This document shows, piece by piece, positions 1 to 64,000 of a DNA stretch of 64,000 bases. The stretch's first letter is position 1. Each line of letters opens with the position of its first letter. The position numbers and the translations under genes were made by a program. The notes beneath the pieces were generated by a model. The model had not been told where the DNA came from and did no database searches. It saw nothing but the letters and a program-made list of their open reading frames with translations. Source of the DNA: a virus; the IMG/VR virus record IMGVR_UViG_3300020027_000005, positions 12,483 through 76,482 of that record. One strand, written 5' to 3'.

Positions 1-2
1 TG

Positions 3-482
3 CCCCCTCCCGCCCCGACGGGACCCGCGTACGCTCCTGCGCCAACGTCGGGTCCCGTTCACGGACCGGCTCCTCTCGGAGCTACTGCAACTCCGGCCGC
101 TACCGGAGCGATGGCGGATCTCAAGACCGAAGCGCAGGCACTCCTCAGTGGAAACAGGGTGGGAGAGCAGCGCGTCCTCAACACTTCAGGTGGCTCAGTC
201 GAACAAGCTGGAAATGCCACCCCTTCGAAGAAGGCCCCGAAAGGTCCCTCTACACAAGGGCGTCCGGCTCCTCCAGTGCCAAAACCCGTTCCGACCACCG
301 CGGCACCAGGAACTCCGTCTCCCTTCATCGACCAGGCGAAGGCCCAGGCGATGATGGGACAGAAGTGGTTTCAGGATCTCCCTCCCGAAAGGAAGCAGCA
401 GATTCTGATGGCAGCAGGGATGGCTGGAACTGGTGCACTGGGTCTCGGAGCAGGCGTGGTCGGCTCAAGCCTCATGAACTAG
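3..482 (+). CDS. 5'-truncated Pro/Ala-rich protein with C-terminal glycine-zipper hydrophobic helix (putative virion/internal protein)
   Basis: Frame is open from the window start (PPPAPTGPAYAP...) through ORF 111..482; C-terminus ILMAAGMAGTGALGLGAGVVGSS. Confidence 0.65.
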   Translation, partial: PPPAPTGPAYAPAPTSGPVHGPAPLGATATPAATGAMADLKTEAQALLSGNRVGEQRVLNTSGGSVEQAGNATPSKKAPKGPSTQGRPAPPVPKPVPTTAAPGTPSPFIDQAKAQAMMGQKWFQDLPPERKQQILMAAGMAGTGALGLGAGVVGSSLMN

Positions 483-491
483 GGAGCGGAG

Positions 492-1013
492 ATGAACGAA
501 TTCGAACTGCACGGCCGGGTTGTCGCACAGGCCTTCTTCCTCGAGCTCGAGAAGATTGCGATGGCCGATCCGATGGACATCGTTCACGGTCTTCGAGCAA
601 ACCAGGCTCTCCGGAGTGCAGCCTCTCCGAGTCTTGTGCAGAAGCTCAAGCCGGGAACGGGGAGCTTCTTCGGGGCCGTGAAGGACAAGGTCCGTCTTCA
701 CTTGAAGGGACGGAATGTTCGGAAGAGTGCGATCAAGGACCTCGATAGCGCTTCCAAGTACACACCGGGGGCGGATGACATCGAGGACAACGCCAACCTC
801 GCCAGGGCTGCTCGAGGTCGGGAAGCCGAACATGAACTTCACGGGAAGCCGGGTGAGTCGAGCTTCTTCGGCGGAAAGAAGAAGAAGGAGCCGGTGAGGG
901 GTCACCGGGCCAGGCTTCGGGACCTCGCCTTCGGTGCGGGAATCGGTGGAGCAGGCGTGATCGGCACCAGCATGTACCTGAAAGGTGGACAGGCTGAGCC
1001 CGGCTACGAGTAA
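492..1013 (+). CDS. Hypothetical virion protein with ELEKIA motif and C-terminal glycine zipper
   Basis: GGAG RBS; AFFLELEKIA near the N-terminus; LAFGAGIGGAGVIG near the C-terminus; TAATG coupling to the next gene. Confidence 0.7.
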   Translation: MNEFELHGRVVAQAFFLELEKIAMADPMDIVHGLRANQALRSAASPSLVQKLKPGTGSFFGAVKDKVRLHLKGRNVRKSAIKDLDSASKYTPGADDIEDNANLARAARGREAEHELHGKPGESSFFGGKKKKEPVRGHRARLRDLAFGAGIGGAGVIGTSMYLKGGQAEPGYE

Positions 1014-1732
1014 TGGAAAAGGCCGAAAAGAAGACGAGGGCGGCCCAAGAGCTCGAACTCTGGCGCGACTGGAAGGCCAACCCTTCTGACGCCACGCTCG
1101 AGCCCTTGATGGCGTCCATGCAAAACGTTGTTCAACAGCGGGTGAACCAGTTTCGTGGAGCTCCCGTTCCACCTGCCGCTGTTCAGGGTTTTGCAAACGT
1201 CCAGCTCAAAAAGGCCTTCCATACCTACAGCCCGGACAAGGGAGCTTCTCTCGCGACCCATGCGAACTGGTACTTGAAGAAGGTCCAGACCTTCGTCATC
1301 AAGCACCAGAACATCGGGAAGATTCCAGACCAGCGAGCGAACAACATCGCCGAGTACCGAGCTGCGAAAGAGGAACTCCGAGAGACGCTGGGGATGGAGC
1401 CAGACGCTCTCTCCTTGTCGGAACATCTCGGCTGGAGTCAGCGAGAGGTCGAGCGGATGGAGGCAGAGCAGAGAAAGGACCTCATCGCTTCCAAGAACCC
1501 AGAAGCTGACCAGCTCGCCGAAACCTACTCGAACCGAGAGAGGGAAGTTCTACGGTACATCCACTACGACCTGACCCCGGATGAGCGCCTGGTCTTCGAG
1601 TACACTCTGGGGTTGTACGGAAAGCCGCAGATCTCGGCCACCGAGATTTCGAGAAGGATGAGTATCTCTCTTCCGAAGGTCAGCCGAATTCGAGCGAAGA
1701 TCGACAAGAAGCTTCGTGCCCGGGGTGTGTAG
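1013..1732 (+). CDS. Phage sigma70-family sigma factor (group-3/FliA-SigF-like, regions 2-3-4)
   Basis: Region 2 KAFHTYSPDKGASLATHANWYL; region 3 EELRETLGMEPDALSLSEHLGWSQREV; region 4 HTH LTPDERLVFEYTLGL...SATEISRRMSISLPKVSRIRAKIDKKLR. Confidence 0.85.
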   Translation: MEKAEKKTRAAQELELWRDWKANPSDATLEPLMASMQNVVQQRVNQFRGAPVPPAAVQGFANVQLKKAFHTYSPDKGASLATHANWYLKKVQTFVIKHQNIGKIPDQRANNIAEYRAAKEELRETLGMEPDALSLSEHLGWSQREVERMEAEQRKDLIASKNPEADQLAETYSNREREVLRYIHYDLTPDERLVFEYTLGLYGKPQISATEISRRMSISLPKVSRIRAKIDKKLRARGV

Positions 1733-1938
1733 TGGCTTTGTCCGCAGAAACCATTACCAACCTCGAGATCGCAAAGATTGCGATTCAGGAGTACCTGGAC
1801 AACCGTGTGGATGAAATCGACGACCTCGTCTTCAACCTGAAGGCATACGGGGTCCCGCTCGACTCTCTGTCGGTCAGCACTACGGAAGCTGCGACGGACG
1901 AGGCCATGGCCACCATCTCCAGCCTTCTGGCATTCTGA
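1732..1938 (+). CDS. Hypothetical protein
   Basis: TAGTG overlap with the sigma gene; fills the operon. Confidence 0.6.
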   Translation: MALSAETITNLEIAKIAIQEYLDNRVDEIDDLVFNLKAYGVPLDSLSVSTTEAATDEAMATISSLLAF

Positions 1939-1944
1939 GGAACC

Positions 1945-2535
1945 ATGGAGTCCGTTACTCTCGTCTTTCTCGATTCCATGATCGGAAACCAGGTTGTCCC
2001 CAACCTGTTGATCACGGTCTATGAAGAAGACGGGATTAACCTCGTTACCTATGGACGAACTGGGCCCGACGGTACGGTAGAGCTGCTCGCGCCTGTGGGT
2101 AACTACGTCGTCCGAACCTTCAAGATCGGAGTGACTCCGACAGAAGAGACCTTGACCGTCGAAATCGGGGGAGGTTCTTTCACCTTCTACGTCTCGACCA
2201 TCCTGGTGGCCCCTCCTCCCTCTCCGAGGGTTTGTCGGCTCTTCTCGAACTTCGTGTCGTTGAACGGACGGCCTTGGGTTCAGTTCAGACTTCAGGTCTC
2301 CAACATGTTCGACCCGAAGGCGGCAGAGGGTCTCGCGGTCGTCGAGAACACGTTGACCCTCGAGACTGACGCCGCAGGCCATGTGGAGTTCGACGTCGTT
2401 CGAGGGGCCAGAATCCGGGTCACGTTCATCACCACCCCCTTCAGCCGGGAGATCGTGGTTCCGGATAAGGCGGTCGAGAACCTTATGACTGCGCTGGGGG
2501 AGTCTACGGACAACTTCCGTGTTGTTCGGAGATAG
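1945..2535 (+). CDS. Virion protein with two transthyretin/carboxypeptidase-regulatory-like beta-sandwich domains
   Basis: GRTGPDGTVELLAPVGNYVV and TDAAGHVEFDVVRGA motifs; the C-terminal half is paralogous to the N-terminus of 6151..6825. Confidence 0.6.
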   Translation: MESVTLVFLDSMIGNQVVPNLLITVYEEDGINLVTYGRTGPDGTVELLAPVGNYVVRTFKIGVTPTEETLTVEIGGGSFTFYVSTILVAPPPSPRVCRLFSNFVSLNGRPWVQFRLQVSNMFDPKAAEGLAVVENTLTLETDAAGHVEFDVVRGARIRVTFITTPFSREIVVPDKAVENLMTALGESTDNFRVVRR

Positions 2536-2543
2536 GAGCCTGC

Positions 2544-4601
2544 ATGCCGATCAATAAGACCATCGCCAGGCTCTATTCCGCATCGCGGAACATGCTCATC
2601 AACCCCTACTTCGAGGGGATTGACGTCAACCTGGCTGCAGCGAACCTGAACCAAGACTTCCTCCCGGTTCCCCATGGGGATCTCTTTCGGTTCGCCCCTG
2701 GTTGGTTCCCCTACGGCGGAGCCGCAAATGGCGATTACGCTCGCCCCGACACCTACACTTTCTCGACGATCGACAATCCGTTCGCCAACAACACGAGTGG
2801 CGAGCGGGTGAACCAGGCCGAGACGACTTCCGACCAGCGTTACGGGAACGGCATCATCATCGAGCAAGAGTCTGGGAAGGACTTCGGAATCGTCCAGCCC
2901 ATCCTGCGGGGAGCTGCACTCAAGCGGGCGACGAAGGTCCGTATCACCGGGTGCTACCAGATCCTCCAGAACGATGGAGCTGGTGGAATCGGGTCTGATG
3001 TTTCCGGGATCCACATCTACTTGAAGAAGGAACTTCGGGCGATCAACATCGGAACCGGGAAAGTCGCCGAGGCTGCGTCGACTTCGAGCAGTGTGGATGC
3101 GAACACACTCACTTCTCCAGGAGGAACTACCTGGATTACCGACGGGGTGGCCATCGGGGACACGCTAGTCGTCCCGAACGAGGGCTACTTCACGATCACG
3201 AGTGTGGTTTCGGAAACCAACCTCGATGTGACTCCGAACATGACCCACCCTACCGGGCTCGAGGCCGGGGTCTACGTTCTCGGTCCTCCCTCGGCTACGA
3301 CGGGTCGGGCAACTGAGGACGGTCAGAGAATCGTTCTTCCTCCAGAGACTCGGTTCGTGGCCCATCTCATGCCGACCGATACCGACTTTCTTCACGCAGA
3401 TGGAGAGGCCGGAATCACGGGTACCGAACAACTCATCCGAGCGTACGACTTTCTGGCGGTGGCTCCAGGAGGGAATGATGCGCAGTACAAGCACCTGGTT
3501 CTGGGGCCATCTACGGCACTTCCTGGGGATCGAAGAGGTTTCCGGAATCCCGAAGTTCTGACGAACTTCACGGCTTGGATTCTCGAAGACCAGGTCGAGA
3601 CCAGCAACGGGAAAGGCGATGTTCTCTTCTCGTCTGACGACTCGGTCGGCGGGACCGTCACCCCGACGGAAGATCTCATCTTCTTCGACGAGATCATTAC
3701 CCTGAACGAGACCGCACCGACCAGCACCCAGGGCGAGTACTTTCTGATCATCCAGCCAGTGAAGCCCTCGCTCTCGGCATCGATCAATGGCTCGGTTTCG
3801 ATCGTGATCTGGGGAGTCTCGCTTCAGATTCTCGATAGCGCGGAGGAAGGAGAGTCAAATCTCATCACGGAGTTCACTGCCGGTCGTCGGAACTCGTCGG
3901 TGAACATGGACGGGTGGCCTGCGAAGTACCTGGCGTCCTACCCGATCTACATCCCGACGGTGCTACCCCTCAGTGTGAACTTCCGTCAGGGACATGCCGA
4001 TACCCAGGACGGGAATCCGGTCTACGCCACCACGAAGTCTTCGAACAAAGGTGTCCCTCAGCCGCCCGTCTTCCGTTTTCGGGATGGAGAGAACCCGGAC
4101 ACCGTCAACGAAGAGATCTACATCGCAGAGCAGGTTCGCTATCCTCCAGGCCTGGTCGTCGTCGGTGGCGGAGTTCCTGTCGAAGACCGGAGTGCGACGT
4201 GGTCCACGAACATGAACCTTCGACTCATCGAAGGCTTCTGTCCGCCGCCCTACAACGACAGCGATCGTTACCTGGGCGCCTTCCTCACCCACGAAGACTC
4301 GCTCGGGAGGCTTGTCGCAGAGCTGGACATTCTCCCCGCAGCAGCGGACAGCACGGTTCTTCGCTTCGACACCGTCTTCCGAAACAAGATCGGGCTGTAT
4401 GACGGCGGAGCGGACGGTGAGGCGCTGGTGAATCTGGAACAGACCAACTTCCAGCGAATGGGAGCTTCGTCCTTGTTCTTCGTGATGGTCACCCCGCTCC
4501 ACAACGACACCCCCTCCACGTCCATCATCAAGCTCCGGGACGGGTGGGTGTACGGGGTCTACGATCCACGCTGGGGCCTGGCCTCCACACACTGGGACTG
4601 A
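2544..4601 (+). CDS. Putative virion structural protein (685 aa)
   Basis: Long acidic, beta-rich ORF in the structural operon; carries one GVxxGD repeat module. Confidence 0.65.
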   Translation: MPINKTIARLYSASRNMLINPYFEGIDVNLAAANLNQDFLPVPHGDLFRFAPGWFPYGGAANGDYARPDTYTFSTIDNPFANNTSGERVNQAETTSDQRYGNGIIIEQESGKDFGIVQPILRGAALKRATKVRITGCYQILQNDGAGGIGSDVSGIHIYLKKELRAINIGTGKVAEAASTSSSVDANTLTSPGGTTWITDGVAIGDTLVVPNEGYFTITSVVSETNLDVTPNMTHPTGLEAGVYVLGPPSATTGRATEDGQRIVLPPETRFVAHLMPTDTDFLHADGEAGITGTEQLIRAYDFLAVAPGGNDAQYKHLVLGPSTALPGDRRGFRNPEVLTNFTAWILEDQVETSNGKGDVLFSSDDSVGGTVTPTEDLIFFDEIITLNETAPTSTQGEYFLIIQPVKPSLSASINGSVSIVIWGVSLQILDSAEEGESNLITEFTAGRRNSSVNMDGWPAKYLASYPIYIPTVLPLSVNFRQGHADTQDGNPVYATTKSSNKGVPQPPVFRFRDGENPDTVNEEIYIAEQVRYPPGLVVVGGGVPVEDRSATWSTNMNLRLIEGFCPPPYNDSDRYLGAFLTHEDSLGRLVAELDILPAAADSTVLRFDTVFRNKIGLYDGGADGEALVNLEQTNFQRMGASSLFFVMVTPLHNDTPSTSIIKLRDGWVYGVYDPRWGLASTHWD

Positions 4602-4604
4602 TCC

Positions 4605-5426
4605 ATGGACATCTACAACGCGGTCGTCGGAAGAGAGATGGAAGTCCCGTTGTGGTTCGGAGTCACCACGGGTCTGACTCTGGCCACTCTCGACTCTGTC
4701 GACGCGATTGACGGAACCGAAATCATCGACTTCGAGGACGACCTCGGTGCAAGCCTCGAAGAAATCGGCGGCGTTCCAGGGTACTATCTTCTGACCTTTG
4801 TTCCTCGTAGATCGGGCACCCTGTACTTGAACCTCGTAGATGGCGCCGTCGTGAACGAGTTCGTGGTTCAGTCGGTTCTGCCGGTCCCTCCCATGGTGGC
4901 AGACCCGTCCATCGAATCCGACCACACCATCACGGTCCAGGTCGGAGGAGACAACGTTCCGGGAGCGACGGTCCGGGTCTACAACGAAGCAGGGACGACT
5001 CTCCTGGCTCGAGGACTCACGGATTCCCAGGGACAGGTCACATTCGTGCTCGAGGCGGGTGCGTACCAGACCCGGGTGAGCAAGGTCGGGTACGACTTCG
5101 CCAGCGTGAACCCGACGGACATCATCGTCATTCCGAACGACAACATCGTTCCGAGGCTGGACGAGATCCTCCCTTCTTCGGCCTCGATCGGAGACACCGT
5201 CACCCTGCTGGGCCAGTTTTTCGACGACGAAGAGTCTGAAGTCATGTTCGGGGCAGCGACTCCGGAACCCGCTCTCTTCGTGAGTCCAGTGACCCGAGCT
5301 CTGATGGTGGTGGTTCCCGCAGGGCTCACCGACCTCGCCATTCCTGTTCGTGTGAGGAAGCCAGACCCGGAGAATCCGGGAGAGTACTTCCTCTCGAATG
5401 TGGTGACCCTGACGAGGGTTCCGTGA
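4605..5426 (+). CDS. Virion protein with carboxypeptidase-regulatory-like and IPT/TIG Ig-like domains
   Basis: VPGATVRVY...TDSQGQVTFVLEAGAY; PRLDEILPSSASIGDTVTLLGQFF. Confidence 0.65.
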   Translation: MDIYNAVVGREMEVPLWFGVTTGLTLATLDSVDAIDGTEIIDFEDDLGASLEEIGGVPGYYLLTFVPRRSGTLYLNLVDGAVVNEFVVQSVLPVPPMVADPSIESDHTITVQVGGDNVPGATVRVYNEAGTTLLARGLTDSQGQVTFVLEAGAYQTRVSKVGYDFASVNPTDIIVIPNDNIVPRLDEILPSSASIGDTVTLLGQFFDDEESEVMFGAATPEPALFVSPVTRALMVVVPAGLTDLAIPVRVRKPDPENPGEYFLSNVVTLTRVP

Positions 5427-6154
5427 GCGGGAAGGCTCGGACGATCGAGGCACTGGTCGGGGCTGGTGTAGGAGCTCTCGGTGGTGCTGTGGCCGGAGGT
5501 CTCTCCTACGAATCCAAGGACCCAAAGGAGTGGACCGACGAACATGGACTCACCTACGCCCGAGCCCATACGTCAGAGGAGAAAGCCGAACGTCGAAAAC
5601 GGATGCTCACGGCCGCTCTGGTGGGTGCTGGAGTCGGTACAGGGGCTAGCCTGGGCGGGAGTGCTTTCCGGCGAATGCATCTGGACAGTGCAGAAGCAGC
5701 GGCGGCCCCCGAGCTGATCAGAAACCGACTCGGTCATCTTCGAAAAATGGTCGATGAGGCCGAGGCAGGTGTCTCGGATGTCGACCAGTTCGGTCGTCGA
5801 CTCATGGAACCCGAAGTTCTGAAGAAGCGGATGGTCCTCCAGGACCAAGAACATGAGTTGCACGGTCTTCTGGGGAAGGCTCGGGAAGCGAGAAGCGACT
5901 CGCCCTGGGGCGGCTACACGCAGCTGAAGGACAAAGGTCCCCGAGAGGACCTCACCCACGAGGGTCGAGTCAATCGGCACTTCAAGGAGTTGAGGGCCAG
6001 ACATGGACTCCCCGGGATCGTGGACGAGGAGTTCTTTAAGCAGCTCCTCCACAAGAGCGCCAGCATCTCGACCATCCTGGCGGATCTGCCTTCTTCTGCG
6101 GGAAAGGCTTTCTTCAGCGAACTTCGGGAGATCAGCTCCCATGCGAGAGGGTGA
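5423..6154 (+). CDS. Glycine-zipper protein (putative virion/internal protein)
   Basis: Two ALVGAGVG(A/T) glycine-zipper helices; C-terminal KSAS...AFFSELREIS. Confidence 0.6.
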   Translation: MSGKARTIEALVGAGVGALGGAVAGGLSYESKDPKEWTDEHGLTYARAHTSEEKAERRKRMLTAALVGAGVGTGASLGGSAFRRMHLDSAEAAAAPELIRNRLGHLRKMVDEAEAGVSDVDQFGRRLMEPEVLKKRMVLQDQEHELHGLLGKAREARSDSPWGGYTQLKDKGPREDLTHEGRVNRHFKELRARHGLPGIVDEEFFKQLLHKSASISTILADLPSSAGKAFFSELREISSHARG

Positions 6155-6825
6155 TGGCCACCACGATCACCGGCACCATCATCTCTCCAGGAACTGATCC
6201 AGAACTGAACCTGTGTCGGGTGTCCGGCTACTTGCGAGATGTGGGCGGAGTTCCGTTGAGGGGACAGGCCATTACGGTCCGCCACATCTACAACCCGATC
6301 GGAATCGCCCCCGACACTCTCGTATTGAGCGAGAGAAAGGTCTATCGTACAGACAAAGACGGGTACGTCCAGTTCGACCTGCTCCAGGGAGCTTTGGTTG
6401 ATTTCGAACTCCCGAACCGACTCGCCGATCACGTCCTTCATCGCCTCGTCCCCAGTGTCGTCAGCATCGACCTGGTCGACCTCTTCTTCCCCTACATCCT
6501 CGCGATCGAGTTCGTTACGACCACCCCACAAGCCCTCGAGGTCGGGGACACACTCACGATCGCCGCCGTCGCTCTCCTTTCGAATGGCGAGACCGTGGTT
6601 CTGGCATCTACTTCGACCACGCTCGAATCTTCAGACGAAGAGGTTCTTGAAAGAACGTCGGGCTTCCTCTTCACGGCGTTGACCCCAGGATCGATTCTCA
6701 TCTCGATGACGGACTTCGACCCGGAGCCTCTGAAGCTCCTGCTCGAGCCGGATGGGGATGCGATCTACATTCAAGCTCAACCCGCCCTGGCCTTCCCGGA
6801 CGACATCGTGGTCGTCGTGTCCTAG
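6151..6825 (+). CDS. Virion protein, beta-sandwich plus Ig-like (Big_2-like) domain
   Basis: LCRVSGYLRDVGGVPLRG...TDKDGYVQFDLLQGA; LEVGDTLTI...ESSDEEV. Confidence 0.6.
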   Translation: MMATTITGTIISPGTDPELNLCRVSGYLRDVGGVPLRGQAITVRHIYNPIGIAPDTLVLSERKVYRTDKDGYVQFDLLQGALVDFELPNRLADHVLHRLVPSVVSIDLVDLFFPYILAIEFVTTTPQALEVGDTLTIAAVALLSNGETVVLASTSTTLESSDEEVLERTSGFLFTALTPGSILISMTDFDPEPLKLLLEPDGDAIYIQAQPALAFPDDIVVVVS

Positions 6826-6848
6826 GTCGGAGGAGATAGAAGACTGCG

Positions 6849-9800
6849 ATGTCTATCTCCAGAGACGATGTTCGGGAGGCCGTAGAGAGGTACATCCCCC
6901 GAACTGCGAACTTCGCCCGGTCTGCGGACCTGGGGGAGTTGAATCGCGAAGAAGTCTTCGACAGACTGCTTCACATCGTTCTGTCTGCACTCCTCGTCGA
7001 TCCTGATGCAGTTTTCTTTTCCGTGTACTTGTCGACGCAGCGTCTGCTTCAAGACATTCAGGTTGCGCTCGACGCACTCATCGACTTGGATTCCATCGAC
7101 CAACTTCGAGGAATCTCGCCTCTCCCTCCGATTCGCCTCGAGGATTTGAGCAAGCTCGAAGACGCGCAGAGTTCACTCATCGGAATGAGTGCCGCCCTCG
7201 TCGACAACCTCTTCGGCATCAACCAGTTCAACGCATTCTCGGAGGACATCACTTCCTTCCTGGTCGAGAGCGTCGTCCCGAACGTTCTCAACGGAGGGAA
7301 CAACGAGAAGTCCTCTGCGGCGATTCGAGGGTCTCTCCAGAAGGTGGCGGATGCCTGGGACGCAGTCCTGGAGCGGAGAGCCCAGATCCCGACGGCAGTG
7401 GAGGAGTACGAAAATCTGGACTTGAGAGTCCAGGTTTCCTCCACCGTGATCTCTTCCATCCGGGAGAAGATCATCGAACTCCGGACCACGCTTCCGACTC
7501 TGGCTACGACCGAACACGGGAAGCAGTCCGAGCAGATTCTGGTGGATCTGGCCGCAGCGGTGGCCTCTCTTCGGGTCATCGCCCTTTCGCCTACGCCCTT
7601 CGGTCAACAGATTTTGGGACCGTTGGACGACGGCTACACCGACGCCGAGTACTTGTTGACGGAGGGAACTGCGACTATCGAGCCTCTTCGGCCTCTTCTG
7701 AAAGGCGATGACGGGAAGCTCTTCTTCGACTCGGTTCTGGTGAGTTCCGCCGGGCAGACGGTCACCGACGGAGACGACTTCACAGCTGAGTTCACGGACC
7801 CCGATGTCTCGGACTTCACGACGGTGGTGTCTGCTGGACAGTTCCTTACCCTCGTGAACTCAGGGGAGAGGTTTCAACTCAACGCGGTCGTAGCCGCTGC
7901 GTTGACCTTGGACGGGGAGACCCGACACCTGGCCGCCTCTCCGCAGCGCTACGTCGTGACAGAGACGCCTCCAGGGACATTCTTCCGGAGCCTCGAGACC
8001 GACTTCTGGGACGAATACACCGGAGGTAGGACCGCGAGCACCGTTCTTCTCTCGGGTACGAACGGGTCCTGGGTTCGTATCGACAAGGTGGTGGGCAGTG
8101 ACGGACGGAACATCAAGGCTCAAGGAACTGCAGGAGTTGCTCGACCCTTCAAGGCCGAGGGTGGTTTCGGTCTCCAAGACGGAGGGGGGACCGCATTCCT
8201 TGATGTTACGACCCCCGCCGCCTTCCTCTCTGACGGGGTCCTGCCGGGAGATCATCTCCTGGTGGACGGGGCGAACGCCACCGGAAACCCCTACACCGTC
8301 CTCTCCCTCGTAGCGGAAGAGGCGCTCTTCGTTGTCGAGACCTTCCCAGGTCCTGGAGACTTCTCTTCGGACTGGATTGTCGAAGAAGCGGATGCCGATC
8401 ATCTCTTTGTCGTCGACGAGGATGTCTTCGAAAGAGGGGTTGTGGTCGGGGATGTCATCTTCTTCCTGAACGTCGGGCCGATTCTCACTGCCGAAATCAC
8501 AGAGATTCGAGGGGTCAATCTTCTCCTCACCGACTTCTTCTTCGACGAGAATCAGGCGGGTATTGAATGGGAGATTCGCTATTCGGACCTTTTGTTCATC
8601 TCGGACACGGCGAACTTCCTTTCGAACAACGTAGTTCCGGGCGACATTCTCGAGGTCCAGGGTGTGGAGGACTACACCATCGTTTCGGTCGACTCCCAGA
8701 CCCAGCTCACGGTCGACCCAGAGATTGACTCCTTTTTCGTCGGAAAGAATTTCCTGGTTTACCCGGACCCGACGATTACTACAAAATTCGTTCAGACCGA
8801 TGTGGACTTCGAAGCCCACGGCATCGGTGCCTTCTTCGAAGGTGTTCAGGTCATCCTGAATGCGGAGACTGGAGATCTGAACGTGGTTCGGCTCGATCCA
8901 GACGACCCGGTGCAGGCACTTCGCGTCGAGACTCCGGTGTCGGTCGATGCGGGTCCGTTGAACTGGACCCTTCGTGCAGGCGACGAGACGGATCTATTCA
9001 ACGATCCGAGCGGTCCTTTCGCCAACTACGAAGCCGGCGACATCATCGTCTACAGGCCGGGGACTGTCGACGAAAGACGTGTCGGCATTCAAGAGGTCCT
9101 TGGCCCGCAGTCTGTCCGGCTGGCTGGAACTCTCCCGCAGGGTGAGGTCGACATTCCCTATGCCGTGATCTCGGTCTGCAAGGGAGGAGTCCAGCTCATC
9201 GTTTCTGGTCGACGGCACTCCGTGATCAGCGTGGTCGACCGGCACACGCTCCAGGTCCAGCCTCCTCTCGCATTGACCATCGGCAAGGACGTGGAGTTCC
9301 TCATCGTTCGGAGTGGAAGCACTCCGCTTGCGTACCACCTCGTCGATGAGGTCACGGCCCAGACCTTTGGCGTTCAGGGTTTCCCTGCCTCCATCGTAGG
9401 GTCGGACTTCGAACTCATGAGCGGGCAGCAGGTGAAGGGAAGGGTCACCGCTCGGGTCGATGCGAATGACGATACCCGTTTCGAGAGCTTCAACATCACG
9501 GCCCAGCTGCGCATTGGTCAGAGAAAGGCAGCCTACAGACTCCGAACCCTCCTCTCGAACACGACGAACAAGTTCAAGACCGATTCCTCCAGCCCACTCC
9601 CAGCTGCCGGAGACATCCTCACCGTCTGGGGCCAGGCTCGGACTTTCGAGATTCTGGAAGTGGCGCTGGTTGGTTCGGACATCGTCCTCACGATCGACGG
9701 ACTTCTTCCGGCCAGGCTCGAGGAGCAGTCTTTCGTCGTAGTAAGAGGAGGTTCCAGAAACCACGGAAGGTTCCTCCTCCTCCAGCAGAAGTTGGCGACT

Positions 9801-10832
9801 CTCGCCCAGGATGACGACACGTCCTCGCTTCGTCTGGCTGTGGCGGAAGTCCTTCTCGATTTCGGTTCAAACACTCAGCCGATCGCTGCTGGAGTGGGTG
9901 CCGACCTGACGTTCGACGAGGACGGAGATGGGCTTACGGACACCATCACCGTCAGCACCGCCACCTTCGTGACTGACGGAGTGGAGTTCGGGCACCGAGT
10001 AGACGTGGTGTATCCAGGCCCGACTTCTCGGCGTTCATACGTCATTGAGGTCGTGAGCGAAACGGTACTTAAAGTGGACCCTGCCGTACCGGTGTCTGTC
10101 ACTCCCTTGGCTTGGGCCATCGTTCGATCGAGCGTCTCGAACGCCCTCGACGATGTGCTGCAGCTTCGGACACAGATGGAAGATCTCCAGGAGATCGTAA
10201 ATCTCTACGTTGTCGAACAGAACGCCACGGTCTTGAACGCCCTGAACATGTTGAAGAAGCATCGGATGGACCGGGCCATCGACTTGTTCTACGACGGGCA
10301 ACTCGCAGAGTTCGTGGCCATGGAGTCCACGGACAGCAGCTACGCGAGTCAGGCTCGCAGCTCCATCCAGACCGTCGGAGCTGCGACGACTCCATCCGAG
10401 GACGTTGTTTCCAGTTCCTCGCAGCAGGTGAGTTCCGGAAACAACCTTTCTGGAGTGGATCCGGTCACAGGGAAGGCGGCTCCGAGTAGCACCTTTGCTT
10501 CGGCTACCCAGAGCCAGGCCATTGGCACAGACGAAGTCGAGACTCGAATCGCCTTGTCGAAGGCTGTGACCGAACTCGTGGCCGATGAACAGATTCGATC
10601 GATGCTCACGCTCAGCCTGGATGAAGCACGAAACAGAGGAATCTACGAGCTGAACGGGGAGATTCAAAGTGGTGTAATCTCCGATCAGGACTCGACCCTT
10701 CCCTGGCTCGATAAGACAGGGTCCGTGAAAGACAGGCTCATCGAGAAGGCGCAGGCTGCCATGGATGCCATCCAGTACATGCTGGACCATCCAGATGAAT
10801 TCGACGACGTGGCTTCAGAGGACTCCGGATGA
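6849..10832 (+). CDS. Large baseplate/tail-associated protein (1327 aa) with tandem beta modules
   Basis: Helical termini; about 8 FxxxGVxxGD..YxIxxV modules; directly upstream of the gp25-like and J-like genes. Confidence 0.65.
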   Translation: MSISRDDVREAVERYIPRTANFARSADLGELNREEVFDRLLHIVLSALLVDPDAVFFSVYLSTQRLLQDIQVALDALIDLDSIDQLRGISPLPPIRLEDLSKLEDAQSSLIGMSAALVDNLFGINQFNAFSEDITSFLVESVVPNVLNGGNNEKSSAAIRGSLQKVADAWDAVLERRAQIPTAVEEYENLDLRVQVSSTVISSIREKIIELRTTLPTLATTEHGKQSEQILVDLAAAVASLRVIALSPTPFGQQILGPLDDGYTDAEYLLTEGTATIEPLRPLLKGDDGKLFFDSVLVSSAGQTVTDGDDFTAEFTDPDVSDFTTVVSAGQFLTLVNSGERFQLNAVVAAALTLDGETRHLAASPQRYVVTETPPGTFFRSLETDFWDEYTGGRTASTVLLSGTNGSWVRIDKVVGSDGRNIKAQGTAGVARPFKAEGGFGLQDGGGTAFLDVTTPAAFLSDGVLPGDHLLVDGANATGNPYTVLSLVAEEALFVVETFPGPGDFSSDWIVEEADADHLFVVDEDVFERGVVVGDVIFFLNVGPILTAEITEIRGVNLLLTDFFFDENQAGIEWEIRYSDLLFISDTANFLSNNVVPGDILEVQGVEDYTIVSVDSQTQLTVDPEIDSFFVGKNFLVYPDPTITTKFVQTDVDFEAHGIGAFFEGVQVILNAETGDLNVVRLDPDDPVQALRVETPVSVDAGPLNWTLRAGDETDLFNDPSGPFANYEAGDIIVYRPGTVDERRVGIQEVLGPQSVRLAGTLPQGEVDIPYAVISVCKGGVQLIVSGRRHSVISVVDRHTLQVQPPLALTIGKDVEFLIVRSGSTPLAYHLVDEVTAQTFGVQGFPASIVGSDFELMSGQQVKGRVTARVDANDDTRFESFNITAQLRIGQRKAAYRLRTLLSNTTNKFKTDSSSPLPAAGDILTVWGQARTFEILEVALVGSDIVLTIDGLLPARLEEQSFVVVRGGSRNHGRFLLLQQKLATLAQDDDTSSLRLAVAEVLLDFGSNTQPIAAGVGADLTFDEDGDGLTDTITVSTATFVTDGVEFGHRVDVVYPGPTSRRSYVIEVVSETVLKVDPAVPVSVTPLAWAIVRSSVSNALDDVLQLRTQMEDLQEIVNLYVVEQNATVLNALNMLKKHRMDRAIDLFYDGQLAEFVAMESTDSSYASQARSSIQTVGAATTPSEDVVSSSSQQVSSGNNLSGVDPVTGKAAPSSTFASATQSQAIGTDEVETRIALSKAVTELVADEQIRSMLTLSLDEARNRGIYELNGEIQSGVISDQDSTLPWLDKTGSVKDRLIEKAQAAMDAIQYMLDHPDEFDDVASEDSG

Positions 10833-11491
10833 TCGATGTGCAGTTCATCTCTCTTGTGGATGAGCTTCAGGTTCTGGCCGCCGTAGAGGTGCCGGATGCA
10901 GAACCTCGAGCCATTCGACTGCAGTCGAGGGGCGGTTTCTTCGACGCACAACGGGTTCTCATTAATGACTTTGGAGTCGACACCTTTACGGTGGTGAACG
11001 ACAACTTCCTCCTGGTGAATCCCCCGAATCAGTTCTCTACAATCACCGTGGCTCAGATGGACTTCGCGGTGGTGTCGGGTTCCTACACGGGCGGTCGATC
11101 TGCCCGTCTGGTCTTCGGTCCCACGAAGACTGTTCGGAAAGTCGAAGGACTTCAGAAGCTGGTCCAGCAGGTGGTGAAGACCTTCTTGTCGAACGTCGGG
11201 TCGAACAAGTTCGCACGCAACGACGGGGGAGATCTTCTCCGGTCCCTCGGGGCCACGCTAAGCCCCGAGGGCCGTGCAAAAGTGACGGCCTCCGTTTCGC
11301 AAGCGGTTTCTCGAACGGAGGAACAGGTTCGAGCAGCGCAGCTTCGTGTACGGGGCCTGCCGACCGTGGAGAGGCTGCTCTCGCTCCAGCTCGACGGCGT
11401 CGTCTACCTCGCGGACCAGTTCAAGGTAGAAGCCAAGGTCAGGCTCGTGACGTTCGCTGGAAAGGCGATCGACATTCCACTGACTTTGTAA
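10829..11491 (+). CDS. Baseplate wedge protein, gp25/W-like
   Basis: VEGLQKLVQQVVKTFLSNVGSNKF..DGGDL; ERLLSL; position directly before the baseplate J-like gene. Confidence 0.6.
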   Translation: MIDVQFISLVDELQVLAAVEVPDAEPRAIRLQSRGGFFDAQRVLINDFGVDTFTVVNDNFLLVNPPNQFSTITVAQMDFAVVSGSYTGGRSARLVFGPTKTVRKVEGLQKLVQQVVKTFLSNVGSNKFARNDGGDLLRSLGATLSPEGRAKVTASVSQAVSRTEEQVRAAQLRVRGLPTVERLLSLQLDGVVYLADQFKVEAKVRLVTFAGKAIDIPLTL

Positions 11492-11500
11492 AGAGGGCTC

Positions 11501-14104
11501 ATGGCAACGGACGCAACTCTTCAGGAGCTGGCCCTCGAGCTGATGGCTGACTTCGACTCGACCATCGACACGTCGGAAGGCTCTCCATTTCGCACGAAGT
11601 TCCTGACCCCCTTCCTCACCCGGGTGGGTGGGAATCCTCTCGATGGAGACCTGGAGACCTTCCTCGTTTCGCGTCTCGAGACCGAGATTCCGAGCATCGA
11701 TGTGTCCCCGCTTGCGGGTATGCGAGACCTCGTCATCCGAGCGTGTACGGCCATCCTGGCTCCGTTCCGTCGGGAGATCTCGGCTCTCAAGCTGACCCAG
11801 AGTCTCTCGAAGTACCAGAGCATGACGAGGGCCGAGCTCAACGCCCTCCTTGCAAACTTCTTCACCGAGCTTCGGGAAGGGTCGGTCTCTGTGGGCATCG
11901 TCCGGATGCTCTTTCCCTCTCCCCGGTCGGTGACGGTGACTCCGCTCACCCAGTTCTCGACGGGGACGGGTCTGAACTTCTTCCCACAGACCGCCCAGTC
12001 GCTGACCTCGGTGCAGATGTCCTTCAACCAAGACGGAAGCCTGTTCTTCATGGACATCCTCGTCCAGGCGGAGAGTCCAGGAGAGGCCTACAACCTGGAG
12101 CCTGACTCCATCACTTCGGTGATCGGAATCAACGGGGTCACCAGGGTCACGAATCTCGGGAAATTCGAGGACGGTCTCTCGGAAGAGACGAAGGACGAGG
12201 GCGTCGCCCGGACTCAGAACTCCATTACAATCCGGAACCTGATCACCGACCGCGGCGTAAAGTTCGTTCTTCCCGAGAACTTCCCTGCGGTCGAAACCCT
12301 CCAGGTGATCGGGCATGGTGATCCTGAAATGGACCGGGACGTGGTCTACGGGCCTGTCGCCATTTCCGACATTCCAGGAGGTATCACCGGAAAGGACGAC
12401 CCCGGTCTCGGCGGAGGGGAGCAGATCCACATCGGAGGTAAGACCGACATCTACGTCTACCAGGCCGTTCCGGATCAGGATGACGTAGATATCGAAGACC
12501 TCACCGACAAGGGGTTCCGGATCTTCGCAGGAGTCCATGGCTATACAGATGCCGGTTCTCCCACGACAACGTTCAAGGATGATTTCGGGTTCTTCGACAA
12601 GCGAGGAGTTGCAGCAGGTGATTTCCTTCTCCTCGACAACCTCGTCAACGAGGTCGTGACTGTCGGAACATCAAACCTCGAGGTGATCGATCCTCTCGAC
12701 GCTTCGCAATTCGGAAAGGTCTACGAGATCATCCGGAAGGTTCCAGGCTTCCTGACCGTCCCCCTCTACGACCTGGTTGCAGAGGACGCTGATGGGAACC
12801 CGGTCATCGATGCGGACGACGACCCGATCTGTCCGATCCCCGGTTCCACTACCAAGGTCCCCCTCGTCCTCTCTTCGGTCGAGGTCAAGAAGTCCACAGT
12901 CGACTGGTCGAGCATCGCCAGGTCGAATGTGAAGCTTCCGCTCCTGCGGGTGGTGTCTGTCGAGCGGTTGGACCCGATCACCCTCGAAGGTTCGGCCCTC
13001 TTCATTCCCATGAGAGACCCGATCTTGGCTGTGGTCATTGGCGACGATTTCGCAGGTGGAACCGTCAGTACGAAAGCCCAGGGAACCATCAGGGTCTACT
13101 TCCGAGATCCGGTGAACGCCTGGGTAACAAGAGCGGACACCCGGTTCCTGAGCGCGGAGACTTTCAGCTTCCGTCCCATCACCGAGGTGTCGGGCACGGA
13201 CCACACCAGCACAGCCTCTGGAACTTCGGGAGGGAACACCATTACCCTTACGAATGGGAACTTCTCGGCAGCGGGTCTCGACGTCTTCCGTCCTGGATAC
13301 CGCATCGAGATTCCGAGTGGAGCCGGTGCCGGGACCTACACCGTTGTCTCCGGGGTGTTTTCCACTCCGAATACCATTCTCACCATTCGAGAAGATCTCC
13401 CGGCTACCTTCTCCTTGGCGAACTGGGGTGCGCACGTTGGCCGACTCGAGTCTACGGACCAGCTCGACGAGACCCTGGGGCTCTCGTACCTGGACGTGGA
13501 AGTCGAAGCGATGGTCAACGGCACGAACATGAACTTGGCTGAAGACACTCCGTTCCCAGACATCGTCTCTCTGGATTCGGAGGGCTGGTCTCTCGAAACG
13601 ACGAAGAACGTCACCTCTTTCTCGACTCGAGAGCTTCCCTACATCCAGTTCACGGAGTGGGTGAGTGACGATCTGTTCCTCGGCGATCCGCTCGACGCAC
13701 CCGCAGTCCGTGTCTCCTACGAACATGCCAGCACTCTGAAGGATCTGCAGACTTTCGCGGATGCTGCAGCAAACCGAATCGTCGCCGAGGAAGTTCTGAT
13801 TCGGCACTACCTCCCGGCCTACGTCCGGACAGTTGCAGTCATTGGTGGAATCTCGGTGGAGGACAGCAAGGAGAGAGTCGTCGAGTTCATCAACGCTCTC
13901 GATCCACTCGTTGAACTCCAGGTCTCGGACGTGATCGGCGACCTCACCAAGGCGGGTGTCACGAGCGTCGAGCTTCCTTTGTTCCTCGTGTCTTTGGCCC
14001 AGGACTCGTTTCGAAACTGGACCGGACTCATCAGCCAGAACACTCTCGGATCCAACAGGATTCAACACTTCATCGCGGACGAGTCCGCAATCGTCATCTC
14101 CTAG
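11501..14104 (+). CDS. Baseplate J-like (gp6-like) wedge protein
   Basis: REGSVSVGIVRM; VQAESPGEAYNL...VTNLGKFEDGLSEETKDE; GGKTDIYV. Confidence 0.75.
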   Translation: MATDATLQELALELMADFDSTIDTSEGSPFRTKFLTPFLTRVGGNPLDGDLETFLVSRLETEIPSIDVSPLAGMRDLVIRACTAILAPFRREISALKLTQSLSKYQSMTRAELNALLANFFTELREGSVSVGIVRMLFPSPRSVTVTPLTQFSTGTGLNFFPQTAQSLTSVQMSFNQDGSLFFMDILVQAESPGEAYNLEPDSITSVIGINGVTRVTNLGKFEDGLSEETKDEGVARTQNSITIRNLITDRGVKFVLPENFPAVETLQVIGHGDPEMDRDVVYGPVAISDIPGGITGKDDPGLGGGEQIHIGGKTDIYVYQAVPDQDDVDIEDLTDKGFRIFAGVHGYTDAGSPTTTFKDDFGFFDKRGVAAGDFLLLDNLVNEVVTVGTSNLEVIDPLDASQFGKVYEIIRKVPGFLTVPLYDLVAEDADGNPVIDADDDPICPIPGSTTKVPLVLSSVEVKKSTVDWSSIARSNVKLPLLRVVSVERLDPITLEGSALFIPMRDPILAVVIGDDFAGGTVSTKAQGTIRVYFRDPVNAWVTRADTRFLSAETFSFRPITEVSGTDHTSTASGTSGGNTITLTNGNFSAAGLDVFRPGYRIEIPSGAGAGTYTVVSGVFSTPNTILTIREDLPATFSLANWGAHVGRLESTDQLDETLGLSYLDVEVEAMVNGTNMNLAEDTPFPDIVSLDSEGWSLETTKNVTSFSTRELPYIQFTEWVSDDLFLGDPLDAPAVRVSYEHASTLKDLQTFADAAANRIVAEEVLIRHYLPAYVRTVAVIGGISVEDSKERVVEFINALDPLVELQVSDVIGDLTKAGVTSVELPLFLVSLAQDSFRNWTGLISQNTLGSNRIQHFIADESAIVIS

Positions 14105-14267
14105 GAGGGCATCCGGGGCATTCGTTGAATACTTGTCCGTTCTCCAGCTTGGGGACGAGGAGTTGGCCACAGTCCTTGCACCGGAGAGGTTCCTGAAGTG
14201 AGGGCAGGGTCGGTTCTTCTTCCAGAATTTCCCGAACTTCTTCCTCTGTCAGAGTGCGGATGGGCAT
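14094..14267 (-). CDS. Small zinc-ribbon protein
   Basis: CKDC...CPGC; GGAG RBS before ATG at 14267; fills the gap between + strand genes. Confidence 0.55.
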   Translation of the reverse strand: MPIRTLTEEEVREILEEEPTLPSLQEPLRCKDCGQLLVPKLENGQVFNECPGCPPRR

Positions 14268-14321
14268 CAGGTCTCCAGGCGAGAACATCGGGTAGGATAG
14301 CCTTCAAAATCAGGTAGGTCG

Positions 14322-15005
14322 ATGCGCCACGAAGCACAGCACTGGGATCGGATTCGGGCCACGGTCGAAATGGTCCGGCCCATGGGCAATGGCCTCACAG
14401 GGTTGACCCCTGTCGTGACCATTCAGCGGCTTTCCGATGGCCAGTTCCTGGCGAACGGCGGGGCTTCCTGGGCTGCAGGTGTTGCAACGAACAACATGGT
14501 CGAGGTCAGTTCTTCAAATCTTCCCGGACTCTACTCTTTTGCAATCCCTTCCGGCGCTTTGACCTATCTCCAAGGCTTGGCCGGGTACAGGTTCAAGATC
14601 ACGGAGGCGACAGAGAACCTCCTCGAGTACGTGTCCGTCGCTGGCCTTCGGTCGGAGTGGGACGAACTCACTGCTTCTCACGTCGTGGCGAATACCTTCG
14701 GAGTCGGGTCTCTCCCTCCCTCGGCAGCGGCCATCGCCGACCAGGTCTGGGACGAAGACATCTCCGGCCACACCTCGGCTTCGAGCGCAGGTCGAATGCT
14801 GCACATCATCATGAGTCTCGGTCACGGAAACCATCGTCTCCGGAATCCTGTGTTCGACTCTGAAGGTCGCATGACGGAGTGTGAACTCCGGACTTTCGCC
14901 AACACTTCGGATGCGAATTCTGACTCGAACGCGCTCGCGACCTTTACCATGGAAATGACCTACGACGCCTTCGGGAATCTCGCCTCGCTGCTCTCGAGGA
15001 ACTAG
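14322..15005 (+). CDS. Putative virion structural protein
   Basis: TGLTPVVTIQRLSDG, EVS....PGLY, AAIADQVWDE motifs of the type seen in tail-associated proteins. Confidence 0.6.
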   Translation: MRHEAQHWDRIRATVEMVRPMGNGLTGLTPVVTIQRLSDGQFLANGGASWAAGVATNNMVEVSSSNLPGLYSFAIPSGALTYLQGLAGYRFKITEATENLLEYVSVAGLRSEWDELTASHVVANTFGVGSLPPSAAAIADQVWDEDISGHTSASSAGRMLHIIMSLGHGNHRLRNPVFDSEGRMTECELRTFANTSDANSDSNALATFTMEMTYDAFGNLASLLSRN

Positions 15006-16693
15006 TGGCTCACGTCGGTCTCGCCACTGCCATCGCAACGAGGGGCATCACGAACGTCAATCCCATCGGGGGAGGCGGTCGTGCGACGTGGGGCTACATC
15101 ACCCAAGGAATTCCAGTCGACCTGGAATCCATCGTCCCTGCTCCTCTGCTTTCTACAGCAGCGCACGACGAGAACGGCATCCAGCGGCTGCTAAACAATA
15201 ACGTCGTCGACATCCGGTACACGGAGGTCTTCCGCAGTGTTTTCTGGCATCCGGACCGGGAATATACCGGGTTCGCTGCAGACGGATTCTGGTACACCGA
15301 CGGCCTCCTGGACCCGACCCACGTTCCCTTCAAAGCGACCTGGGCTCAGGAAGGAGAAAGCGAAGCGTCGATCAATAGAGGAGACCTCGACCGGTTCCCG
15401 AAGAAGATTCTGGTCGTGGCGACGGTTCAGGAAATCGCCATCTTCAATGCTGATGACCTGACTCTTTGGATGCGGTTCAACCTGGCGGTGGTCTCTCCTC
15501 CAGGTTTCGGCCCCTTCCTCGGGGCCCCCTCCTTCGAGATTCGGTCGGTCAGCTTCGACAACGGATTCCTCGTCGTGGCGACGAATGGGGGACTCCGAAT
15601 CGCGGACTTCCGTACCGACAAGGCTTTGGCACTGGGGTCCGCAAGTTCCAAACGTTCTGTGACCACGGGTCTCGCAAACAGAAATTCCAGCACCTACATG
15701 GATGGCTCCACCATCAGCCTCTTCATCTCGTCGGATGACTGCTTGATGGTGGATACCGAGATCCTCTCTCTTCCTTCTGGTGCGGTGAAGAGGGGCTACA
15801 CGGTCTGTGCTCTGGCTCATCCTGTCGGGTTCGACGGGATCATTCTCTCGAAGCCTGGCATCTCCGCACCGACCGTAAAGGCGACGATCATCGACAAGAA
15901 CGTCACCAGCGCCTGGGAAGTGGACGACGACGAAGACGGGGACACCGAGAGCCCCTTCTTCATCGACGCTGGAACCAGCTGGCTCGGTCAACAGGTCGCA
16001 CCCGGGGACATTCTCAGCACGGATGCCGCAACCGAACACACGGTCGTCGCGATCGAGCAGATCGTTCCGGGGTCTCATCTCGTTCTCGATCCCGAGCTCG
16101 AACTCGACCAGGCAGGGGCCGAGTACACCATTCGTCGCCAGGTACCCGTCGTTCGGATCAACGCACAGGCTGGTTGTTACTTCGCAAATGGCGAAAACAG
16201 AGTAACCAGTGTCCAGACTACCGACTGGTTCGAGGGTGGGACACCCATCTTCACGAACCTCTCCACGGGTCATGCGACCGCAGGGCTCAATGCCACGGTC
16301 GATTCCATCAACGACCTGTTCGTGACCGCGACGGGTGACGTGTACATCGCCACCTCCATCGGCATCTTCTACATCTCGGCGGAGGACCTCGACGAAAACC
16401 GGACGGCAGTCTTCACCTACTCCTCGACTTCCGTGGCCACAGGAACGGCCACCTACCAGATCCTCGAAGGGGTTGGAGAGTCCTGCCCGGCAGTGGCTGT
16501 GGACCCGGAGACCGGAAACGTTCTTGTGGTTCTGGACGAGATCGAAGGGGCGGTCACCGTGAAGTCGGTCATCTCCGAAATCAACCCGAACATTCACCAG
16601 ACTTTCCGGTACTTCGACCAGGTGGGGATTGTCCGAGCCCTTGTTTCGTACCGGAACCCGACAGGGCCTCCAGACAACACCGAGGTGGAGTGA
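15005..16693 (+). CDS. Putative virion protein, possibly a beta-propeller
   Basis: Blade-like repeats (FLVVATNGGLRIAD, VYIATSIGIFY); coupled to its neighbours. Confidence 0.6.
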   Translation: MAHVGLATAIATRGITNVNPIGGGGRATWGYITQGIPVDLESIVPAPLLSTAAHDENGIQRLLNNNVVDIRYTEVFRSVFWHPDREYTGFAADGFWYTDGLLDPTHVPFKATWAQEGESEASINRGDLDRFPKKILVVATVQEIAIFNADDLTLWMRFNLAVVSPPGFGPFLGAPSFEIRSVSFDNGFLVVATNGGLRIADFRTDKALALGSASSKRSVTTGLANRNSSTYMDGSTISLFISSDDCLMVDTEILSLPSGAVKRGYTVCALAHPVGFDGIILSKPGISAPTVKATIIDKNVTSAWEVDDDEDGDTESPFFIDAGTSWLGQQVAPGDILSTDAATEHTVVAIEQIVPGSHLVLDPELELDQAGAEYTIRRQVPVVRINAQAGCYFANGENRVTSVQTTDWFEGGTPIFTNLSTGHATAGLNATVDSINDLFVTATGDVYIATSIGIFYISAEDLDENRTAVFTYSSTSVATGTATYQILEGVGESCPAVAVDPETGNVLVVLDEIEGAVTVKSVISEINPNIHQTFRYFDQVGIVRALVSYRNPTGPPDNTEVE

Positions 16694-19371
16694 TGGCCTA
16701 CATCTTCGCCTCGAACTCCGGAGGGATCTTCGCGGCATCGGTGGTTTCCGAAGAGGTGTACGACCCGGTCTTCGATACTCCGATGGACGCAGACTTCATC
16801 TACCAGCTGCTCCCGTCGTTCTACAGAGACCTGATGGACGACAAGGAAGTCTTCTCCGTCACCTGGTCTGGCTTCATGCAGCAGGTGGCGGGCGACCTTC
16901 TGAACCTCTGGCAGATCGACTACGCGAAATCTTTGCGGGATGTCCCGGTCATTGCTCAACGCAAGTGGGTGCAGCTCGACCTGGTTCGTGAGGTTCCTTT
17001 TTCGGAGGAGCCGGGCCTCGAATTGTCAGGTGCCGCCAGTCAGCTCTTCACGTTCGACATCAATACCGAGCTTCTGAACGGCGTCTACGTCAGTCGGTCT
17101 CGCTTCGATGCGACCTACCTGCAGCTGATCCGTTTCGTGAACGAGCGGGCTTCTCTCTACTTCTCGGTCGATGTCACCGTCGAGAGTGCTGAGAAGTTCA
17201 GCGGGGCGCTCTTCGGGTACTTCGGAAATGGGAGTCAGCTCACGGACGGTCTCGTTGCTGCGATTCTCGGGAGTGAGACGGAGGTAGATAAACCCCGAGC
17301 TGCAATCATCCATTTCTCCCCTTCCGGGATGCCGACCGTAGCAGTGTCGGCGCTCACGTTGTCCCTCGACGAGGGCTACAGGCTCGACCTGAACTACACG
17401 TCGGGGACAGGCGTAGCTGTGCTCGAGGTCTACGAGCTGAGGCATCTCAAGGTTGAGGGCACTGCTGGAACTACGGAAGGTGATGAATCCGAGCTCCTCA
17501 CAAACTTCTTTACGGACGAATCTGTCGACTTCGAAGCTCTGGAAGTCGTACCCGGCGACATACTCATCGCTTTCGAAACCGAGTACGAAGTTCTGTCGGT
17601 CGATGGATCTACGCTTACCACGAAGACTATCGGACTCCCTGTTGAGGTTTCCTCAATCGCCTATGAGGTTCGAGGAAGTGCCGTGGTCACTTCCTGCGCG
17701 CTCGATATCCCCGGCGACGCTTCGGATCCGTCTTTCACCGCCACCAGGTTCGGGACCGCGACTCTCGACATTCGTTCGACGACGGCAGCCATCTTCTCCT
17801 CGCTCGCGAGTCTGAAGATCAAGGAGCTGCGAGCGGCCACGACGAACTGGCGATTCCTAGATCCCTCGTTCGAGGAGGACGTTCTCACGCTTCCTCGGCT
17901 CCAAAATGTCGTTACCTCGCCTGACATCCTGCTCACCGAGGGAACGGACTACTTCCTCGAAGACTCCACCATCTTCTTCCAAGAACCACCGCTCGAGGGA
18001 TTGTGGGCAGAGTACGTCGGCTACGACGAAGCATACATCGCTGACAACTTCGGAGCGAATGTCGGCTTGGTTGCCCCCTCTTCTGACCAGTACAAAGCAC
18101 GAGTGCGTGGGTTGAACTTCGCTTTCTGGCAGGGGCCCACGGTGGCTGCTATCCAGAAAGGCGTTCACATTCTCATCGGCCTTCCGATCGCAGAGAAGGC
18201 GGGCGTCGTAGAGGTAGTGAACGAGGCCTTCTCTGGCACCCTCGGCCTCATCACGGTCTCTGGTATCGACTACCTGTTCCCGGTTCTTGTAGGGACCGAG
18301 CTCCAGGTCGGGGATGAGGTCAGCACCTTCGATCCACTCTGTCTCGGGGTGGAGGTGGTCGACTACGTCATCGACCCAGAATGGTTCGTGAACCTCAACA
18401 TCAACGAGCTCCGGAAGTTCCACACCTTCGCAGTCCGCATCAACCTCGATGCGTTCTCTCTCGATACGCTCTCTCTGGCGGGGGAGTTCGTTACTCGAAT
18501 TAAGCCGACTTGGAAGGACGAACTCTTCATCGTCTTCAAGGAGCTCGAGGACGACATCATCGTCACGGACGACCTGCTTCTCAATGTCGTTCTGAAACTC
18601 TACGATCAGCCGTGCGAACTGTTCGTGGCCTATGACTCTGTGGAGTTCGGCGGCGAAGAAGCAGACTGGAAGTACGACCAAGGTCTAGCGGACTGGGACG
18701 GGACGAGTGCTGCAATGCGAGGCACCTCTACCCTTCTCACTGGCATCCTGACAATCACGAATGGTTCCGCCGGTGGTACCGGAGCCGGGAGTGCTTTCCT
18801 CGGAGAAATCGGTGGGCCGGGGGTTGTCGTCGGAAAGAACCTCGCCGTCGGGCTCTATACGACCAGTGCTTTCGGACACACCGTCGCAGGAAGCAACACT
18901 TTCACCGACGGATCGGGGAAGCTCGCCAACTGCGTTGTCGGAGACACTATCGAGATCACCGGAGAAGGGGTTTTTGAAGTCCTCTTGGTGAACTCTCCCA
19001 TCGAGATTGTTCTCGACGCTCCTACGGTTTCGGACAACACTGGGGTCACGTGGGAGAACTTCGGCAGGCTCAACAACTGGTCTTCGCTCGCGAGTGTGGC
19101 TTCGAACACGGCCCTGACCTTCGGCACGATTTCGAGTCTGCCGTCGGGGACCTACCACTTCGCGTTGTTGAACAACGACTACCTCACGGTCTTCTACGAT
19201 CAGTTCACCGAGTCGTGCCCAGACGAAGAGTTCGAAATCATCCTCACCTACACCGGAGGAGCGGCTCCTTTCGGGCCCGTTACGGTTCCCGCGGCTACAG
19301 GGACGACGGCTCACACCTTCGCAACGAACGGGGAAGCCTACTCCGTCGTCATCGCGGAATTGACCCCCTGA
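16690..19371 (+). CDS. Putative baseplate wedge/tail protein (893 aa)
   Basis: IYQLLPSFY at the N-terminus; YKARVRGL...GPTVAAI; RIKPTW motif of the type seen in gp7/tail-I-like wedge proteins. Confidence 0.6.
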   Translation: MMAYIFASNSGGIFAASVVSEEVYDPVFDTPMDADFIYQLLPSFYRDLMDDKEVFSVTWSGFMQQVAGDLLNLWQIDYAKSLRDVPVIAQRKWVQLDLVREVPFSEEPGLELSGAASQLFTFDINTELLNGVYVSRSRFDATYLQLIRFVNERASLYFSVDVTVESAEKFSGALFGYFGNGSQLTDGLVAAILGSETEVDKPRAAIIHFSPSGMPTVAVSALTLSLDEGYRLDLNYTSGTGVAVLEVYELRHLKVEGTAGTTEGDESELLTNFFTDESVDFEALEVVPGDILIAFETEYEVLSVDGSTLTTKTIGLPVEVSSIAYEVRGSAVVTSCALDIPGDASDPSFTATRFGTATLDIRSTTAAIFSSLASLKIKELRAATTNWRFLDPSFEEDVLTLPRLQNVVTSPDILLTEGTDYFLEDSTIFFQEPPLEGLWAEYVGYDEAYIADNFGANVGLVAPSSDQYKARVRGLNFAFWQGPTVAAIQKGVHILIGLPIAEKAGVVEVVNEAFSGTLGLITVSGIDYLFPVLVGTELQVGDEVSTFDPLCLGVEVVDYVIDPEWFVNLNINELRKFHTFAVRINLDAFSLDTLSLAGEFVTRIKPTWKDELFIVFKELEDDIIVTDDLLLNVVLKLYDQPCELFVAYDSVEFGGEEADWKYDQGLADWDGTSAAMRGTSTLLTGILTITNGSAGGTGAGSAFLGEIGGPGVVVGKNLAVGLYTTSAFGHTVAGSNTFTDGSGKLANCVVGDTIEITGEGVFEVLLVNSPIEIVLDAPTVSDNTGVTWENFGRLNNWSSLASVASNTALTFGTISSLPSGTYHFALLNNDYLTVFYDQFTESCPDEEFEIILTYTGGAAPFGPVTVPAATGTTAHTFATNGEAYSVVIAELTP

Positions 19372-19380
19372 GGTGGTAGG

Positions 19381-19560
19381 ATGCCCCGAGGTCTCAGATT
19401 CAAGGACATTCTGGCCCCGAAGGGGGACACCTTCCAGGTCAGGCTGAAGAGAAAAGGCGAGGCGGTCGCCGGACTCTACAAGGAAGACCAGAAGGATGAG
19501 ATTCGGTCCCCTTCTCTCGACGAGGTTCAGAGTGATCCGAAATCTCCTCACGACGGCTAG
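19381..19560 (+). CDS. 59-aa small protein, missing from the ORF track
   Basis: MPRGLRFKDILAPKGDTFQVRLKRKG...; GAGGTGG upstream; its FxDxxxPxG motif is shared with the next gene. Confidence 0.45.
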   Translation: MPRGLRFKDILAPKGDTFQVRLKRKGEAVAGLYKEDQKDEIRSPSLDEVQSDPKSPHDG

Positions 19561-20107
19561 ACGCTGGTGGGTGAACTTCCTGAAGAGGGGAGAGGACTTT
19601 ACTGACCTCTTCAAACCAAGGGGAGAGGTCGAAGCTCGGCTCATCTACGCGCACGGTCCGAGGAAGGGAGAGGTTGCCCGTGTCATCCATGGACGCAACA
19701 TCGTCACCAGCTGGCTTTCTTCGGGAGGCGCTGCTCCGACATCCGGACGAGACCTTCTCCGTCGAATCCTGGCACCTGCAGCTTTTTCAGGCTCCCTCGC
19801 AGCTGACGCTGATGCAACGATTCAGCAGGCCTGGCTCGGTTCTGGTACCACCGCGGAGACTTCCAGCGACGAAGGTCTGGAGACTCTGATCGGTGGTTCG
19901 GAGAAGATCGTCTCCGATGTGGTGTTCGACGCTCTGAATCCCTACGTGACGTTCGTGTTCGAGTGGGACGAGAGTGAAGTGAACGTCTCCATCTCAGAGG
20001 CTGGGCTTCTTTCGGGGCGAGACGACTTCATCGCTCGCAAGACTTTCGGGACCTTCACCAAGACCAGCGATTTCACTCTTGAAATTCGCTGGACGATCAG
20101 GTTCTGA
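19496..20107 (+). CDS. Tail fibre attachment/collar-like protein
   Basis: RNIVT...LGSG...ISEAGL...FIARKTF..FTKTSDFTLEIRWTIRF pattern. Confidence 0.65.
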   Translation: MRFGPLLSTRFRVIRNLLTTARRWWVNFLKRGEDFTDLFKPRGEVEARLIYAHGPRKGEVARVIHGRNIVTSWLSSGGAAPTSGRDLLRRILAPAAFSGSLAADADATIQQAWLGSGTTAETSSDEGLETLIGGSEKIVSDVVFDALNPYVTFVFEWDESEVNVSISEAGLLSGRDDFIARKTFGTFTKTSDFTLEIRWTIRF

Positions 20108-20109
20108 CC

Positions 20110-22353
20110 ATGACCACCTACAAGACCCTCGACGAGATCACGACGGACCTCGAGCTCATCCAGTACCTGGAACAGCTGAAGTCCGGCAGTCTTCTGGGCA
20201 ACGTCGGGATCAATAGATCTCTCGAACGGCTGGCCACGAACCTCGATGTGGTTCTCGAAGCTCTTCAGGGAGCCAAGGCCACCTTCATGGAGGGGGGCGG
20301 AACCATCGGGTTCACCGCCAACACCCTGACTTTCTCGTCCAACCTCACTCTGCATTTTCCTGGGATGCTGGGCTCGGTCAAGACGAATGTGATCAGTACT
20401 GTCGACTCCCCGGTGGCGACGCTCACTGCCGGGAAGGTCGGGTACGTCATCCTCGATCGAAACACGGACGGAGCGACTGTTGCTCTCGACGTTGCAGCTT
20501 CGATGACGGCTTTCATCACGCTGCTCGCAGGAGATACGGCCCGACTCGACTACCAGATCATCTTCATCGCCACGACCGATGGCCTCACCTTCTTCGATGG
20601 TCGGAGACTTCGAGAGGGCTTCTCCATCACGGCGGATGGGTTCGTCGACTCGCAGTACGGCCAGCAGTCCGAGGTCACGACGGTTCACGAGAACCAGAAG
20701 GAGAATGTCCGGTTCTTCCTCACGGGAGGCGGAGACATCTCCTGGGACGTGAGCAGCACGTTCTTCACCTGGTCTTCGGCGATCATCATCGAGTTCCCGA
20801 GTTCGGTTGGAAACAACCGAATCCTGGCGGGTTCTTCCCCTGCCACGATTCCGGCAGGCTCGTTGATGTACGTCACCCTCACTCGAGACCCCGGAGGTGT
20901 GGTCAACGTCTCTCCGACCATCGCGGTCATCGGCTCGGCCCCAGACACGGACAACGTCCTCGTTCTGGCGATGCACAAGTCCGACGGGAGGCTCTACCTC
21001 TGGAACGGCCAGAGCCTCGTCGACGGAGAGACGACCCGTCTCGGAGGCGTCCAGTCCGGCATTCAGTGGATGTTCCGAGCTCTGGGGACGGGGACCCAGT
21101 CTGCGGACTTCACGGTCGGTGGAGCCTTTCCGAACCGCTCGTACCGGGTGGGAACCGGGGAGCTCATGGTCTACCGAAACGGGTTGAAGCAGCGTGCCTC
21201 GAACGCGTTTTGGAACGGAATCAATCCCGCAGGAGCTCTGGTTGGCTCCATCACCGAGTTCGACCACTACGTGGAAGAGAGACAGGACGCTTCAGGAACG
21301 GGGATTCGGATCTTTTGGCTTCGAGACGACGGGACTGCACTCGGTCATCCGGACGCCACCCATGATCCCGAGTGGGAATGGCCCGACAGTGACGACTATG
21401 TCGAGGCCTTCATCGGTCTTCAGGGAGAAGGGTCGGACGAGACCGACCTCTCTGCTTTCCAGGGGACCTCTTCCGTCAGCGTGACCGAGGTCGCCCCGGG
21501 GGTCTTGGAGTTCGAAGTTCCCGCTCCGAGAGGGGCAGGGCTCGCGAACTCTTCGACTCCAGGCGTGGGGAACCCTTACGCGGTCTGGAGCGACTTCGAC
21601 CTGATGAGCGGGTTCGAAACCGTGTGGTCCACCCAAGGAACGACCCGGGCCATCTTCACCGGAGGTGGAGTTCTTCGGTCGAATGGAGTGGCCTACAGAA
21701 GCACGACTACTGCAAACCGAGTCTCGATCCTCGATTCCCAGATCTTCCCGGCCGACACTCTGACCCCGAGTGCGTGGAACTACGTCTACCTCTACCCGGC
21801 GGTCACTTCAGGAGATCCGCCTCGAGGCGTGGTGGCGAGCCTGGCGCCCGACAACACTAACTAAAATAAACACCCCTCGGATGAGGACTACAAATTCCTC
21901 ACGTCTGTCTTCGTTGGCGGTGGGCAGTTCCGATCCTTCGTGAAGCAAGGGAGTCTCGTCACTCTCGGCTTCGACCACGACATCGTGACGGCTTTTGCAG
22001 CCCTCTCCTTCTCTGGAGTCAGCTCCTTCACTGCGGTGGACTTCACCGGAGCTTTTCTGCCGAAAGGCGTGCGCCAAGCTCGCATCAAACTCTTCCTGAC
22101 TCTCGACTCGGTGGCAGCTCCGGTCGGGACCCGAATCACCGTTCGGGGTCGAATTCCTGGGTTCAACACCTTCAGGTCCTACTCGGCAGTTCGAGGCTCT
22201 GACGCTAGCGTGATCATCGAGATGGACCTGTTGCTGGACCACAATGATCGGATGGAGTTCAGCGGAGACGCCTCCATCACTGCGATTTCGGCCGCAGCTC
22301 TGATCTCCTACGTCGAAGGTCGGTACACCGTGGCCGACAACATGGGGGCGTAG
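20110..22353 (+). CDS. Tail fibre protein, apparently one reading frame interrupted by an in-frame TAA at 21862-21864
   Basis: ORFs 20110..21864 and 21940..22353 share a frame and the gap is open (..APDNTN*NKHPSDEDYKFLTSV..); domains are paralogous to 22357..23646. Confidence 0.6.
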
Positions 22354-22356
22354 GCC

Positions 22357-23646
22357 ATGCCGGGACTCAAGAGAGAACAGGGCAACGATCTCGAGTCTGC
22401 GACCACAGCGCGGCAGGATCGGAACTTCGCACTCACCGACGGTGGAATCATCACCTGGGACGCGGGAACCGGAGAGTTGGCCTGGGCCGGAACTCTCCGA
22501 GTCCGAATCCCAGGAGAGACCGTTATCGGCATTGCAGCTGGAAGCGTGACGGGTCTCACCTCCGCCAATGACACCATCTTCATCGACGTGGACCGAGATG
22601 CTGGGACCATCAGTGCCCCGGGTCAGTCCGAGCTGGACAACGCTGGCAATCTCTCCGACGGACGCGTCGTTCTGGCGGTTCGAGGCATCGATGGGAAGCT
22701 CTACTTTCGGAACGGAACGGTCTTCACAGACGGGGACGTCAAGACCTTCGGGTCTCTGAATTCTGCGACCGATCGGAACGAGCTCATCGCCAACGGAGCG
22801 GCTGTCAAGAACGTAGGTTTCACGTTCCTTCCGGCCAGCAATCAGCTCGTGGTCTACGTTGGCGGCATTCTTCAGAAGCTCGGTCTTCACTACGTCGAGA
22901 CGGGGACAACCCAGGTCACCTTCGAGGACGAGTACATCCCGTCGGTCGGTGAGCTCGTCACGTTCATGAACGTGGTCGGCGGAGAGGGTCCTCCAGGAAC
23001 GAGCAGTCTTCAGTCCGCCTACGACAATGGAACCTTGATCGAGGCCGTGGATGAAGCTCCGGTTCAGCTCAAGTCTGGGGACGAAGGTACGGAGGTCCTC
23101 CTCCAGATCGGACATCCCTCCAGTACTGGAGGTTTGGCAGCCGCCAAGGTCGACCGAGACGGAGAGCTCACGGTCAACCGGATCGTTCTTCGAGATCTCA
23201 CCAATGGAACCAAGGCTTTCATTTTTGAGGTCGACCAAAATGGTGCTCTTCGGATTCGTGCTTCTGCATCTGGGGCCGAGTACGGAATCCGACTCAACGA
23301 CGACGACACCGGAATCGAGTTCGGGAAGTTCGAAGACGTCAATGACGCCGGAGAATCTGGCGGAGCCTTCCGAACCACAACCTTCAGCGGAACGACCTCC
23401 GGAGTCGCAGAGACGAATGTCGCAACCGGATTCACGACCATCCGAGGAGTGATCGTCTCCGTCTTCCACTCCACCCTGGGGCGATACCTGGTCAGCGGCT
23501 TTGCCGACGCTGCTTCCGCTTCCCGAGAGTTCTACGTCTCCTGGACTGCGGCAGGGGTCGTGACTGTCTCCGGGGCTTCGAATGGGACTGGAGTTTTGCC
23601 GACTGCTCTTCAAGGGCAGAATTGCAAGATCCTGGTCTTCCACTAG
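22357..23646 (+). CDS. Tail fibre protein
   Basis: LTDGGIITWD..., DGKLYFRNG, LVVYVGGILQ, SLQSAYDNG motifs. Confidence 0.65.
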   Translation: MPGLKREQGNDLESATTARQDRNFALTDGGIITWDAGTGELAWAGTLRVRIPGETVIGIAAGSVTGLTSANDTIFIDVDRDAGTISAPGQSELDNAGNLSDGRVVLAVRGIDGKLYFRNGTVFTDGDVKTFGSLNSATDRNELIANGAAVKNVGFTFLPASNQLVVYVGGILQKLGLHYVETGTTQVTFEDEYIPSVGELVTFMNVVGGEGPPGTSSLQSAYDNGTLIEAVDEAPVQLKSGDEGTEVLLQIGHPSSTGGLAAAKVDRDGELTVNRIVLRDLTNGTKAFIFEVDQNGALRIRASASGAEYGIRLNDDDTGIEFGKFEDVNDAGESGGAFRTTTFSGTTSGVAETNVATGFTTIRGVIVSVFHSTLGRYLVSGFADAASASREFYVSWTAAGVVTVSGASNGTGVLPTALQGQNCKILVFH

Positions 23647-23654
23647 GAGAAGTC

Positions 23655-23993
23655 TTGTACAACTGCCTCATCGACGCCAAGACCGGAGAAGTCATCGTCT
23701 GTACTCGTGGAAGAGTCTTCCTCCAGGCAGGGCAGTCGCTCGTTCAGTCTCCAGAACCTCTCGAGCCGCCGTCGGACTACATCTACGACTTCCACACCCA
23801 GATGATCTTGGAGAAGACGGACGAGCGGAAGCAGCAGGAACGCGCGCTTTCGAAAGCCATCTCTGAGGGTGCCGAAGCCGAACAAGTCGTTCGTCTGGAG
23901 GACCTGAAGGCGAAGGTCGAGGCCATCAAAGATGGGAAGACGAAAGACGCCATCAAGTCTCTGGCCGCCTACCTGGGCGTAAAGCTGGACTGA
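23655..23993 (+). CDS. Hypothetical protein, possible tail fibre chaperone
   Basis: AGGAG RBS before TTG at 23655; last gene of the structural operon. Confidence 0.55.
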   Translation: MYNCLIDAKTGEVIVCTRGRVFLQAGQSLVQSPEPLEPPSDYIYDFHTQMILEKTDERKQQERALSKAISEGAEAEQVVRLEDLKAKVEAIKDGKTKDAIKSLAAYLGVKLD

Positions 23994-24035
23994 AGGCGAA
24001 AAAAGGAAGGGGGATGGATTTCTCCACCCCCCTTC
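23992..24035 (-). terminator. Intrinsic terminator of the minus-strand replication operon
   Basis: Minus strand reads GAAGGGGGGTGGA-GAAA-TCCATCCCCCTTC then CTTTTTTCGCCTTC. Confidence 0.8.
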
Positions 24036-24094
24036 GGTTTCACCACCACCACCGACAACCCTCGACCTAGCCGTTGCTAGTCAGGGTCGTAACC

Positions 24095-25189
24095 TCACTC
24101 GCTGGGCGCTGCCCATCCGAGCTCGGCGTGGATCTTCCGACGGACGACCTTCGGGAAGACGATCTTGTGGGCTTCCTTCACCCCGACCTGCTCGGCGAGC
24201 TTCCGAAGCTCCTCGAGGGACAGCTTCTTGAGGCTCTCCGGGGTGATCTCGAGCTCTGCGATCAGGGCCGCCTTGTCCGTGTCCCCTGCCTCGGGCGGGA
24301 GCTTGGTCTCGGTTGCGGCTGCCCGCGCCTTCATGGCCTTCGTCGGAGTGGGGGTCTTGGTCGACTCCGCCTCCTCCACCTGCTCGACCTTCGCGGCCTT
24401 CGTCGGCTTCACGACCGGAGTCGGCCGCTGGGCCGGGCTGTCGGTGACGTGGGTCTCGACGGGGTTGAGCTCGATCTCCCCGTAGAACTCGGAGAGCTTC
24501 TTCAGGGTCTGGTTCAGAGCCTCCTGGTTCCGGAGAACCGTGTCGAGGTAGGCACGGAGAACCGTGTAGTTCGCGTCTGCCGAGTTCGACACCGCCTCGA
24601 AGGCGTCCGCCAGACCCTCACGGAGAGTCCGGAGCTCCTCGAAGACCGGGCCGACATCCTGGGCCTCTTCCACTGCAGGATCGGGCTCCTTCTTTCGGAA
24701 CTCGACGACCTTGCGCTCTTCCTTCTGTTCGTTCACCTGGACTTCCCCCTCGGCCACCGGAGCGGCCGTTTTCTGCGGCTTGTGTACTCCGTTGGTCGCG
24801 CCGTTCTTGAGCACGATCTTCGGAAGGAGTTCGGCGGACTTCTTCAGGACCTCTTCGTTGAGAGGTCCCTGGGTGTACATGGCTCCGATGTCTTCGGCCG
24901 TGATGGCCTCACCGGCGTCCGACTTGTCGAGGACCGCCATGACTCCTGCGACATTGATCGGGTACTTGGTTCCCCCTCCGATGTCGTAGATCGCGGCCCC
25001 GTAGTCGAAGGTCCCCGCCCGCTTCGCATCGATCAGACGGGCCAGGTCATGCTGCTTGGAGAACTGGCCGAAGGCCCGGACGACGGAGGGCTGAGCCCTT
25101 CCGAACACTTCCTGGGCCAGCTTGATCATGGTCGGGCGGTTGTCGAGGATGTTGTTCGTGGGGGTGTTCACATCGATTGCGGTACTCAT
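24095..25189 (-). CDS. Hypothetical protein with coiled coil and C-terminal Rho-N/HeH-like domain
   Basis: LKKLSLEELRKLAEQVGV; GGAG RBS. Confidence 0.65.
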   Translation of the reverse strand: MSTAIDVNTPTNNILDNRPTMIKLAQEVFGRAQPSVVRAFGQFSKQHDLARLIDAKRAGTFDYGAAIYDIGGGTKYPINVAGVMAVLDKSDAGEAITAEDIGAMYTQGPLNEEVLKKSAELLPKIVLKNGATNGVHKPQKTAAPVAEGEVQVNEQKEERKVVEFRKKEPDPAVEEAQDVGPVFEELRTLREGLADAFEAVSNSADANYTVLRAYLDTVLRNQEALNQTLKKLSEFYGEIELNPVETHVTDSPAQRPTPVVKPTKAAKVEQVEEAESTKTPTPTKAMKARAAATETKLPPEAGDTDKAALIAELEITPESLKKLSLEELRKLAEQVGVKEAHKIVFPKVVRRKIHAELGWAAPSE

Positions 25190-25207
25190 CTTCTTTTCTC
25201 CCCTTCT

Positions 25208-25612
25208 TCAGTCAACCAGGTCATGGTTCACGGTGTAGCATTCGATCACGATTCTAGAGGGGCAAGCCGGACAGTCCAGATTGCACGGCATGGAACTGGC
25301 CATGAGCCGTTGATTGTCCTGTACGAACTTTGCGGTCCTCTCACGGATCGATTGAACCTGGTCTTCGGGGACAGGACTTTCCCGCTGGAACCAGACCAGG
25401 TCCACGAGTTCTTCCCTTGGAAGGAGCCGAGACGCGGTCTCGAATCCTACGAGATGTGCGAGTTCTACTAACTCTGACTCGCTCATTTCTACTACATCTT
25501 CAGGGTCATATTTCAACCCTGCGGGCTCCTTCTTTTTCTTCTTTGGAGCCTCTGGAGCTTTCTGATGAACGGTTAGCAGCTTTCGCAGCCGATCATCGGT
25601 TTTACCAGCCAT
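25208..25612 (-). CDS. Hypothetical protein with HeH-like motif and Cys cluster
   Basis: MSESELVELAHLVG; CNLDCPAC...EC. Confidence 0.6.
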   Translation of the reverse strand: MAGKTDDRLRKLLTVHQKAPEAPKKKKKEPAGLKYDPEDVVEMSESELVELAHLVGFETASRLLPREELVDLVWFQRESPVPEDQVQSIRERTAKFVQDNQRLMASSMPCNLDCPACPSRIVIECYTVNHDLVD

Positions 25613-26060
25613 CTTCGTCACTCTCGATGATCACCCCTTCGAGTGGTCTCAACCAAGCCACCAACCTCTCTTCTCCAAGAGTGATCCTTTTGTGGGCGTG
25701 GACGTCGAAGTTGTTCCGGTCCCGTATTCCGACGACTGTCGCAATGCAGTCTTCCGCGAGCTTGATCAAGTTCGTGGTATCGATGTCGGCGAATGGGGAT
25801 TTCACTCTCTTGTCCACGCCGTACGTCAGGTTCAAGACCGTTTCTTCGAGCATGTAGAAGAAGAGGTTGAGCTCGTAGGGTTCGTTCTGTTGAGGGTTGA
25901 ACGCCATGAGGTCCGCAGGAGGAACTCCTCCACCTCGGAGGATGAAGTCGTTCTTGTACTTCCTCCCCTGGGTCGTAAGAATCTTCCGGCCACCTTTCAC
26001 CAAGTACAGGTGGTTTACAGATTCCGGCAGTCCTACATACTCGAATCGCAGAGCTTTCAC
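25602..26060 (-). CDS. RusA-like Holliday junction resolvase
   Basis: PESVNHLY...GRKYK; DTTNLIKLAEDCI...IRDRN; GTGA coupling places the start at 26060. Confidence 0.7.
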   Translation of the reverse strand: MKALRFEYVGLPESVNHLYLVKGGRKILTTQGRKYKNDFILRGGGVPPADLMAFNPQQNEPYELNLFFYMLEETVLNLTYGVDKRVKSPFADIDTTNLIKLAEDCIATVVGIRDRNNFDVHAHKRITLGEERLVAWLRPLEGVIIESDEDGW

Positions 26061-26674
26061 CTGCGGAAGTCCGGAGCACTCGAACCACCTTCGTGAATAT
26101 CCCGTTTCAGTTCTTCGCCTCTGCGGGTCTGCTCTCGGGAGATGTTGTTCAGAGTCCTCTTGAGCTGCTCGTGCCGACTTTCCATCGCCTTGTAGTAGGT
26201 CTTGAGGCGGAGAAGGTCGGCGTCGCACTGAACGAACCTGGCGTCGGTGTTGATGTAGTCGTCTGCCAGGTTCGCCGGGATGTTCTTGTCTTTGATGTAG
26301 TAGACCCGAAGAGCCGAACGGATGATGTCGTTCCGGCTCGTCTGGATGTCGAGGTGGCTCTTCGCCCTCGAGCATTCAGCGGTCACGTAGTTCGCCCAGT
26401 TGTGAAAGAACGTGAAGAGCTTCCCGATCTGGACCTGGTCGATCGCGGTCAGGTCCTCGGGCGGAAACGGGTCACCGTTTACTCCGAGGAGGACGATTCC
26501 TTCGAGCTCGTCGGGTGCTCCCGGGATGGCCAGGGTGTGGGAGACTCCGGCGTCGGCCAGAGCTGCATCCACATCCGGGAGAATCCCATCGTAGATCTGG
26601 AGGAGTTCCTCCACCTTGAGGTTCTTCGCAACCGAGAACCTTCCTCCCCCGCCTACCTGCGTGTCGTCGCTCAT
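26057..26674 (-). CDS. Hypothetical coiled-coil protein, possibly a UvsY-like recombination mediator
   Basis: Helical; YINTDARFVQ...KAMESRHEQLK pattern; lies near RecA. Confidence 0.5.
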   Translation of the reverse strand: MSDDTQVGGGGRFSVAKNLKVEELLQIYDGILPDVDAALADAGVSHTLAIPGAPDELEGIVLLGVNGDPFPPEDLTAIDQVQIGKLFTFFHNWANYVTAECSRAKSHLDIQTSRNDIIRSALRVYYIKDKNIPANLADDYINTDARFVQCDADLLRLKTYYKAMESRHEQLKRTLNNISREQTRRGEELKRDIHEGGSSAPDFRR

Positions 26675-27915
26675 CGTTGAAACATCCTGTCGACGCTGGG
26701 TGGAACGAGTTCTGGCTTACAGATCCAGCTGTACTTGCAAGCCTTGCAGTAGGAGTCTTTTCCAGAGATTCTTTGAGGAAGCTCCTTTTTGTCCACGGCC
26801 TGGATGATTCTGGTCGCCCGAGTAGCGATGCGATGCCAGACGTTCCTGTCTACGGGGATTCGGTAGACCGTGATTTCTGCGGTCTCTTTGCACACGTAGA
26901 TGTACGAGACAGCGTCCAGGCCGAGGTTCGCTGCGTAGATGGTCGCCTGCTCGATGTGTTCTTGTTTCGGCTTCGTGAGTGTCGAGTGGCCGAGAAGGGA
27001 GATGGTCTTGATCTCCATTCCTTCTTTCTGGTCGACCCCGTCGCAGCTGCCGAAGATCCGGAGATTCTTGTTCTTTGCAGGAACCTCTGCTCTGAAGTGC
27101 GGGAGGGACCAGGACAGCGCCTTCTGGACGATGTCGTGGTAGATGTGGCCGAGGTCGAAGATCCTTCGGAGCTTCTTGAACCGAAGGGATTCCCGCTCCA
27201 GTTCCTCCTCTCCCGACAACCCGTAGGCGATCTTCCGGTCGCAGGGGGATGTCGAAATTTCGGAGGGATGGATGACGTTCCTCTCCCGGTGCTTCGTTCC
27301 TCCGTCGAGGTTCTTGTCTGTCCCGATGGAGGAAATGAGGGTGTTCATCTTGTCGGTGAGAGGCTGGTTCGGAGTCGTGACCAGGCCCGTCCAGGCCGGG
27401 ACAGAGTCTCCTCGAACTGCGGCCTGCATGTAGGTGTGGGCGGTCTCGAAGTCACCGGTCACCGTGTACCAGAACCACGACTGGTTGCTTCGGTCGAGGG
27501 CCCCGATGTTCAGCTTCTGGAACCCTTCGATGTGAGCTTTCGCTCCCGCGGGGATCGCCAGTCTCGGGTCCAGGAACCCCGTCCTGAAGTCGAGAGTGGA
27601 TACGACCGCCACGTCGAGCATCGTGTCTCCAAGGCTGCCCGCGAAGGTCGTGAAGGCCTTGTCCGACATCGTGAGAGCGTGGCCACGGGAGAAGGTTCCT
27701 CTGTTGGCGGCAGCGAGGTAGTTCGTGAGCAGTTCTCTCTGCTCGAGTTCGGCTGCTCGCATCAACGCGAAACGCTTGTTCTCATTCGTGGGTACAGCAC
27801 TCTGGCTGAACGCACGCTCTACCGAGGAGGGCTGGACCAACTCCTCCCACAGGTACTGCCCCTGTGCCCCGTACTCGGCCCACAGGGAGTCATAGATCAC
27901 TTCCCGAAGATTCAT
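26671..27915 (-). CDS. Cas4-like PD-(D/E)XK exonuclease with Fe-S cysteines
   Basis: HPSEISTSPCDRK; GHIYH; GSCDG..EIKT; QATIY; CKACKYSWIC. Confidence 0.8.
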   Translation of the reverse strand: MNLREVIYDSLWAEYGAQGQYLWEELVQPSSVERAFSQSAVPTNENKRFALMRAAELEQRELLTNYLAAANRGTFSRGHALTMSDKAFTTFAGSLGDTMLDVAVVSTLDFRTGFLDPRLAIPAGAKAHIEGFQKLNIGALDRSNQSWFWYTVTGDFETAHTYMQAAVRGDSVPAWTGLVTTPNQPLTDKMNTLISSIGTDKNLDGGTKHRERNVIHPSEISTSPCDRKIAYGLSGEEELERESLRFKKLRRIFDLGHIYHDIVQKALSWSLPHFRAEVPAKNKNLRIFGSCDGVDQKEGMEIKTISLLGHSTLTKPKQEHIEQATIYAANLGLDAVSYIYVCKETAEITVYRIPVDRNVWHRIATRATRIIQAVDKKELPQRISGKDSYCKACKYSWICKPELVPPSVDRMFQR

Positions 27916-28507
27916 TGGCAGCCTTGAAGTCGATGAACTGTTGTTCGGTGAGGGCTACTGCCGGTGGGTGCAGAGGAAGTGTTCTCGGGTAGAGACCCAG
28001 TAGGGTATCGACCCACGGATGAAGACCCTCGATGCACCTGGTTCCTGACTCGTCGAACCACTCTTTGAGAACGACGACGAACCTGTAGGTCGGCTCTCCG
28101 GGAAGCCCGCGAAGCTCGACGTGGAGAATGGGCTGTTCTCCTACCGCCATGGCTCCGTTCACCAGTTTCGACCAGATTTTTGGAGTGACGGTAAAGTGCC
28201 CTCTACTTGTTTGCTTTGCTTCCACTCGCCACACTCCGAATGTCCTTCCGTCTCCATCCAGCCCTAAGGCACCAGAAGCTGGGGTAGCTCTGGCACCGAC
28301 CAAGGCGTTGGCGCGCTTTTCTTGAGCACGCCAACTACTCTTGTTCCGAAGATGGATGGGTTGAGGCCGACGGAAGCGACTGCAATCTTCCTTATGCCGG
28401 ATGTTGTCCGACACCTGGACTTTGTCTCGTCCAATGCTCTTGCCGATGAAGAGGATTCCGCCTTCACCGCATTCTCGACAAGTCACTTTTCGTGGGCCTT
28501 TCTCCAC
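27890..28507 (-). CDS. PD-(D/E)XK nuclease (Holliday junction resolvase-like) with N-terminal Zn finger
   Basis: CREC..H...C; QEKRA..ATPASGA..DGD...VEAKQT. Confidence 0.7.
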   Translation of the reverse strand: MEKGPRKVTCRECGEGGILFIGKSIGRDKVQVSDNIRHKEDCSRFRRPQPIHLRNKSSWRAQEKRANALVGARATPASGALGLDGDGRTFGVWRVEAKQTSRGHFTVTPKIWSKLVNGAMAVGEQPILHVELRGLPGEPTYRFVVVLKEWFDESGTRCIEGLHPWVDTLLGLYPRTLPLHPPAVALTEQQFIDFKAANESSGSDL

Positions 28508-29616
28508 TACCGGGTCAACTTCTGGGCCAGGAGTCCGACCAGTTCCTCCGCCAGAGATTCATTTCCCTGGAGAGTGAGGATGGCGTTTTCCTTTCCCTGA
28601 CCCAGGCGAATGTCCCCGTAGTTGTACCAGGAGCCGCTCTTCTGGATGAGGCCGTACTGGCTTCCGTAGTCGAGGAGTTCCCCGAACATCGAGATGCCCT
28701 TTCCCCAGATGATGTCCACTTCGCAGGACCTGAAGGGAGGGGCGACCTTGTTCTTCACGACGTTCAGTCGAGTCCGACTTCCGAACTTCTCGTCGTTGGC
28801 CGAGAGGGCTCCGAGCTTCGTCGTCTCAATCCGAATCGAGGCGTAAAAAGGCAGAGCCTTCCCACCGCTCGTCGTCTTCGGGCTCCCGAAGGTGACTCCG
28901 ATTTTCTCCCGCATCTGGTTCAGGAAGATGACGACCGCGTTGCTCCTCGCGATCTTCGGGGTCATGATCCGAAGCGCCTGACCCATGAGACGAGCCTGGC
29001 CACCTGGATTGTGGTCCCCGATCTCTCCGTCGAGCTCCTTCTGTGGAACCAACGCTGCGACGGAGTCGATGACGACCAAGTCCACCTTCCCCGTCTCGAC
29101 GAGGTGGGAGACGGTCTGAAGGGCTTGTTCACCGTTGTCCGGTTGATAGCCGAGGGTCGAATCCAGATCGACTCCGAGGGCCTGGGCGTAGTTCGGGTCC
29201 AGGGCGTGCTCGACATCCACGAACGCTGCAATACCACCCGCCTTCTGACACTGATGAACGCAGTGCAAGGCCAGGGTGGTTTTTCCCGAGGCGTAGTCCC
29301 CGTAGATCTCGACGATTCGCCCACGAGGAAGTCCACCAACTCCGAGAGCGATGTCGAGGCCGAAAGAACCGGTGTGGATGACTCCACGGACCTCTTCTCT
29401 GAGTCCGTGAACTCCTCGCAGGGTGGACATCTGGATGCCCTTCCCGAAGGTCCTCCCGCAGATCTCATCGAGAGCGGCCAAACGCTCTTCTGGAGTCTTG
29501 GCCTCCGTCATCATGTTCCGTTGTTCGGCGAGGTTCGCATGCTCGTTCGTCTTCGGAATCATCGGATTCTCGGCGACGAGCTTCGGACCGAGGGTGTCCC
29601 GACTCTTGCGGCCCAC
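28507..29616 (-). CDS. recA: RecA recombinase
   Basis: TGSFGLDIALGVGGLPRGRIVEIYGDYASGKTT; IDSVAAL; QARLM; GGKALPFYASIR; KNKVAPPF. Confidence 0.97.
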   Translation of the reverse strand: MGRKSRDTLGPKLVAENPMIPKTNEHANLAEQRNMMTEAKTPEERLAALDEICGRTFGKGIQMSTLRGVHGLREEVRGVIHTGSFGLDIALGVGGLPRGRIVEIYGDYASGKTTLALHCVHQCQKAGGIAAFVDVEHALDPNYAQALGVDLDSTLGYQPDNGEQALQTVSHLVETGKVDLVVIDSVAALVPQKELDGEIGDHNPGGQARLMGQALRIMTPKIARSNAVVIFLNQMREKIGVTFGSPKTTSGGKALPFYASIRIETTKLGALSANDEKFGSRTRLNVVKNKVAPPFRSCEVDIIWGKGISMFGELLDYGSQYGLIQKSGSWYNYGDIRLGQGKENAILTLQGNESLAEELVGLLAQKLTR

Positions 29617-29790
29617 CTACTGTTCCTCCCGAAAGAGTTCCTGCTGGCAGTCCTCCTTCTGGACGATTTTGTCCTCCTGTTGGCCCGTGTTGACCACGGC
29701 CCTCTCGGTTCTCGACTTGTCGACTACCTTGGAGGCTTCCACGTGAGCCTTCTTCTCCTTCGGCGTGTTCACCACTGCGCGCTTTTCCAC
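29617..29790 (-). CDS. 57-aa small protein, missing from the ORF track
   Basis: AGGAG RBS, GTG start; MEKRAVVNT...TERAVVNT...FREEQ*; fills the polA-recA gap. Confidence 0.55.
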   Translation of the reverse strand: MEKRAVVNTPKEKKAHVEASKVVDKSRTERAVVNTGQQEDKIVQKEDCQQELFREEQ

Positions 29791-29798
29791 GGTTTCTC

Positions 29799-31715
29799 CT
29801 ACTTTTCGGCCCAGTTTTTCGCAATCTTCGGTTTCACCACGAGAGGGACTCGCAGCGGAGGGTTGAGGGGCGTCGACATGTAGTACTCCATGATCTCCCT
29901 AGCCTCTGATGCCGTTTCAATCGGCCCTTCTCCGATGAGCTCGTCATGGACCTGGTGGATGAGAGCCCACCCCAAGTCTGCGAATCGTCCATCTGCGGCG
30001 AGGTTGATCATGGCTCGTTTCACGATGTCGGCAGCAGACCCCTGGATCGGGGCATTCTGTGCTTGTCGAAGTGCATGGCCGATTTCCCTGCTTCGGCCAT
30101 ACTTGGCTTTCGAAAGTCTGCGGAAGCGCCCGCAGATCGTTTGAACATATCCCCGACTCTTCGCCTCGTAGTGTTTCTCGGCGATCCAGCGACGAACACC
30201 AGGGTAGGTGTTGAGGTATTGGTTGATGAAGGTCTGGGCTTCGTCTTGAGAGACGTACCGACCGAGCTCTTCGGAGAGCTGTGCGGCCAGACCAACCTTT
30301 GACTCGCCATAGAGAATCCCGAACCCGGTCTTCTTCATTGCGGTTCGTTTCTCTTCTATCCAGCTCTCTCCCCGTTCACGAGCTGCGACACATTCGTCGT
30401 AGTCAGCGTTTTCGATGGTGCTGACCGTGAAGATGTGCATGTCCCGGCCATCGAGGATGGCATTGATCATCGTCTCGTCGCCAGACATGTCGGCGATGAT
30501 TCGCATCTCCAGCTGCGAGTAGTCCCCGATGATGAAGGCGTTCCCCTCCTCGGGGAGGAAGGCTTCCCGAATTCGGTAGGGGTCGTCCTTCGTGATTTGA
30601 GGAACGTTCTGCAGGTTCGGGTTCGAACTCCCGAGTCGGCCCGTAGTCTTTGTCGGGCTGTAGTCGGTGTGGACCCGGCCATCGAGAAAGAGGAACTTCA
30701 GGATTCCGTCGACGTAGGTGCCACGAAGTTTGCTGCACTTCTTGTACACCATGACGAGCTTGGCGACGGGATCCTGGGTCTTTCCGAGAGCCAGATGGGA
30801 AAAGAGCGTCTCGTTGACCTGCGGGACCTGCTTCTTTTCGGTGAAGGAGAGCGGGGTGTACTTCTTCACGTTGAAGAAGTACTCGCCCATCTGGTCGGTC
30901 GAGTTCGGGTTGATGGGGTAGCCGACGAGCTTGTTGATCTCGAAAGCCGTTTCTTCCATCTTCTCTTCGAGGACTGCTCTCACCTTCTTGAGATGGTCGA
31001 CGTTGACCCGCATTCCGCGGCGTTCCATTCCCCAGAGTGTCTTGAGCTGCGGTTCCTCGGTGTCCCAGTACATCTGGGTCAGCGTGTAGGGATCGTTCTC
31101 GTCGTCTGCTGGCCAGACTTCGATCTTGTCGAGAAGTCCGAACAACTTCATGGCCAGGATTCGCGTGGCCCATGGGTCGAGGGACGAGTAGTCGAGGTAC
31201 TTCTGCCACGCAGGGTGTCCGGGTTTAATGGCCCGCGGGTCCTCGCTTCCGAACAGCTCCTTGTACTCGTTCATCGGGTAGTCGAAGTAGTCGGCCATGC
31301 AGTCTTTGAGGCCGTGCCGGTTTTCTCGGCGGTCTTCATCTACAAGGAAGTCGAGAACCACGGTGTCGATCCAGGGACCGCCAACTTTGATGCCCGAGGA
31401 GTTCATGATCCTGTGCACGTCGAACTTTGCGAAGGTCAGCGCCTTCGGTACATCCGATTCCAGAACAGGGCGGAAATAGTTGAGGTTCACCCTCGGGACG
31501 AGGTATCTGACATCGTCCCGAGGGCTGAGCCCCATGACCACCACTTCGTCGGTCATGTTGAAGCGCTTGGACCCGTCCTCGTTCTTGAAGAGACCCAAGG
31601 TCTCGGTGTCGACGCCCAGCATCACCTCTGCATCCAGGCAGTCCCGGATGGCAGTTTCGATGAGCTGGGGTGTGTCGACGTAGATCGGAGGAGGGGCGAA
31701 GGTCTGAAATCTCAT
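29799..31715 (-). CDS. polA: Family A DNA polymerase (3'-5' exonuclease + polymerase, no 5'-3' exonuclease)
   Basis: ExoI VDTET; TGRLGSSNPNLQN; motif A DYSQLEMR; motif B KKTGFGILYG; motif C QVHDEL. Confidence 0.95.
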   Translation of the reverse strand: MRFQTFAPPPIYVDTPQLIETAIRDCLDAEVMLGVDTETLGLFKNEDGSKRFNMTDEVVVMGLSPRDDVRYLVPRVNLNYFRPVLESDVPKALTFAKFDVHRIMNSSGIKVGGPWIDTVVLDFLVDEDRRENRHGLKDCMADYFDYPMNEYKELFGSEDPRAIKPGHPAWQKYLDYSSLDPWATRILAMKLFGLLDKIEVWPADDENDPYTLTQMYWDTEEPQLKTLWGMERRGMRVNVDHLKKVRAVLEEKMEETAFEINKLVGYPINPNSTDQMGEYFFNVKKYTPLSFTEKKQVPQVNETLFSHLALGKTQDPVAKLVMVYKKCSKLRGTYVDGILKFLFLDGRVHTDYSPTKTTGRLGSSNPNLQNVPQITKDDPYRIREAFLPEEGNAFIIGDYSQLEMRIIADMSGDETMINAILDGRDMHIFTVSTIENADYDECVAARERGESWIEEKRTAMKKTGFGILYGESKVGLAAQLSEELGRYVSQDEAQTFINQYLNTYPGVRRWIAEKHYEAKSRGYVQTICGRFRRLSKAKYGRSREIGHALRQAQNAPIQGSAADIVKRAMINLAADGRFADLGWALIHQVHDELIGEGPIETASEAREIMEYYMSTPLNPPLRVPLVVKPKIAKNWAEK

Positions 31716-32821
31716 CCAGGTCTCCTAGGCCCTTTCATGTGTTCTCGAATCCAGGCAATGGCTTCCTTCTCGCTGGCCCCGTACACGAAGCCCTCGAGTT
31801 CCAGGTCCTGGAGTTCTCGTTCCATCCCGTTCAGCGTGACCTCTCGGAGGGACCACTCCTTGGGTTCCATCTGAAAGAGGTCGACGTAGCCCTGCAGTTG
31901 TCGGAGCAGTTCGTTCTTCCGACCCTGAAGGCTTCCTTCTTTCCCCTCGCGGTGCAGCGTGTCGATCTCTACGTCGGACAAGCCGTGCCATCGGAGAATG
32001 GCGACGCCCTCGACGAGGCTGTTGCTGGCGTTTCTCTGAACCAGCGTCGTGGCAGTTGACCGACTTCCGGGCGTGTAGCTCGTGTATTTTCGAAGCGCCT
32101 GAAGACCAGACTCTGGAGCTTCCCAGCTCACCTGGGCCACGTCGAGGTACAGCTCCCGATCCTTATGGGTGTGGACCCCGATCTTCAGAAGCGGGACCAA
32201 CATTCCGAACACATCAGGTTCGTTGTCCCTCTGCATCATGCCGAGGAAATCCGGACGCCCGACATTCGTAGGACAGGTGATCCCGAACTCCATTTCGTAA
32301 AAGGCCTTGAAGTGCTTGGCGTTGACCCCGAGGATTCTTCCGTCGAGATCGAAGGTGTAGATGTGGGCCGTCGGTTCAGGAGCGAATCGACTCGAGGTAG
32401 GATCCGGTCTCTGGTACTGGACTCTCGCAGCTCCTCCTCCGAAGAGATCGGTCAGGTTGTAGAGCGGCTCTTCCCAGATGTTCTGGTTCTCGGACAGCAG
32501 CTCTCGGACAGTCTCTGCGGTGAACCTCTGGTACATGGCGTACTTGTCGGCTGACAGGTAGATGTCGAGCGCCCTGGCTCCACGGTCTGGGACGAACTTC
32601 TTGGCCTCGGCGAAGACTTCTTTGGCGTTGATTACTCGCCAGTCGACGAGAGTTCCGTCGGGGGCATCGTTCAAGATTTCGAGAACGTCACTCGTGAAGT
32701 AGTGATCAGCTCCGGAGGTGACGATGAGCCACTTTCCGGAGCTGATGTAGATCGTGTCTTCGTCGACGAGCATGACTGCGTCACCCAGCGCAGCCATGTG
32801 CTCCGAAGAGATGTTCAACAT
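31712..32821 (-). CDS. Hypothetical protein
   Basis: 369-aa ORF, GGAG RBS, ATGA coupling to polA. Confidence 0.7.
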   Translation of the reverse strand: MLNISSEHMAALGDAVMLVDEDTIYISSGKWLIVTSGADHYFTSDVLEILNDAPDGTLVDWRVINAKEVFAEAKKFVPDRGARALDIYLSADKYAMYQRFTAETVRELLSENQNIWEEPLYNLTDLFGGGAARVQYQRPDPTSSRFAPEPTAHIYTFDLDGRILGVNAKHFKAFYEMEFGITCPTNVGRPDFLGMMQRDNEPDVFGMLVPLLKIGVHTHKDRELYLDVAQVSWEAPESGLQALRKYTSYTPGSRSTATTLVQRNASNSLVEGVAILRWHGLSDVEIDTLHREGKEGSLQGRKNELLRQLQGYVDLFQMEPKEWSLREVTLNGMERELQDLELEGFVYGASEKEAIAWIREHMKGPRRPG

Positions 32822-32835
32822 CGTTCGCTCCGTGT

Positions 32836-32880
32836 AGGTAGGCGGAAGGGTGAACTTCCCTTTCCGCCTACCTTATGCGC
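32836..32880 (-). promoter_or_regulatory. GCGCATAAG motif followed by a 12-bp-stem leader hairpin
   Basis: + strand cttatgc at 32872-32878; inverted repeat 32836-32847/32862-32873. Confidence 0.6.
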
Positions 32881-32889
32881 GGAACCGAA

Positions 32890-34089
32890 CTACACTCGAC
32901 GGAAGCTGCGAGCTCCGCCACCGCCCTTGAAGCCACCCGCAGGGCCCGTTCCCCAGGGGTTCACCTTCTTGATGGCCTCGGCCTGGGCGTCGAGCACGGC
33001 GTTGACGTACTCCTCGTCTTCCTTGTGGTCGTTCGGGTTGATCCACTCCGGACGGAAGGTCCAGGAGAAGTCGATCGGAGCGAGGATCTTCTTGATTTCC
33101 TCGTCTTCGAATCCCCAGGCTTGCAGCGTCTCTTCGGCGGTCTCGAAGATCTCGCAGTTCGTGTCGAAGGTGAAGACCTTGTCCTCGTACTTCTTCTTGT
33201 CCCAGGTCTCCTTCATCTCGCCCGAGCACATCACCCGTACGGACTTGTCGAAGATCGAGCCGGGCTTGGCCTCGTGTTCTCCTCCCCGACAGGCGAAGAC
33301 CTGGGTCGGGCTGTCCTTGCTGGTGCAGTTCGGGCAGACCACGTCCTTCTTGGACTTGGCCTCGATCTCCTTCGTCGGCATCCGCCGGACCTTCTCCGGG
33401 TCCTCGAGGTTGTGACCGCACTCACGGCAGTTGAGCTCGATCACGTAGGCCTCTTGTTCGCAGAGAGACCCGTCTTCGTGCTGGAAGATGCAGATCTTTT
33501 TGAGGCGCTGATGTGCAGCGAAGATCTGCCCGAGGTGGTCGTCCTTCAGCTCCCACCGGCGAGCACCGCCGAAGAGCCGGGCCTTGGTCGCCTCGTCTTC
33601 GTCCGCACACTGCTCACAGCGGTCGGGGTCTCCGTCGGGCCCTTCGACGTTGCAGACGATCACGTCCTTCCCTTCCCCGGTGCTGGACGCGCTGATGTGG
33701 TAGTACCGGAAGTCGGTCACCTGCATCATCGACCGGGACTGCTGGTTCAGCCGAGACTGGACCTTCTTGTACTGCTCCTTCTTGCTCCGAGCCTCCTCGA
33801 GCTTCCGCTGCTCGTTGGTCTTGTGGTCGGTGTCGTAGTGGCAGTAGCAGCACTTCCCGCTGAAGAGGGCCATCTCGGCCGTACAGGTCTTCGGCCCCGT
33901 TCCTTCGGGCCAGTGGTACTTCCGAACGTAGGGCTGTTCCCCGGTCGGGTGGAACCGGCAGAGGGCCTGCTCGTCGACGGAGAGGCGGAACTCGCTCATC
34001 TCCCAGGGCTTGAGGCCCTTCTGCTTCCGAGCGGCGCGCTCCTTCTCACGGTTCAGTACGTGGGCACGGAATCCATCGAATTCACTCAC
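32890..34089 (-). CDS. Putative single-stranded DNA-binding protein (gp32-like) with multiple Zn motifs
   Basis: Position between primase and polA; CRF..., H..C..CCYC, CEQC, CREC, CPNC; strongly biased codons; GAGGT RBS before GTG at 34089. Confidence 0.55.
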   Translation of the reverse strand: MSEFDGFRAHVLNREKERAARKQKGLKPWEMSEFRLSVDEQALCRFHPTGEQPYVRKYHWPEGTGPKTCTAEMALFSGKCCYCHYDTDHKTNEQRKLEEARSKKEQYKKVQSRLNQQSRSMMQVTDFRYYHISASSTGEGKDVIVCNVEGPDGDPDRCEQCADEDEATKARLFGGARRWELKDDHLGQIFAAHQRLKKICIFQHEDGSLCEQEAYVIELNCRECGHNLEDPEKVRRMPTKEIEAKSKKDVVCPNCTSKDSPTQVFACRGGEHEAKPGSIFDKSVRVMCSGEMKETWDKKKYEDKVFTFDTNCEIFETAEETLQAWGFEDEEIKKILAPIDFSWTFRPEWINPNDHKEDEEYVNAVLDAQAEAIKKVNPWGTGPAGGFKGGGGARSFRRV

Positions 34090-34098
34090 AGGAACCTC

Positions 34099-34147
34099 AC
34101 TTAGGATCATTTGAATTACGTAGGGTCTTTGGAATTACTTAGGATCA
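34099..34147. repeat. AT-rich 19-bp tandem repeat (about 2.5 copies)
   Basis: ACTTAGGATCATTTGAATT / ACGTAGGGTCTTTGGAATT / ACTTAGGATCA. Confidence 0.7.
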
Positions 34148-35146
34148 AAGGCGAAGTTGAATTGGGCTTTGGGCCTCGTCGATCATATCCTGAACTTCTT
34201 TTTCGTTCAGGGAATCTGGCTGCGTATTGATGGTCCGAGACTTGTACTGGCAGATCAGGGCCTTCCCTGCTCGGCCTAGAGCCTCCGCAATCTGTAGCGC
34301 AGCACAGCGCCCAAAACTGTCCGGGAATCCTTTTCCAGCTTGATGGTCGAGCATCACGTAGAAGGGACCTGCCAATCTTTCCAGCAGGGTTCTCTGCGCC
34401 CGTGAAAGGGATGAACCTTGAAGCGCGACCGTGTGAGGGAATCCGAGCTGTCTCAACCAGAGACACGCTTTGTACCCTTCAACCAGAATCAGAGGCGAAC
34501 AACCGGCCTCATCCTTAAAGAACCGTTCCGGGTACACGGTGTGAAACCCGTAGAGGTGTCGACGGTTGTCCGGGACGTACTTCTCAACGACCCCGTAGAA
34601 CTCTCCGCCTTTCCGCGCGTCGTACACCTTGTAGCGAGGACTCATCCAGTTCTCGATTGCCCTCCCGTTGATTGCCGCCAGCCGGCCCGCGAAATCGCGA
34701 ACCGGAAAAGTGATCCTCTGGCGTTGCGCGTCGTACCCTACTTCATGGGCTCGGAGGATTTCTTCTGAAAAGCCCTTTCGTAGAAGTTGAGCAGGCGGCC
34801 CCCCGTAAACTCCCAGGATGTATTCGGGAAGGAATACGGGCTCCTTGGCCAGCTCGGCCCTTATGCGCAGAAAGTCTGGAACCGCGAGCTTCGGCTTGAC
34901 GTTCTGAACCGTCCTGTCGATTTGTGTTGGCGACAGGCCGAGTTTTCGTAGCAGCGTGACGAAGGACCCGCTCTCACCGCAGTCTCGGTGAAAACAGATC
35001 CAGGCTCCGGATTCCAGACTGATGCTGAAAGTTCGGTCGTCCCCCGAGTGGAAGGGACAGACGGCCTTCAGGTTGCTCTCTCCCATGGGCCGTACTTCCG
35101 AGAAGTACAGGTCCATGATTTCTTGAACCCGGACCTCGAGGCTCAC
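34145..35146 (-). CDS. DNA primase (CHC2 zinc finger + TOPRIM)
   Basis: CPFH...CFHRDCG; RITFPVRD; RYK; HLYG; ILVEGY. Confidence 0.85.
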   Translation of the reverse strand: MSLEVRVQEIMDLYFSEVRPMGESNLKAVCPFHSGDDRTFSISLESGAWICFHRDCGESGSFVTLLRKLGLSPTQIDRTVQNVKPKLAVPDFLRIRAELAKEPVFLPEYILGVYGGPPAQLLRKGFSEEILRAHEVGYDAQRQRITFPVRDFAGRLAAINGRAIENWMSPRYKVYDARKGGEFYGVVEKYVPDNRRHLYGFHTVYPERFFKDEAGCSPLILVEGYKACLWLRQLGFPHTVALQGSSLSRAQRTLLERLAGPFYVMLDHQAGKGFPDSFGRCAALQIAEALGRAGKALICQYKSRTINTQPDSLNEKEVQDMIDEAQSPIQLRL

Positions 35147-35817
35147 TTCTTCTTGGGGTTTTCGACCATCAGCCCACGCTCACCGGTCGTGTACCCGATG
35201 CTCTCCGGAGTGATCGACTGACCTGCAGCACCGGCCTTCCGGGCCCGAGTGACCATGTTGCTGTGGGAACCGTAGGCCGCCTGGGCGTTCGAGCTCTCTG
35301 CAGCGAACCGAGCGGCCATGGCCGGGTTCACTCCGAGATCTGCGGCCACGTTCATCGCGTCCAGGGTGGCCCCGAGGTAGGACACCTTCCAATCGAGTTC
35401 TTTCGAGACCGACTCGATGAGTTCCCGGATCTGGGACCGGGTGTACTCCTTGGACTGGTTCTCATGACCATCCGTGAGGATGGCGATCATCACCACTCCG
35501 GGACGCTCTTCATCGGGCATCCCCGCGAGCTGTTCCTTCGTGGTGGCGAGTCCCCGACCGATGGCATCGAGGAGTGCCGTTCCGCCGCGGGGCGTGTAGT
35601 TCTGGTTGTTCCGGAGGGGGACATCGGCGATCGGGACGAAGCTGTAGACCTCCTCGTAGATGTCGTCGAACTGGATGAACGACATCGTGCACTTCCCGGC
35701 CTCGAGCCGCTGGGTCTCGACCAGGTTGTTGATGCCACCGATGGCGTCGTCCTTGATGGAGTTCATGGAGCCCGAGCGGTCCATGATGAAGGTGATGTGG
35801 GTGTAGTTCATATCCAC
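35143..35817 (-). CDS. von Willebrand factor A domain protein
   Basis: MIDAS motif DRSGSM; GGTALLDAIG; ILTDGHEN. Confidence 0.9.
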   Translation of the reverse strand: MDMNYTHITFIMDRSGSMNSIKDDAIGGINNLVETQRLEAGKCTMSFIQFDDIYEEVYSFVPIADVPLRNNQNYTPRGGTALLDAIGRGLATTKEQLAGMPDEERPGVVMIAILTDGHENQSKEYTRSQIRELIESVSKELDWKVSYLGATLDAMNVAADLGVNPAMAARFAAESSNAQAAYGSHSNMVTRARKAGAAGQSITPESIGYTTGERGLMVENPKKK

Positions 35818-35827
35818 GGCGATCTCC

Positions 35828-37183
35828 CTAGGTTCTGCGCATACCGTTCTTTGCGGCCAGCTTTCCGATTTTCGACTTGATGTCCTCGGAGGACACCCCC
35901 GCCGCGTCTGCCGCTTCTTTCGTCTTTCGAGCGGCGACGTTTACGCTCTCCATGTCGTCGATCCATGAAGTGTCGGAGGTCATGAAGGTCCCGAAGTTGG
36001 CATCGAGCCTGGCGTCGATGGTCCACGACAAGAACTTCTGAACGTTCCGACCAGCATTGATGATGAGGCCCATTCTTCCGGCCACGTCATCCACGATGAC
36101 TCGAATCGCCATGTCTGCTCTTCTTACGATGTGGTCCGAGTGTCCGATCTCTTCTGTCCCCTGACCCTTGAGCTTGATCCCTTCTCGATTCGCGTGGCCG
36201 CACGCAACGATGGGAATCTTCTTCTTGGGGTTCTGGGCGATCTTCTTCACCAGGTCTGCGGTTCGGGCGACGTAGGCGTCTTGTTTCGTGTTGAACTTGT
36301 CGCCCATCTCGTCGTCGGCGATGGCTTTCATGTAGTCGAGAATGACTACATCAGGTTGAATCTCCTCAATCTTCGCTCGAAGACCAGCGATCCCCCCACC
36401 TGCTTCCGAGACGATGATGTTCTTCTGCTCGTACAGCGAGTCCATCGCCATTTCGAGCGTGTACATTCCGTCCGTTGAGACGTGGCCTTTCGTCATGTCT
36501 GGGTAGGACAGGCCGGCGCGCATCGGGTAAAGGCGCCAGGCAATCTCCTCGCGCGACATCTCTCTGGAGTTGAAGAGGACTCGAAGTCCGCAGGATTCCC
36601 AGAAGAGAGCCAGGTAGAGAAGAAGGAAGGTCTTTCGAGATTTTTCGCGACCGTAGATGTAGATGAAGTTCCCGGGCATCAAGCCCATGGAGTTGTTGTT
36701 CAAGTACTCCCACGGCCAGGCTAGCCCCAGAAGACCTCCGGAACGTTGAAGGAGGTGCAACTGGTTGAGGACTTCTCTTTTGTCCTCGCCTGCGATGAGG
36801 TCAGTGTTTCCCTGGAAGAGTTCGAGACTCAACCCCTCTGCGATCCGGAGCATCTCTGCTTTCGCGACCCAGGGATTGATGTTGTTGGCCTCGGCGATCC
36901 TTTTCAGGGCCTCGTTCACCTCTTCGTGGAGATACCGAGTTCTGACCTCGTCGATGATGGACTCGATGTTGTTCGTCGGCGGGACGTGGACGTAGGAGGG
37001 GACCATCCCTTTGAAGAAGGTCACATCCGGAACCTCATGGAACCGGTTGTACCTGTCCATGATGATGTCCCAGTACGTCTGGGCTTCCTGACCTAGCATC
37101 TTGGCTTTGAAGCCCAATTTCAGTGGGACACTAAGATCTCTGCTCTCCAGTACGGATGCGACCAGACTCAGGTCGTAGTTCAC
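35828..37183 (-). CDS. DnaB-like replicative helicase
   Basis: Variant Walker A GREKSRKT; SREM; VILDY; HANR; D...RRAD. Confidence 0.8.
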   Translation of the reverse strand: MNYDLSLVASVLESRDLSVPLKLGFKAKMLGQEAQTYWDIIMDRYNRFHEVPDVTFFKGMVPSYVHVPPTNNIESIIDEVRTRYLHEEVNEALKRIAEANNINPWVAKAEMLRIAEGLSLELFQGNTDLIAGEDKREVLNQLHLLQRSGGLLGLAWPWEYLNNNSMGLMPGNFIYIYGREKSRKTFLLLYLALFWESCGLRVLFNSREMSREEIAWRLYPMRAGLSYPDMTKGHVSTDGMYTLEMAMDSLYEQKNIIVSEAGGGIAGLRAKIEEIQPDVVILDYMKAIADDEMGDKFNTKQDAYVARTADLVKKIAQNPKKKIPIVACGHANREGIKLKGQGTEEIGHSDHIVRRADMAIRVIVDDVAGRMGLIINAGRNVQKFLSWTIDARLDANFGTFMTSDTSWIDDMESVNVAARKTKEAADAAGVSSEDIKSKIGKLAAKNGMRRT

Positions 37184-37203
37184 TGGCTCTCCGAGAAAGA
37201 CCG

Positions 37204-37273
37204 CCCCCCGCTCCGCAACTAACGGAGCGGGGGGATGCGGGGTTTGAGGACAAGGGGTTCGGCTAGCTTATGC
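37204..37273 (-). promoter_or_regulatory. GCATAAG motif (37267-37273) and downstream 12-bp GC hairpin upstream of the helicase
   Basis: ccccccgctccg / cggagcgggggg at 37204-37234. Confidence 0.55.
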
Positions 37274-37307
37274 CGTCAATCTCTTCAGGGTCAACGGCGA
37301 GAGATGG

Positions 37308-37601
37308 CTAGCCGAACTTGACGCCCTGATCCTCGTCTTCGTCTTCCGTGCCTTCCCCATCCCCGGATTCTTGAACGGAGATGATCGACAGGAAATCGTT
37401 CTCGATCGACGCACACAGCGCCTCGGCCAGCTTCCGACTCTCCAGACTCAAGGCGGAGAACAGCGAGAAGCTGACCGGGTTGTAGTTCTCATCGACCAGG
37501 ACGATCTTCGCCATGTCGAGGGGGGTCGGTCCGAGTCGTCGGAGCCGCACCTCGCCGACCATGACCCCCGACAGACGTATGTTCCGGATGAAGGGAGTCA
37601 C
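37308..37601 (-). CDS. Hypothetical protein with acidic tail
   Basis: Coupled ORF within the operon. Confidence 0.6.
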   Translation of the reverse strand: MTPFIRNIRLSGVMVGEVRLRRLGPTPLDMAKIVLVDENYNPVSFSLFSALSLESRKLAEALCASIENDFLSIISVQESGDGEGTEDEDEDQGVKFG

Positions 37602-37939
37602 TTCTTCATCTCCGGGAAGAACTTCAGGACGACCTGGTTCGACCGCTCCCGAAGCTCACGCTCTACGTGGTCGTAGCACTCCTGGTAGGTCACTGCGACG
37701 GACTCTTCGTCCGGCAGGCAGGGAAGCGTGCACCACACGGCGACTTCGAACTTCTCGCTTCCGTATTCCTTGGCCATGCCGATGCTGGCCGAGAGTCCGA
37801 CACTGGCCGTCTTCTCGGGAGACGCCTTTCCTGGGGGCATTACGATCTCCTCCATTTCATTGTGTTGCTCACGGCCCTTCTTCACCGTGACGCGGTAGCC
37901 GGTCTTGAGTGGTGCGGTAGTTCCGCGTCCAGGATTCAT
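37598..37939 (-). CDS. Hypothetical protein
   Basis: 4-nt overlaps on both sides. Confidence 0.6.
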   Translation of the reverse strand: MNPGRGTTAPLKTGYRVTVKKGREQHNEMEEIVMPPGKASPEKTASVGLSASIGMAKEYGSEKFEVAVWCTLPCLPDEESVAVTYQECYDHVERELRERSNQVVLKFFPEMKK

Positions 37940-38526
37940 TCGTCACCCAGACCTTTGAATTGAACGGAGACACTCGGGCTCCGCTCTTTGACGGCGATTC
38001 GGTACCTTTCGAGGTTCTTGATTTTCACCTCTCCAGATGCGATCAGCCTTTCGAGAACATCCGGATAGACGACTCGCCCGACCACGGGGTCGCCATCCAC
38101 GTAGATCTCTTCCAGTTCCGGATGGTCTTCCAGAAGTTCCTCGGTTCTGTAGGAGACTGAGAATCTGGTGGAGCTCACTTTGACCTTCACCCGGCCCTGG
38201 TCGAAGACGAACGACTCTTGCAGGGCTTCTTCAGGAAGGTTGTGACAGTAGTTCTTGACGTCCTCGACCTTCCTCTCGATCCCTTTCCCTACCTTCGCGA
38301 GTTCGTCCACGAGGTCGCCGTTGCCTTTCTTCACCTTGGCCTGGAGCTCCTCCACTTTCTTCTGGAGAGTCTGCATGGCCGAAAAGTAGGCGGCGATTTC
38401 CCCGAAGGCGTCTTTGTTGTCCTCCACGAGGAGTGACTGAAGCAGGGCCAGGTGGTCCTGTTCCGAGGCCAGATCCTCCAGCATCTCCTGGAGGGTCTTC
38501 GCCTGTTCTGTTGAGAGGTGGTTCAT
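37936..38526 (-). CDS. Hypothetical coiled-coil protein
   Basis: 4-nt overlaps on both sides. Confidence 0.65.
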   Translation of the reverse strand: MNHLSTEQAKTLQEMLEDLASEQDHLALLQSLLVEDNKDAFGEIAAYFSAMQTLQKKVEELQAKVKKGNGDLVDELAKVGKGIERKVEDVKNYCHNLPEEALQESFVFDQGRVKVKVSSTRFSVSYRTEELLEDHPELEEIYVDGDPVVGRVVYPDVLERLIASGEVKIKNLERYRIAVKERSPSVSVQFKGLGDE

Positions 38527-39209
38527 CTTTCTCCTCGATCCGGCGGGATGGTCCCTCGGTAGATGAGGGCGTATGTGTCTGCCACCTCGAATGCCTTCTT
38601 CCAGATCTTGAACGAGGATTCGACAGGCCCGCCTGGTTTGTCGTTCCAGTTGTCCAGAAGGCGCTGCGGGTGGTGAGAAACGAAACCCGTTCTCGGGATG
38701 GGAAGGAGAACTCCCATGGTCGTGACCTCCACCTGCTGGCGGTGGACGTCATTCAACGCTTTCGTCATGGAGATCGGGCTCGAGCTCAAGGTCTTGAAGG
38801 CGACGTCTCCCAGAAGGAGAACGACGAAGGGGTCCACGACCTCGATGATTCTCTGGAGCCGCGCGGAGCAGGCCTTGATCTCGTCGTTGGCCGGCTTCCT
38901 GTCTTGCTTCGGGTTGTTGATCTCCGTTGCACGACAGCCCACGACATTCGTGAGGTACACGTCTCGTCTGCTCGACCCGATGTAGTGGAGGAGGCTGTCT
39001 ACGAGCTCCCCAACTCTTCCTTTGAAAGGCTGCCCAGCCATCTCGTCTTCTTTCGAGGGGGCGTCGCCAACGATGAGGACCTGGGCATTCGGGTTCCCTT
39101 CTCCGAAGACCACCTGCCTCCTGACTCTACCCTCGGGCTGGCAGAGACCACACCGGGTGCAGTCTGTCCAGGCTTCTTGGGTTTCTTGGAGCTTTTGTAC
39201 TTTATTCAT
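38523..39209 (-). CDS. Family-4 uracil-DNA glycosylase-like protein
   Basis: CTRCGLC; VVFGEGNPNA.VLIVGDAP; GQPFKGRVG; YLTNVVGCR; HHP; ATGA coupling places the start at 39209. Confidence 0.85.
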   Translation of the reverse strand: MNKVQKLQETQEAWTDCTRCGLCQPEGRVRRQVVFGEGNPNAQVLIVGDAPSKEDEMAGQPFKGRVGELVDSLLHYIGSSRRDVYLTNVVGCRATEINNPKQDRKPANDEIKACSARLQRIIEVVDPFVVLLLGDVAFKTLSSSPISMTKALNDVHRQQVEVTTMGVLLPIPRTGFVSHHPQRLLDNWNDKPGGPVESSFKIWKKAFEVADTYALIYRGTIPPDRGER

Positions 39210-40576
39210 GTCCCCCGCGCGATTTCGAAGGGATAACGCAGGTTTGTCAGCAGATGCCGCATCTTCTTGCAAGCAGTGTGCATGGGCCGGATGAATTCGT
39301 CTTCGAACACGATGACGACCGGGACTTTCTTGTTGAGCACCGGTCGCTGGATTCTTCCGTAGACCTGCCGAAGCATTCCCTCGTCCGAGATCCCGAAAGG
39401 AAGGATGAGACAGTCGAGATCCTTTCTATCCAGACCCTCTTTCGCAAGCTGAAGGATGGCGAAAATCAAGTTGCAGTTGTTGAGGACCTCGGCCCTGTCG
39501 ACGCCCTTGTGCTTTCCGTGAATCATCCCTGCCTTCACGGAGGGGCGATCCTTGTAGAGTCCGAACATCTTCTCGACGTGTTCGACCCGAGGCGAAAGAA
39601 ACAAAGGCTTCCTGCCCTCCAAGAGGAGGGGTTCAATCCAGGAATGGATCTGCGCATTCCGACGTTCGTCTTCGGAGAGCAGGGTCCAGAGTTTCGGGAT
39701 GTTGAGTTCTCCCAGCCGGTCCATCGCCTTCGCGAAGTCGACGTGGTCCAGTCGACGGCCTGTTCGAACAAACCAGGTTTCTGGAATCACATCTTGCTCG
39801 TAGTTGGAGTAGAGCACTCCCCCCAGGTGGTGCTGGTAGAGCATGTCGCACCCGTCTCGACGACCAGGAGTCGCGCTCAACCCCCACCGGATTCCCTTGA
39901 TGAGACCCGCAGTGGTGTTGAACTCTGGCGCTCCCAGGTGGTGGACCTCGTCGTAGATTCCGACGCCGAAGTGGTTCCTCATTTCTTCAGGGAACTCTTC
40001 GGAGTCCATTCTCGAGGCCAGAGTCTGAATCGAGGCGATGCAGAGAGGATGTTCCCAGTCCCACCTGTCTCCTCGAATTGTTCCGACATCTTCTGCCCGA
40101 AGAGTCGTGTGCTCTACAATTCGATCCCGCCACTGCTGCTCGAGGTCGATGGTGTGGACGACGATCAGACCGGGCGTCTGAGCCCAGACCCATCTGTCGA
40201 GAGCGACTACCGTTTTCCCCGCGCCACACGCGAGCGAAAGAATCCCGGAGCCTCTGTCCGACATGATGGAAGCGCTGGTGAACTGCACCGGTCCCCGAAG
40301 CTCCGAGCGCATTTGTGCGCCTTCGAGCTTCGGGAACTGTGTGTACGAGGCGTCTTCGATTTCGAAGGGCAAGGTGCCCCACTCGTCGAAGGGGAGGAAC
40401 TCCCGAGGAACCACGAGGTGGTTCTCCGTGAGTCCCCAAGCATCTACCCTCGTTCTGTCTGGAAGGTAGAACGTGAGGGAATTCTGAATCCCCTGGATAC
40501 TCTTCATGTGTTTCAGGGGGAGCCAGAGCCAGTCCTTTCGGTAGCCCAGCTCCGGACTCAGAGTCTTTACTCTCAT
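39206..40576 (-). CDS. Superfamily 2 DEAH-box helicase (UvsW/ResIII-like)
   Basis: CGAGKT; DEVHH; SATP; EGLD; QVYGRIQR. Confidence 0.9.
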   Translation of the reverse strand: MRVKTLSPELGYRKDWLWLPLKHMKSIQGIQNSLTFYLPDRTRVDAWGLTENHLVVPREFLPFDEWGTLPFEIEDASYTQFPKLEGAQMRSELRGPVQFTSASIMSDRGSGILSLACGAGKTVVALDRWVWAQTPGLIVVHTIDLEQQWRDRIVEHTTLRAEDVGTIRGDRWDWEHPLCIASIQTLASRMDSEEFPEEMRNHFGVGIYDEVHHLGAPEFNTTAGLIKGIRWGLSATPGRRDGCDMLYQHHLGGVLYSNYEQDVIPETWFVRTGRRLDHVDFAKAMDRLGELNIPKLWTLLSEDERRNAQIHSWIEPLLLEGRKPLFLSPRVEHVEKMFGLYKDRPSVKAGMIHGKHKGVDRAEVLNNCNLIFAILQLAKEGLDRKDLDCLILPFGISDEGMLRQVYGRIQRPVLNKKVPVVIVFEDEFIRPMHTACKKMRHLLTNLRYPFEIARGT

Positions 40577-40591
40577 CCTTCCTCCCCGGAA

Positions 40592-41008
40592 TTACTCCCG
40601 GTAGTTCGTCGGCTTTCTTGGGTAGAGCCGTCGTCTCCGGAAGAAGTAGGCGATCTCTTCGCCTGCTGCGAATGCTGCCGCTGCGACTGCGACCTCGAGA
40701 ACCCGTAATCCCAAGTCCTTGAGGATTTCTCCGAAGGTTGGCGGTTCCCATTCATGGAGATCTTCTTGTTTTCGAAGGACGGGAACTTCGTGCGCCCCGA
40801 TTCGATCTCCATCACTGTTTCTTTCTGCACGGACGATGGTCGGCCCTTGCCTGGTTTCTGGGCGGGGGCTTCCTGCATTTGCAGGTCGCATAACCGGGGA
40901 TGGTGCTCGGGAAGGTTGGACACCCGTGAACGAGTACGGGCTTGAGGATGACGTGGTCGGCCCACCACTTCGCAGGCGGGCGAAGATATCCTGCTGCTCG
41001 TCCGACAT
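40592..41008 (-). CDS. Hypothetical protein, first gene of the replication operon
   Basis: GAGGTG RBS; GCATAAG motif 46 nt upstream. Confidence 0.6.
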   Translation of the reverse strand: MSDEQQDIFARLRSGGPTTSSSSPYSFTGVQPSRAPSPVMRPANAGSPRPETRQGPTIVRAERNSDGDRIGAHEVPVLRKQEDLHEWEPPTFGEILKDLGLRVLEVAVAAAAFAAGEEIAYFFRRRRLYPRKPTNYRE

Positions 41009-41050
41009 GATTGCTTCACCTCTCTAAAGGCGTGATACTTGGGTTGTCAT

Positions 41051-41063
41051 CTACCTTATGCGC
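41051..41063 (-). promoter_or_regulatory. Candidate phage promoter GCGCATAAGGTAG
   Basis: 13-bp identity with 32868-32880; sits at the divergence point heading the minus-strand operon. Confidence 0.65.
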
Positions 41064-41093
41064 CCGAAAATCACTTTCGGTTGGAGTGCTTCG

Positions 41094-42179
41094 ATGCGAA
41101 AGTATGAAGCGGCAACCCTGGACTTCTACGATGACCGGGGAATCCTCCTCCGAGAGTTGATCGAAGACCCGAAGGACATTCCGGACTTCGTGAAGACCGC
41201 AGAGGCTGTGGATCAAAACGCGCACTCGGAGCTGTTCGCCCTGGTTCTTCACGAGGACGGTCACCTCTTCAAGAAGTTCGCGACAGCGGATGCAGGGAAC
41301 ACCTTTCTGTCGACGCTCTACTTCTCGCAGACTTTCGACAGACTGCCGGAGGAGGCCCAGAAGATCGCTGCGGTCAACCTGGTCCAGGCCTGCGAGGCCT
41401 TCGACATCGGAGTTCCGGACTTCCTGCTCGATCTCCTCGGCGAAGCTGAAGTGGGACCGATCGGGTCGAACATCGTGGACGTCTCGGGTCGGTCTCCTCC
41501 GATGCAGAAGGTCGCCCACGAGGACGAACCCGTGGAGTACGCCGTTGTCCGCCCGAACGGAGAGAAGTTCTACCCGCTGCGGGATGCGTCGAGCGTGAAG
41601 CTCGCGAGTGACTTCTTCGCCGAGAACCACATGAGGATGGTTCCGAAAGAGCGGAGGCAGTTCGCGGTCAAGGTGGCGAGTCTCGCCAAGAAGGGCGCCC
41701 TCCCCGTCTCCGAGCCCATCAAGAAGTACGCCGGGACCGACTACGGAGCCCTGGTTGAAGGCCACCTCACTACCAGGTACCTGCACCTGGTGGACGCAGG
41801 GGCGAACCCGACGGTGACGGGAGTTCTCACGAAGCTTGCGAACTTGCGGAGCAAGCTCGAGCCCGAGGACTTCGCAGCTGTCCTGGAGCAGTTCGACATC
41901 GACCAGGGTCTCGACGCACTCTGGGACCGTGGGGTGGCCGACCCCTGGTACTCGACCTTCGCGAACGAGAAGAGGGCCGAGGCCGCACTCTCGGTCGGGT
42001 TCATCACCCGGGATGAGCTCCAGAAGCTGGCTCAACGAGCGGACCAGCTCCACCCCTTCTTCCAGGAGGAAGTGATCACGGCTTTCCGGGACGATCCGGT
42101 GGTTGTGTTCGAGTCCATGCCCCTGCCCATGAAGCAGCTCATCGGTCGGATCTCCGAAGGCACTCTTTCGGCAGGGTAG
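41094..42179 (+). CDS. Putative head-associated protein with repeated K-x-A motifs
   Basis: GGAG RBS before ATG at 41094; KTAE, KIAA, KVAH, KLAS, KVAS, KLAN, KRAE, KLAQ; upstream of the portal. Confidence 0.65.
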   Translation: MRKYEAATLDFYDDRGILLRELIEDPKDIPDFVKTAEAVDQNAHSELFALVLHEDGHLFKKFATADAGNTFLSTLYFSQTFDRLPEEAQKIAAVNLVQACEAFDIGVPDFLLDLLGEAEVGPIGSNIVDVSGRSPPMQKVAHEDEPVEYAVVRPNGEKFYPLRDASSVKLASDFFAENHMRMVPKERRQFAVKVASLAKKGALPVSEPIKKYAGTDYGALVEGHLTTRYLHLVDAGANPTVTGVLTKLANLRSKLEPEDFAAVLEQFDIDQGLDALWDRGVADPWYSTFANEKRAEAALSVGFITRDELQKLAQRADQLHPFFQEEVITAFRDDPVVVFESMPLPMKQLIGRISEGTLSAG

Positions 42180-42182
42180 AAC

Positions 42183-42851
42183 GTGCCTGAGCCTCTTGTT
42201 CGCAGAGCCGGTCTTCTCGAAGACGAACAGGGTCTGCACCTCATCACTCTGAGTGTGCTTCTGCTCGATCTACTCGGGCCGGAGTACTTGTTCTGGACTT
42301 CTGAGGCGCTCCGAGAAGAGCTCCAGGAGAGGTACGGGAAAATCGGCGTCGTGACCTGGGAGCGGGTTCAGGCACTCCGAATTCTCCACGTCCATGACGC
42401 CTACTGGCAGGAGTGGGAAGTCTTCGAGAAGGTCACGGCTGCCATCTGTGGAGAGCCTCCGATCTTCAGCCTGGTTCAGCCACAGGAAGCAGAGGAAGTG
42501 TTCATCTCTCTGTCGACGGCTTCGCGAATCGACCAGCATGACTTCGACGAAGATGTTCGGAGCTACATGGTGGCGGCGTGCCTGAACGACGGGCTCTGGT
42601 ATTTCGAAGAGCCCGTCGCAGCGGTCGGAAGTTCGGAGCTCGTGGAGTTGGACACTCGACAGGGGATTCAGAGACCATTCGGGCTCATCTCGGCAGAACT
42701 CGAAAAGTCCAACAAGTTCCGTCCGGAGTCAGACGACCCTGTGCTCACCCAAGTGAATCGGGTTCTAGAGGTGCGGCAGGCGCTTCGACTGTACAATGAG
42801 GCGGTCGATAGGCAGCTGCTCCAGCTCCCACAACTGCTGAAGGGTGTTTGA
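42183..42851 (+). CDS. Hypothetical protein in the head module
   Basis: TGATG coupling to the portal gene. Confidence 0.65.
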   Translation: MPEPLVRRAGLLEDEQGLHLITLSVLLLDLLGPEYLFWTSEALREELQERYGKIGVVTWERVQALRILHVHDAYWQEWEVFEKVTAAICGEPPIFSLVQPQEAEEVFISLSTASRIDQHDFDEDVRSYMVAACLNDGLWYFEEPVAAVGSSELVELDTRQGIQRPFGLISAELEKSNKFRPESDDPVLTQVNRVLEVRQALRLYNEAVDRQLLQLPQLLKGV

Positions 42852-44764
42852 TGGCGGGCATTGGGACAACTGGATTCGGACCCGGAAGCGCTTCCCGGTT
42901 TTCGAACAACCAGTCGACAACAGGGAACAACGTTCGATACCCGTCCCCCTGGTGGGACATTTCGAACATGGACCTTCCGAGGTCCGTGAAGCACCTCTTC
43001 AAGTGGTGCCTCTACCATGTTCTCGTGAATCCACTCGTTGCTCCAGTTGTTCGGAAGATGGCGGCCTACCCCATCACCGAAATCATCATCGAGGACGAGC
43101 CGCACGAAGGCTTCCAGAAGCACAAGGAGCGGTGGGAAGACTGCCTCTTCAAGACCCTGAACATCGACCAGTTTCAGCTGGAGATCGGGCTCGACTACCA
43201 CGGCTACGGGAATGCCCTGGTCTCGCTGCTCACTCCGTTCCACAAGGTTCTGACCTGCACCCACTGCAAGTACGAGGAGCGGATCAAAAAGCTGAAGTTC
43301 GGTGAGGTGTGGGACTTCAAAGAGTTCAAGTTCATCCTGCACTGTCCAAAATGCAAGATGAGTGCGACCGCGAAGGTCGACGATGTATCGTACAGGTCTT
43401 TCCGGGACTTGAAGATCATCCGATGGAACCCGGCAGACATCGACATTGATTTCAACCCGATCACTCGAGTGGCCGAGTACGCGTACAACATTCCGGAACG
43501 GGTGAAGACCAAAATCCTCCGGAAGAACAAGCGCTACTTGGAAGAGATTCCACAGGTCATCTTTCAGGCCATGAAGGAGCAGCGAGCTGTCCTTCTGAAC
43601 CCAGACAACCTGTACCACTTCAAGGCCCCGACTCCGTCTCTGCCGTCGAGTGACGAAGGGTGGGGCTACCCGCCGATCCTTCCGGCATTGAAGGACTCGT
43701 TCTACTTGCAGCAGATGAAGAAGGCGCAGGAGATGGTGCTTCTCGAGCACATGCTCCCACTCGACATCTTCTTCCCGGCTTCAGCCGACGCGAATGCGAA
43801 TCCCTATCAGATGATCAACCTCCACGACTGGAAGCAGCGGGTGGAGGCGGAGATCACTCGCTGGAAATGGGACCCGAACTACAAGCCCATCATGCCCATT
43901 CCCGTCGGGCATCAGCGAATCGGAGGGAACGGAAAGGCCCTCATGCTCACCCAGGAGATTCGAGCCTGGTCCGAGCACATCATCGCTGGCATGGGAGTTC
44001 CTCAGGAATTCGCTTTCGGTGGTCTGACCTGGTCCGGGTCCAGCGTCTCTCTCCGGATGCTCGAGAACCAGTTCTCGAACTACCGGTCGATGCATGAGAA
44101 TTTCCTGCAGAACTGGCTCATCCCCAGGATCGCCAACTACATGGCGTGGTCTGAAATCTCCATCCATCTCCGTGACTTCAAGATGGCCGACGACATGCAG
44201 CTCAAGCAGCTGCTGATCACGTTGAACCAGATGAAGAAGATCTCCGACAAGACCCTCCTCGCCGAGTTCGGGCGTGATGCGCTCGAAGAGTCGAAGCTGA
44301 TGGAGCAGGAGATGCAGCGCCAGATGCAGATGCAGCGGACGCAGATGATGTACACGACCCAGATCCAGGTCGAAGCTTCGGCGATCCAGATGAAGGGCCA
44401 GATGAAGATGCAGGAACAGCAGATGAAGGCCCAGCAGAAGGCGATGGGTGGCCAGGCTGTGGATCCGCAGACTGGAATGCCGATGCAGGGTGCCCAGGGC
44501 GGAGGAGTTCCAGGCACTCCGGCGCAGGGTCCGCAGGGTGGACAGGAAGGCCAGAGCGTCGATGTACGTCAACTCGCAGAGGCGTACGGGAAAAAACTGG
44601 CGAACATGCCTCCAGAGCAGGCAGCCCCGATCCTCCATCGGATGTCCCAGGAGAATCCGCAGCTCCATATGCTCGTGATGCAGGCCATGCAGACGAACAC
44701 GACTGCGGACATGCGCCCTCTGCCGGAACAGCGCCCTCCGACACGAGAGACGGGACTGGTCTAG
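42851..44764 (+). CDS. Portal protein with inserted zinc ribbon and Gln/Met-rich C-terminus
   Basis: NPLVAPVVRKMA; DYHGYGNALV; IRWNP; LYHFK...GWGYPPILPAL; IIAGMGVP; CTHC...CPKC insert. Confidence 0.7.
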   Translation: MAGIGTTGFGPGSASRFSNNQSTTGNNVRYPSPWWDISNMDLPRSVKHLFKWCLYHVLVNPLVAPVVRKMAAYPITEIIIEDEPHEGFQKHKERWEDCLFKTLNIDQFQLEIGLDYHGYGNALVSLLTPFHKVLTCTHCKYEERIKKLKFGEVWDFKEFKFILHCPKCKMSATAKVDDVSYRSFRDLKIIRWNPADIDIDFNPITRVAEYAYNIPERVKTKILRKNKRYLEEIPQVIFQAMKEQRAVLLNPDNLYHFKAPTPSLPSSDEGWGYPPILPALKDSFYLQQMKKAQEMVLLEHMLPLDIFFPASADANANPYQMINLHDWKQRVEAEITRWKWDPNYKPIMPIPVGHQRIGGNGKALMLTQEIRAWSEHIIAGMGVPQEFAFGGLTWSGSSVSLRMLENQFSNYRSMHENFLQNWLIPRIANYMAWSEISIHLRDFKMADDMQLKQLLITLNQMKKISDKTLLAEFGRDALEESKLMEQEMQRQMQMQRTQMMYTTQIQVEASAIQMKGQMKMQEQQMKAQQKAMGGQAVDPQTGMPMQGAQGGGVPGTPAQGPQGGQEGQSVDVRQLAEAYGKKLANMPPEQAAPILHRMSQENPQLHMLVMQAMQTNTTADMRPLPEQRPPTRETGLV

Positions 44765-44801
44765 TCGTCGCTCTCTTCTTCAGCGACGACAGACCCAGCT
44801 G

Positions 44802-44885
44802 CTACTCTTCCTCTTCAGCCCTTGCGGTAGCGAGGGACAGCAGGAAGCCGTTCAACACACCTAGGAGAACACACCACCACCACAT
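44802..44885 (-). CDS. 27-aa hydrophobic peptide MWWWCVLLGVLNGFLLSLATARAEEEE
   Basis: TGATG coupling to the upstream small ORF. Confidence 0.35.
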   Translation of the reverse strand: MWWWCVLLGVLNGFLLSLATARAEEEE

Positions 44886-45049
44886 CAGGCGGGGTCCGGA
44901 GTGCTGTCCTCGCTCTTTCCACGATCGTCAGCGTCATCATCGACGCTCCAGAGCGACTCCCGCAGTCTTTGGTCGACCACGGACTGCCCTTGAGTAGTCT
45001 CCTCCTCTTCCTGTTCCCGCTTCTTCTTCCTCTTCTCTTCCTCGGTCAT
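44885..45049 (-). CDS. 54-aa highly charged protein
   Basis: GGAG RBS; downstream of GCGCATAAG (45087-45095); MTEEEKRKKKREQEEEE... Confidence 0.5.
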   Translation of the reverse strand: MTEEEKRKKKREQEEEETTQGQSVVDQRLRESLWSVDDDADDRGKSEDSTPDPA

Positions 45050-45127
45050 CGATTCTCCAGAAGCCGACATTGTTGGCTCCAACATTCTTATGCGCGATAG
45101 ACTTGGGCAGCTTTCGTAGGATGGACG

Positions 45128-48100
45128 ATGTCGAACTTGAGCCCGGAAATGCAGTTCGAGTCGCTGAAGTCCAGCCTCTCCGGGACCCTGAAGGGAATGT
45201 TTCCCATCGAGACGAGGGGTGGGAATTCCATCGTCCTCGAAGAAGTGGAGTTCAAGGACGAGAAGGGCAGCGGAGACCTTCGGGAGCAGCAGAAAGCTCT
45301 CCGTGAGGCCAAGAGCTGGTCCATTCCGGTCTACGGAACCTTCAGCACGAAGAACAAGAACGGAACGGAGACCGATCGGAAGCGCGTTCTGATGATGCAC
45401 CTGCCTCGTACGACTGATCGTTTCGGGTACATCGTCGATGGGAACGAGTACCAGATCCTCAACCAGTTTCGACTGAAGTCTGGTGTGTACCACCGGATGG
45501 CTCCAGACGGAGATGCGCTCGCAGAGTTCAATCTCGCGAACTCGGACCAGTTCGCAAACGGAAAGAGCTTCAAGCTCAGATTGGTTCCGAAGACTGCGGT
45601 CTTCTACGTCGACCACCGCAATTCGAGTGTCCCGCTCTACCCCCTTCTCAAGTCTGTCGGAGTGACCGACGAAGATCTCGAGAAGGCGTGGGGAAAGGAA
45701 ATCCTCGAACGGAACCAGGCGAAGGGAGCAGAAGCTCGGTCGTTCGGAGCCCTCCGTCGGGCTGTGGGTGCAGAGCTCCCCGGCGTAGATGGCTCCGAAC
45801 TTTTCGGGAAGCTGCTGGCCAAGACGAAACTCCTTCCGGAGACCACGGAGAAGACTCTCGGAAAGGCCTACGCGTCCGTGACTCCGGAGTTGTTGGCCCA
45901 GAGCACGAAGCAACTCCTGGAACTCTCTCGTGGAGCTCGGGCCGAGGACGATAAGACCTCTCTCGAATACCAGGGGATGTACTCGGCGAACGACCTGCTC
46001 TCTGGCCATCTCCAGAGGAAGGCAGGTCTGATCAAAAGGAAGATTCAGACGAACCTGGAGAAGAAGAAGGGTGTTCGGTTGATCGTGCCGACGGACACGT
46101 TTGACCAGGCTCTTCGGTCCTTCTTCTCCACTTCCCTGGTCTCGCAGCCCGAGCAGACGAATCCTCTCGAGATGCTCTCTGGAGCACTCAAGACGACGAT
46201 CATGGGGGAGCAGGGAGGCATCAAATCCAGCTTCGCGATCTCCGAGAATGCGAAGCTCGTGAACCCTTCTCACCTGGGATTTCTGGACCCGATCCACACG
46301 CCAGAAGGTGAAAAGACAGGCGTGTCTCTTGCGCTGCCTCTCGGGGCTGGAAAGCGAGGGAACGAGATCGTCTCCACCTTCTGGAATGCGAAGACCAAGA
46401 AGCGGCAGGAGATCTCTGCTGGAGAGGCACTCCACGCCACCGTGGCTTTCCCGGACCAGTACGTTCAGAAGGGTTCGGGGATGTCTCCGGTCGCTCCGAA
46501 GGTGAAGGCGACGAAGGACGGGAACATCGTCTACGTCAGCCATCGGGAGGTCGACTACGTCATCCCGAGTCCGCGAGCAGTATTCGGAGTCTCCTCGAAC
46601 CTGATCCCGTTCTTGCAGAACAACCAGGGCAACCGAGCGATGACAGCAGCTCGGCAGCAGGAACAAGCAGTTCCTCTTCTCTACCGTGAGGAGCCTCTGG
46701 TCCAGGTGAAGACCGACGGAAAGGCGACCTTCGAGGAGATCCTCGGAGAGAGCTCTGCTCGGAACTCCCCTGTGGATGGGGAGATTCTTCGTGTTGAGAG
46801 AGACGCCATCATCATCAAGGACAGCAAGGGCGAGAAGCACGAGATTCAGTTCTACAAGGACTTCGCGCTCAAAGGGAACACCCTCTACGACTCCGACGTG
46901 AAGGTGAAGGCCGGAGACAAGGTGAAGAAGGGAGACCTTCTCGCCGACACGACGTTCACGAAGAATGGGAAGCTCGCTCTCGGTACCAATCTTCGAACTG
47001 CCTACATGGCGTTCAACGGGTACAACTTCGAGGATGGCATCGTTATTTCTGAGGACGCTGCCAAAAAGCTCACAAGCCTACATGTCCATCAGAAAGACAT
47101 CCCGTTCGACACGGACACTGTGCTCGACAAGAAGAAGTTCCTCTCGCAGTACCAGTATGGGTTCGGGAAGGAGCAGCTCGAAAATGTGGGCGAGGACGGA
47201 GTCATCAAGGTCGGCTCCCGCGTGAAGGAAGGAGATCCTCTCCTCCTGGCTCTGAGGAAGCCGAACGAGTCGCAGCTCCGCAAGCAGATCATGGCCTTCC
47301 GGCGAGGGCGTCCCGACAAGTTCCGGGACGGCTCACTGGCTTGGGACCACGAGGCTCCCGGCATCGTCACGGACGTGGTGAAGCGGGGAGACCAGGTCGT
47401 GGTCTACGTGAAGACCGAGGAGCCTGCGCAGGTAGGTGACAAGCTTGTAGGGCGGCACGGGAACAAGGGAATCATCACGCGAGTGGTTCCGCAAGCAGAG
47501 ATGCCCTACTCCACGGACGCGAAGGGCGAGAAGCAGCACGTCGATATCCTCATGAACCCCCTTGGGGTCCCCGGGCGTATCAACCTCGGCCAGATCCTGG
47601 AGACGGCTGCTGGGAAGATCGCCACAAAGACCGGGAAGACCTACGAAGTCAAGAACTTCGAACACGGGAAGGACTACCTCACCGACATCAAGGCAGACCT
47701 GAAGAAGAACGGGCTCTCGGATAAGGAAGCCCTCTTCGATCCGACGACCGGAAAGCACTTCGAACAGGAAGTGATGACCGGGAATCAGTACATCTTGAAG
47801 CTGAAGCACATGGCTACGAAGAAGATCTCCGCCCGCTCGGGCTCGGGCGGTGAGGGATCCTTCTACGACGTGAACCATGCCCCGAGTTCGGGAGCCCCTC
47901 ACGGTGGACAGGCCATGGACCCGCTCGGGCTCTACGCCCTGTTGGCTCACGGAGCTCGCGAGAATATCTCGGAGATGTACACCTACAAGTCGGACAAGAA
48001 CGACGCCTTCTGGGACGCTATCCGGGAAGGGGCACCGATTCCGCCCCCGAAGACGCCGTTCGTGTACGACAAGTTTCTCAAGTATATGAACGCGCTTCGC

Positions 48101-51100
48101 GTGGATGTGAAGAAGGAAGGGAACTCTCTTCAGCTGATGCCGTTCACCGAACAGCAGGTTCTGGAGATGAGCTCTGGCGAATTGAAGGAACCCTCCCTCG
48201 TGGTTCGAGGAAAGGACCTGAAGCCTCTGCCCGGAGGTTTGTTCGACGAGAAGCTCACCGGCGGAAAGGAGGGAACCCGGTGGACGCACTTCAAGCTCGC
48301 CGAGCCTATGCCGAACCCGATGTTCGAAGAGGCGATCAAGAAGTTGACTGGACTCTCTGACAACCAGTTCAGGAGCCATATCCGGGGCGATGTCGAGGTC
48401 AACGGTAAGAAGGGAGGTGAGGCGGTCGAAGAGCTTCTCAAGCGCATCAACGTGAAGAAGCTGCGAGAGGACCTCGAGTCGAAGATCGGAAAGGCCAAAG
48501 GTGCTGGTCGAGACAAGCTCCACCAGCAGTTGAGAATCGTGAAAGCCTTGGACGAGGCCAAGCTCTCCCCCACGGTCTACATGATGCGGAGTGTTCCGAT
48601 CCTGCCTCCGATCTTCCGACCGGTTTCGGCGAAGCCGGATGGTTCACTCTCGTCTGACGATCTCAACGGCCTGTACAAGGACATCGGGGCCGTGAATGAG
48701 TCGCTGACTCTTCTGAAGTCGTCCGACATTCCGCAGTCGATCGTGGCGCCCACTCGGATGGAGCTCTACGATGGGCTCCGGGCCATGACCGGACTCGGTG
48801 GCTCCCTGACTCGGGAGTACCGCGGAATCCTGGATATCATCTCTGGGAAAACACGCAAAGGCGAGTCGGCCGGTGAAGGATCCAGCAAGGGTGGGTTCTT
48901 CCAAAAGTCCGTGATGAAGCGCCGTCAGGACTTCTCGGCTCGATCCATCATTACTCCCGAGCCCCGTATGGGAATCGACGAGATCGGTCTCCCGCAGGAG
49001 ATCGCCTGGACGATGTACCAGCCCTTCATCGAGAAGGAGCTCATTCGTCAGGGCTACAAGCCGCCGGACGCTATCGATGAGGTTCGGAAGCGGACTCTGG
49101 TTGCGGAGAAGGCGCTCTTCAGAGCAGTCGAAGACAGACCCGTTCTTCTGAAGCGTGACCCGGTTCTTCACAAGTTCAACGTGATGGCGTTCAAGCCGAG
49201 ACTCGTGAAGGGAAAGGCAATCGAAATCCACCCCCTCGTCACCGGTGGGTTCAACGCCGACTTCGACGGCGACACCATGTCGGTCTTCCTTCCGGTCACC
49301 TCTCCAGCAGTGAAGGAGGCCCAGAACCTCTACCCGTCGAACAACCTCTTCAGCCCGACCACGGGCGCGGTCATGTACACGCCCGGTCACGAGGCCCTGC
49401 TCGGTACCTACCTGCTCTCCCTTCCCGGGAAGAAGACTGGAAAACGCTTCAAGAACACCGAAGACGCCCAGTCTGCTCTTCGGAAGGGAGAGCTCAAAAA
49501 GACTGACATCGTTCGAATCGGTGGGCACGAGACCACTCTCGGCCGACTGGAGATCGAGGCGAAGCTTCCAGCCTGGCTCCAGGAGACAGGGAAGAAGCCG
49601 GTTTCTGAGATGCGGATCTACGACAACAAGACCACCAAGGGCTTGTTGATGCAGGTCGCGAAGCGGGACCATCTCAAGTACGGGGAGATTGCGAACCACC
49701 TGAAGGACATCGGAAACGAGAACTCGACGAGAACCGGATTCTCGATCGGACTCTCGGACTTCGATGTTGTGAATAAGGTGGGTCGAGACAAGATCATCGC
49801 GGCTGCAGAAAAGCAGCAGGTGAAGATCAACAGCTCGAAGCTCTCTGTGCAGAAGAAGGAGGAGAAGGTCGTCGAGGTTCTGACGAAGGCGAAGGACCAG
49901 CTCGAGGACCTCTACAACGCAGGCCTCAAGAAGGACCCGACGAACATCTACAAGATGATGATCTCTGGTTCTCGGGTGAGTCCCGGACAGTTGAAGCAGA
50001 TCGTCTCTTCGCCTGCCCTGGTCTCGGATTCGAAAAACAGAATGGTGCCATATATTATCCCCAGGTCGTACTCCGAGGGGATGGACATGGCGTCGTACTG
50101 GACGACCATGCACGGCGCTCGGAAAGGCGCACTTCAGAAGACCCAGGAGGTCTCGAAGCCTGGCGCACTCTCGAAGCTCCTCGTGAACTCGACCATCAAC
50201 CAGCTGGTGACCGAGGAGGACTGTCGAGCCGGGGACGGGATCACGATGTCGGTCGACAACCACGACGTGGCCGACCGCTACCTGGCTGCACCCGCTCGAT
50301 TCGGAGGAAAGCGAATTCGGGCTGGAGAGCTGATCACTCCGGAGCTCCTGGCCCAGGCCCGAAAGGCCCAGGTCAAGACGCTTACGGTTCGAAGCCCTCT
50401 TCGGTGCCAGGCAGAGCATGGTGTCTGCAGACACTGCATGGGTCTGACGGAGGGAGGGAAGAGCTACGACATCGGAACGAACATCGGGGTCATCGCCGCA
50501 CAGGCCGTAGGTGAGCCTAGCACCCAGCTCTCACTGTCGGCATTCCACACTGGAGGAACTGTTGGTTCCCGCGGTTCGCAAGCAGTTTCGACCTTCGGCC
50601 GGTTGAGCCAACTCCTCACCGTTCCTCGGAACATTCCGAACGAGGGGGCTCTGGCGCTTCATGCAGGGAAGGTCACGAGCATCGAGGATGCTCCGCAGGG
50701 CGGCCAGTACGTCTACATCAACAAGACCCAGCACTACGCCCCTGCGACACAGAAGCTCCAGATCAAAAAGTTCGACACCGTGAAGGCTGGGGATGAGCTC
50801 ACCGACGGAGTCACTGATCCGAAGAAGCTCCTGGCTCTTCGGGGTGTTCGGGACACGCAGGACTACCTGACGAGGTCGATGATGGAGGTGCTTTCGGAAG
50901 TAGCACCGGTGAAGCAGCGCAATGTGGAAGTCGTCGTTAGGTCGATGACTGATATCGCCACGGTCGAGGATCCGGGCGGGCATCCGGACTGGACCTCTGG
51001 AGATGTTCGGCCGGTTTCCATCATCGCTGCATGGAATGCGAAACATCGAGGCAAGGGGAAGCCGGTCAAGTACTCCACTCTCGTGAAGGGCGTGGACGTT

Positions 51101-51298
51101 CTTCCGAATGAGATGCAGGAGGATTGGATCGCTCGACTCAACTTCCAGAACCTCTCTCGAACTCTGACCCAGGCTTCTCGAGAGGGGTGGCACGCCAACA
51201 TCCACGGCTTCAATCCCATTCCGGCCGCAGCACAAGGTGCAGAGTTCAACAGAGCAGAGCGGAAACTCAAGCCGGGGGAACATAAAGGCCAGTACTGA
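45128..51298 (+). CDS. Single-chain fused beta-beta' DNA-directed RNA polymerase (bacterial type, 2056 aa)
   Basis: Beta motifs: GFLDPIHTPEG, IPFLQNNQGNRAM, GYNFEDGIVISE, GDKLVGRHGNKG, NPLGVPGRINLGQILE, YILKLKH. Beta' motifs: VPILPPIFRP, DFSARSII, NADFDGD (49253-49273), HGARKG, CQAEHGVCRHCMG, GEPSTQLSLSAFHTGG. Confidence 0.97.
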   Translation: MSNLSPEMQFESLKSSLSGTLKGMFPIETRGGNSIVLEEVEFKDEKGSGDLREQQKALREAKSWSIPVYGTFSTKNKNGTETDRKRVLMMHLPRTTDRFGYIVDGNEYQILNQFRLKSGVYHRMAPDGDALAEFNLANSDQFANGKSFKLRLVPKTAVFYVDHRNSSVPLYPLLKSVGVTDEDLEKAWGKEILERNQAKGAEARSFGALRRAVGAELPGVDGSELFGKLLAKTKLLPETTEKTLGKAYASVTPELLAQSTKQLLELSRGARAEDDKTSLEYQGMYSANDLLSGHLQRKAGLIKRKIQTNLEKKKGVRLIVPTDTFDQALRSFFSTSLVSQPEQTNPLEMLSGALKTTIMGEQGGIKSSFAISENAKLVNPSHLGFLDPIHTPEGEKTGVSLALPLGAGKRGNEIVSTFWNAKTKKRQEISAGEALHATVAFPDQYVQKGSGMSPVAPKVKATKDGNIVYVSHREVDYVIPSPRAVFGVSSNLIPFLQNNQGNRAMTAARQQEQAVPLLYREEPLVQVKTDGKATFEEILGESSARNSPVDGEILRVERDAIIIKDSKGEKHEIQFYKDFALKGNTLYDSDVKVKAGDKVKKGDLLADTTFTKNGKLALGTNLRTAYMAFNGYNFEDGIVISEDAAKKLTSLHVHQKDIPFDTDTVLDKKKFLSQYQYGFGKEQLENVGEDGVIKVGSRVKEGDPLLLALRKPNESQLRKQIMAFRRGRPDKFRDGSLAWDHEAPGIVTDVVKRGDQVVVYVKTEEPAQVGDKLVGRHGNKGIITRVVPQAEMPYSTDAKGEKQHVDILMNPLGVPGRINLGQILETAAGKIATKTGKTYEVKNFEHGKDYLTDIKADLKKNGLSDKEALFDPTTGKHFEQEVMTGNQYILKLKHMATKKISARSGSGGEGSFYDVNHAPSSGAPHGGQAMDPLGLYALLAHGARENISEMYTYKSDKNDAFWDAIREGAPIPPPKTPFVYDKFLKYMNALRVDVKKEGNSLQLMPFTEQQVLEMSSGELKEPSLVVRGKDLKPLPGGLFDEKLTGGKEGTRWTHFKLAEPMPNPMFEEAIKKLTGLSDNQFRSHIRGDVEVNGKKGGEAVEELLKRINVKKLREDLESKIGKAKGAGRDKLHQQLRIVKALDEAKLSPTVYMMRSVPILPPIFRPVSAKPDGSLSSDDLNGLYKDIGAVNESLTLLKSSDIPQSIVAPTRMELYDGLRAMTGLGGSLTREYRGILDIISGKTRKGESAGEGSSKGGFFQKSVMKRRQDFSARSIITPEPRMGIDEIGLPQEIAWTMYQPFIEKELIRQGYKPPDAIDEVRKRTLVAEKALFRAVEDRPVLLKRDPVLHKFNVMAFKPRLVKGKAIEIHPLVTGGFNADFDGDTMSVFLPVTSPAVKEAQNLYPSNNLFSPTTGAVMYTPGHEALLGTYLLSLPGKKTGKRFKNTEDAQSALRKGELKKTDIVRIGGHETTLGRLEIEAKLPAWLQETGKKPVSEMRIYDNKTTKGLLMQVAKRDHLKYGEIANHLKDIGNENSTRTGFSIGLSDFDVVNKVGRDKIIAAAEKQQVKINSSKLSVQKKEEKVVEVLTKAKDQLEDLYNAGLKKDPTNIYKMMISGSRVSPGQLKQIVSSPALVSDSKNRMVPYIIPRSYSEGMDMASYWTTMHGARKGALQKTQEVSKPGALSKLLVNSTINQLVTEEDCRAGDGITMSVDNHDVADRYLAAPARFGGKRIRAGELITPELLAQARKAQVKTLTVRSPLRCQAEHGVCRHCMGLTEGGKSYDIGTNIGVIAAQAVGEPSTQLSLSAFHTGGTVGSRGSQAVSTFGRLSQLLTVPRNIPNEGALALHAGKVTSIEDAPQGGQYVYINKTQHYAPATQKLQIKKFDTVKAGDELTDGVTDPKKLLALRGVRDTQDYLTRSMMEVLSEVAPVKQRNVEVVVRSMTDIATVEDPGGHPDWTSGDVRPVSIIAAWNAKHRGKGKPVKYSTLVKGVDVLPNEMQEDWIARLNFQNLSRTLTQASREGWHANIHGFNPIPAAAQGAEFNRAERKLKPGEHKGQY

Positions 51299-51307
51299 GA
51301 GGAACCT

Positions 51308-52222
51308 ATGCCCCCTCGTCCGTCCCTGTTCATCGATCCGAACACGGCTTCCGCAGCTGCAGCCAAGGCCCTCAAACCTACAGATCCGCACGGTGCTGCC
51401 TGCATCGAGGTCATCTCGAGGAGGCCCGTAGCAACGTGGCTCGGGTCGTGGCTCACCGATGTCACGAAGACTGTCGACGACAGGATCGACGCAGCCGGAA
51501 GCGCCCTCTGCACTTTCGTGGTCTACAACATTCCCCAGAAAGACTGTGGGAACTTCTCAAGCGCACACGCAGCTGCGAACGAGTACGAGTACTCGAAGTG
51601 GATCGCGAAGATCGCTCTGGGGATTGCAGGTCGACCCTGCGTCGTTGTCATCGAACCCGACGGGTTGTCGGTCACTCACTGTCTCGACGGAGCGAAGCTT
51701 CAGGCTCGGATGGGTGCCATCGCTTCGGCTGCGAGTGTTCTCGCAGGTGCAGGAGCCCGGGTCTTCATCGACGCCGGCTGCTACAACTGGATTCCAGCTT
51801 CCACGATGGCTTCTCGTCTCGCCTCTTCTGGCATCCAGGCGGCCATTGCTTCGAAGGGTGGTTTCGCTTTGAATGTCTCGCACTTCGAGACGACCGAGAA
51901 CAGCCACACCTACGCAGCCGAGCTTCGAACTCTCATTCCGCTCGCCAAGTACATCGTCGATACGAGTCGAAACGGTCTCGGCCCTTCGGACGTAATGACC
52001 CCGGACGGAGAGGAGCCGGAGTGGTGCAATCCTCCCGGAAGAGCTTTGGGCCTCGCACCGACGCTCGTGACCCGAGAGGGAGGCTGTTACGCCTACATGT
52101 GGGTGAAAACCCCCGGCAGCTCAGATGGATCGAGGCCTGCTGGGGCTCCTGAGGCCGGGGACTACTGGTCTGAGTACGCTATCGGCTTGGTGGAGCGTAG
52201 CCACCTTGCCCCGAAATCGTGA
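51308..52222 (+). CDS. Glycoside hydrolase family 6 (endoglucanase-like), no signal peptide
   Basis: VYNIPQKDC; IEPD; IDAG; NVS; VDTSRNG; WCNPPGRALG; WVKTPGSSDG. Confidence 0.9.
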   Translation: MPPRPSLFIDPNTASAAAAKALKPTDPHGAACIEVISRRPVATWLGSWLTDVTKTVDDRIDAAGSALCTFVVYNIPQKDCGNFSSAHAAANEYEYSKWIAKIALGIAGRPCVVVIEPDGLSVTHCLDGAKLQARMGAIASAASVLAGAGARVFIDAGCYNWIPASTMASRLASSGIQAAIASKGGFALNVSHFETTENSHTYAAELRTLIPLAKYIVDTSRNGLGPSDVMTPDGEEPEWCNPPGRALGLAPTLVTREGGCYAYMWVKTPGSSDGSRPAGAPEAGDYWSEYAIGLVERSHLAPKS

Positions 52223-52257
52223 ACCCAGAAGGCGTTCACGGGTAGTATTCTTGACCC

Positions 52258-52512
52258 ATGGGTGATCTTCCTCCCTGGACCTGCCCTGCAATCGACCGCC
52301 TGGCCTTAGGGGTGCGGAAGCATTTTCCAGAGCCCGAAAAGACAGAGGCTCTGATTGCTCTCGAATCCCTTCGAGCGGCCCATGTTCAGCTCCGAAGAGC
52401 GGCGGGCGGGAAGCACCCCGAGATCGAGTCTGCTGAAATCCAGAGACTCAACAGGCGAATTCAGCGGCTGTTCTCTCGGTTGAAGAAGAAGCTCGAGGCT
52501 GAAGAGAGCTGA
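52258..52512 (+). CDS. Hypothetical protein
   Basis: PPWTCPAID...LESLRAAHVQLR; ends at a terminator hairpin. Confidence 0.55.
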   Translation: MGDLPPWTCPAIDRLALGVRKHFPEPEKTEALIALESLRAAHVQLRRAAGGKHPEIESAEIQRLNRRIQRLFSRLKKKLEAEES

Positions 52513-52545
52513 AGGCGAAGAGAAGGCGCGGGCCCTTCTCTTTTT
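52511..52545. terminator. Hairpin between convergent genes, preceded by GAAGGCGAA
   Basis: aagagaagg/ccttctctt stem followed by a T run. Confidence 0.65.
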
Positions 52546-52985
52546 CAGGATTTGCTGGTGAGCCGGTCGTAGACCGTCTTGTCCGGGGGCATGGCCGCCA
52601 GGGCCTTCTCCTCCAGAACTTCGACCAGCTTCCTCAGCCTGTAGACCCGTTCATCGTCGCCGATGCTCTCTCGGGCCGTGGCCCAGATGGCCCTCAGCTT
52701 GTTCTCAAGGTCGAAGGGTAGCCCGTAGCTGTAGAAGTCGAACTCCTTGGGCTCTGCGTCGATGGAGATGTAGCCCTCGATTCCCTCACCCGGGTTGAGA
52801 CGGCGAAGCGTCATGACGATGGTCGTCCCCACGAACTGAATGGAGAGCTCGTCGACTCGACCCGGCTCGTTGCCCTTCCAATTGACCTCGACAACCTGAT
52901 AGTTCTTCGGAGACCAGATCACGGTCAGGTAGAGCGCGTTGATGAGGCGCTCAAGCATGTGGTCGGGGTTCATCTGAGATGACAT
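52545..52985 (-). CDS. Hypothetical protein
   Basis: AGGAGG RBS. Confidence 0.65.
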   Translation of the reverse strand: MSSQMNPDHMLERLINALYLTVIWSPKNYQVVEVNWKGNEPGRVDELSIQFVGTTIVMTLRRLNPGEGIEGYISIDAEPKEFDFYSYGLPFDLENKLRAIWATARESIGDDERVYRLRKLVEVLEEKALAAMPPDKTVYDRLTSKS

Positions 52986-52999
52986 CGGTACCTCCTGGT

Positions 53000-53515
53000 T
53001 CAGTCGTCTGCGTGTGTTGCCGTGGCCTCGTCCTCGCTGCTCTCGTCTTCCTCATCGTCGTCGTCATCCACCTCACCGGTGGCGGAGATCGCGATTGGCG
53101 GAAGACTGTTCGTGGCCCGGTCTGGTGTGTTGACGAGCTCCGGGTGCATCCTCATGATGCCGATGAGCTCGAGTGCCAGCGGTCGCTGCGTCCGGTGCGA
53201 AGGGGCGGACTGAGTCGTCAGAAACCAGATAGTTCTGAGCAGGTCGGCTTCCTTAGCTGGCAGGTCACGAGTTTCGAGCGTGTAGCCGCTCTGTCTGTTG
53301 TCCTTTGGCCCTGGGAAGAGGTTGAGAGCAATGGACCCCCCGTCCTTGTTCTCCAACGTCATCATCATCGGGCACCCGATGAACTCCACGAAGTACTCAT
53401 CCCGCCGGTTCGGTCCGAAGCCGCCGGCGGTGAGGTTCGCGGAGAAGCATCCTGGTTTTTGCACCTTCAGAAGGAGCATCCTCAGGATGCGGTTTGCATT
53501 GTCAAGGTCATGCAT
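53000..53515 (-). CDS. Hypothetical protein with acidic tail
   Basis: GGAGGT RBS; GCATGAG variant motif at 53533-53539. Confidence 0.65.
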   Translation of the reverse strand: MHDLDNANRILRMLLLKVQKPGCFSANLTAGGFGPNRRDEYFVEFIGCPMMMTLENKDGGSIALNLFPGPKDNRQSGYTLETRDLPAKEADLLRTIWFLTTQSAPSHRTQRPLALELIGIMRMHPELVNTPDRATNSLPPIAISATGEVDDDDDEEDESSEDEATATHADD

Positions 53516-53605
53516 TCCGTACCTCCATTCTCCTCATGCGTGGAATAGAGGCTGGCTTTCAGTCGAGACCGCCCGAGTTAGCTTCCTTGGAGCTGCAAGG
53601 AGCTG

Positions 53606-54427
53606 TTGATGAGGATGTTCCATCTCGAGCGGATCGAGGATGAGTCCAAGGTGTCTGGAACGGGGAGGGTGGCGGAAGGCCTCGAATTCACGGACGGCTC
53701 GTGTACGATGCGCTGGCTCACGGCACACCGGTCGACCACGGTCTACAGCTCGATGGCGGACCTGGTCCACGTCCACGGACACGGTGGAAAGACGAAAGTC
53801 GTCTACGAAGAGCCCGAGAGCCTGAAGAGAGTTCCGAAGCCTCACCTGTCTCTTGGCTTCGAAGGTGCAGATGCCGAGCAGGAGTCGATGGCTCATGGTT
53901 GTGGTCCCGCACTTCCTGGAGCGAGGGCTGCTTACGACCAGGTGAAGGAGCTCTGGGCTCCGTACGGTTGGACGGCCATGGCCTGCTGGGAGTTGCAGGG
54001 TGGGGTGTACCTCGAGCTGAAGAGCCCGATGAGGTTCCTCTGGACCGAGCAGAAAGAGTCTGGTCCTCTGATTCACTTCGAGCAGTATCGAGCGACCTTC
54101 GGTGTCACGAAAGAGAAGGGCGTTGTGGCGACCATCGATTACCCGACGTTCGAACGTAGAGACGAAAGAATGGCGGTCTTCGTGGACGGAGTCAGGGGAA
54201 AGCTCACCCGTTCGCAGGCCTACCACACCGGATCTTCTCGCGAAGCGGTCCCCCCGCAGTTCGGAGGGAGTCAAACTTCTCCGACGATTCCGCCTCTCTC
54301 GGATCTGCATAGTCCGGAGATGGCCCCTGACCGAGTCGCGGAGCCCGCGACCACCTCCTGGCCGTGCGAGTGTCCGGTCACGGATTTCAAGGGCGGCATC
54401 TGCGTGAAGTGTGGTGGAAGGGAGTAG
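53606..54427 (+). CDS. Hypothetical phage protein
   Basis: AAGGAG RBS; N-terminal SGTGRVAEG.EF.DG....RW...HGHGG domain; C-terminal CEC..CVKC. Confidence 0.65.
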   Translation: MMRMFHLERIEDESKVSGTGRVAEGLEFTDGSCTMRWLTAHRSTTVYSSMADLVHVHGHGGKTKVVYEEPESLKRVPKPHLSLGFEGADAEQESMAHGCGPALPGARAAYDQVKELWAPYGWTAMACWELQGGVYLELKSPMRFLWTEQKESGPLIHFEQYRATFGVTKEKGVVATIDYPTFERRDERMAVFVDGVRGKLTRSQAYHTGSSREAVPPQFGGSQTSPTIPPLSDLHSPEMAPDRVAEPATTSWPCECPVTDFKGGICVKCGGRE

Positions 54428-54429
54428 TC

Positions 54430-54469
54430 GAAGGCGAAGAAGCTGGGCCGGGAAACCGGCCCGTGCTTC
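54430..54469. terminator. GAAA-loop hairpin between convergent genes, preceded by GAAGGCGAA
   Basis: gggccgg-gaaa-ccggccc with outer gaagc/gcttc. Confidence 0.6.
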
Positions 54470-54824
54470 AAACAAACCAACTTCTCTCACTCTCGAAAGT
54501 GAAGTCGGCTTCCTCTTCTTCTCCACTGAACTCGAATTCCCGAATCCCATCTGCGTGGGACTCTTGGACTGCTCCCGAGTCGCGCCCATGGCGGGGACGT
54601 CGATGACGCGTGAGATGTTTTTGTCTCGAACACGCCTGTACGTCCCGGGATCCCTCTGAGGGGACCTGTCCACGGGTCATCCGGACTCTGATGGTTGCAG
54701 TGAGCCACTTCAACGTTGTTGCTGGATCACGAAGCGCATCGAGCCACACCTCTCTGAGGTGCTTGGCCTTCGCGAAAGCTGTCCGGGAGTTCGGTTCACT
54801 GTCTACGGCCAGAATCTCATTCAT
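54468..54824 (-). CDS. Hypothetical protein
   Basis: ORF fills the gap; acidic C-terminus. Confidence 0.45.
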   Translation of the reverse strand: MNEILAVDSEPNSRTAFAKAKHLREVWLDALRDPATTLKWLTATIRVRMTRGQVPSEGSRDVQACSRQKHLTRHRRPRHGRDSGAVQESHADGIREFEFSGEEEEADFTFESERSWFV

Positions 54825-54982
54825 GTCACCAACCTTCAGAGTTTGGTCTCCAGCAGCTCGACTTTGAGCTGTGGAATCGTAGGGGATTTGAGGAGGGGCC
54901 TACATTATGTAGGTAGTCTGCTGTCTTTGGCGGGTGGGATCAGGATGGAAGTGCTCTCTTCCATCCTAGTCCTTATTCGTCC

Positions 54983-55267
54983 TTAGTAGTTCGGATTGCC
55001 GGGTCGCCCGCGCCTGCTCTTATCGTAGCTGTAGGCGGGCTGCGGGTAGACCGGAGGACGGGGGAAGGTCTCAGGTCGATCCGTCTTCGGGTTCTTGACG
55101 GCCTCAAGTGCGTGCCGGGAGAACGGCTCGTGGTAGTCCTGCCCCTGCAGGCGCTTTCGAACTACGGGGATGTGTCCTGCGGGCGGGTCGGGAAGTCGGA
55201 GTTCTTCTACGACCCAGGTCCCGTGCTCGTCTTTGAACGTGTCGATGAAAGTGTACGTATCAGGCAC
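54983..55267 (-). CDS. Hypothetical protein
   Basis: GAGGT RBS before GTG at 55267, after two leader hairpins. Confidence 0.5.
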   Translation of the reverse strand: MPDTYTFIDTFKDEHGTWVVEELRLPDPPAGHIPVVRKRLQGQDYHEPFSRHALEAVKNPKTDRPETFPRPPVYPQPAYSYDKSRRGRPGNPNY

Positions 55268-55351
55268 TCGGACCTCTAGGAGGCCTCCGGAACTTCTCAT
55301 TCCGGAGGAGGTTTCAGAAATCAGAAGGGACAAATCCTCTTCTTGAGTTTC

Positions 55352-55630
55352 TTATGCCTGGTCCTCGGTCACCTTTTCGAGACGAGCCTTGTGGGTCTGA
55401 ACAACTTTTCGGCTGTTGCTCTGACACTTCTGAAGAGGCATGGCCCCACAACGGGGACACTGGACTGCGAGTGCAAGTCTCCTCCTCTCTCGAAAGACCG
55501 AGGCCTCCTCTTCCGAGCGTTTCTCCATCTCCAAGTCCGTGCATCTCCCGCGGTGAACGTAGGTGCCGATCTGTTGAACGAAGTCGCTCTCCAGTGCCTT
55601 CTTTCCACAGGAGACGCAGGTCTTGCTCAC
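55352..55630 (-). CDS. Zinc-finger protein
   Basis: CVSC..H...C and CPRCGA....KC..H..R. Confidence 0.6.
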   Translation of the reverse strand: MSKTCVSCGKKALESDFVQQIGTYVHRGRCTDLEMEKRSEEEASVFRERRRLALAVQCPRCGAMPLQKCQSNSRKVVQTHKARLEKVTEDQA

Positions 55631-55986
55631 GCTGCGGTCCGTTTCCGAACCTCGGCGATCCAGAGTCTCCGGAGCCACGTCCAGGCGATGTGGTCGGGCA
55701 TCCGACCCGTGAACGTCGTGTGGAACCCGAGTTCATCCTCGAGCGGTGTGGTTCTGTACTGGTCGTCCTTGTTTCGTAGTCCGACTGCGACAGCTCCGAG
55801 GTCGTACTGTCCGTAGAGCTGTCCGAGGATGCAGGCGTGGCCGTGCTGCATCAAGAGCTTGCTGATGTTGATCTTTGTGGCCCATTCTGGATGTTTCTCG
55901 TCCAGGAATGCGGCTCCCTTCGCGACTGGCTCGAGCCAGTACTCTTCTTCATTCGGCTGGAAGATCCAGACGGGTTGTACGGTCAT
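55627..55986 (-). CDS. Hypothetical phage protein
   Basis: VAKGAAFLDEKHPEW..KI....L.M....CILGQLYG motif. Confidence 0.65.
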   Translation of the reverse strand: MTVQPVWIFQPNEEEYWLEPVAKGAAFLDEKHPEWATKINISKLLMQHGHACILGQLYGQYDLGAVAVGLRNKDDQYRTTPLEDELGFHTTFTGRMPDHIAWTWLRRLWIAEVRKRTAA

Positions 55987-56379
55987 TCAGATCCTCATGT
56001 TGTACACGATGATTCCGACCATGAAGGAAATCAATAGGATCAAGCCGACGAACTGGCTGATGATGACAGCTGCCAGAACTCGGACGAGGAACTTGGTCGT
56101 CACTCGTTCTTCTTTGAGAGCTTCCTGCGCGTCTTTGGTCCTCTTCGCTTCCTCTGCAGAGAGAGCGGTGACCGTCGTCTTGAGTGTCGCGAGGTCGTGT
56201 TGCTGATGAAGAACGGCCTCGGTCACATCCCTCATGTTTTCTTGAAAGACGTTCTTTGGTGCCACGACTCTGTCGGGCACATGCATCGGGGTGGCAGCTT
56301 CTGCTTTCAACCTATCGGAGTGTTGCAGAAGCTTTTTCAGGATCTGATCGGGAATCAAGGGCACCCCGTTCGAATCCAC
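55987..56379 (-). CDS. Membrane protein (coiled coil + C-terminal TM)
   Basis: FLVRVLAAVIISQFVGLILLISFMVGIIVY. Confidence 0.55.
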   Translation of the reverse strand: MDSNGVPLIPDQILKKLLQHSDRLKAEAATPMHVPDRVVAPKNVFQENMRDVTEAVLHQQHDLATLKTTVTALSAEEAKRTKDAQEALKEERVTTKFLVRVLAAVIISQFVGLILLISFMVGIIVYNMRI

Positions 56380-56412
56380 GTATCTGAAAAATTGACTTTC
56401 TCGGGTCCAAGA

Positions 56413-56442
56413 TGGCCGGGCGCTTTCGAAAGCGCCCGGCCA
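56413..56442. terminator. Perfect 30-bp palindrome, terminator or processing hairpin
   Basis: tggccgggcgctttc|gaaagcgcccggcca. Confidence 0.6.
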
Positions 56443-56446
56443 CTTT

Positions 56447-56647
56447 CTACATCGTCAGCACAACGATGTACCCTTCGCTGTTCACGTTGTCGGCTGCGTT
56501 GAGTTCGTTCCAGCCTTCGTAGACGGGGACTACTACTTTCTCCCCCTCTTCCGAGTACCAGAAGCCTTCGATCTCGAGGACCACGACTCTGTCGAACCGA
56601 TCTCCACCTTTCGGGATCACGAACGTCCCGGTTCGGGTGTTCTTCAT
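56447..56647 (-). CDS. Hypothetical protein
   Basis: AGGGGG RBS. Confidence 0.55.
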   Translation of the reverse strand: MKNTRTGTFVIPKGGDRFDRVVVLEIEGFWYSEEGEKVVVPVYEGWNELNAADNVNSEGYIVVLTM

Positions 56648-56654
56648 CTTCCCC

Positions 56655-56909
56655 CTAGTCCATCAGGAAGTTGTGCTTCTCCTCGAACGCTGCGAGGAAC
56701 TCTGTCGCCCTCGCGATCTCTGCGAGGATGGTGCAGCGGTCTTGGTAGTGGCCAAGCAACTCGTTCGGGTTCGGGCAGACCGCGATGTGGTCTTCCAGAC
56801 TCGTTCGCATCTCTTCGAGCTCGGACAGTCTTGCGTAGACTGTCGCGCGCACGACGATGGCTTCTTTTCGGACTTCCTCGGGAAGACGAGGAAGCTGAAC
56901 TCTAGGCAT
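56655..56909 (-). CDS. Hypothetical protein
   Basis: AGGAGG RBS. Confidence 0.6.
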   Translation of the reverse strand: MPRVQLPRLPEEVRKEAIVVRATVYARLSELEEMRTSLEDHIAVCPNPNELLGHYQDRCTILAEIARATEFLAAFEEKHNFLMD

Positions 56910-56937
56910 ATCGGCCTCCTGTCTTCAGTGAAGTGTT

Positions 56938-57867
56938 CTAGGGCTTCTTAGACGAGGACGGGGGGTTCATCGATCGGAGAGCCACCCTCTGGGCCGGGGG
57001 AGTCGTCTTCATAATCGTCCTGTCCAGGGCGACGCGAAGGTCCCGATGACACCCAAAGCCACGCTCGATCTTCGAGATGGCCCGGTGGTTGACCCGAATC
57101 GCCGACCCCATCGCCTTCAACTCGGTGTTGCACTCGTCGGCCACCGAGTTTTGGTTCACGTTCTTGTCCATCCGCGTCTGCCGAAGCAGCTTCCCGAACG
57201 CGATGTCCTCCTGGCGACGCTTGTCGCCCTGGGCCGAGGTCAGCGTGCGCGGAACCGGCCGCTGACGAAGCTCGTCGAGGACTGTTGACGTTCGGGGTTG
57301 GACCGGGGGGACGGGGGTGTTCCCGTTGTTGGCTGGGGGGACGGTTTTCACCGTGGGCGGCTTTGTCACCGTCGTCTTGGCGCTTGCGAAAGCGGCTGCG
57401 ATGGCGGTGTCGGGAGCGCCTGCAGACTTCGCTGCAGCCTTCCGAATCTCTTCGTCCCGGTGTTCGATCTCGGCCTTGAACCTGTCCCGGTCTTTCGTGA
57501 CCGAGAGGAGCTCTGCCCTGAGGCCGCTGACCTTCTCTTCGACCTCTTCGGAGAGATCGAGGAACTGCTTGTTGTAGTCGACCACGAGCTTCTCACGCTC
57601 GGCCTTGAGCGTTGCGATCTCGTTCTTGAGCCTGTTGGCCTCCACACCCGAGACCTCCACCTCCGCCAGAGGGGGCAGGCCGAGGTCCATGTGTGCCTGG
57701 TTCAAGGTCTCGAGGTTGAGCAGGGCGAGATCACGAAGAGTCGTGGCCTGTTTCCGCTTCACCTCTCCGAAGGCCTCCTTCTCTCTGGCGAAAGCAATCT
57801 GCTCCGCCTCGATGTCGGCCGCGGCTTGACGTAGTAGGTCGAAGCTCGTCTTGGTGGGGTCGCTCAC
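56938..57867 (-). CDS. Coiled-coil protein with C-terminal XRE-like HTH
   Basis: FGKLLRQTRMDKNVNQNSVADEC...NHRAISKIERG. Confidence 0.7.
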   Translation of the reverse strand: MSDPTKTSFDLLRQAAADIEAEQIAFAREKEAFGEVKRKQATTLRDLALLNLETLNQAHMDLGLPPLAEVEVSGVEANRLKNEIATLKAEREKLVVDYNKQFLDLSEEVEEKVSGLRAELLSVTKDRDRFKAEIEHRDEEIRKAAAKSAGAPDTAIAAAFASAKTTVTKPPTVKTVPPANNGNTPVPPVQPRTSTVLDELRQRPVPRTLTSAQGDKRRQEDIAFGKLLRQTRMDKNVNQNSVADECNTELKAMGSAIRVNHRAISKIERGFGCHRDLRVALDRTIMKTTPPAQRVALRSMNPPSSSKKP

Positions 57868-57958
57868 ATGTCACTCCATGGGAAATGTCGACGAACTTCT
57901 TGTTCTTCGACACTTGTCTTATTCCCCAGGAAGATGGCCAATTCCACTCCTGGGAAGG

Positions 57959-58399
57959 CTATCTCTTCTTCTTGAAGACTCTTTTGGCCTCCACGTACCT
58001 GCCCGAAGGCGGAACTCCGGGAGAAATTCGAACGAGGACCGAGTGCGCAGTCCGTGTCGTCAGAAGTTCTCTGGAGAGTTTGATGAGGTACCACTGTGCG
58101 ATCTCTTCGCAGCTGAGGGCAGGCGCTGGTGTTTTGAAACCCGCCGAGTAGGTGCTGGGTGGCGTGCTCATGATGGCCTGGATCTCTTCGGCTTTGAGAA
58201 CGAATCCCGAATCATCGAGGGTCGGTCTATCTACTTCCACGCACCAGGAGAACATTTCCATGTAGGTTGAGCCGCACTGCGTGTTCTGCAGTTTCATGGC
58301 TCCCTCTACGTGGATCGAGAAAGTGTCGACCCACTCTACTTTCGTCCGAGCCCTCGCACTTGTACTCTTGGGAGTGCGAGGGGTCTTTTCTGCTTTCAT
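57959..58399 (-). CDS. Hypothetical protein with weak resemblance to QueD/PTPS T-fold proteins
   Basis: LDDSGFVL...SCEEIA; lacks the HGH motif. Confidence 0.5.
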   Translation of the reverse strand: MKAEKTPRTPKSTSARARTKVEWVDTFSIHVEGAMKLQNTQCGSTYMEMFSWCVEVDRPTLDDSGFVLKAEEIQAIMSTPPSTYSAGFKTPAPALSCEEIAQWYLIKLSRELLTTRTAHSVLVRISPGVPPSGRYVEAKRVFKKKR

Positions 58400-58680
58400 G
58401 GTTTTCCTCGACGCTCCCACCGCCATTTTGTTTCGTTGACTGCGGAGATGAGCACTCCGAGAAAGATGCTTTCGAAGTCTCGCTCTTCGAACTTCCGTGC
58501 GTCGAAGACGAGGTCGGTCACCGTATGGACTCGTTCACGGAGTTCGTCTTCGGTGAGCTCCGCTACGGGCTGTGCCAGAAGCTCCTTCTGGAAGAGCGGG
58601 AAAGTCTCGTTCTTGAGCCTCCCCACGTCCACGTTGTCCGGCCCGATGGGCTTGCTCGGGTCGAAGCCCTTTACTGACAC
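58396..58680 (-). CDS. Hypothetical protein
   Basis: GGAG RBS before GTG at 58680; ATGA coupling downstream. Confidence 0.5.
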   Translation of the reverse strand: MSVKGFDPSKPIGPDNVDVGRLKNETFPLFQKELLAQPVAELTEDELRERVHTVTDLVFDARKFEERDFESIFLGVLISAVNETKWRWERRGKP

Positions 58681-58934
58681 GCGTGCTCCGCGATGTGAAC
58701 GGAGCCCTCCATGAATCCTCCGGAGCTCTTCTCCTGGAAGATGTAGTTCTCGGGAGTTTCCCCTTCCCGCATCGGGCGGGTGACGTACCAGAAGCTCGTC
58801 TCCTTCCAGGTGACGTCGAACAGCTTCTGGTCGCACGGCAAGCTCACGTTCATCGTCCCGCCGAAGCTCTTGGCCAGCTCGTTCTCCGAGCAGCCCACGA
58901 GGATGATGGGGAACAGGAACAGCAGAAACTTCAC
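58671..58934 (-). CDS. Phage lipoprotein
   Basis: Lipobox ILVG-C; FGG...KL..VTWK...WY.TRPM pattern. Confidence 0.75.
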   Translation of the reverse strand: MKFLLFLFPIILVGCSENELAKSFGGTMNVSLPCDQKLFDVTWKETSFWYVTRPMREGETPENYIFQEKSSGGFMEGSVHIAEHACQ

Positions 58935-59137
58935 GGCTTCTCCTCTTCGAGAATCAACGCCTTGAGGGCGGAACTCGCTTTATTGATCTCTTCGAAGTCG
59001 TCTTTGATAAAACCGATGACCGCCACCATGTTGATAATGGTGCCGTTTGCCTGCAGCAGTTCGAGCTTGACCGCCAGAAGCTCCTTTTCGAGTTTTTCTA
59101 CTTTCTCGAGAAGCTCGATTTCACGGATGGTTGCCAT
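58931..59137 (-). CDS. Hypothetical coiled-coil protein
   Basis: Coupled ORF. Confidence 0.5.
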   Translation of the reverse strand: MATIREIELLEKVEKLEKELLAVKLELLQANGTIINMVAVIGFIKDDFEEINKASSALKALILEEEKP

Positions 59138-59351
59138 CTTTGGGGTCCGTGAAAGTGAGTGTGAACGGGTTGTCGATGGCGATCAGGAAGTCGGGGAGCT
59201 CGGGAGGTTCCTCCAGTTCTTCTTCTGTATGCGCCTCTTCCTCCCAGAATCTTTCCAGAGCTTCGATGCACTCACGTCCTTCTTTTTCGCGTTCGACGGG
59301 ACAGATGAACCAGTGATCGTCATCATCGCTCAGTAGACGGTATCGCTGCAT
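59121..59351 (-). CDS. Small acidic hypothetical protein
   Basis: GGAGG RBS; RYRLLSDDDDHWFICP...LTFTDP. Confidence 0.65.
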   Translation of the reverse strand: MQRYRLLSDDDDHWFICPVEREKEGRECIEALERFWEEEAHTEEELEEPPELPDFLIAIDNPFTLTFTDPKDGNHP

Positions 59352-59402
59352 CTCGTCCTCCAGGGTGTCACCTCCCTTTATTCGGGAGGTGACACTTGTT
59401 CG

Positions 59403-60032
59403 CTACAGCCTGGCTGCAGCTGCCCGAGCGAAGGCCAGGGAGGCGTTCCCGTCAGCCGATGCCCAGGCCCGCTCGGAAAGCTCGAGGCTCTTCCCGGAGT
59501 CGATATGGGTGATCTTCACCACCCCCTCCAGGAAGACGGGAAGTCCCGTCTCCGTGATCTCGTAGACGAAGTCCCGTGCCGCCTCGAACAGCGCCGTAGT
59601 CTTCTGGCCTCCTCCGTAGCGCCGGATCATCGTGAAGACCCGCTCGGTCGGCATGTCCGGCTCGATGGGCCAGATCTGCATCTTCAGGATCCGTTCCTGG
59701 CTCGTCCGGGGGATGTACTCCGCGAGCTGGTTCATGAAGAAGTGAGCGAGTTGTTCGCCGCTCATTCCCATGACCTGGCGTTCGGAGATCCGCTCCACCG
59801 CGTGGCGGAGCTTGACCTCCTCGGCCCGCTCGATGGTCTTGATCATCGCGATGTCCGTCCTTTCGGCATCCTCCACGAAGTTGGAATGGTCCAGCTTGGG
59901 GGACAGGATGCTGAAGCACCAACCGAAGTTGGTAGTGGTCCGCTGCCCGCAGATCACGCTGTAGAAGTGTCTCGACCCCTCCACAGCCCGGATGTCCATG
60001 AGGTACTCGTCCTTGAACAACGTCTCGCTCAT
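59403..60032 (-). CDS. Hypothetical protein
   Basis: AGGAG RBS; downstream of GCATAAG (60098-60104) and a hairpin. Confidence 0.65.
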   Translation of the reverse strand: MSETLFKDEYLMDIRAVEGSRHFYSVICGQRTTTNFGWCFSILSPKLDHSNFVEDAERTDIAMIKTIERAEEVKLRHAVERISERQVMGMSGEQLAHFFMNQLAEYIPRTSQERILKMQIWPIEPDMPTERVFTMIRRYGGGQKTTALFEAARDFVYEITETGLPVFLEGVVKITHIDSGKSLELSERAWASADGNASLAFARAAAARL

Positions 60033-60122
60033 TTCTCTCTCTCTCCTGTTTACTCCACGGCTTTTTCTTGAAGCCGTGAATTGTCTTCGCTAGGGTTCTT
60101 ATGCTTCTTAGTTGGGGACTTT

Positions 60123-60476
60123 TCACCGAGCGATTTGAAAGAAGCGAACTCGCCCTTCTTCCGTGACTCGCGGGTTCTGAATGACGATGAGGTCGAGTCC
60201 TTCGGGAGACCTCAACGGAATGCTTTCGAGGAACTCCACACCGTTCTCGACCATCTTGATGCTGTCGTAGACGTAGGTGGTCATCTGCATGAAGGAGTGG
60301 AGCTGCTCTTCTGTTGAGAACACTGGAAGGTAGAAAGCCTCGCTTCCGAGAAGATGGATGAGAACGGGAGCTCGCGTGGCCCACGGAATCAGCATCCCGG
60401 TGAGCGGGGCATAGATCATTGTCCCGTCAGGGACCGGTCTCGGAGGAAAGATCTCCGGATCTCCAGGAGCAGCCAT
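60123..60476 (-). CDS. Hypothetical protein (SseB-N-like LPVFSTEEQL motif)
   Basis: ORF fills the gap. Confidence 0.55.
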   Translation of the reverse strand: MAAPGDPEIFPPRPVPDGTMIYAPLTGMLIPWATRAPVLIHLLGSEAFYLPVFSTEEQLHSFMQMTTYVYDSIKMVENGVEFLESIPLRSPEGLDLIVIQNPRVTEEGRVRFFQIAR

Positions 60477-60566
60477 GGGTTTCTCGAAGTTTGTAGGTGT
60501 GTCTGTAGCGGAGCTGCTTTGTCTTTCAAGGCAGACAAAGCAGCTTCTTCGCTACATGAGAGGAAG

Positions 60567-61133
60567 TCAGACTTCCTGATCTTTCAGAGTCTTGTTCAGT
60601 GCTCCGCAGAGTTCTTCTTGAACCGCGGCCACCGTTTTGCCTTCTTCTTTCGCAGCAGTCTTCATGGCCTGCTGGACTTCTTCCACGATGACTTCTTCCG
60701 TGGTGAGGCGCTCCACGAGGTCATCCTCTTCGGACAGATCGGTGACGAGCTGTTCGGTCGTCGGCTTCTGGAGCTCGAGCTCCACCAGGGTGACGAGCTT
60801 CTCGCACTCCTGGAGGGTGAACAGCTTGATGTGGGTATCCTTCTGCAAGTAGCCCATTGCCCCCGCCATCCAAGCGTAGGCCGCCCTTCTGGCTTTCCCA
60901 GGTTTCGGAGCGCTCTTCCAGAGTTGGTCGAAAGCGGCGTGGGCTCGAATTCGAGCCTTGTTCGTGAGCTGTTCTACTTCGGGAAGGGGGTCTCCGAACT
61001 TGTTCGCTCCCCAGGTGTTTCGGCAGTCCGGGAAGCCCATGCATCCGTAGAAGTACCCAAAGGATCCGTCTCGGAGTACGAGGTCCTTCCCGCACTCCGG
61101 GCACGCCTTGAAGACCTTCCCGAGAGGATTCAC
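60567..61133 (-). CDS. Topoisomerase-type C4 zinc-finger protein (DUF3268-like)
   Basis: [27 protein letters not shown]; [13 protein letters not shown]; AYAWMA...HI. Confidence 0.7.
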
Positions 61134-61306
61134 TCGTCGCTCTCCCGCCCATAGCCAGGGGGGACCGGCTTCCCGGTCTCCTTGGTCCACTGCTCATGGT
61201 ACATCTCGATCACATCTCCGTGCGCTGGTCCGAAGTCGCATTCGCCGTAGAACCAGCGTAGGAACTCCAGCTCAGCTTCCATTTCTTTGATCTCGTCTTC
61301 GCTCAT
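61130..61306 (-). CDS. Small hypothetical protein
   Basis: GGAGG RBS; [21 protein letters not shown]. Confidence 0.6.
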
Positions 61307-61686
61307 CTCGGAGTCCTCCGCAGCACGCTGGGTGTGGCCGGTTGCGGTGCTTCGAAACCGGCCTTCTTGTAGAACGTGATGAGGCGCTCCCTGTTCCCCG
61401 AGGTCTTGTCGTAGGGGGAGGCTTCGCAACAAAGGGCCACTCTCTGTTCGTCTGCGTCCTCGCAGAGTCTTTTCAGAAGCAGTGTCCCGTAGCCCTTGCA
61501 ACGATTCTCTGGATTTCTGATGAGAATCCGAGAGAGTCGGTAGTCCCCGAGGGCGTAGGGTTCCATGACGAAGTCCAGTCGGTCGAGGTTGATAGTTCCA
61601 ACCGACGCTTCGTCTACGAAGAAGAGGTAGCACTCGAGGAGCCGCAGAGTGACTGCTCGCGGCTCCCTACTCAAGAAGCTGATCAT
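61303..61686 (-). CDS. GNAT acetyltransferase
   Basis: PENRCKGYGTLLL; LITFYKKAGF. Confidence 0.8.
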   Translation of the reverse strand: MISFLSREPRAVTLRLLECYLFFVDEASVGTINLDRLDFVMEPYALGDYRLSRILIRNPENRCKGYGTLLLKRLCEDADEQRVALCCEASPYDKTSGNRERLITFYKKAGFEAPQPATPSVLRRTPR

Positions 61687-62483
61687 CCTGATTCTCCTGG
61701 GACGTAGAGGGTTGAGAGCCCGATGGCTCGTTTCTCCGGCTGGGTGAGGTTCTTCTCGAGGCCACAACGGTTGCAGCTCCGCATCTCCCGCATCGCAGCG
61801 TTGATTTCTGCGATGGAGTGCTGAACGGTGCCGAGCTTCCAGCAGTAGTTCGTCTCACCAGCGACGAAGCTTCCGTCATAGGAGATGGATGGGCTGCAAT
61901 GGCCGTTCCCCATGCCTGCTACAGCGCGGGTACGGAGCATGGCGATGCCCATCCGAACGTCCTGGAAGTTTCTGGACGTCGAACGGAAGTTGAAGGAGCC
62001 GGGAGCTCGCAGGGTGGGCACTTCGTCGTGCTTCTTGTTCTTGAAGCGCCCGAGAGGCATCATTCCTCGAATCTTGTTCTCGTAGAAGATTCGAGGGTCG
62101 TCGATCTTCGGAGGAGCGGGTTCCGGGTAGAACCGGGGATCGTAGGTGACTTGGACCATGAGTCGAGGGAACTGGTCCAGGATCTCGGCCTTCTTCACAG
62201 GGTCGGCGAGCCACAACCCGTTCGTGATGAGGAAGGGCTGGAACCCGACCTGACCTGCAAGGGAGATCATCTTCACGATGTCGGGATGTTCGGTGCACTC
62301 CCCTCCGCTGAAGAGGAGGAGGTTGTAGCCGCAGGCTTCTCGAGCGAGGGCTTCGATCTCCCAGACGAACTTCAACATCTGGATGAACGTCTCCCGGGTC
62401 ATGTGGAGTCCTGTACCTGGAAGCGATCCTTCCATGCAGTGTGAGCAGCCACGCCCGCAGGTGTTTGTTACCTTGACGAGCAT
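61683..62483 (-). CDS. Radical SAM protein
   Basis: CGRGCSHC; SGGECTEHP; TNG; C-terminal Cys (CSPSI...CNRC). Confidence 0.85.
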   Translation of the reverse strand: MLVKVTNTCGRGCSHCMEGSLPGTGLHMTRETFIQMLKFVWEIEALAREACGYNLLLFSGGECTEHPDIVKMISLAGQVGFQPFLITNGLWLADPVKKAEILDQFPRLMVQVTYDPRFYPEPAPPKIDDPRIFYENKIRGMMPLGRFKNKKHDEVPTLRAPGSFNFRSTSRNFQDVRMGIAMLRTRAVAGMGNGHCSPSISYDGSFVAGETNYCWKLGTVQHSIAEINAAMREMRSCNRCGLEKNLTQPEKRAIGLSTLYVPGESG

Positions 62484-62557
62484 CTTTCCTCCTTGCGTCT
62501 TCGAAAGGATTGATTACAACTCAGGAGCCGACCACTTCGTGGTTCCTACAAGCGTTA

Positions 62558-62633
62558 AGCGTCGTAGCTCAGTTGGTTGAGCATCGAACTCACACTTCGA
62601 AGGTCGCTGGTTCGAATCCAGTCAACGCTGCCA
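62558..62633 (+). tRNA. tRNA with CAC anticodon (nominally Val), encoded CCA
   Basis: Cloverleaf AGCGTCG/CAACGCT, D stem GCTC/GAGC, anticodon arm TCGAA-CTCACAC-TTCGA, T loop TTCGAAT. Confidence 0.8.
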
Positions 62634-62710
62634 AAAGCAACTCGGAATCACTCCTCGGTCGGCACTCTTTTCCATCTCTGATTTATTCGCGAATCTCTCG
62701 CCCACTCCGT

Positions 62711-62787
62711 GGTGCCTACACGCAGCTCGATGGTCGAGCGTCCGCCTTGTAAGCAGAAAGTTGTTGGTTCAATTCCAACCGTGACCC
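62711..62787 (+). tRNA. Aberrant or pseudo tRNA-Thr(TGT)
   Basis: D, anticodon (CTTGTAA) and T arms present; acceptor stem pairs fully only if a 5-nt bulge (GCCTA) is allowed. Confidence 0.5.
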
Positions 62788-62831
62788 GAAAGGGTTTCCG
62801 GCTTCACATCTCGGGCGAGAGAATCACTTTT

Positions 62832-62957
62832 GAGGGAGTAAGCCGACGGTCAGGCACTTGAAATGGACTCAAGATCCCCGCTCATCCACTCGCCTCTTCC
62901 GAGAGGCACAGCGATGTGCGTACAAGCACCAGAGGTTCGACTCCTCGCTCCCTCACC
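62832..62957 (+). ncRNA. tRNA-like RNA with a roughly 55-nt expansion between the D and T arms
   Basis: Acceptor GAGGGAG/CTCCCTC-ACC, D arm GCC/GGC, T arm GAGG-TTCGACT-CCTC. Confidence 0.6.
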
Positions 62958-62964
62958 CTCCTTC

Positions 62965-63056
62965 GGGGTTTTCGTCCAACGTCAGGACACCGGTCTGAAT
63001 ATCGTCTTCGGACGAGGCTAAACCGGGACGGAAGTTCAACTCTTTCAGACCCCACC
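62965..63056 (+). ncRNA. tRNA-like RNA with a 27-nt anticodon loop containing a UUCG hairpin
   Basis: GGGGTTT/AGACCCC-ACC; GTCC/GGAC; CCGGT/ACCGG; GGAAG-TTCAACT-CTTTC. Confidence 0.65.
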
Positions 63057-63062
63057 TTTCCC

Positions 63063-63135
63063 GGCCCCGTAGCTCAGTAGGTAGAGCACTGCGTTGAAGG
63101 CGCGGCAGCGTCAGTTCGATTCTGACCGGTGGCCA
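63063..63135 (+). tRNA. tRNA-Phe(GAA)
   Basis: CTGCG-TTGAAGG-CGCGG; standard D and T arms; one bulged T in the acceptor stem. Confidence 0.8.
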
Positions 63136-63140
63136 TCAGT

Positions 63141-63214
63141 AGCGGGATGGAGCAGTCAGGTAGCTCGCTAGGCTCATAACCTGGAGGTCGTCAGTTCAAA
63201 TCTGACTCCCGCAA
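63141..63214 (+). tRNA. Initiator tRNA-fMet(CAT)
   Basis: 1:72 A-A mismatch, GAGC/GCTC D stem, CTCATAA loop. Confidence 0.9.
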
Positions 63215-63261
63215 CCTCTCCCGGTTTCTCGAATTCTGGAAGTTCTGAATCCAGGAACTGA

Positions 63262-64000
63262 ATGATTCTGCTCATCGCCACAGCTCTGGCCGTCACTCCC
63301 ACCGTCGTCGCCGATACTCCCGTCGAGGTGGGGTTCTTTACCGGCGGGAGTCGTCACGAGCTCAGCGGGATGGCGTTCTCCCCGAACTACGAGCGTATCT
63401 ACGCCATCAACGACTCCGGGGACAGCTTCCGTTTTTTCGTCACTGACCCTACCGGGGTCCCGATTCAAACGGTCGCCGTCAGTGGCAGCAGGCCCAGCGA
63501 CACCGAGGATGCATCGGTGGGCCCGTGTCCCGGCGGTGGCACTTGCTTGTACATCGGGGACATTGGCGACAACGATTCGAAGCGCAGCAGCATCAAGCTG
63601 ACTCTGATCGCCGAAAAGCCGACCTTTACCTCGACTGTGGCACCGTTCCGCAGCCTCACACTCAAGTACAGCGACGGGCGGGCCCACAACTGCGAGAGCA
63701 TGGCGGTCCACCCGGTGACAGGGGACCTATTCCTGCTGACCAAGACGTACGGTGGTGACCCACACATCTACAAGCTCGACGCCTCGACATTGGCTGCGGC
63801 CCGGAGCGGGTCGACTGTCACGATCCAGGACATCGGCACCATCGATTTCCACGCTCTGTTCGCGGACGCCGATGAGACCATCACGGGGATGGCTATCTCC
63901 CCGGATGGAAAGCGATTCGCGGTCATCTCGTACAGTGACGTGTACGAGTTCGTCTTCGACCTCTCGGCCTGGCAGACCGCTTACACCAGCCAGCTGCTAG
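63262..64000 (+). CDS. Secreted beta-propeller-like protein, 3'-truncated and missing from the ORF track
   Basis: AGGA RBS; signal MILLIATALA; ELSGM, INDSGD, DTEDA, LYIGDIGDN, HNCES motifs; frame open to the window end. Confidence 0.8.
   Translation, partial: MILLIATALAVTPTVVADTPVEVGFFTGGSRHELSGMAFSPNYERIYAINDSGDSFRFFVTDPTGVPIQTVAVSGSRPSDTEDASVGPCPGGGTCLYIGDIGDNDSKRSSIKLTLIAEKPTFTSTVAPFRSLTLKYSDGRAHNCESMAVHPVTGDLFLLTKTYGGDPHIYKLDASTLAAARSGSTVTIQDIGTIDFHALFADADETITGMAISPDGKRFAVISYSDVYEFVFDLSAWQTAYTSQLL

What the first reader, a model, noticed from the sequence alone, without database searches (positions are those of the whole stretch)
1013..60104. Candidate self-contained phage transcription system: single-chain RNAP, dedicated sigma, promoter motif and terminator signature
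Seen: a fused beta-beta' RNAP (45128-51298), a group-3-like sigma (1013-1732), a G(C/A)ATAAG motif heading minus-strand units, and a shared hairpin plus TTCGCCTTC where three of them end. No alpha or omega gene is visible in the window. Known: phiKZ/AR9 RNAPs are split multi-subunit enzymes, while YonO and crAss-type RNAPs are single-chain but far more divergent. As I recall, a metagenomic Caudovirales lineage with cellular-like beta/beta' was reported by Weinheimer and Aylward (2020), so the enzyme class may not be new. I know of no description of its cognate sigma, promoter and terminator set. Inference: a minimal two-protein holoenzyme reads GCATAAG promoters.
Basis: partly seen in the sequence, partly recalled or inferred. 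Interest (0 to 1): 0.92.

Follow-up and report, generated by a model that had tools for sequence, protein, structure and literature searches.

The report
Phage RNA polymerase, sigma and promoters
An uncultured soil phage encodes a one-chain bacterial-type RNA polymerase and its own sigma factor, and marks its replication and accessory genes with a promoter word (GCATAAG) that is the local spelling of a TATAAG signal shared by all relatives checked, so the phage probably runs part of its transcription itself; no experiment has shown this.

Summary
All four observations hold. ORF 45128-51298 is a fused beta-beta' RNA polymerase with an intact NADFDGD centre. ORF 1013-1732 is a sigma-70-family factor with domains 2, 3 and 4. 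G(C/A)ATAAG occurs 11 times against 3.8 expected. Ten copies are on the minus strand, and nine of those are intergenic, ahead of replication and accessory gene units. The 9-mer TTCGCCTTC follows hairpins at three of four convergent gene junctions.

The motif is the local form of a lineage-wide box, (TGn)TATAAG. It was the top or near-top upstream word in three complete uncultured relatives, in Salmonella phage Arash and in Vibrio phage D69. These genomes span 45-62% GC. The final G is specific, and a conserved T-G lies where a sigma-70-type start site would fall. All five also carry the sigma orthologue, which is a virion protein in Arash.

No alpha or omega gene was detectable in four of these genomes (D69 was not searched) or in the window's contig.

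That the phage sigma and phage polymerase read the motif is a comparative inference (about 0.55). The terminator signature is real locally but only weakly supported in relatives. The polymerase lineage is published (mReC, 2020). I found no paper on its sigma and promoter set. This scan has already noted the TATAAG promoter in at least 36 other genomes.

The parts
45128..51298 (+). Single-chain beta-beta' RNA polymerase, 2056 aa. Beta is about residues 1-1000 and beta' about 1030-2056. Clamp helices lie at about 1180-1212 and NADFDGD at 1376-1382.
   Evidence: Pfam and NCBIfam domain order; invariant catalytic motif; PDB beta and beta' matches; more than 120 fused homologues of about 2055 aa
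1013..1732 (+). Sigma-70-family factor (domains 2, 3, 4), 239 aa. It overlaps both neighbouring genes by one base, inside the plus-strand block that holds the baseplate genes. It is the orthologue of Arash virion protein Gp10.
   Evidence: family; orthologues in G003, G004, G005, Arash, D69; PMC10585845 read (virion proteome; gene overlaps, baseplate genes)
41055..41061 (-). GCATAAG, promoter-like -10 box heading the unit 40592-41008, helicase, UDG and others. Predicted start near 41048.
   Evidence: positional orthologue in G004 at 114288(-)
45087..45093 (-). GCATAAG heading the small gene 44885-45070, which diverges from the RNAP gene.
   Evidence: The same divergent position holds CTTAT[AG] upstream of the RNAP gene in most of 22 relatives listed and in G004 at 120470(-).
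37267..37273 (-). GCATAAG heading DnaB-like helicase, VWA protein, DnaG-like primase.
32872..32878 (-). GCATAAG heading 31712-32821, DNA polymerase A, RecA.
28391..28397 (-). GCATAAG in a 356-nt gap upstream of 27890-28150 and a PD-(D/E)XK nuclease gene.
54972..54978 (-). GAATAAG heading 54468-54824.
55351..55357 (-). GCATAAG heading 54983-55267.
57918..57924 (-). GAATAAG just after a hairpin, heading 56938-57867 and downstream genes.
60098..60104 (-). GCATAAG heading 59403-60032 and downstream small genes.
34860..34866 (-). GCATAAG inside the DnaG-like primase gene: an internal promoter or a chance copy.
23992..24035 (-). Hairpin (13-bp stem), T-run, then TTCGCCTTC, at the convergent junction of the tail block and the minus block. 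This is the best intrinsic-terminator look-alike.
   Evidence: -35.2 kcal/mol, z -5.6
52511..52542 (-). Hairpin followed at once by TTCGCCTTC. On the plus strand the same hairpin is followed by a T-run, so it may work in both directions.
   Evidence: z -1.8, weak
54430..54469 (-). Hairpin, six bases, then TTCGCCTTC, at a convergent junction.
   Evidence: z -3.9

Best explanation
The window is about a third of a roughly 170-kb soil phage of the RNAP-encoding Caudovirales lineage (mReC). It encodes a streamlined bacterial-type RNA polymerase core as one chain and one conserved sigma-70-family factor.

G(C/A)ATAAG is this phage's spelling of the lineage's promoter, (TGn)TATAAG. I read it as a -10 box. 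The ATAAG part (positions -11 to -7) is fixed, the -12 base varies (T, C or A), and the last base is G where bacteria have T. Transcription would start about 7 nt downstream, at a conserved pyrimidine-purine step.

The box heads the replication, recombination and small accessory gene units, all on one strand. Most likely the phage sigma binds the clamp helices of the phage polymerase and reads this box. If the enzyme travels in the virion, as the Arash proteome suggests, these are the first genes read after injection.

The RNAP gene, the sigma gene and the virion genes lie on the other strand without the box, so another promoter class must serve them.

Shown here: the parts, their co-occurrence and the conservation of the motif. 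Inferred: who reads it, the start site, packaging in this phage, and independence from host alpha.
For: (1) De novo word enrichment in upstream regions gives the same box everywhere. G004 gives TGGTATAAGATC. The other four are: G003 gives GGTATAAG (p 3e-24) plus GGCATAAG; G005 gives GGTATAAG (p 8e-13); Arash gives TGGTATAAG (p 1e-27); D69 gives TGTTATAAG (p 2e-18).
(2) The final G is specific. Intergenic TATAAG against TATAAT is 26:1 in G004, 22:0 in G003 and 46:4 in Arash. All 26 TATAAG in G004 are intergenic.
(3) A T-G is conserved at positions 12-13 from the start of the motif in every genome. That is the -1/+1 expected for a 6-nt discriminator. No -35 element is strongly conserved.
(4) Position is conserved. 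The reverse-complement box sits upstream of the RNAP gene in most of 22 relatives, including the closest IMG/VR relative (58% identity), which spells it like the window. Window sites 41055 and 45087 match G004 sites in syntenic gaps.
(5) The sigma orthologue is present in all three complete IMG/VR genomes, in Arash and in D69. Five sigma homologues list a longest contig of the same length as an RNAP homologue, suggesting shared contigs. A second clear sigma exists only in Arash and D69, so this is the only sigma common to all motif-bearing genomes.
(6) Sigma against RNAP residues 1030-1420 scores ipSAE 0.74, best control 0.00. That mark was reached by 58 of 80 solved complexes and 2 of 110 mismatched pairs. 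The runs share at least 43% of contacts and the partner's pLDDT is at least 71. The interface joins RNAP 1180-1212 with sigma 26-34, 52-67 and 94-101, the canonical sigma-2 to clamp-helix contact. This is a textbook pair, so the pass may reflect likeness to solved holoenzymes.
(7) In Arash the RNAP subunits and Gp10 are abundant in purified virions (PMC10585845).
(8) Sigma-70 consensus promoters are not enriched in the window: 4 against 3.4 expected and 2 against 3.8.
Against: There are no transcript data. The only public run that holds the stretch is DNA. The box is one or two bases from an ordinary extended -10 promoter, so some reading by a host holoenzyme cannot be excluded. The window's version lacks the upstream TG seen in relatives. 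The sigma keeps a well-conserved region 4, yet no conserved -35 was found. Nine sites are few. Phage sigmas known from experiments (T4 gp55, SPO1 gp28) work on host core, not on a phage core. About 56% of this genome is unseen and could hold another sigma or RNAP subunits. Detection in virions in Arash may reflect abundance and not packaging, as its authors note.
Confidence: 0.55

Rival explanations
1. The phage sigma redirects the host core RNA polymerase to the ATAAG promoters, as T4 gp55 and SPO1 gp28 do. The phage polymerase serves another gene class or uses another factor.
For: Every experimentally studied phage sigma acts on host core (established knowledge). The sigma keeps the generic sigma-2 surface, which binds any bacterial clamp helices.
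Against: The sigma and the fused RNAP are strictly linked in all genomes checked, across hosts as different as Salmonella, Vibrio and unknown high-GC soil hosts. Both are found together in Arash virions.
Confidence: 0.15
2. The phage polymerase reads the ATAAG box with a different, unrecognised specificity factor, and the Gp10-like sigma serves the other (virion and RNAP) gene class.
For: The sigma gene sits in the virion block and lacks the box itself in the window. The other class must be read by something. phiKZ-type phage RNAPs use non-sigma factors (PMC7824862).
Against: The box has sigma-70 -10 architecture: A at -11, a 5-base fixed core, and the spacing to T-G. No other sigma is shared by all genomes.
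Confidence: 0.12
3. The host housekeeping holoenzyme reads the box as a -35-less, extended -10-type promoter. Sharing across phages reflects common ancestry of regulatory DNA, not a private polymerase.
For: TGnTATAAG differs from TGnTATAAT by one base, and extended -10 promoters need no -35 (established knowledge).
Against: T at -7 is among the most conserved promoter bases, yet these phages select G over T by 22:0 to 46:4. The box is the same in phages of hosts with very different GC content. The window's version lacks TG and has C or A at -12, which should be very weak for a host sigma-70.
Confidence: 0.08
4. The word is an RNA-level signal, a processing or stability site in polycistronic transcripts, and not a DNA promoter.
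For: Several copies are followed by stable 5' hairpins.
Against: It resembles a -10 box. It sits in divergent gaps where no upstream transcript on that strand is expected (41055, 45087). It has fixed spacing to a pyrimidine-purine step.
Confidence: 0.03

Closest known systems
mReC, the multisubunit-RNAP-encoding Caudovirales (Weinheimer & Aylward 2020, PMC7481178)
   Same: Beta and beta' homologues close enough to cellular ones to be found by standard HMMs. They occur on large tailed-phage contigs with portal and baseplate genes, from many habitats.
   Different: In the searches I ran on that paper, the words sigma and promoter do not occur, and fusion is mentioned only for crAssphage. Here the two subunits are one 2056-aa chain, as in more than 120 homologue clusters. 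I built no tree to place this RNAP inside their clade.
Salmonella phage Arash (OQ632216; PMC10585845): Gp206 + Gp216 RNAP, sigma Gp10, second sigma gp196
   Same: Orthologous RNAP (about 32% identity), sigma (E 5e-39 with the profile), portal next to the RNAP gene, and a helicase. The TATAAG box lies mostly on the strand of the non-structural genes: 35 of 40 GTATAAG copies are on the minus strand.
   Different: Arash splits beta' after about residue 1470, giving two chains, and has a second RpoS-like sigma. Its box is TGGTATAAG. The paper reports the proteins in virions but does not mention promoters.
Virion and non-virion multisubunit RNAPs of phiKZ and AR9 jumbo phages
   Same: Phage-encoded relatives of cellular RNAP with short private promoters. 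One enzyme is packaged to make infection independent of host RNAP.
   Different: Those enzymes are split into four or five very divergent subunits, and no sigma factor is found in these phages (PMC7824862). Here the core is fused, close to cellular ones, and paired with a true sigma-70-family protein.
Phage sigma factors that retarget host core (T4 gp55 with gp33, reading TATAAATA; SPO1 gp28)
   Same: A phage sigma reads a short -10-only box that differs from the host consensus.
   Different: Those phages encode no polymerase core. T4 gp55 lacks regions 3 and 4, whereas this sigma has domains 2, 3 and 4.
Bacterial extended -10 promoters (TGnTATAAT) and sigma-28 promoters (TAAA-N15-GCCGATAA)
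   Same: Relatives have TGn directly before the hexamer and no clear -35. The ATAA core and the domain layout recall FliA/WhiG-type sigmas.
   Different: The last base is G, not T. The window lacks TG. No TAAA-type -35 lies at fixed spacing. The sigma scores 31.8 bits against a FliA/WhiG cut-off of 189.6.

Membership tests
Bacterial-type multisubunit RNAP core (beta + beta') | Both double-psi beta-barrel subunits with the beta' NADFDGD Mg site and the conserved beta domains | tested here: met
   Pfam Rpb2_3, Rpb2_6 and Rpb1_1 to Rpb1_5. rpoB and rpoC HMMs at E 1e-112 to 1e-149, below the equivalog cut-offs. NADFDGD invariant. PDB beta' at E 1e-104.
Bacterial-type multisubunit RNAP core (beta + beta') | Alpha dimer and omega subunits encoded alongside | tested here: not met
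   No PF01000, PF01193 or PF01192 match in the contig, in three complete relatives or in Arash. Controls ring in 14 of 14. Very divergent analogues, or use of host alpha, cannot be excluded.
mReC lineage (Weinheimer & Aylward 2020) | Cellular-like beta and beta' on a contig with Caudovirales hallmark genes | tested here: met
   Portal (Arash gp204, E 1e-91). Baseplate PHROGs. IMG/VR virus record.
mReC lineage (Weinheimer & Aylward 2020) | Branches inside the distinct deep phage clade of the RNAP tree | not tested
   No tree was built. The nearest homologues are all phage contigs or metagenomic sequences, and cellular RNAPs reach only about 28-30% identity.
Sigma-70 family | Domains sigma-2, sigma-3 and sigma-4 in order | tested here: met
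   The profile matches RpoS, SigA and RpoD over regions 2-4 at E 4e-12. Foldseek gives probability 1.0 to full-length sigma chains.
Sigma-70 family | Binds the beta' clamp helices through region 2.2 | tested here: inconclusive
   The model places sigma 52-67 on RNAP 1180-1212, ipSAE 0.74 against 0.00 for controls. This is a prediction only, for a pair that resembles solved complexes.
Group 3 sigma, FliA/WhiG or SigB/F/G subfamilies | Scores above the curated subfamily cut-off | tested here: not met
   TIGR02479 scores 31.8 bits (cut-off 189.6) and TIGR02980 scores 34.8 (cut-off 234). The best hit is RpoD-type, 40.8 bits.
Sigma-70-type -10 promoter element | Hexamer with A at -11, oriented with and upstream of genes, more frequent than chance | tested here: met
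Sigma-70-type -10 promoter element | T at -7 | tested here: not met
   G at -7 throughout the lineage
Sigma-70-type -10 promoter element | Transcripts start 6-8 nt downstream | not testable with these tools
   No RNA run holds the stretch. Only a conserved T-G at the expected place was seen.
Intrinsic (hairpin plus U-tract) terminators | GC-rich hairpin followed directly by a U-run at gene ends | tested here: inconclusive
   Site 24000 fits: 13-bp stem plus six T. Sites 52515 and 54435 have T-poor tails. Arash and D69 terminators are canonical. The shared tail TT[AC]GC is enriched only in the contig (p 0.002), G004 (p 2e-4) and G003 (p 0.016).
Virion-packaged phage RNAP (N4, phiKZ, crAss type strategy) | Polymerase present in particles and injected | not testable with these tools
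   The only support is the Arash virion proteome and the late-type position of the RNAP and sigma genes beside the portal and tail genes.

The most novel reading that the evidence does not exclude
A complete sigma-dependent bacterial-type holoenzyme is packed into the virion and injected. It consists of a single-chain beta-beta' core without alpha or omega, plus one sigma. It runs host-independent early transcription from -35-less promoters whose -10 box ends in G. This would be the smallest known sigma-dependent cellular-type transcription machine.
Probability: 0.3. Interest if true: 0.85.

Novelty: new variant of a known kind. Interest (0 to 1): 0.68.

Why it matters
Phage-encoded polymerases studied so far are either single-subunit (T7, N4) or very divergent, sigma-less multisubunit enzymes (phiKZ, AR9, crAss). 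Phage sigmas studied so far borrow the host core. This lineage seems to combine a near-cellular core, reduced to one chain, with a true sigma and a private -10 box.

If confirmed, it would be a two-protein model for sigma-dependent initiation. It would test whether alpha and omega are dispensable when beta and beta' are fused. It would also show how the -7 pocket of sigma can be retuned from T to G. Cultured members (Arash, Vibrio phages D69, D181 and D148) make this testable now. The motif also gives a simple annotation rule for transcription units in hundreds of uncultured large phages.

Tried and rejected
I could therefore not fetch the closest relatives (65-73% RNAP identity, Logan contigs up to 190 kb), and the comparison rests on relatives at 30-58% identity.

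No RNA holder is listed for the stretch. One soil DNA run holds it.

PHROGs gave almost nothing for 20 virion-block proteins. The protein atlas gave nothing usable for the gene upstream of the sigma.

A fixed -35 element was sought and not found in the nine window sites. Relatives show only a weak A-rich position near -19.

The closest IMG/VR relative, G001 (57 kb, mostly virion genes), has too few gaps for word statistics. It shows two intergenic cgCATAAG copies.

I considered TAGGAT before the RNAP start as a host-type -10 giving a leaderless mRNA. I dropped this because AGGA there sits at Shine-Dalgarno distance, and relatives have ordinary GGAG sites there.

I considered GAGCTAC as a second motif. 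It is the D-arm of tRNA genes.

Aligning the six sigmas to look for residues that change with the -12 base gave too few data points to say anything.

Four literature searches (TATAAG with phage promoter, mReC, phage Arash, phage-encoded sigma with multisubunit RNAP) found no description of the sigma and promoter set.

Full report
**What the window is.** The window is bases 12483-76482 of a 76,482-bp IMG/VR virus record judged about 44% complete. The one public run that holds it is a soil metagenome, DNA only. GC is about 58%. My gene calls give four blocks:
- a plus-strand block from upstream of the window to 23993, with baseplate proteins, a helicase and large unknown proteins;
- a minus-strand block 24095-41008 with RecA, DNA polymerase A, DnaB-like helicase, DnaG-like primase, UDG, a ResIII helicase and a PD-(D/E)XK nuclease;
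- a plus-strand block 41094-52512 with the portal, the RNAP and a GH6 hydrolase;
- a minus-strand block of small genes 52545-62402, followed by plus-strand tRNA genes.

**The polymerase.** ORF 45128-51298 carries beta domains followed by beta' domains in one frame. The NADFDGD centre is invariant in 27 homologues. Matches to solved beta' chains begin near residue 1070-1094 of the protein and residue 150-250 of the chains. Matches to beta begin near residue 250-318. Both N-terminal parts are therefore short or divergent. The fused form is not rare: more than 120 clusters of about 2055 aa at 41% identity or more occur on contigs up to 199 kb, and some carry intein or homing-endonuclease domains. 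The lineage matches the RNAP-encoding Caudovirales of Weinheimer & Aylward (PMC7481178). My term search of that paper found no occurrence of sigma or promoter, and fusion is mentioned only for crAssphage. Cultured relatives at about 30% identity are Vibrio phages D69, D181 and D148 and Salmonella phage Arash. In these, beta is fused to the front of beta' and the rest of beta' is a separate gene.

**The sigma.** ORF 1013-1732 is weak in Pfam. A profile of 25 homologues matches RpoS, SigA and RpoD over regions 2 to 4 at E about 4e-12. An AF2 model (pLDDT 81) matches full-length sigma chains. It reaches no NCBIfam subfamily cut-off. RpoD-type, SigB/F/G, RpoH and FliA/WhiG models all score 30-40 bits. 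It is therefore a sigma-70-family protein with a group-3-like layout but no assignable group. The model of the sigma with RNAP residues 1030-1420 scores ipSAE 0.74 against 0.00 for the best of three controls. That mark was reached by 58 of 80 solved complexes and 2 of 110 mismatched pairs. The runs share at least 43% of contacts, and the partner's pLDDT is at least 71. The interface is RNAP 1180-1212 with sigma 26-34, 52-67 and 94-101, the classical sigma-2 to clamp-helix contact. Because sigma-core complexes are solved many times, this shows that the canonical surface is retained, not that the two bind.

**Co-occurrence.** The sigma orthologue is present once in each of three complete IMG/VR genomes that carry the fused RNAP (G003 193 kb, G004 178.5 kb, G005 181 kb). 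It is also present in Arash and D69. Five sigma homologues list a longest contig of the same length as an RNAP homologue (190,291; 80,108; 129,542; 188,461; 95,761 bp), which suggests shared contigs. The Arash orthologue is Gp10. The Arash paper found Gp10 in purified virions with 100% coverage, and the RNAP large subunit was the most-detected protein (PMC10585845). A second, RpoS-like sigma (Arash gp196) exists only in Arash and D69. No alpha or omega homologue is detectable in the contig, the three complete genomes or Arash, while the same searches ring in 14 of 14 control genomes.

**The motif in the window.** GMATAAG has 11 hits against 3.8 expected. Ten are on the minus strand. Nine of those lie in intergenic DNA upstream of minus-strand genes, 17 to about 240 nt from the start codon. 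One lies inside the primase gene. No copy, even with one mismatch, precedes a plus-strand gene anywhere in the 76-kb contig; the only plus-strand intergenic match is a one-mismatch GCATAAC at 40888, 170 bases ahead of 41058-42179. No -35-like element is conserved.

**The motif in relatives.** I called genes in six genomes and asked, without prior pattern, which words are over-represented in upstream gaps.
- G004: TGGTATAAGATC. All 26 TATAAG in the genome are intergenic.
- G003: GGTATAAG, p 3e-24, plus GGCATAAG, the window's spelling.
- G005: GGTATAAG, p 8e-13.
- Arash: TGGTATAAG, p 1e-27.
- D69: TGTTATAAG, p 2e-18.

These genomes range from 45 to 62% GC, and two infect known, different hosts. 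The last base is specific: intergenic TATAAG against TATAAT is 26:1, 22:0 and 46:4 in G004, G003 and Arash. The window's contig holds no TATAA pentamer at all on either strand. In all genomes a T-G is conserved at positions 12-13 from the start of the motif. That is exactly the -1/+1 expected for a sigma-70-type -10 box with a 6-nt discriminator. Seven of the nine window sites have pyrimidine-purine there. The varying base is -12 (T, C or A), and ATAAG (-11 to -7) is fixed.

**Conserved position.** The reverse-complement box lies upstream of the RNAP gene, heading a small divergent gene, in most of 22 relatives. This includes the closest IMG/VR relative, which spells it as the window does. Window sites 41055 and 45087 correspond to G004 sites 114288 and 120470 in syntenic gaps. 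In Arash, 35 of 40 GTATAAG copies lie on the minus strand. The RNAP genes, the portal and the structural-protein genes annotated in the fetched part of the genome are plus-strand. In G004 the 43-kb block that holds the sigma gene and orthologues of the window's baseplate genes has no copy.

**Reading.** The box is a real, lineage-specific promoter-type signal for the non-structural genes. It has the anatomy of a sigma-70 -10 element but departs from the bacterial consensus at one of its most conserved bases, and it keeps this form across hosts. The only sigma shared by all genomes that carry it is the Gp10-type sigma, and that sigma always travels with the phage polymerase. Generic sigma-70 consensus sites are not enriched in the window.

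The genes for that machinery lie with the virion genes and lack the box. Together with the Arash proteome, this suggests that the enzyme is made late, packed and injected to read these units first. That part is inference. The other gene class needs another promoter. In Arash and D69 a TAAAATA(T) word, sometimes with a TTGAAA-like -35, precedes plus-strand genes. In the window a TTGTCA-16-GAAAAT site precedes 41094. I did not pursue this.

**Terminators.** The exact 9-mer TTCGCCTTC occurs five times, only on the minus strand. Three copies follow hairpins at three of the four convergent junctions. The site at 24000 looks like a classical intrinsic terminator. The other two have T-poor tails, and one hairpin is weak. 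On the plus strand the same 9-mer (GAAGGCGAA) lies just after the stop codons of the plus-strand genes and before the hairpin, so its strand of action is open.

In the high-GC relatives, hairpin tails often read YTCTTAGC. The word TT[AC]GC is enriched after hairpins in the contig (5 of 45, p 0.002), G004 (p 2e-4) and G003 (p 0.016), but not in G005, Arash or D69. In Arash and D69 the terminators are ordinary hairpin plus T-run. The local repeat is real. A polymerase-specific termination signature is not established.

**Novelty.** The enzyme lineage is published, and the virion presence of the RNAP and sigma is published for Arash. I found no paper that describes the cognate sigma, the promoter or the fused single-chain form. 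Within this scan the same TATAAG promoter has already been noted in at least 36 other genomes and the fused RNAP in several. I reached the motif result before reading those notes, and I re-tested the Arash and D69 claim myself. New here are the C/A spelling at -12 without the TG, the positional orthology of two sites, and the local terminator repeat.

Noticed in passing
window 51308-52222 (+): A glycoside hydrolase family 6 protein (Pfam E 4e-44) is encoded 9 nt after the RNAP gene. This is an unusual phage gene. It may be a depolymerase or a host-range clue; GH6 is common in Actinomycetota.
   Followed up: no
window 62558-63216 (+): tRNA cluster. ARAGORN finds Val, Phe and Met. Rfam adds two weaker tRNA matches at 62719-62783 and 62965-63054, which may have unusual anticodon regions.
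   Followed up: partly
whole 76-kb contig: The pentamer TATAA is absent from both strands of the contig (no TATAAN hexamer). Relatives use TATAAG as their promoter core.
   Followed up: partly
Arash and D69 genomes (loci L105-L124); L099 9808-9835: A second over-represented upstream word is TAAAATA(TA): D69 has it in 12 regions (p 4e-13) and Arash in 8. In Arash it forms TTGAAA-16-TAAAAT just upstream of the portal-RNAP genes. It is a candidate promoter of the virion and RNAP gene class. G003 shows TGGTACTA instead.
   Followed up: partly
window 34090-34144: Two copies of ACTTAGGATCA (plus strand; ATCCTAAG on the minus strand) in the 55-nt gap between the primase gene and 32890-34089. They resemble the ATAAG box with C at the -10 position.
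   Followed up: no
window 28151-28506: A 356-nt gap holds one GCATAAG copy 240 nt from the next start codon, plus a GTAGCTC word like a tRNA D-arm. No tRNA was called. There may be an unannotated small gene or RNA.
   Followed up: no
window 59352-59402 (-): A perfect 12-bp hairpin whose 7-nt loop is GAATAAA, between two small minus-strand genes.
   Followed up: no
window 41044-41071 (+): A sigma-70-like site, TTGTCA-16-GAAAAT (9 of 12), lies 22 nt upstream of gene 41094-42179 and overlaps the divergent GCATAAG box.
   Followed up: no
homologues P0032, P0065, P0093, P0099, P0107, P0118: Some fused RNAPs are 2400-2840 aa and carry LAGLIDADG or intein domains (PF14528, PF03161, PF14890). D181 and D148 have a homing endonuclease inside the RNAP region.
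   Followed up: no
window 1-491 and L002 11621-12482: About 900 nt around the window start have no confident gene call in my crude caller, although long open frames exist. The region just upstream of the sigma operon is therefore poorly annotated here.
   Followed up: no

Follow-up and report, generated by a model that had tools for sequence, protein, structure and literature searches.

Phages that carry genes for a bacterial-type beta/beta' RNA polymerase (RNAP) are widespread in metagenomes, and the closest described examples are the 'mReC' lineage (Weinheimer & Aylward 2020, PMC7481178) and the cultured Salmonella phage Arash (PMC10585845). Promoters were not analysed in PMC7481178 or PMC10585845, the word 'promoter' occurring 0 times in both, and the mReC paper (PMC7481178) does not mention sigma; nor did we find the promoter treated here described in the accessible literature. 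Mass spectrometry of Arash virions found RNAP beta (with the top spectral count), beta' and sigma, with the authors' caveat that proteins of virion preparations may be carry-over (PMC10585845). Among phages that package an RNAP in the virion (phiKZ-like jumbo phages, N4 and crAss-like phages; PMC7598289), early genes are served by a private, highly conserved promoter made of an AT-rich word or a hairpin, the gene for the polymerase sits among late or virion genes, and the enzymes work without a sigma70-family factor. T4 gp55 (with TATAAATA) and SPO1 gp28 are phage-encoded sigma-like factors with a -10-type word of their own, in phages that have no polymerase of their own; the late promoters of T4 also lack an upstream element. 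Bacterial sigma70-family promoters consist of a -35 element, a 17-bp spacer and an extended -10 element, with transcription starting 7 nt downstream.

The window, by which we mean the whole stretch of viral DNA analysed here (64,000 nt, positions 12,483 to 76,482 of IMG/VR record IMGVR_UViG_3300020027_000005), encodes both a polymerase and a sigma factor:

1013 to 1732, plus strand: sigma70-family factor of 239 aa with regions 2-4, among baseplate and tail genes
45128 to 51298, plus strand: single-chain beta-beta' RNA polymerase of 2056 aa, after the probable portal gene

The polymerase is homologous to that of Arash (32% identity) and to those of metagenomic relatives (28-60%), and the phage shares with Arash and mReC phages the portal-RNAP gene order, a homologous sigma factor and a strand-specific (G)GNATAAG motif. 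It differs from Arash in that beta and beta' are there two genes (gp206 and gp216), whereas all relatives examined encode the same fused polymerase as the window. A protein search found the closest homologues of the sigma factor at 66-76% identity, one of them at 75%, and an identical sigma is encoded on an 87-kb contig; by profile comparison the factor is deep-branching and falls below every curated family cut-off, matching RpoD, RpoH and SigB/F/G models as weakly as FliA/WhiG. The placement of the polymerase gene with late or virion genes recalls the phages with virion-packaged polymerases (PMC7598289), as does the detection of the enzyme in particles of the cultured relative; the difference is the sigma gene, which accompanies the polymerase in 10/10 virus records selected for sigma, and also in a metagenome-assembled contig (G002:C1) and in Arash, always on the same strand. 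One further 76.8-kb record (L063) has a sigma homologue and no RNAP match, which is uninformative since that record is rated 56% complete. No sigma homologue was found by tblastn or phmmer within 10 kb on either side of the polymerase in 62 loci; those homologues lie farther from the polymerase on the same contigs.

Consistent with the first-pass annotation, we found that the word CTTATGC, which reads GCATAAG on the minus strand, occurs at 28391, 32872, 34860, 37267, 41055, 45087, 55351 and 60098, that CTTATTC occurs at 54972 and 57918 and the variant CTCATGC at 53533, and that 32868-32880 and 41051-41063 are identical over 13 bp. All 8 CTTATGC copies in the window are on the plus strand and 0 on the minus strand (1.43 expected; 0/100 shuffles reach 8). 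The absence of GCATAAG from the plus strand, which had also been remarked upon, is correct as a count, with about 1.7 copies expected, so that the zero alone is not significant; the single plus-strand GAATAAG, at 49771, lies inside the RNAP gene. The whole 76.5-kb record holds 9 plus-strand copies of CTTATGC, the ninth lying outside the window (window position -2177, record 10305-10311), antisense within a plus-strand gene. In a first gene call, 7/9 copies fell within the roughly 10% of the record without annotation, where GCATAAG was the second most enriched 7-mer (Poisson 5e-7); the top intergenic 7-mer, TCTCGAA, was dropped because it encodes Leu-Glu with common codons and its 63 copies are scattered over genes. 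With a curated gene set (gene calls came from a home-made codon-score caller) the copies split into 6 non-coding and 3 coding. Under the null model that the first-pass annotation had proposed, a codon-preserving shuffle (300 rounds), the suspected intergenic enrichment is borne out: the 6 non-coding or boundary copies compare with 0.55 expected and a shuffle maximum of 4 in 300, while the 3 coding copies compare with 1.14 expected (P = 0.08), so that the internal copies are compatible with chance. From each of the 6 non-coding copies and the 3 one-base variants it is 17-148 nt downstream to a start codon on the minus strand, and the strand-specific G(C/A)ATAAG motif is confirmed as real. In the other minus-strand gaps of the window there were no further copies or clear variants, 13 plus-strand gaps yielded no common word, a near-identity search in phage records gave no match, and an Rfam scan returned tRNAs only.

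The nine sites before genes, followed by the two internal copies in the window, are as follows:

60091 to 60124, minus strand: predicted promoter; core GCATAAG 60098-60104, upstream GAAA 60121-60124, predicted start 60091 (T-A); target gene 59403-60032, 59-nt leader with hairpin; matrix 17.3 bits, 4th best match in the record
57911 to 57945, minus strand: predicted promoter; core GAATAAG 57918-57924, upstream GGAA 57942-57945, predicted start 57911 (T-G), with a hairpin beginning at this base; target gene 56938-57867; 18.4 bits
55344 to 55378, minus strand: predicted promoter; core GCATAAG 55351-55357, upstream GAAA 55375-55378, predicted start 55344; target gene 54983-55267/55333; 19.3 bits, the record's best match
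54965 to 54999, minus strand: predicted promoter; core GAATAAG 54972-54978, exact upstream GCAA 54996-54999, predicted start 54965, where a hairpin begins; downstream ORF 54468-54824 uncertain; 16.3 bits
53526 to 53560, minus strand: predicted promoter; variant core GCATGAG 53533-53539, upstream GAAA 53557-53560, predicted start 53526 (T-G); target gene 53000-53515, 11-nt leader; divergent from plus-strand gene 53606/53615-54427
45080 to 45115, minus strand: predicted promoter; core GCATAAG 45087-45093, upstream GAAA 45112-45115, predicted start 45080 (T-G); target small ORF 44885-45070; divergent from the RNAP gene; 19.3 bits
41048 to 41082, minus strand: predicted promoter; core GCATAAG 41055-41061, then GTAG, without upstream G(C/A)AA, predicted start 41048 (T-G); target 40592-41008 and the helicase block; divergent from plus-strand gene 41094-42179
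37260 to 37294, minus strand: predicted promoter; core GCATAAG 37267-37273, then CTAG, with TTGA at the upstream position; target DnaB-like helicase gene 35828-37183, 77-nt leader with strong hairpin
32865 to 32899, minus strand: predicted promoter; core GCATAAG 32872-32878, then GTAG, without upstream element; hairpin from predicted start 32865; target 31712-32821, then PolA and RecA
34860 to 34866, minus strand: internal copy in the primase gene (CGC ATA AGG), without upstream element or pyrimidine-purine start
28391 to 28397, minus strand: internal copy, R-H-K in probable gene 27890-28507; good core (14.3 bits), without upstream element

The sites at 41055 and 45087 lie among plus-strand genes, yet each has a minus-strand ORF directly downstream (40592-41008 and the 61-aa ORF 44885-45070, the latter scoring well on codons and having a GGAG ribosome-binding site), in agreement with the claim that the motif precedes minus-strand genes. 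At 55351 a Zn-ribbon ORF (55352-55678) ends within the core, which contains its stop codon (GCA TAA); the idea that the TAA of the motif is the stop codon of the upstream gene holds only there and in two spurious frames, and was rejected. At 37267 an 11-bp inverted repeat flanks the core, which occupies its loop. The primase copy does impose a rare ATA isoleucine codon, as had been suggested (ATA is 4/1092 Ile codons in confident genes), and the copy at 28391 is in frame in a probably real 205-aa gene; neither internal copy has an upstream element or a pyrimidine-purine start. Since the word is short and three of the nine copies lie within genes, it could be the operator of some DNA-binding regulator, or a word produced by chance or by codon usage. 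Against this, it is asymmetric and always faces the gene downstream, non-coding DNA is enriched for it, and it is kept at orthologous positions in dozens of distant genomes; we regard this as the least probable of the explanations.

The architecture around the motif was derived from 37 non-redundant metagenomic relatives, with the site before the RNAP gene as the anchor; because the logo core served as the anchor, only the flanking positions are independent evidence, and these have A at -21 in 32/37 and at -20 in 35/37, G-G at -3 and -2 in 35/37 and 31/37, and T-G at +10 and +11 in 29/37 and 26/37. The last of these is a conserved T-G lying 6-7 nt after the last G, and the start is predicted 7 nt after the last G of the ATAAG block. 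A matrix built solely from the relatives ranks 55351, 45087, 57918, 60098, 54972 and 28391 as its top six sites in the 76-kb record, both strands considered. In the window, and contrary to the first-pass impression that no -35 element is shared, G(C/A)AA lies about 18 nt upstream of (N)ATAAG at 5/9 gene-upstream sites (at 18 +/- 1 nt; null 1.7% per site, binomial 2e-7), the sites at 32872, 37267 and 41055 being without it, and a pyrimidine-purine step falls at the predicted start in 8/9 (P 3e-5). The minus-strand consensus may thus be written as G(C/A)AA, about 18 nt, (G)G/C-N-ATAAG, 5 nt, then pyrimidine-purine at the predicted start.

Like bacterial sigma70 promoters, these sites have two conserved blocks at a fixed spacing (about 16-19 bp), an A at -11, a pyrimidine-purine step at -1/+1 and, where the TG of an extended -10 lies, a G-rich dinucleotide; unlike them, they have G for T at -7, and GCAA or GAAA for TTGACA. 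The A at -11 is invariant and -7 is G at every site, which places the element outside primary-sigma promoters, though within the same general kind. We infer that these sites are two-part promoters of the sigma70 kind in which G(C/A)ATAAG forms the -10-like core, a reading that position, orientation, enrichment and conservation in related phages all support for the minus-strand transcription units. The promoters of virion-packaged polymerases (PMC7598289) are, like this predicted early-gene promoter, private and highly conserved, but do not have its classical sigma-type geometry.

The motif recurs across the lineage. Among relatives, 46/58 strong matches are intergenic, and every intergenic one is opposite the RNAP gene; in a complete 202-kb relative (G010) all 18 matches are on the strand opposite the RNAP gene and 16 are intergenic, and in another (G005) the matches divide 9 to 0 by strand. 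In Arash, GGNATAAG occurs 36 times on the strand opposite RNAP and sigma against 7 on the other (controls 7 and 8), and the logo reads GGTATAAG-N5-TGTA, most start codons following 26-34 nt farther on. The word therefore behaves as expected of a regulon of the lineage, being found opposite the RNAP/sigma strand, in non-coding DNA and before genes in genomes that encode the polymerase and sigma; in Vibrio phage D69, a relative at 30% identity, GGNATAAG is not enriched (11 vs 13). The downstream block reads GCATAAG here, and relatives have GGTATAAG or GGGATAAG, the subclade of the window having (C)GCATAAG, not GGTATAAG as in Arash. The base that precedes ATAAG is C here, and other genomes have T, G or A. 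The site at 45087 is the lineage's best-conserved promoter position, and that at 41055 has orthologous sites in five relatives (L002, L003, L028, L026 and G005). The motif is retained across phage GC contents of 34-67%, so the hosts are probably very different, and one relative with the motif was binned with a Bacteroidales genome.

One could envision that the motif is a -10 element of an unusual kind, recognised by the host RNAP with a host sigma factor, primary or alternative. In many relatives (T)ATAAG matches TATAAT at 5/6 positions, TTGAC stands at the right distance at 37267, and the GATAA of some relatives recalls the sigma28 -10 element GCCGATAA. The first-pass annotation had likewise noted a loose similarity to sigma28 promoters, and indeed both promoters combine an upstream block rich in A with a downstream block that contains ATAA, at a comparable overall distance, and the sigma factors are similar in size; this is only a resemblance, for the sigma28/FliA consensus TAAA-N15-GCCGATAA is matched in neither block (the upstream block being GAAA or GCAA), and the phage sigma is not a FliA/WhiG member, scoring 31.8 bits on that model (TIGR02479) against a cut-off of 189.6. 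For a primary sigma, the difficulty is the G, never T, where T is needed, at more than 100 sites, together with an upstream element that is neither TTGACA nor TAAA. The conservation over phages of 34-67% GC, including the one binned with Bacteroidales, the lack of enrichment of canonical sigma70 consensus sites (2 found vs 3.3 expected) and the absence of the motif from plus-strand genes also argue against a host sigma, which we consider improbable.

Alternatively, the motif could act at the RNA level, either as a hairpin with CUUAUGC that stops antisense or plus-strand transcription, or as GCAUAAG with a hairpin serving as a processing or stability signal. A hairpin lies at or adjoining the predicted start in 5/9 window sites, and a simple terminator scan called three of these hairpins plus-strand terminator-like (54942, 55323 and 60056). 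However, the association with hairpins is not enriched family-wide (33% vs 23% in shifted controls; 39 sites, four genomes), the motif of relatives often stands 30-35 nt before the start codon without a hairpin, and the GC-rich hairpin with a U-rich tract of an intrinsic terminator is not seen, the tail having only three U in seven bases. The fixed 18-nt spacing and the pyrimidine-purine step 7 nt downstream are features of promoters rather than terminators, and this explanation appears very unlikely.

We consider it probable, at roughly two chances in three, that a holoenzyme of the phage sigma and the single-chain polymerase reads this two-part promoter of early and replication genes. The nine predicted promoters would head the minus-strand units of the window, which comprise small accessory genes, helicases, primase, DNA polymerase and RecA, and no such promoter stands before the RNAP gene, the sigma gene or the virion genes of the plus strand. 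Specificity would most likely come from the phage sigma (1013-1732) acting on the beta-beta' polymerase (45128-51298), which retains the lid and clamp-helix region that docks sigma; the clamp-helix sequence has diverged from that of bacteria, as would suit a private sigma partner. To our knowledge, well-studied phage sigma factors all redirect the host core, and it is conceivable that here too, as with T4 gp55 and SPO1 gp28, the sigma reads the motif with host core RNAP, the phage polymerase serving another gene class such as the plus-strand virion genes. The ordinary sigma70-family geometry of the promoter would suit such an arrangement, as would the lack of a plus-strand promoter class, which implies that another enzyme or factor must serve the plus-strand genes. 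Nevertheless, the same-strand co-occurrence of sigma and fused polymerase in every sigma-selected record tested, the incomplete L063 excepted, the presence of both proteins in Arash particles, the diverged clamp helix and the retention of the motif in phages of probably very different hosts argue against this alternative, which we regard as unlikely, if less so than the others. Going by the particles of Arash, the holoenzyme of phage sigma and phage polymerase would probably be delivered in the virion and the promoters read early in infection.

A fuller version of this reading, to which we would give somewhat less than an even chance, is that a virion-packaged, alpha-less beta-beta' core with a private sigma reads, upon entry, a lineage-wide promoter with G(-7) in place of the near-universal T, in a strictly strand-segregated regulon. 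If so, the G at -7 would imply a re-specified base pocket in sigma region 2, and the non-structural genes would all lie on one strand, with the machine's own genes and the virion genes on the other.

What is new here is that the motif appears to be the core of a sigma70-type two-part promoter that recurs across the lineage, including Arash. Its defined elements (upstream block, extended -10 with G at -7, predicted start) make the system directly testable, and Arash, being cultured, with 36 motif copies and with polymerase and sigma in its particles, offers a test system. Questions that may now be answered are whether an alpha-less single-chain beta-beta' enzyme uses sigma, how G(-7) is read and whether infection is independent of host RNAP. 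For uncultured members of the lineage, the motif may serve as a practical marker of early and replication transcription units during annotation.

The motif that reads GCATAAG on the minus strand is strongly strand-biased in the window: CTTATGC occurs eight times on the plus strand and never on the minus, against 1.43 expected. The first-pass annotation was also right about both copies of CTTATTC, the variant CTCATGC, the one coding GAATAAG of the plus strand and the 13 bp in which 32868-32880 and 41051-41063 are identical. The window is bases 12483-76482 of a 76,482-bp virus record, and a ninth CTTATGC elsewhere in that record is antisense within a plus-strand gene. In shuffles that kept protein sequences and codon usage, six non-coding or boundary copies compared with 0.55 expected (0/300 shuffles reached six), and three coding copies with 1.14 (P = 0.08); GCATAAG is indeed absent from the plus strand, but this absence is not significant by itself. 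Every gene-upstream copy is directed, as had been proposed, at a minus-strand start codon, 17–148 nt away, and this holds likewise for the copies at 45087, ahead of a 61-aa ORF whose codon score is good and which has a GGAG site, and 41055, within a divergent gap of 74 bp, both of which seemingly lie amid plus-strand genes.

Genes were called with a home-made codon-score model trained on long high-GC3 ORFs, giving the layout below.

Gene blocks and neighboring features of the window
Up to ~24 kb, plus: virion genes (codon-score gene calls)
24.1–41.0 kb, minus: minus block (codon-score gene calls)
41.1–52.5 kb, plus: plus block (codon-score gene calls)
52.5–62.4 kb, minus: second minus block (codon-score gene calls)
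1013-1732, plus: 239-aa sigma70-family protein, regions 2–4
45128-51298, plus: 2056-aa ORF, bacterial-type beta and beta' RNA polymerase (RNAP) domains in a single chain
51308-52222, plus, directly 3' of the RNAP gene: glycosyl hydrolase family 6 protein (Pfam 4e-44), unusual in phage
62558-63216, plus: tRNA cluster (Val, Phe, Met by ARAGORN); Rfam scores extra tRNAs at 62719-62783 and 62965-63054, neither called by ARAGORN

Products of the minus blocks include RecA, a family A DNA polymerase, a primase, DnaB-like and ResIII helicases and a PD-(D/E)XK nuclease, along with numerous small proteins, and the plus strand carries baseplate and tail genes and a probable portal, the last as a lead only. 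The primase gene (34145-35146, minus) scores 0.05 bits per codon, by far the poorest among confident genes; its ATA codon, correctly noted as rare, is one of only a handful genome-wide and lies inside an internal motif copy. A plus-strand gene at 53606-54427 is embedded in the minus-strand small-gene block (divergent junction 53516-53614, convergent 54428-54467), and the long ORF antisense to it (53534-54673) looks spurious. Upstream of the sigma gene, 1.35 kb of the record (G000:C1 ~11620-12970; window -861 to 491) has no called gene and reads on the plus strand as a proline/alanine-rich low-complexity protein. The record probably represents part of a larger genome; relatives of 74–110 kb are rated 43–65% complete, a complete relative measures 202 kb, and an identical sigma is recorded on an 87-kb contig.

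Alignment of the polymerase and its one IMG/VR relative led to 61 metagenomic loci with the same fused polymerase (28–60% identity). In at least 13, GCATAAG lies opposite the polymerase strand, the start codon of the polymerase being 25–33 nt (up to ~110 nt) away, and is followed by a ribosome-binding site and then a small ORF; in most of the others the equivalent place is taken by GGTATAAG, GGGATAAG, GGAATAAG or GGAACAAG. Window 41055 is the counterpart of a second orthologous site. A logo of 37 non-redundant sites, anchored on A(T/C)AAG so that the core served as its own anchor, has G-C-A-A at -23 to -20 (the A's in 32/37 and 35/37), G-G at -3 and -2 (35/37 and 31/37), purine-A following the core, and T-G at +10 and +11 (29/37 and 26/37). 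Judged from sequence, this geometry is that of a sigma70-family promoter, with an upstream block, a ~17–18 nt spacer, an extended -10 and a predicted start ~7 nt downstream; it resembles such promoters in general working, but differs from the primary-sigma type at -7. The suggested resemblance to sigma28 elements failed on both consensus and sigma family.

A matrix built from the relatives only was run against the full 76-kb record, both strands included, and its six best matches, all minus-strand, were sites already picked by eye (55351, 45087, 57918, 60098, 54972 and 28391). A shared -35 element had been thought lacking; G(C/A)AA stands at the predicted place in 5/9 gene-upstream sites (null 1.7% per site, binomial 2e-7), and pyrimidine-purine at the predicted -1/+1 in 8/9 (null 21%, 3e-5). 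Both features are missing from the three internal copies. Sites 32872, 37267 and 41055, with replication genes downstream, lack the upstream G(C/A)AA and share GCATAAG-(G/C)-TAG; they may form a separate sub-class of promoter, which perhaps differs in timing or uses an activator. In the region 37195-37300 (minus), an 11-bp inverted repeat (GTTCGGCTAGC ... GCTAGCCGAAC) encloses the predicted promoter at 37267, and a hairpin of great stability (-33.8 kcal/mol), with a T-rich stretch after it, lies between this promoter and the DnaB-like gene and may be an attenuator or leader structure.

Across the loci, 46 of 58 strong matches are intergenic, and every intergenic one is opposite the polymerase strand.

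Motif matches by strand in individual genomes
G010 (complete relative, 202 kb, 112 plus and 109 minus genes), matrix matches: opposite RNAP strand 18 (16 intergenic); RNAP strand 0
G005 (relative, 67% GC), [GC]NATAAG: opposite RNAP strand 9; RNAP strand 0
Cultured Salmonella phage Arash, GGNATAAG: opposite RNAP strand 36; RNAP strand 7; reversed-word controls 7 and 8

Matches often lie 32–35 nt ahead of the start codon in G010, and in Arash the logo reads GGTATAAG-N5-TGTA, most start codons lying 26–34 nt downstream. The motif is preserved across GC contents of 34–67%; the word is not enriched in Vibrio phage D69, which is as distant as Arash, and is therefore not universal.

The gene behind the best-conserved predicted promoter (44885-45070, minus), divergent from the RNAP gene, encodes 35–60 aa in most relatives (equivalents in loci L003, L004, L008-L011, L021, L022, L034, L044, L045, L047, L049, L051 and L054). 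The protein is extremely acidic (D/E-rich) in most of them, the window version being a basic K/R stretch and then an acidic tail; it has no PHROGs family match and could be a DNA mimic or polymerase-associated factor.

As to what reads the motif, a host sigma with the host polymerase appears quite unlikely: in the motif, G stands in place of the T that primary sigma requires, and the small-gene block shows no enrichment of canonical sigma70 consensus sites. That the phage sigma acts with the host core polymerase seems somewhat less improbable, though still doubtful. The fused polymerase is encoded in all ten IMG/VR records that were picked solely for having a sigma homologue; the two occur together likewise in a 204-kb contig from a Bacteroidales genome bin and in Arash, and they share a strand, the promoter-free one, in 13/13 genomes, the window's included. 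The phage polymerase retains, in diverged sequence, the lid and clamp-helix segment, which docks sigma in bacteria. On the 204-kb contig, a second, weak sigma-like match (G002:C1:107479-107712; E 2.7e-4, 271-aa frame) may be a sigma for another gene class. The polymerase is split in some relatives, into ORFs of 1817 and 697 aa in one (G009:C1:80750-88028) and, in Arash, into gp206 (beta and the N-terminal part of beta') and gp216 (the rest), with other genes between. Mass spectrometry of purified Arash particles ranked RNAP beta top by spectral count and also found beta' and sigma; its authors proposed a role in early transcription and did not analyse promoters (PMC10585845).

Sigma–polymerase co-occurrence, the motif features and the Arash particle proteins therefore point best to a private promoter for early and replication genes, recognised by a sigma–polymerase holoenzyme that the phage itself encodes and probably delivers with the virion; we give this reading roughly two chances in three. 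The private early promoters of phiKZ-like, N4 and crAss-like phages, which package polymerases (reviewed in PMC7598289), are alike in logic and different in form. Weinheimer and Aylward described the lineage from metagenomic data, in a paper from which sigma and promoters are absent (PMC7481178), and no account of this promoter turned up in our literature searches. The holoenzyme would enter with the virion and read its private promoter, and early and replication genes would thereby be transcribed.

What the first reader, a model, noticed from the sequence alone, without database searches (positions are those of the whole stretch)
45128..51298. Seamless beta-beta' fusion, minimised to 2056 aa
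The beta C-terminal motif (PFVYDKFLKYMNALRVDV; E. coli PESFNVLLKEIRSLGINI) runs through KKEGNS directly into the beta' N-terminal motif (LQLMPFTEQQVLEMSSGE; E. coli IALASPDMIRSWSFGE) at about 48060-48180. The halves are about 1000 and 1055 aa, against 1342 and 1407 in E. coli. NADFDGD, the GDK..GRHGNKG lysines and the trigger-loop His are intact, so the enzyme looks active. Cellular fusions (Helicobacter, Wolbachia) are not shrunk like this.
Basis: partly seen in the sequence, partly recalled or inferred. Interest (0 to 1): 0.85.

Follow-up and report, generated by a model that had tools for sequence, protein, structure and literature searches.

The report
Single-chain phage RNA polymerase with sigma
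An uncultured large phage encodes both big subunits of a bacterial-type RNA polymerase as one compact 2056-residue protein, has its own sigma factor but no alpha or omega subunit, and belongs to a large phage family, undescribed in the papers I could search, that probably carries the enzyme in the virus particle to start its own transcription.

Summary
ORF 45128-51298 (+) is one 2056-aa frame in which complete beta (residues 1-~998) runs into complete beta' (~1000-2056) through a conserved, gap-free junction modelled as a beta-hairpin. The window is part of a phage record: portal directly upstream, baseplate and helicase genes, tRNAs.

At least 119 other protein clusters of similar size share the fusion. 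On two trees they form one clade outside all 23 sampled bacteria. The closest cultured relatives, Salmonella phage Arash and Vibrio phages D69/D148/D181 (~30% identity), keep the junction but split beta' at ~1465; that split is secondary.

A sigma gene (1013-1732) co-occurs in 5 of 5 near-complete relatives. No alpha or omega was found in those five; alpha was also absent from the Arash and D69 genomes. In Arash virions the RNAP pieces and sigma were detected by mass spectrometry.

"Minimised" is overstated: 466 of the 693 residues missing relative to E. coli are E. coli-specific inserts. Real core losses are the beta' zinc ribbon, a shorter rudder and altered omega-binding and rifampicin-pocket regions. 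A Paceibacterota MAG also has a compact fusion.

This scan met the family before in other genomes. Sigma binding, packaging and alpha-independence remain inferred. Read coverage could not be checked.

The parts
45128..51298 (+). Single-chain beta-beta' RNA polymerase gene, 2056 aa
   Evidence: ORF list and translation. Pfam Rpb2 then Rpb1 domains. PDB phmmer to bacterial beta' E 1e-105 and beta E 1e-91. AF2 models with pLDDT 82, and Foldseek TM 0.75 (beta) and 0.82 (beta') to bacterial subunits. AGGA ribosome-binding site 9 nt upstream of the ATG.
45128..48121 (+). beta module (residues 1-998), with lobes, Rif-pocket equivalent, flap and active-site lysines
   Evidence: Residues 19-995 align to Thermus beta 46-1100 of 1119. 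The model of residues 1-1020 has pLDDT about 90 over the first 350 residues and superposes on full-length cyanobacterial beta 9dvs_C.
48101..48142 (+). Junction VDVKKEGNSLQLMP (residues 992-1005): two strands with a turn at E997-G998-N999
   Evidence: Gap-free and conserved in 39 homologues; G998 and P1005 invariant. Both AF2 models place strands at about 992-997 and 1000-1005. pLDDT is 72-79 in the beta' half model and about 47-59 in the beta half model.
48125..51295 (+). beta' module (residues 1000-2056)
   Evidence: Alignment starts at residue ~1002 against C. difficile beta' residue 11. Foldseek TM 0.82/0.78 to C. thermocellum beta' 8i24_D.
48233..48295 (+). Site where the beta' N-terminal zinc ribbon is missing (GGLFDEKLTGGKEGTRWTHFK)
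   Evidence: E. coli beta' 64-88 (C70, C72, C85, C88) has no counterpart. The same short TGGxxGT loop is present in all 39 family members.
48653..48805 (+). beta' clamp helices (residues 1176-1226), the usual docking site of sigma region 2: full length but diverged in sequence
   Evidence: Alignment to E. coli beta' 262-312 without length change, with most residues different. Helices are modelled there.
49253..49273 (+). Catalytic NADFDGD (residues 1376-1382)
   Evidence: A1377 to D1382 are invariant in the family alignment.
47435..47470 (+). beta active-site motif GDKLVGRHGNKG (residues 770-781)
   Evidence: G770, D771, K772, G775, R776, N779 and K780 are invariant; H777, G778 and G781 are nearly invariant.
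50216..50443 (+). Retained second zinc site (C1699, C1760, C1767, C1770), the only four cysteines in the protein
   Evidence: They align to E. coli beta' C814, C888, C895 and C898. Cysteine count.
50468..50641 (+). Trigger loop (residues 1781-1838) with His1807 and without the E. coli SI3 insert
   Evidence: Alignment to E. coli beta' 910-945 and 1129-1152.
1013..1732 (+). Phage sigma-70-family factor (239 aa), the inferred partner of the RNAP
   Evidence: Pfam Sigma70_r3 E 3e-5 and r4 E 4e-3, both below Pfam's own cut-offs. Weak PDB matches to RpoS, RpoH and RpoD. 26% identity, E 3e-23, to Arash Gp10, the sigma detected in virions. Homologues in 5 of 5 near-complete relatives. 75 homologues, several on the same contigs as RNAP homologues.
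42848..44764 (+). Portal protein gene, directly upstream and co-oriented with the RNAP gene
   Evidence: 30% identity over 584 aligned positions, E 1e-93, to Arash portal Gp204. The same portal-then-RNAP order is found in Arash and D69.
11501..14104 (+). Baseplate wedge-like virion gene downstream of sigma; shows that sigma lies in the virion module
   Evidence: phrog_6 baseplate wedge, E 6e-11. Homologue of Arash structural protein Gp13.
45087..45093 (-). One of eight minus-strand GCATAAG sites: candidate phage promoter element
   Evidence: 8 matches against 1.39 expected; 0 of 100 shuffles reach 8; all on the minus strand. Six of them lie 18-84 nt upstream of minus-strand gene starts. No clear second upstream element was seen.

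Best explanation
The gene encodes the catalytic core of a phage's own bacterial-type RNA polymerase as a single chain. Complete beta is joined to complete beta' by a tight hairpin that covalently closes what are two chain ends in bacteria (shown). The fusion is ancestral to a large, old phage clade that lies outside all sampled bacteria (shown). The enzyme most likely works as a two-polypeptide holoenzyme with the phage's own sigma factor (window 1013-1732) and without alpha or omega; the fusion would then replace the assembly scaffold that the alpha dimer gives bacterial enzymes (inferred). It is most likely made late with the virion genes, packed into the particle and delivered with the DNA. 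There it would start transcription from phage-specific promoters, for which the minus-strand GCATAAG sites upstream of replication-type genes are candidates, independently of the host enzyme and probably insensitive to rifampicin (inferred from the cultured relative Arash, gene position, cysteine depletion and pocket substitutions). My estimates: real active-type fused RNAP 0.97; works with the phage sigma 0.7; virion-packaged 0.6; needs no host alpha 0.55.
For: Identity and integrity. Junction conserved and gap-free in 39 homologues, and modelled as a hairpin. Clade-wide fusion: 119 other clusters of about 2030-2100 aa, or longer with inserts, at 41-73% identity, and more than 250 related viral contigs. 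Not host-derived: the best of about 185,000 prokaryotic species reach only 26-30% identity, all as ordinary rpoB plus rpoC. FastTree and IQ-TREE both put the bacteria on one side (support 100) and the fused phage clade on the other (100 and 99), with the Arash-type split nested inside. Sigma: homologous to Arash Gp10, present in 5 of 5 near-complete relatives, and found on the same contigs with parallel divergence. No alpha (PF01000, PF01193) and no omega above cut-off in five near-complete relatives; no alpha in the complete Arash and D69 genomes; controls positive in 14 of 14 genomes. One RNAP per genome. The region that binds omega in bacteria lacks KENVIVG. Packaging: in Arash virion mass spectrometry Gp206 gave the most spectra (3516), with Gp216 at 1210 and sigma Gp10 at 467 (PMC10585845). 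The portal-RNAP synteny and sigma's place in the baseplate module are conserved. The RNAP has only 4 Cys (0.19%) and sigma none, like the virion genes (0.28%) and unlike the replication genes (1.18%). In use: intein-sized inserts sit in catalytic motifs of relatives. Promoter candidate. Rif pocket D516E, H526G, S531T in E. coli numbering.
Against: No experiment exists for this phage. Virion packaging rests on one distant relative (~30% identity), whose authors caution that abundant proteins may be carried over into particle preparations. Absence of alpha and omega rests on profile searches; a very divergent or unrelated scaffold protein, or use of host alpha, would not be seen. Nothing here shows that this sigma binds the phage core rather than the host core. 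The flap tip and clamp helices are diverged, which fits a private interface but proves nothing. The window's own record is only about 44% complete, so a second RNAP or sigma in this particular phage is excluded only by analogy with complete relatives. No bipartite promoter architecture was seen around GCATAAG. The trees are unrooted.
Confidence: 0.6

Rival explanations
1. The fused protein is only a beta-beta' core that recruits the host's alpha dimer (and perhaps omega) after infection. It would then be a hybrid phage-host enzyme, not a self-sufficient one.
For: The overall beta and beta' architecture is fully bacterial (TM 0.75-0.82), so alpha-binding surfaces could be retained. No phage substitute for alpha was identified.
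Against: A packaged enzyme would have to work before or without assembling with host alpha. The omega-binding region is altered. The phiKZ and AR9 enzymes show that phage multisubunit RNAPs can work without alpha (PMC7598289). Fusion of beta to beta' removes the main assembly role of alpha (inference).
Confidence: 0.25
2. The enzyme is a non-virion polymerase: it is made during infection for middle or late genes and is not delivered with the DNA. Early genes are read by the host enzyme.
For: There is only one RNAP per genome, whereas phiKZ-like phages need two sets to combine packaging with later transcription. The Arash authors allow that mass-spectrometric detection could be carry-over.
Against: Gp206 gave the most spectra of any protein in Arash particles, more than the major capsid protein. 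The gene lies beside the portal and is co-oriented with the virion genes in distant relatives. The RNAP and sigma share the cysteine depletion of the particle proteins.
Confidence: 0.2
3. The phage sigma redirects the host RNA polymerase, as T4-like and other large phages do, and the fused enzyme uses some other, unrecognised specificity factor.
For: Phage sigma factors that hijack the host core are common in large phages that lack their own RNAP (PMC7824862). Binding of the sigma to the phage core has not been shown.
Against: Sigma and the fused RNAP co-occur in 5 of 5 near-complete relatives and in Arash, and diverge in parallel. Both were found in Arash virions. The sigma is far from cellular sigmas (best PDB E 2e-4), and the clamp helices are equally diverged.
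Confidence: 0.12
4. The chain is cut at the junction after translation, for example by a prohead protease, so the working enzyme has separate beta and beta'.
For: Many proteins of large phage particles are processed. The junction contains a conserved acidic residue followed by Gly.
Against: The residue before Gly is E in only 22 of 39 members; Q, D and N together account for 11 more. The position three before it is K, R or V, so there is no fixed protease motif. The junction is modelled as a structured hairpin, not an exposed linker.
Confidence: 0.05
5. The ORF is an assembly or binning artefact, or host DNA in a viral contig.
For: Read coverage could not be checked.
Against: Over a hundred independent assemblies give the same gap-free junction. 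The gene's G+C equals that of the surrounding phage genes. It is flanked by the portal gene and other phage genes. No cellular genome holds a close relative.
Confidence: 0.01

Closest known systems
RNA polymerase of Salmonella phage Arash (Gp206 + Gp216, with sigma Gp10; PMC10585845) and of Vibrio phages D69, D148 and D181
   Same: They share the beta-beta' junction inside one ORF (query residues 25-1465), a homologous sigma, the portal-then-RNAP gene order and absence of alpha. They fall in the same clade on both trees. In Arash these proteins were detected in virions.
   Different: Identity is only about 30%. Their beta' is split at about residue 1465 into a separate gene of about 600 aa, which in Arash lies 5 kb away; here the chain is unbroken. 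The split is secondary on the trees. The Arash paper annotates Gp206 simply as 'subunit beta' and does not mention the fusion.
Cellular RpoBC fusions of Helicobacter and Wolinella (PMC1557499); Wolbachia by my own knowledge
   Same: The C-terminus of beta is fused head-to-tail to the N-terminus of beta'.
   Different: Those are about 2900 aa and are ordinary members of their bacterial lineage. By established knowledge they work with alpha2 and omega and keep the zinc ribbon. The phage protein is 2056 aa, lies outside all bacteria on the trees, and comes without alpha or omega genes.
Fused rpoBC of a Candidatus Paceibacterota (CPR) MAG, locus L102 (DATJQA010000074.1)
   Same: A compact single ORF (at most 2284 aa) with a short linker between beta and beta'.
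   Different: It groups with other CPR bacteria, keeps the zinc ribbon and bacterial clamp helices, and has 13 cysteines in the aligned segment. It is therefore an independent fusion.
phiKZ / AR9 virion and non-virion multisubunit RNAPs of jumbo phages (PMC7598289, PMC7824862)
   Same: They are phage-encoded relatives of beta and beta', work without alpha and omega, and one set is packed in the virion for early transcription.
   Different: There beta and beta' are each split into two or three polypeptides and are very divergent. There are two enzyme sets per genome and no sigma-family factor; specificity comes from gp68 or gp226. Here there is one unbroken chain, one set, clear similarity to bacterial subunits (E 1e-105) and a sigma-70-family partner.
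Single-chain two-barrel RNAPs: crAss-like phage virion RNAP, the P23-45 tape-measure-fused RNAP, and YonO (10.1101/2020.03.07.982082; PMC10770324)
   Same: Both catalytic barrels lie in one polypeptide; some of these enzymes are packed in virions.
   Different: Those are minimal or highly diverged enzymes related to RNA-dependent RNAP-like two-barrel proteins, without the full beta and beta' domain set. The present protein has every major beta and beta' domain.

Membership tests
Bacterial-type multisubunit RNA polymerase, beta subunit | Rpb2 domain set and beta fold, including lobes, flap and the barrel with the two active-site lysines | tested here: met
   Pfam Rpb2_3 and Rpb2_6 pass the cut-offs; Rpb2_7 is weak. 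GDK..GRHGNKG is intact. The model superposes on full-length cyanobacterial beta with TM 0.75/0.74.
Bacterial-type multisubunit RNA polymerase, beta' subunit | Rpb1 domain set, NADFDGD, bridge helix, trigger loop, lid, rudder and clamp helices | tested here: met
   Pfam Rpb1_2, _4 and _5 pass the cut-offs; _1 and _3 fall below. All named elements are present, with the rudder 11 residues shorter. TM 0.82/0.78 to C. thermocellum beta'.
Bacterial-type multisubunit RNA polymerase, beta' subunit | N-terminal zinc ribbon (four Cys; E. coli C70, C72, C85, C88) | tested here: not met
   It is deleted and replaced by a TGGxxGT loop in all 39 family members.
Bacterial RNA polymerase core (alpha2-beta-beta'-omega) | Alpha dimer and omega encoded with, or assembled into, the enzyme | tested here: not met
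   No PF01000 or PF01193 match, and no PF01192 match above cut-off, in five near-complete relatives. No alpha match in the complete Arash and D69 genomes. Controls were positive in 14 of 14 genomes. Use of host alpha cannot be tested with these tools.
Sigma-dependent holoenzyme | A sigma-70-family factor that binds the clamp helices and flap tip and directs promoter recognition | tested here: inconclusive
   A sigma-70-family gene is present and co-inherited. Binding and promoter recognition are not shown. A strand-specific motif is enriched.
Arash-like phage clade with junction-fused RNAP | beta-beta' junction inside one ORF, homologous sigma, portal gene upstream, and monophyly on an RNAP tree | tested here: met
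Virion (packaged) RNA polymerase | The protein is physically present in purified particles and active on entry | not testable with these tools
   Only indirect evidence: Arash virion mass spectrometry, gene position in the virion module and cysteine depletion like the particle proteins.
phiKZ/AR9-type jumbo-phage RNAP | beta and beta' each split into several polypeptides; two paralogous sets; no sigma | tested here: not met
   One unbroken chain, one set per genome, and a sigma present.

The most novel reading that the evidence does not exclude
This family is a self-sufficient two-polypeptide bacterial-type holoenzyme (single-chain beta-beta' plus a private sigma, with no alpha and no omega). 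It is delivered inside the virion and belongs to an old viral lineage that branches outside all bacterial RNA polymerases rather than being captured from a host. That would make it the smallest natural sigma-dependent multisubunit-type RNA polymerase, and a third design of phage multisubunit RNAP beside the phiKZ/AR9 type and the crAss/YonO type.
Probability: 0.4. Interest if true: 0.85.

Novelty: new variant of a known kind. Interest (0 to 1): 0.7.

Why it matters
Bacterial RNA polymerase is thought to need the alpha dimer as its assembly platform. A natural enzyme that replaces this with a covalent beta-beta' link, and still uses a sigma factor, would show how little is needed for sigma-dependent transcription. 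It would also give a compact two-gene, probably rifampicin-insensitive, orthogonal transcription system for biotechnology.

For phage biology, it adds a widespread third design of phage-encoded multisubunit polymerase: hundreds of variants in marine and other metagenomes, in genomes of about 170-210 kb. It implies that many abundant uncultured phages transcribe at least part of their genome without the host enzyme.

The question is directly testable, because Arash and the Vibrio phages D69, D148 and D181 are in culture.

For evolution, the clade's position outside all sampled bacteria, and its internal depth greater than that of the sampled bacteria, bear on whether viral polymerases descend from cellular ones or from older replicons.

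Tried and rejected
(1) Complex prediction with sigma residues 1-120 against beta' residues 1120-1300, each with its alignment, returned no verdict (score 0.08 against a mark of 0.32).

I tried no other route.

(3) The search for related loci with the single protein found only one viral locus. The family alignment was needed to reach more.

(4) PHROGs gave no hit for most neighbouring genes. The portal was identified only by direct comparison with Arash.

(5) treekit with MAFFT --auto timed out, and one IQ-TREE run with the mixture model never returned. The reported trees are FastTree LG+CAT and IQ-TREE LG+G4 with a short search. No site-heterogeneous or rooted analysis was completed.

(6) I looked for a bipartite, -35-like element upstream of the eight GCATAAG sites and saw none.

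I rejected this because the segment lies just upstream of, and runs into, the stretch that aligns with the N-terminal region of bacterial beta.

(8) Literature searches for a phage rpoB-rpoC fusion found nothing. The library lacks most subscription journals, so this does not prove the design is unpublished.

(9) Alpha-binding surfaces could not be assessed. The tools return no model coordinates, and I did not trust contact residues recalled from memory.

Full report
**1. The observation**

The window holds one open frame at 45128-51298 on the + strand (ATG to TGA, 2056 aa). Pfam finds Rpb2_3 (342-403), Rpb2_6 (587-904, E 4e-66) and a weak Rpb2_7. These are followed in the same frame by Rpb1_1, _2, _3, _4 and _5 (1126-1946). 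Against solved structures, residues 19-995 align to Thermus beta 46-1100 of 1119. The next part begins at residue ~1002 against C. difficile beta' residue 11. So only about 19 tail residues of beta and about 10 head residues of beta' are missing at the join.

**2. Context**

The window is bases 12483-76482 of a 76,482-bp IMG/VR virus record, estimated 44% complete. It holds a single Rpb2_6 match.
- G+C is even at 0.57-0.60 across the window, including the gene.
- The ORF directly upstream (42848-44764) is the portal protein: 30% identity, E 1e-93, to Arash Gp204.
- Upstream on the minus strand lie a helicase, a DnaB-like helicase and a primase.
- 11501-14104 is a baseplate wedge-like gene.
- Three tRNA genes sit at 62558-63216.

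This is a large tailed phage, not host DNA.

**3. The fusion is a trait of a large clade**

A search of 5.8 billion proteins listed, as its best 120 hits, the query and 119 other clusters at 41-73% identity. Nearly all are 2030-2100 aa, and they lie on contigs of up to 199 kb. Some are 2400-2840 aa and carry intein or homing-endonuclease Pfam domains. A scan of IMG/VR with the family alignment found more than 250 related loci, with contigs up to 210 kb.

In 39 aligned members down to 42% identity the junction has no gaps. Its consensus is KKEG-N-x-L-x-L-x-P-F-T-E/D, with G998 and P1005 invariant. Two independent AF2 models (residues 1-1020: pLDDT 82.2, pTM 0.78; residues 960-2056: pLDDT 81.7, pTM 0.71) both place strands at about 992-997 and 1000-1005, with the turn at E997-G998-N999. 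I read this as the last strand of beta and the first strand of beta' closed into a hairpin. Local confidence there is moderate: 72-79 in the beta' half model and lower in the beta half model.

**4. What is kept and what is lost**

An alignment with E. coli rpoB and rpoC (locus L180) shows the following regions missing relative to E. coli:
- beta: 1-26, 226-347, 932-1035 and 1128-1181.
- beta': 11-28, 64-88, 126-159, 555-571, 703-716, 828-837, 945-1130 and 1379-1407.

The four large blocks (466 of 693 residues) coincide with the E. coli lineage-specific inserts (my own knowledge of SI1, SI2, beta In11 and beta' SI3). They are also absent from the other bacteria in the alignment. For comparison, solved cyanobacterial and plastid beta chains are 1070-1100 aa, and the C. 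difficile beta' is 1161 aa. So the enzyme is compact, but only about 10% below the smallest bacterial subunits.

Kept: NADFDGD, GDK..GRHGNKG, the bridge helix, the trigger-loop His, the lid, clamp helices of unchanged length, and the second zinc site.

Lost or remodelled:
- the beta' N-terminal zinc ribbon, in every family member;
- a rudder 11 residues shorter;
- a flap tip with a 3-residue deletion;
- clamp-helix sequence diverged;
- KENVIVG missing from the region that binds omega in bacteria;
- trigger-loop R933 replaced;
- rifampicin-pocket residues D516E, H526G and S531T, plus deletion of F514.

The final Tyr is invariant. Foldseek superposes the halves on full-length bacterial beta (TM 0.75/0.74) and beta' (TM 0.82/0.78). 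So the whole architecture is present, including the N-terminal 250 residues that match only weakly by sequence.

**5. Origin**

Among one genome for each of about 185,000 prokaryotic species, the best matches are 26-30% identical, spread over many phyla, and are ordinary tandem rpoB-rpoC genes. I extracted homologous segments from viral and bacterial loci and built two trees:
- FastTree, 67 rows and 1480 columns.
- IQ-TREE LG+G4, 34 rows and 892 columns.

Both trees agree on four points. All bacteria (13 phyla, including CPR) lie on one side of a branch with support 100. All junction-fused phage enzymes form one clade (100 and 99). The Arash/D69 type, whose beta' is split at about 1465, is nested inside the fully fused forms. 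Deep fused lineages (L035, L023) branch first.

So the fusion is ancestral and the split is secondary. Branch lengths inside the phage clade exceed those among the sampled bacteria. The trees are unrooted and no site-heterogeneous model finished, so I do not claim that the clade is older than Bacteria.

**6. Partners**

ORF 1013-1732 is a 239-aa sigma-70-family protein. Pfam matches r3 at E 3e-5 and r4 at E 4e-3, both below the curated cut-offs. Matches to solved RpoS, RpoH and RpoD are weak. It is 26% identical (E 3e-23) to Arash Gp10, and it lies in the tail/baseplate module, as in Arash.

Homologues occur in 5 of 5 near-complete relatives. Several of its 75 homologues are on the same contigs as RNAP homologues, with parallel divergence.

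In the five near-complete relatives, alpha (PF01000, PF01193) and omega (PF01192, above cut-off) are absent and there is one beta module per genome. Alpha is also absent from the complete Arash and D69 genomes. The same searches scored in 14 of 14 control genomes.

**7. Packaging**

The Arash paper (PMC10585845) reports virion mass spectrometry. Gp206, which I find to be beta fused to the N-terminal part of beta', gave the most spectra of any protein (3516). Gp216 (the C-terminal part of beta') gave 1210 and sigma Gp10 gave 467. The authors suggest a role in early transcription but allow for carry-over. They do not mention a fusion.

In the window, the RNAP has exactly four cysteines, all of them ligands of the retained zinc site, and sigma has none. 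Of 39 family members, 34 have exactly four, four have five and one has none. Cysteine content is 0.19% for the RNAP, against 0.28% for the plus-strand virion genes and 1.18% for the minus-strand replication-type genes; E. coli beta plus beta' has 22 cysteines. This fits a particle protein but does not prove it.

**8. Promoter lead**

GCATAAG occurs 8 times against 1.39 expected (0 of 100 shuffles reach 8), and all copies are on the minus strand. Six lie 18-84 nt upstream of minus-strand gene starts, including the DnaB-like gene and a small ORF between the portal and the RNAP gene. I saw no second upstream element.

**9. Literature and earlier notes**

Two reviews of jumbo-phage RNAPs describe only split, sigma-less enzymes. 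They state that phages with sigma factors lack an RNAP of their own. Searches for phage rpoB-rpoC fusions found nothing. The Helicobacter and Wolinella fusion is about 2900 aa.

This scan has met the family before in other genomes, and other follow-up agents read it similarly. I treat those notes as leads only. I had reached the Arash link, the sigma link and the clade structure from my own calls before reading them.

**10. Verdict**

- Shown: a real, conserved, single-chain and complete beta-beta' enzyme of a large phage clade that lies outside the sampled bacteria, with a co-inherited sigma and no detectable alpha or omega gene.
- Inferred: that it binds that sigma, needs no host alpha, is packed in the virion and reads GCATAAG-type promoters.
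- Not done: read coverage, any binding evidence, and rooting of the tree.

Noticed in passing
L102:163-7014 (Candidatus Paceibacterota MAG, DATJQA010000074.1): A CPR bacterium has rpoB and rpoC fused in one ORF of at most 2284 aa, with a short linker and the zinc ribbon kept. On both trees it groups with other CPR bacteria, so it is an independent and unusually compact cellular fusion.
   Followed up: partly
Relatives L015, L018, L025, L031, L038, L041, L047; proteins P0010, P0032-P0034, P0065, P0093, P0099, P0102, P0106, P0107, P0118: Intein-sized inserts (about 340-520 aa; some carry LAGLIDADG or intein Pfam domains) interrupt the RNAP at six or more catalytic sites: TPEG (~394), GDK/GRHGNKG (772-784), NPLGVPGR (812-816), ~945-954, NADFDGD (1381-1382) and the trigger loop FH|TGG (1803-1807). 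Some proteins carry two.
   Followed up: partly
L046-L060 (IMG/VR contigs up to 255 kb): A second family of viral RNAPs has separate beta (~1010 aa ORF) and beta' (~900 aa ORF) genes, 25-29% identical to the query. It forms its own clade, next to bacteria in the midpoint-rooted trees.
   Followed up: no
window 51308-52222 (+): The gene immediately downstream of the RNAP gene is a glycosyl hydrolase family 6 (cellulase-type) protein (Pfam E 4e-44). It is cysteine-rich (2.6%), unlike its neighbours.
   Followed up: no
window 44883-45050 (-): A small ORF of about 55 codons, rich in charged residues, lies on the minus strand between the portal and RNAP genes, with a GCATAAG site 37 nt upstream of its ATG. 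Arash and D69 instead have a small plus-strand gene there that overlaps the RNAP start.
   Followed up: no
window, all long ORFs: Cysteine content separates the two gene sets: plus-strand virion-module genes 0.28% (15 of 5347 residues), minus-strand replication-type genes 1.18% (53 of 4488).
   Followed up: partly
window 51293-51295 (Tyr2056): The very last residue of the RNAP is an invariant Tyr in all 39 family members (G-x-Y end), although the preceding tail varies. This suggests a specific docking role.
   Followed up: no
L040 / G004 (IMGVR_UViG_3300035698_022190, 210 kb): In this relative the RNAP is in three ORF pieces (query 50-186, 233-1450 and 1470-2042), and a second weak sigma-like match exists. 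Extra splits, introns or frameshifts were not resolved.
   Followed up: no
window 49505-49543 (residues 1460-1472): The secondary split of beta' in the Arash/D69 subclade falls at a point where the window protein lacks 17 residues relative to E. coli beta' 555-571. From memory, this may be near the natural split of cyanobacterial and plastid beta'. I did not test that.
   Followed up: no
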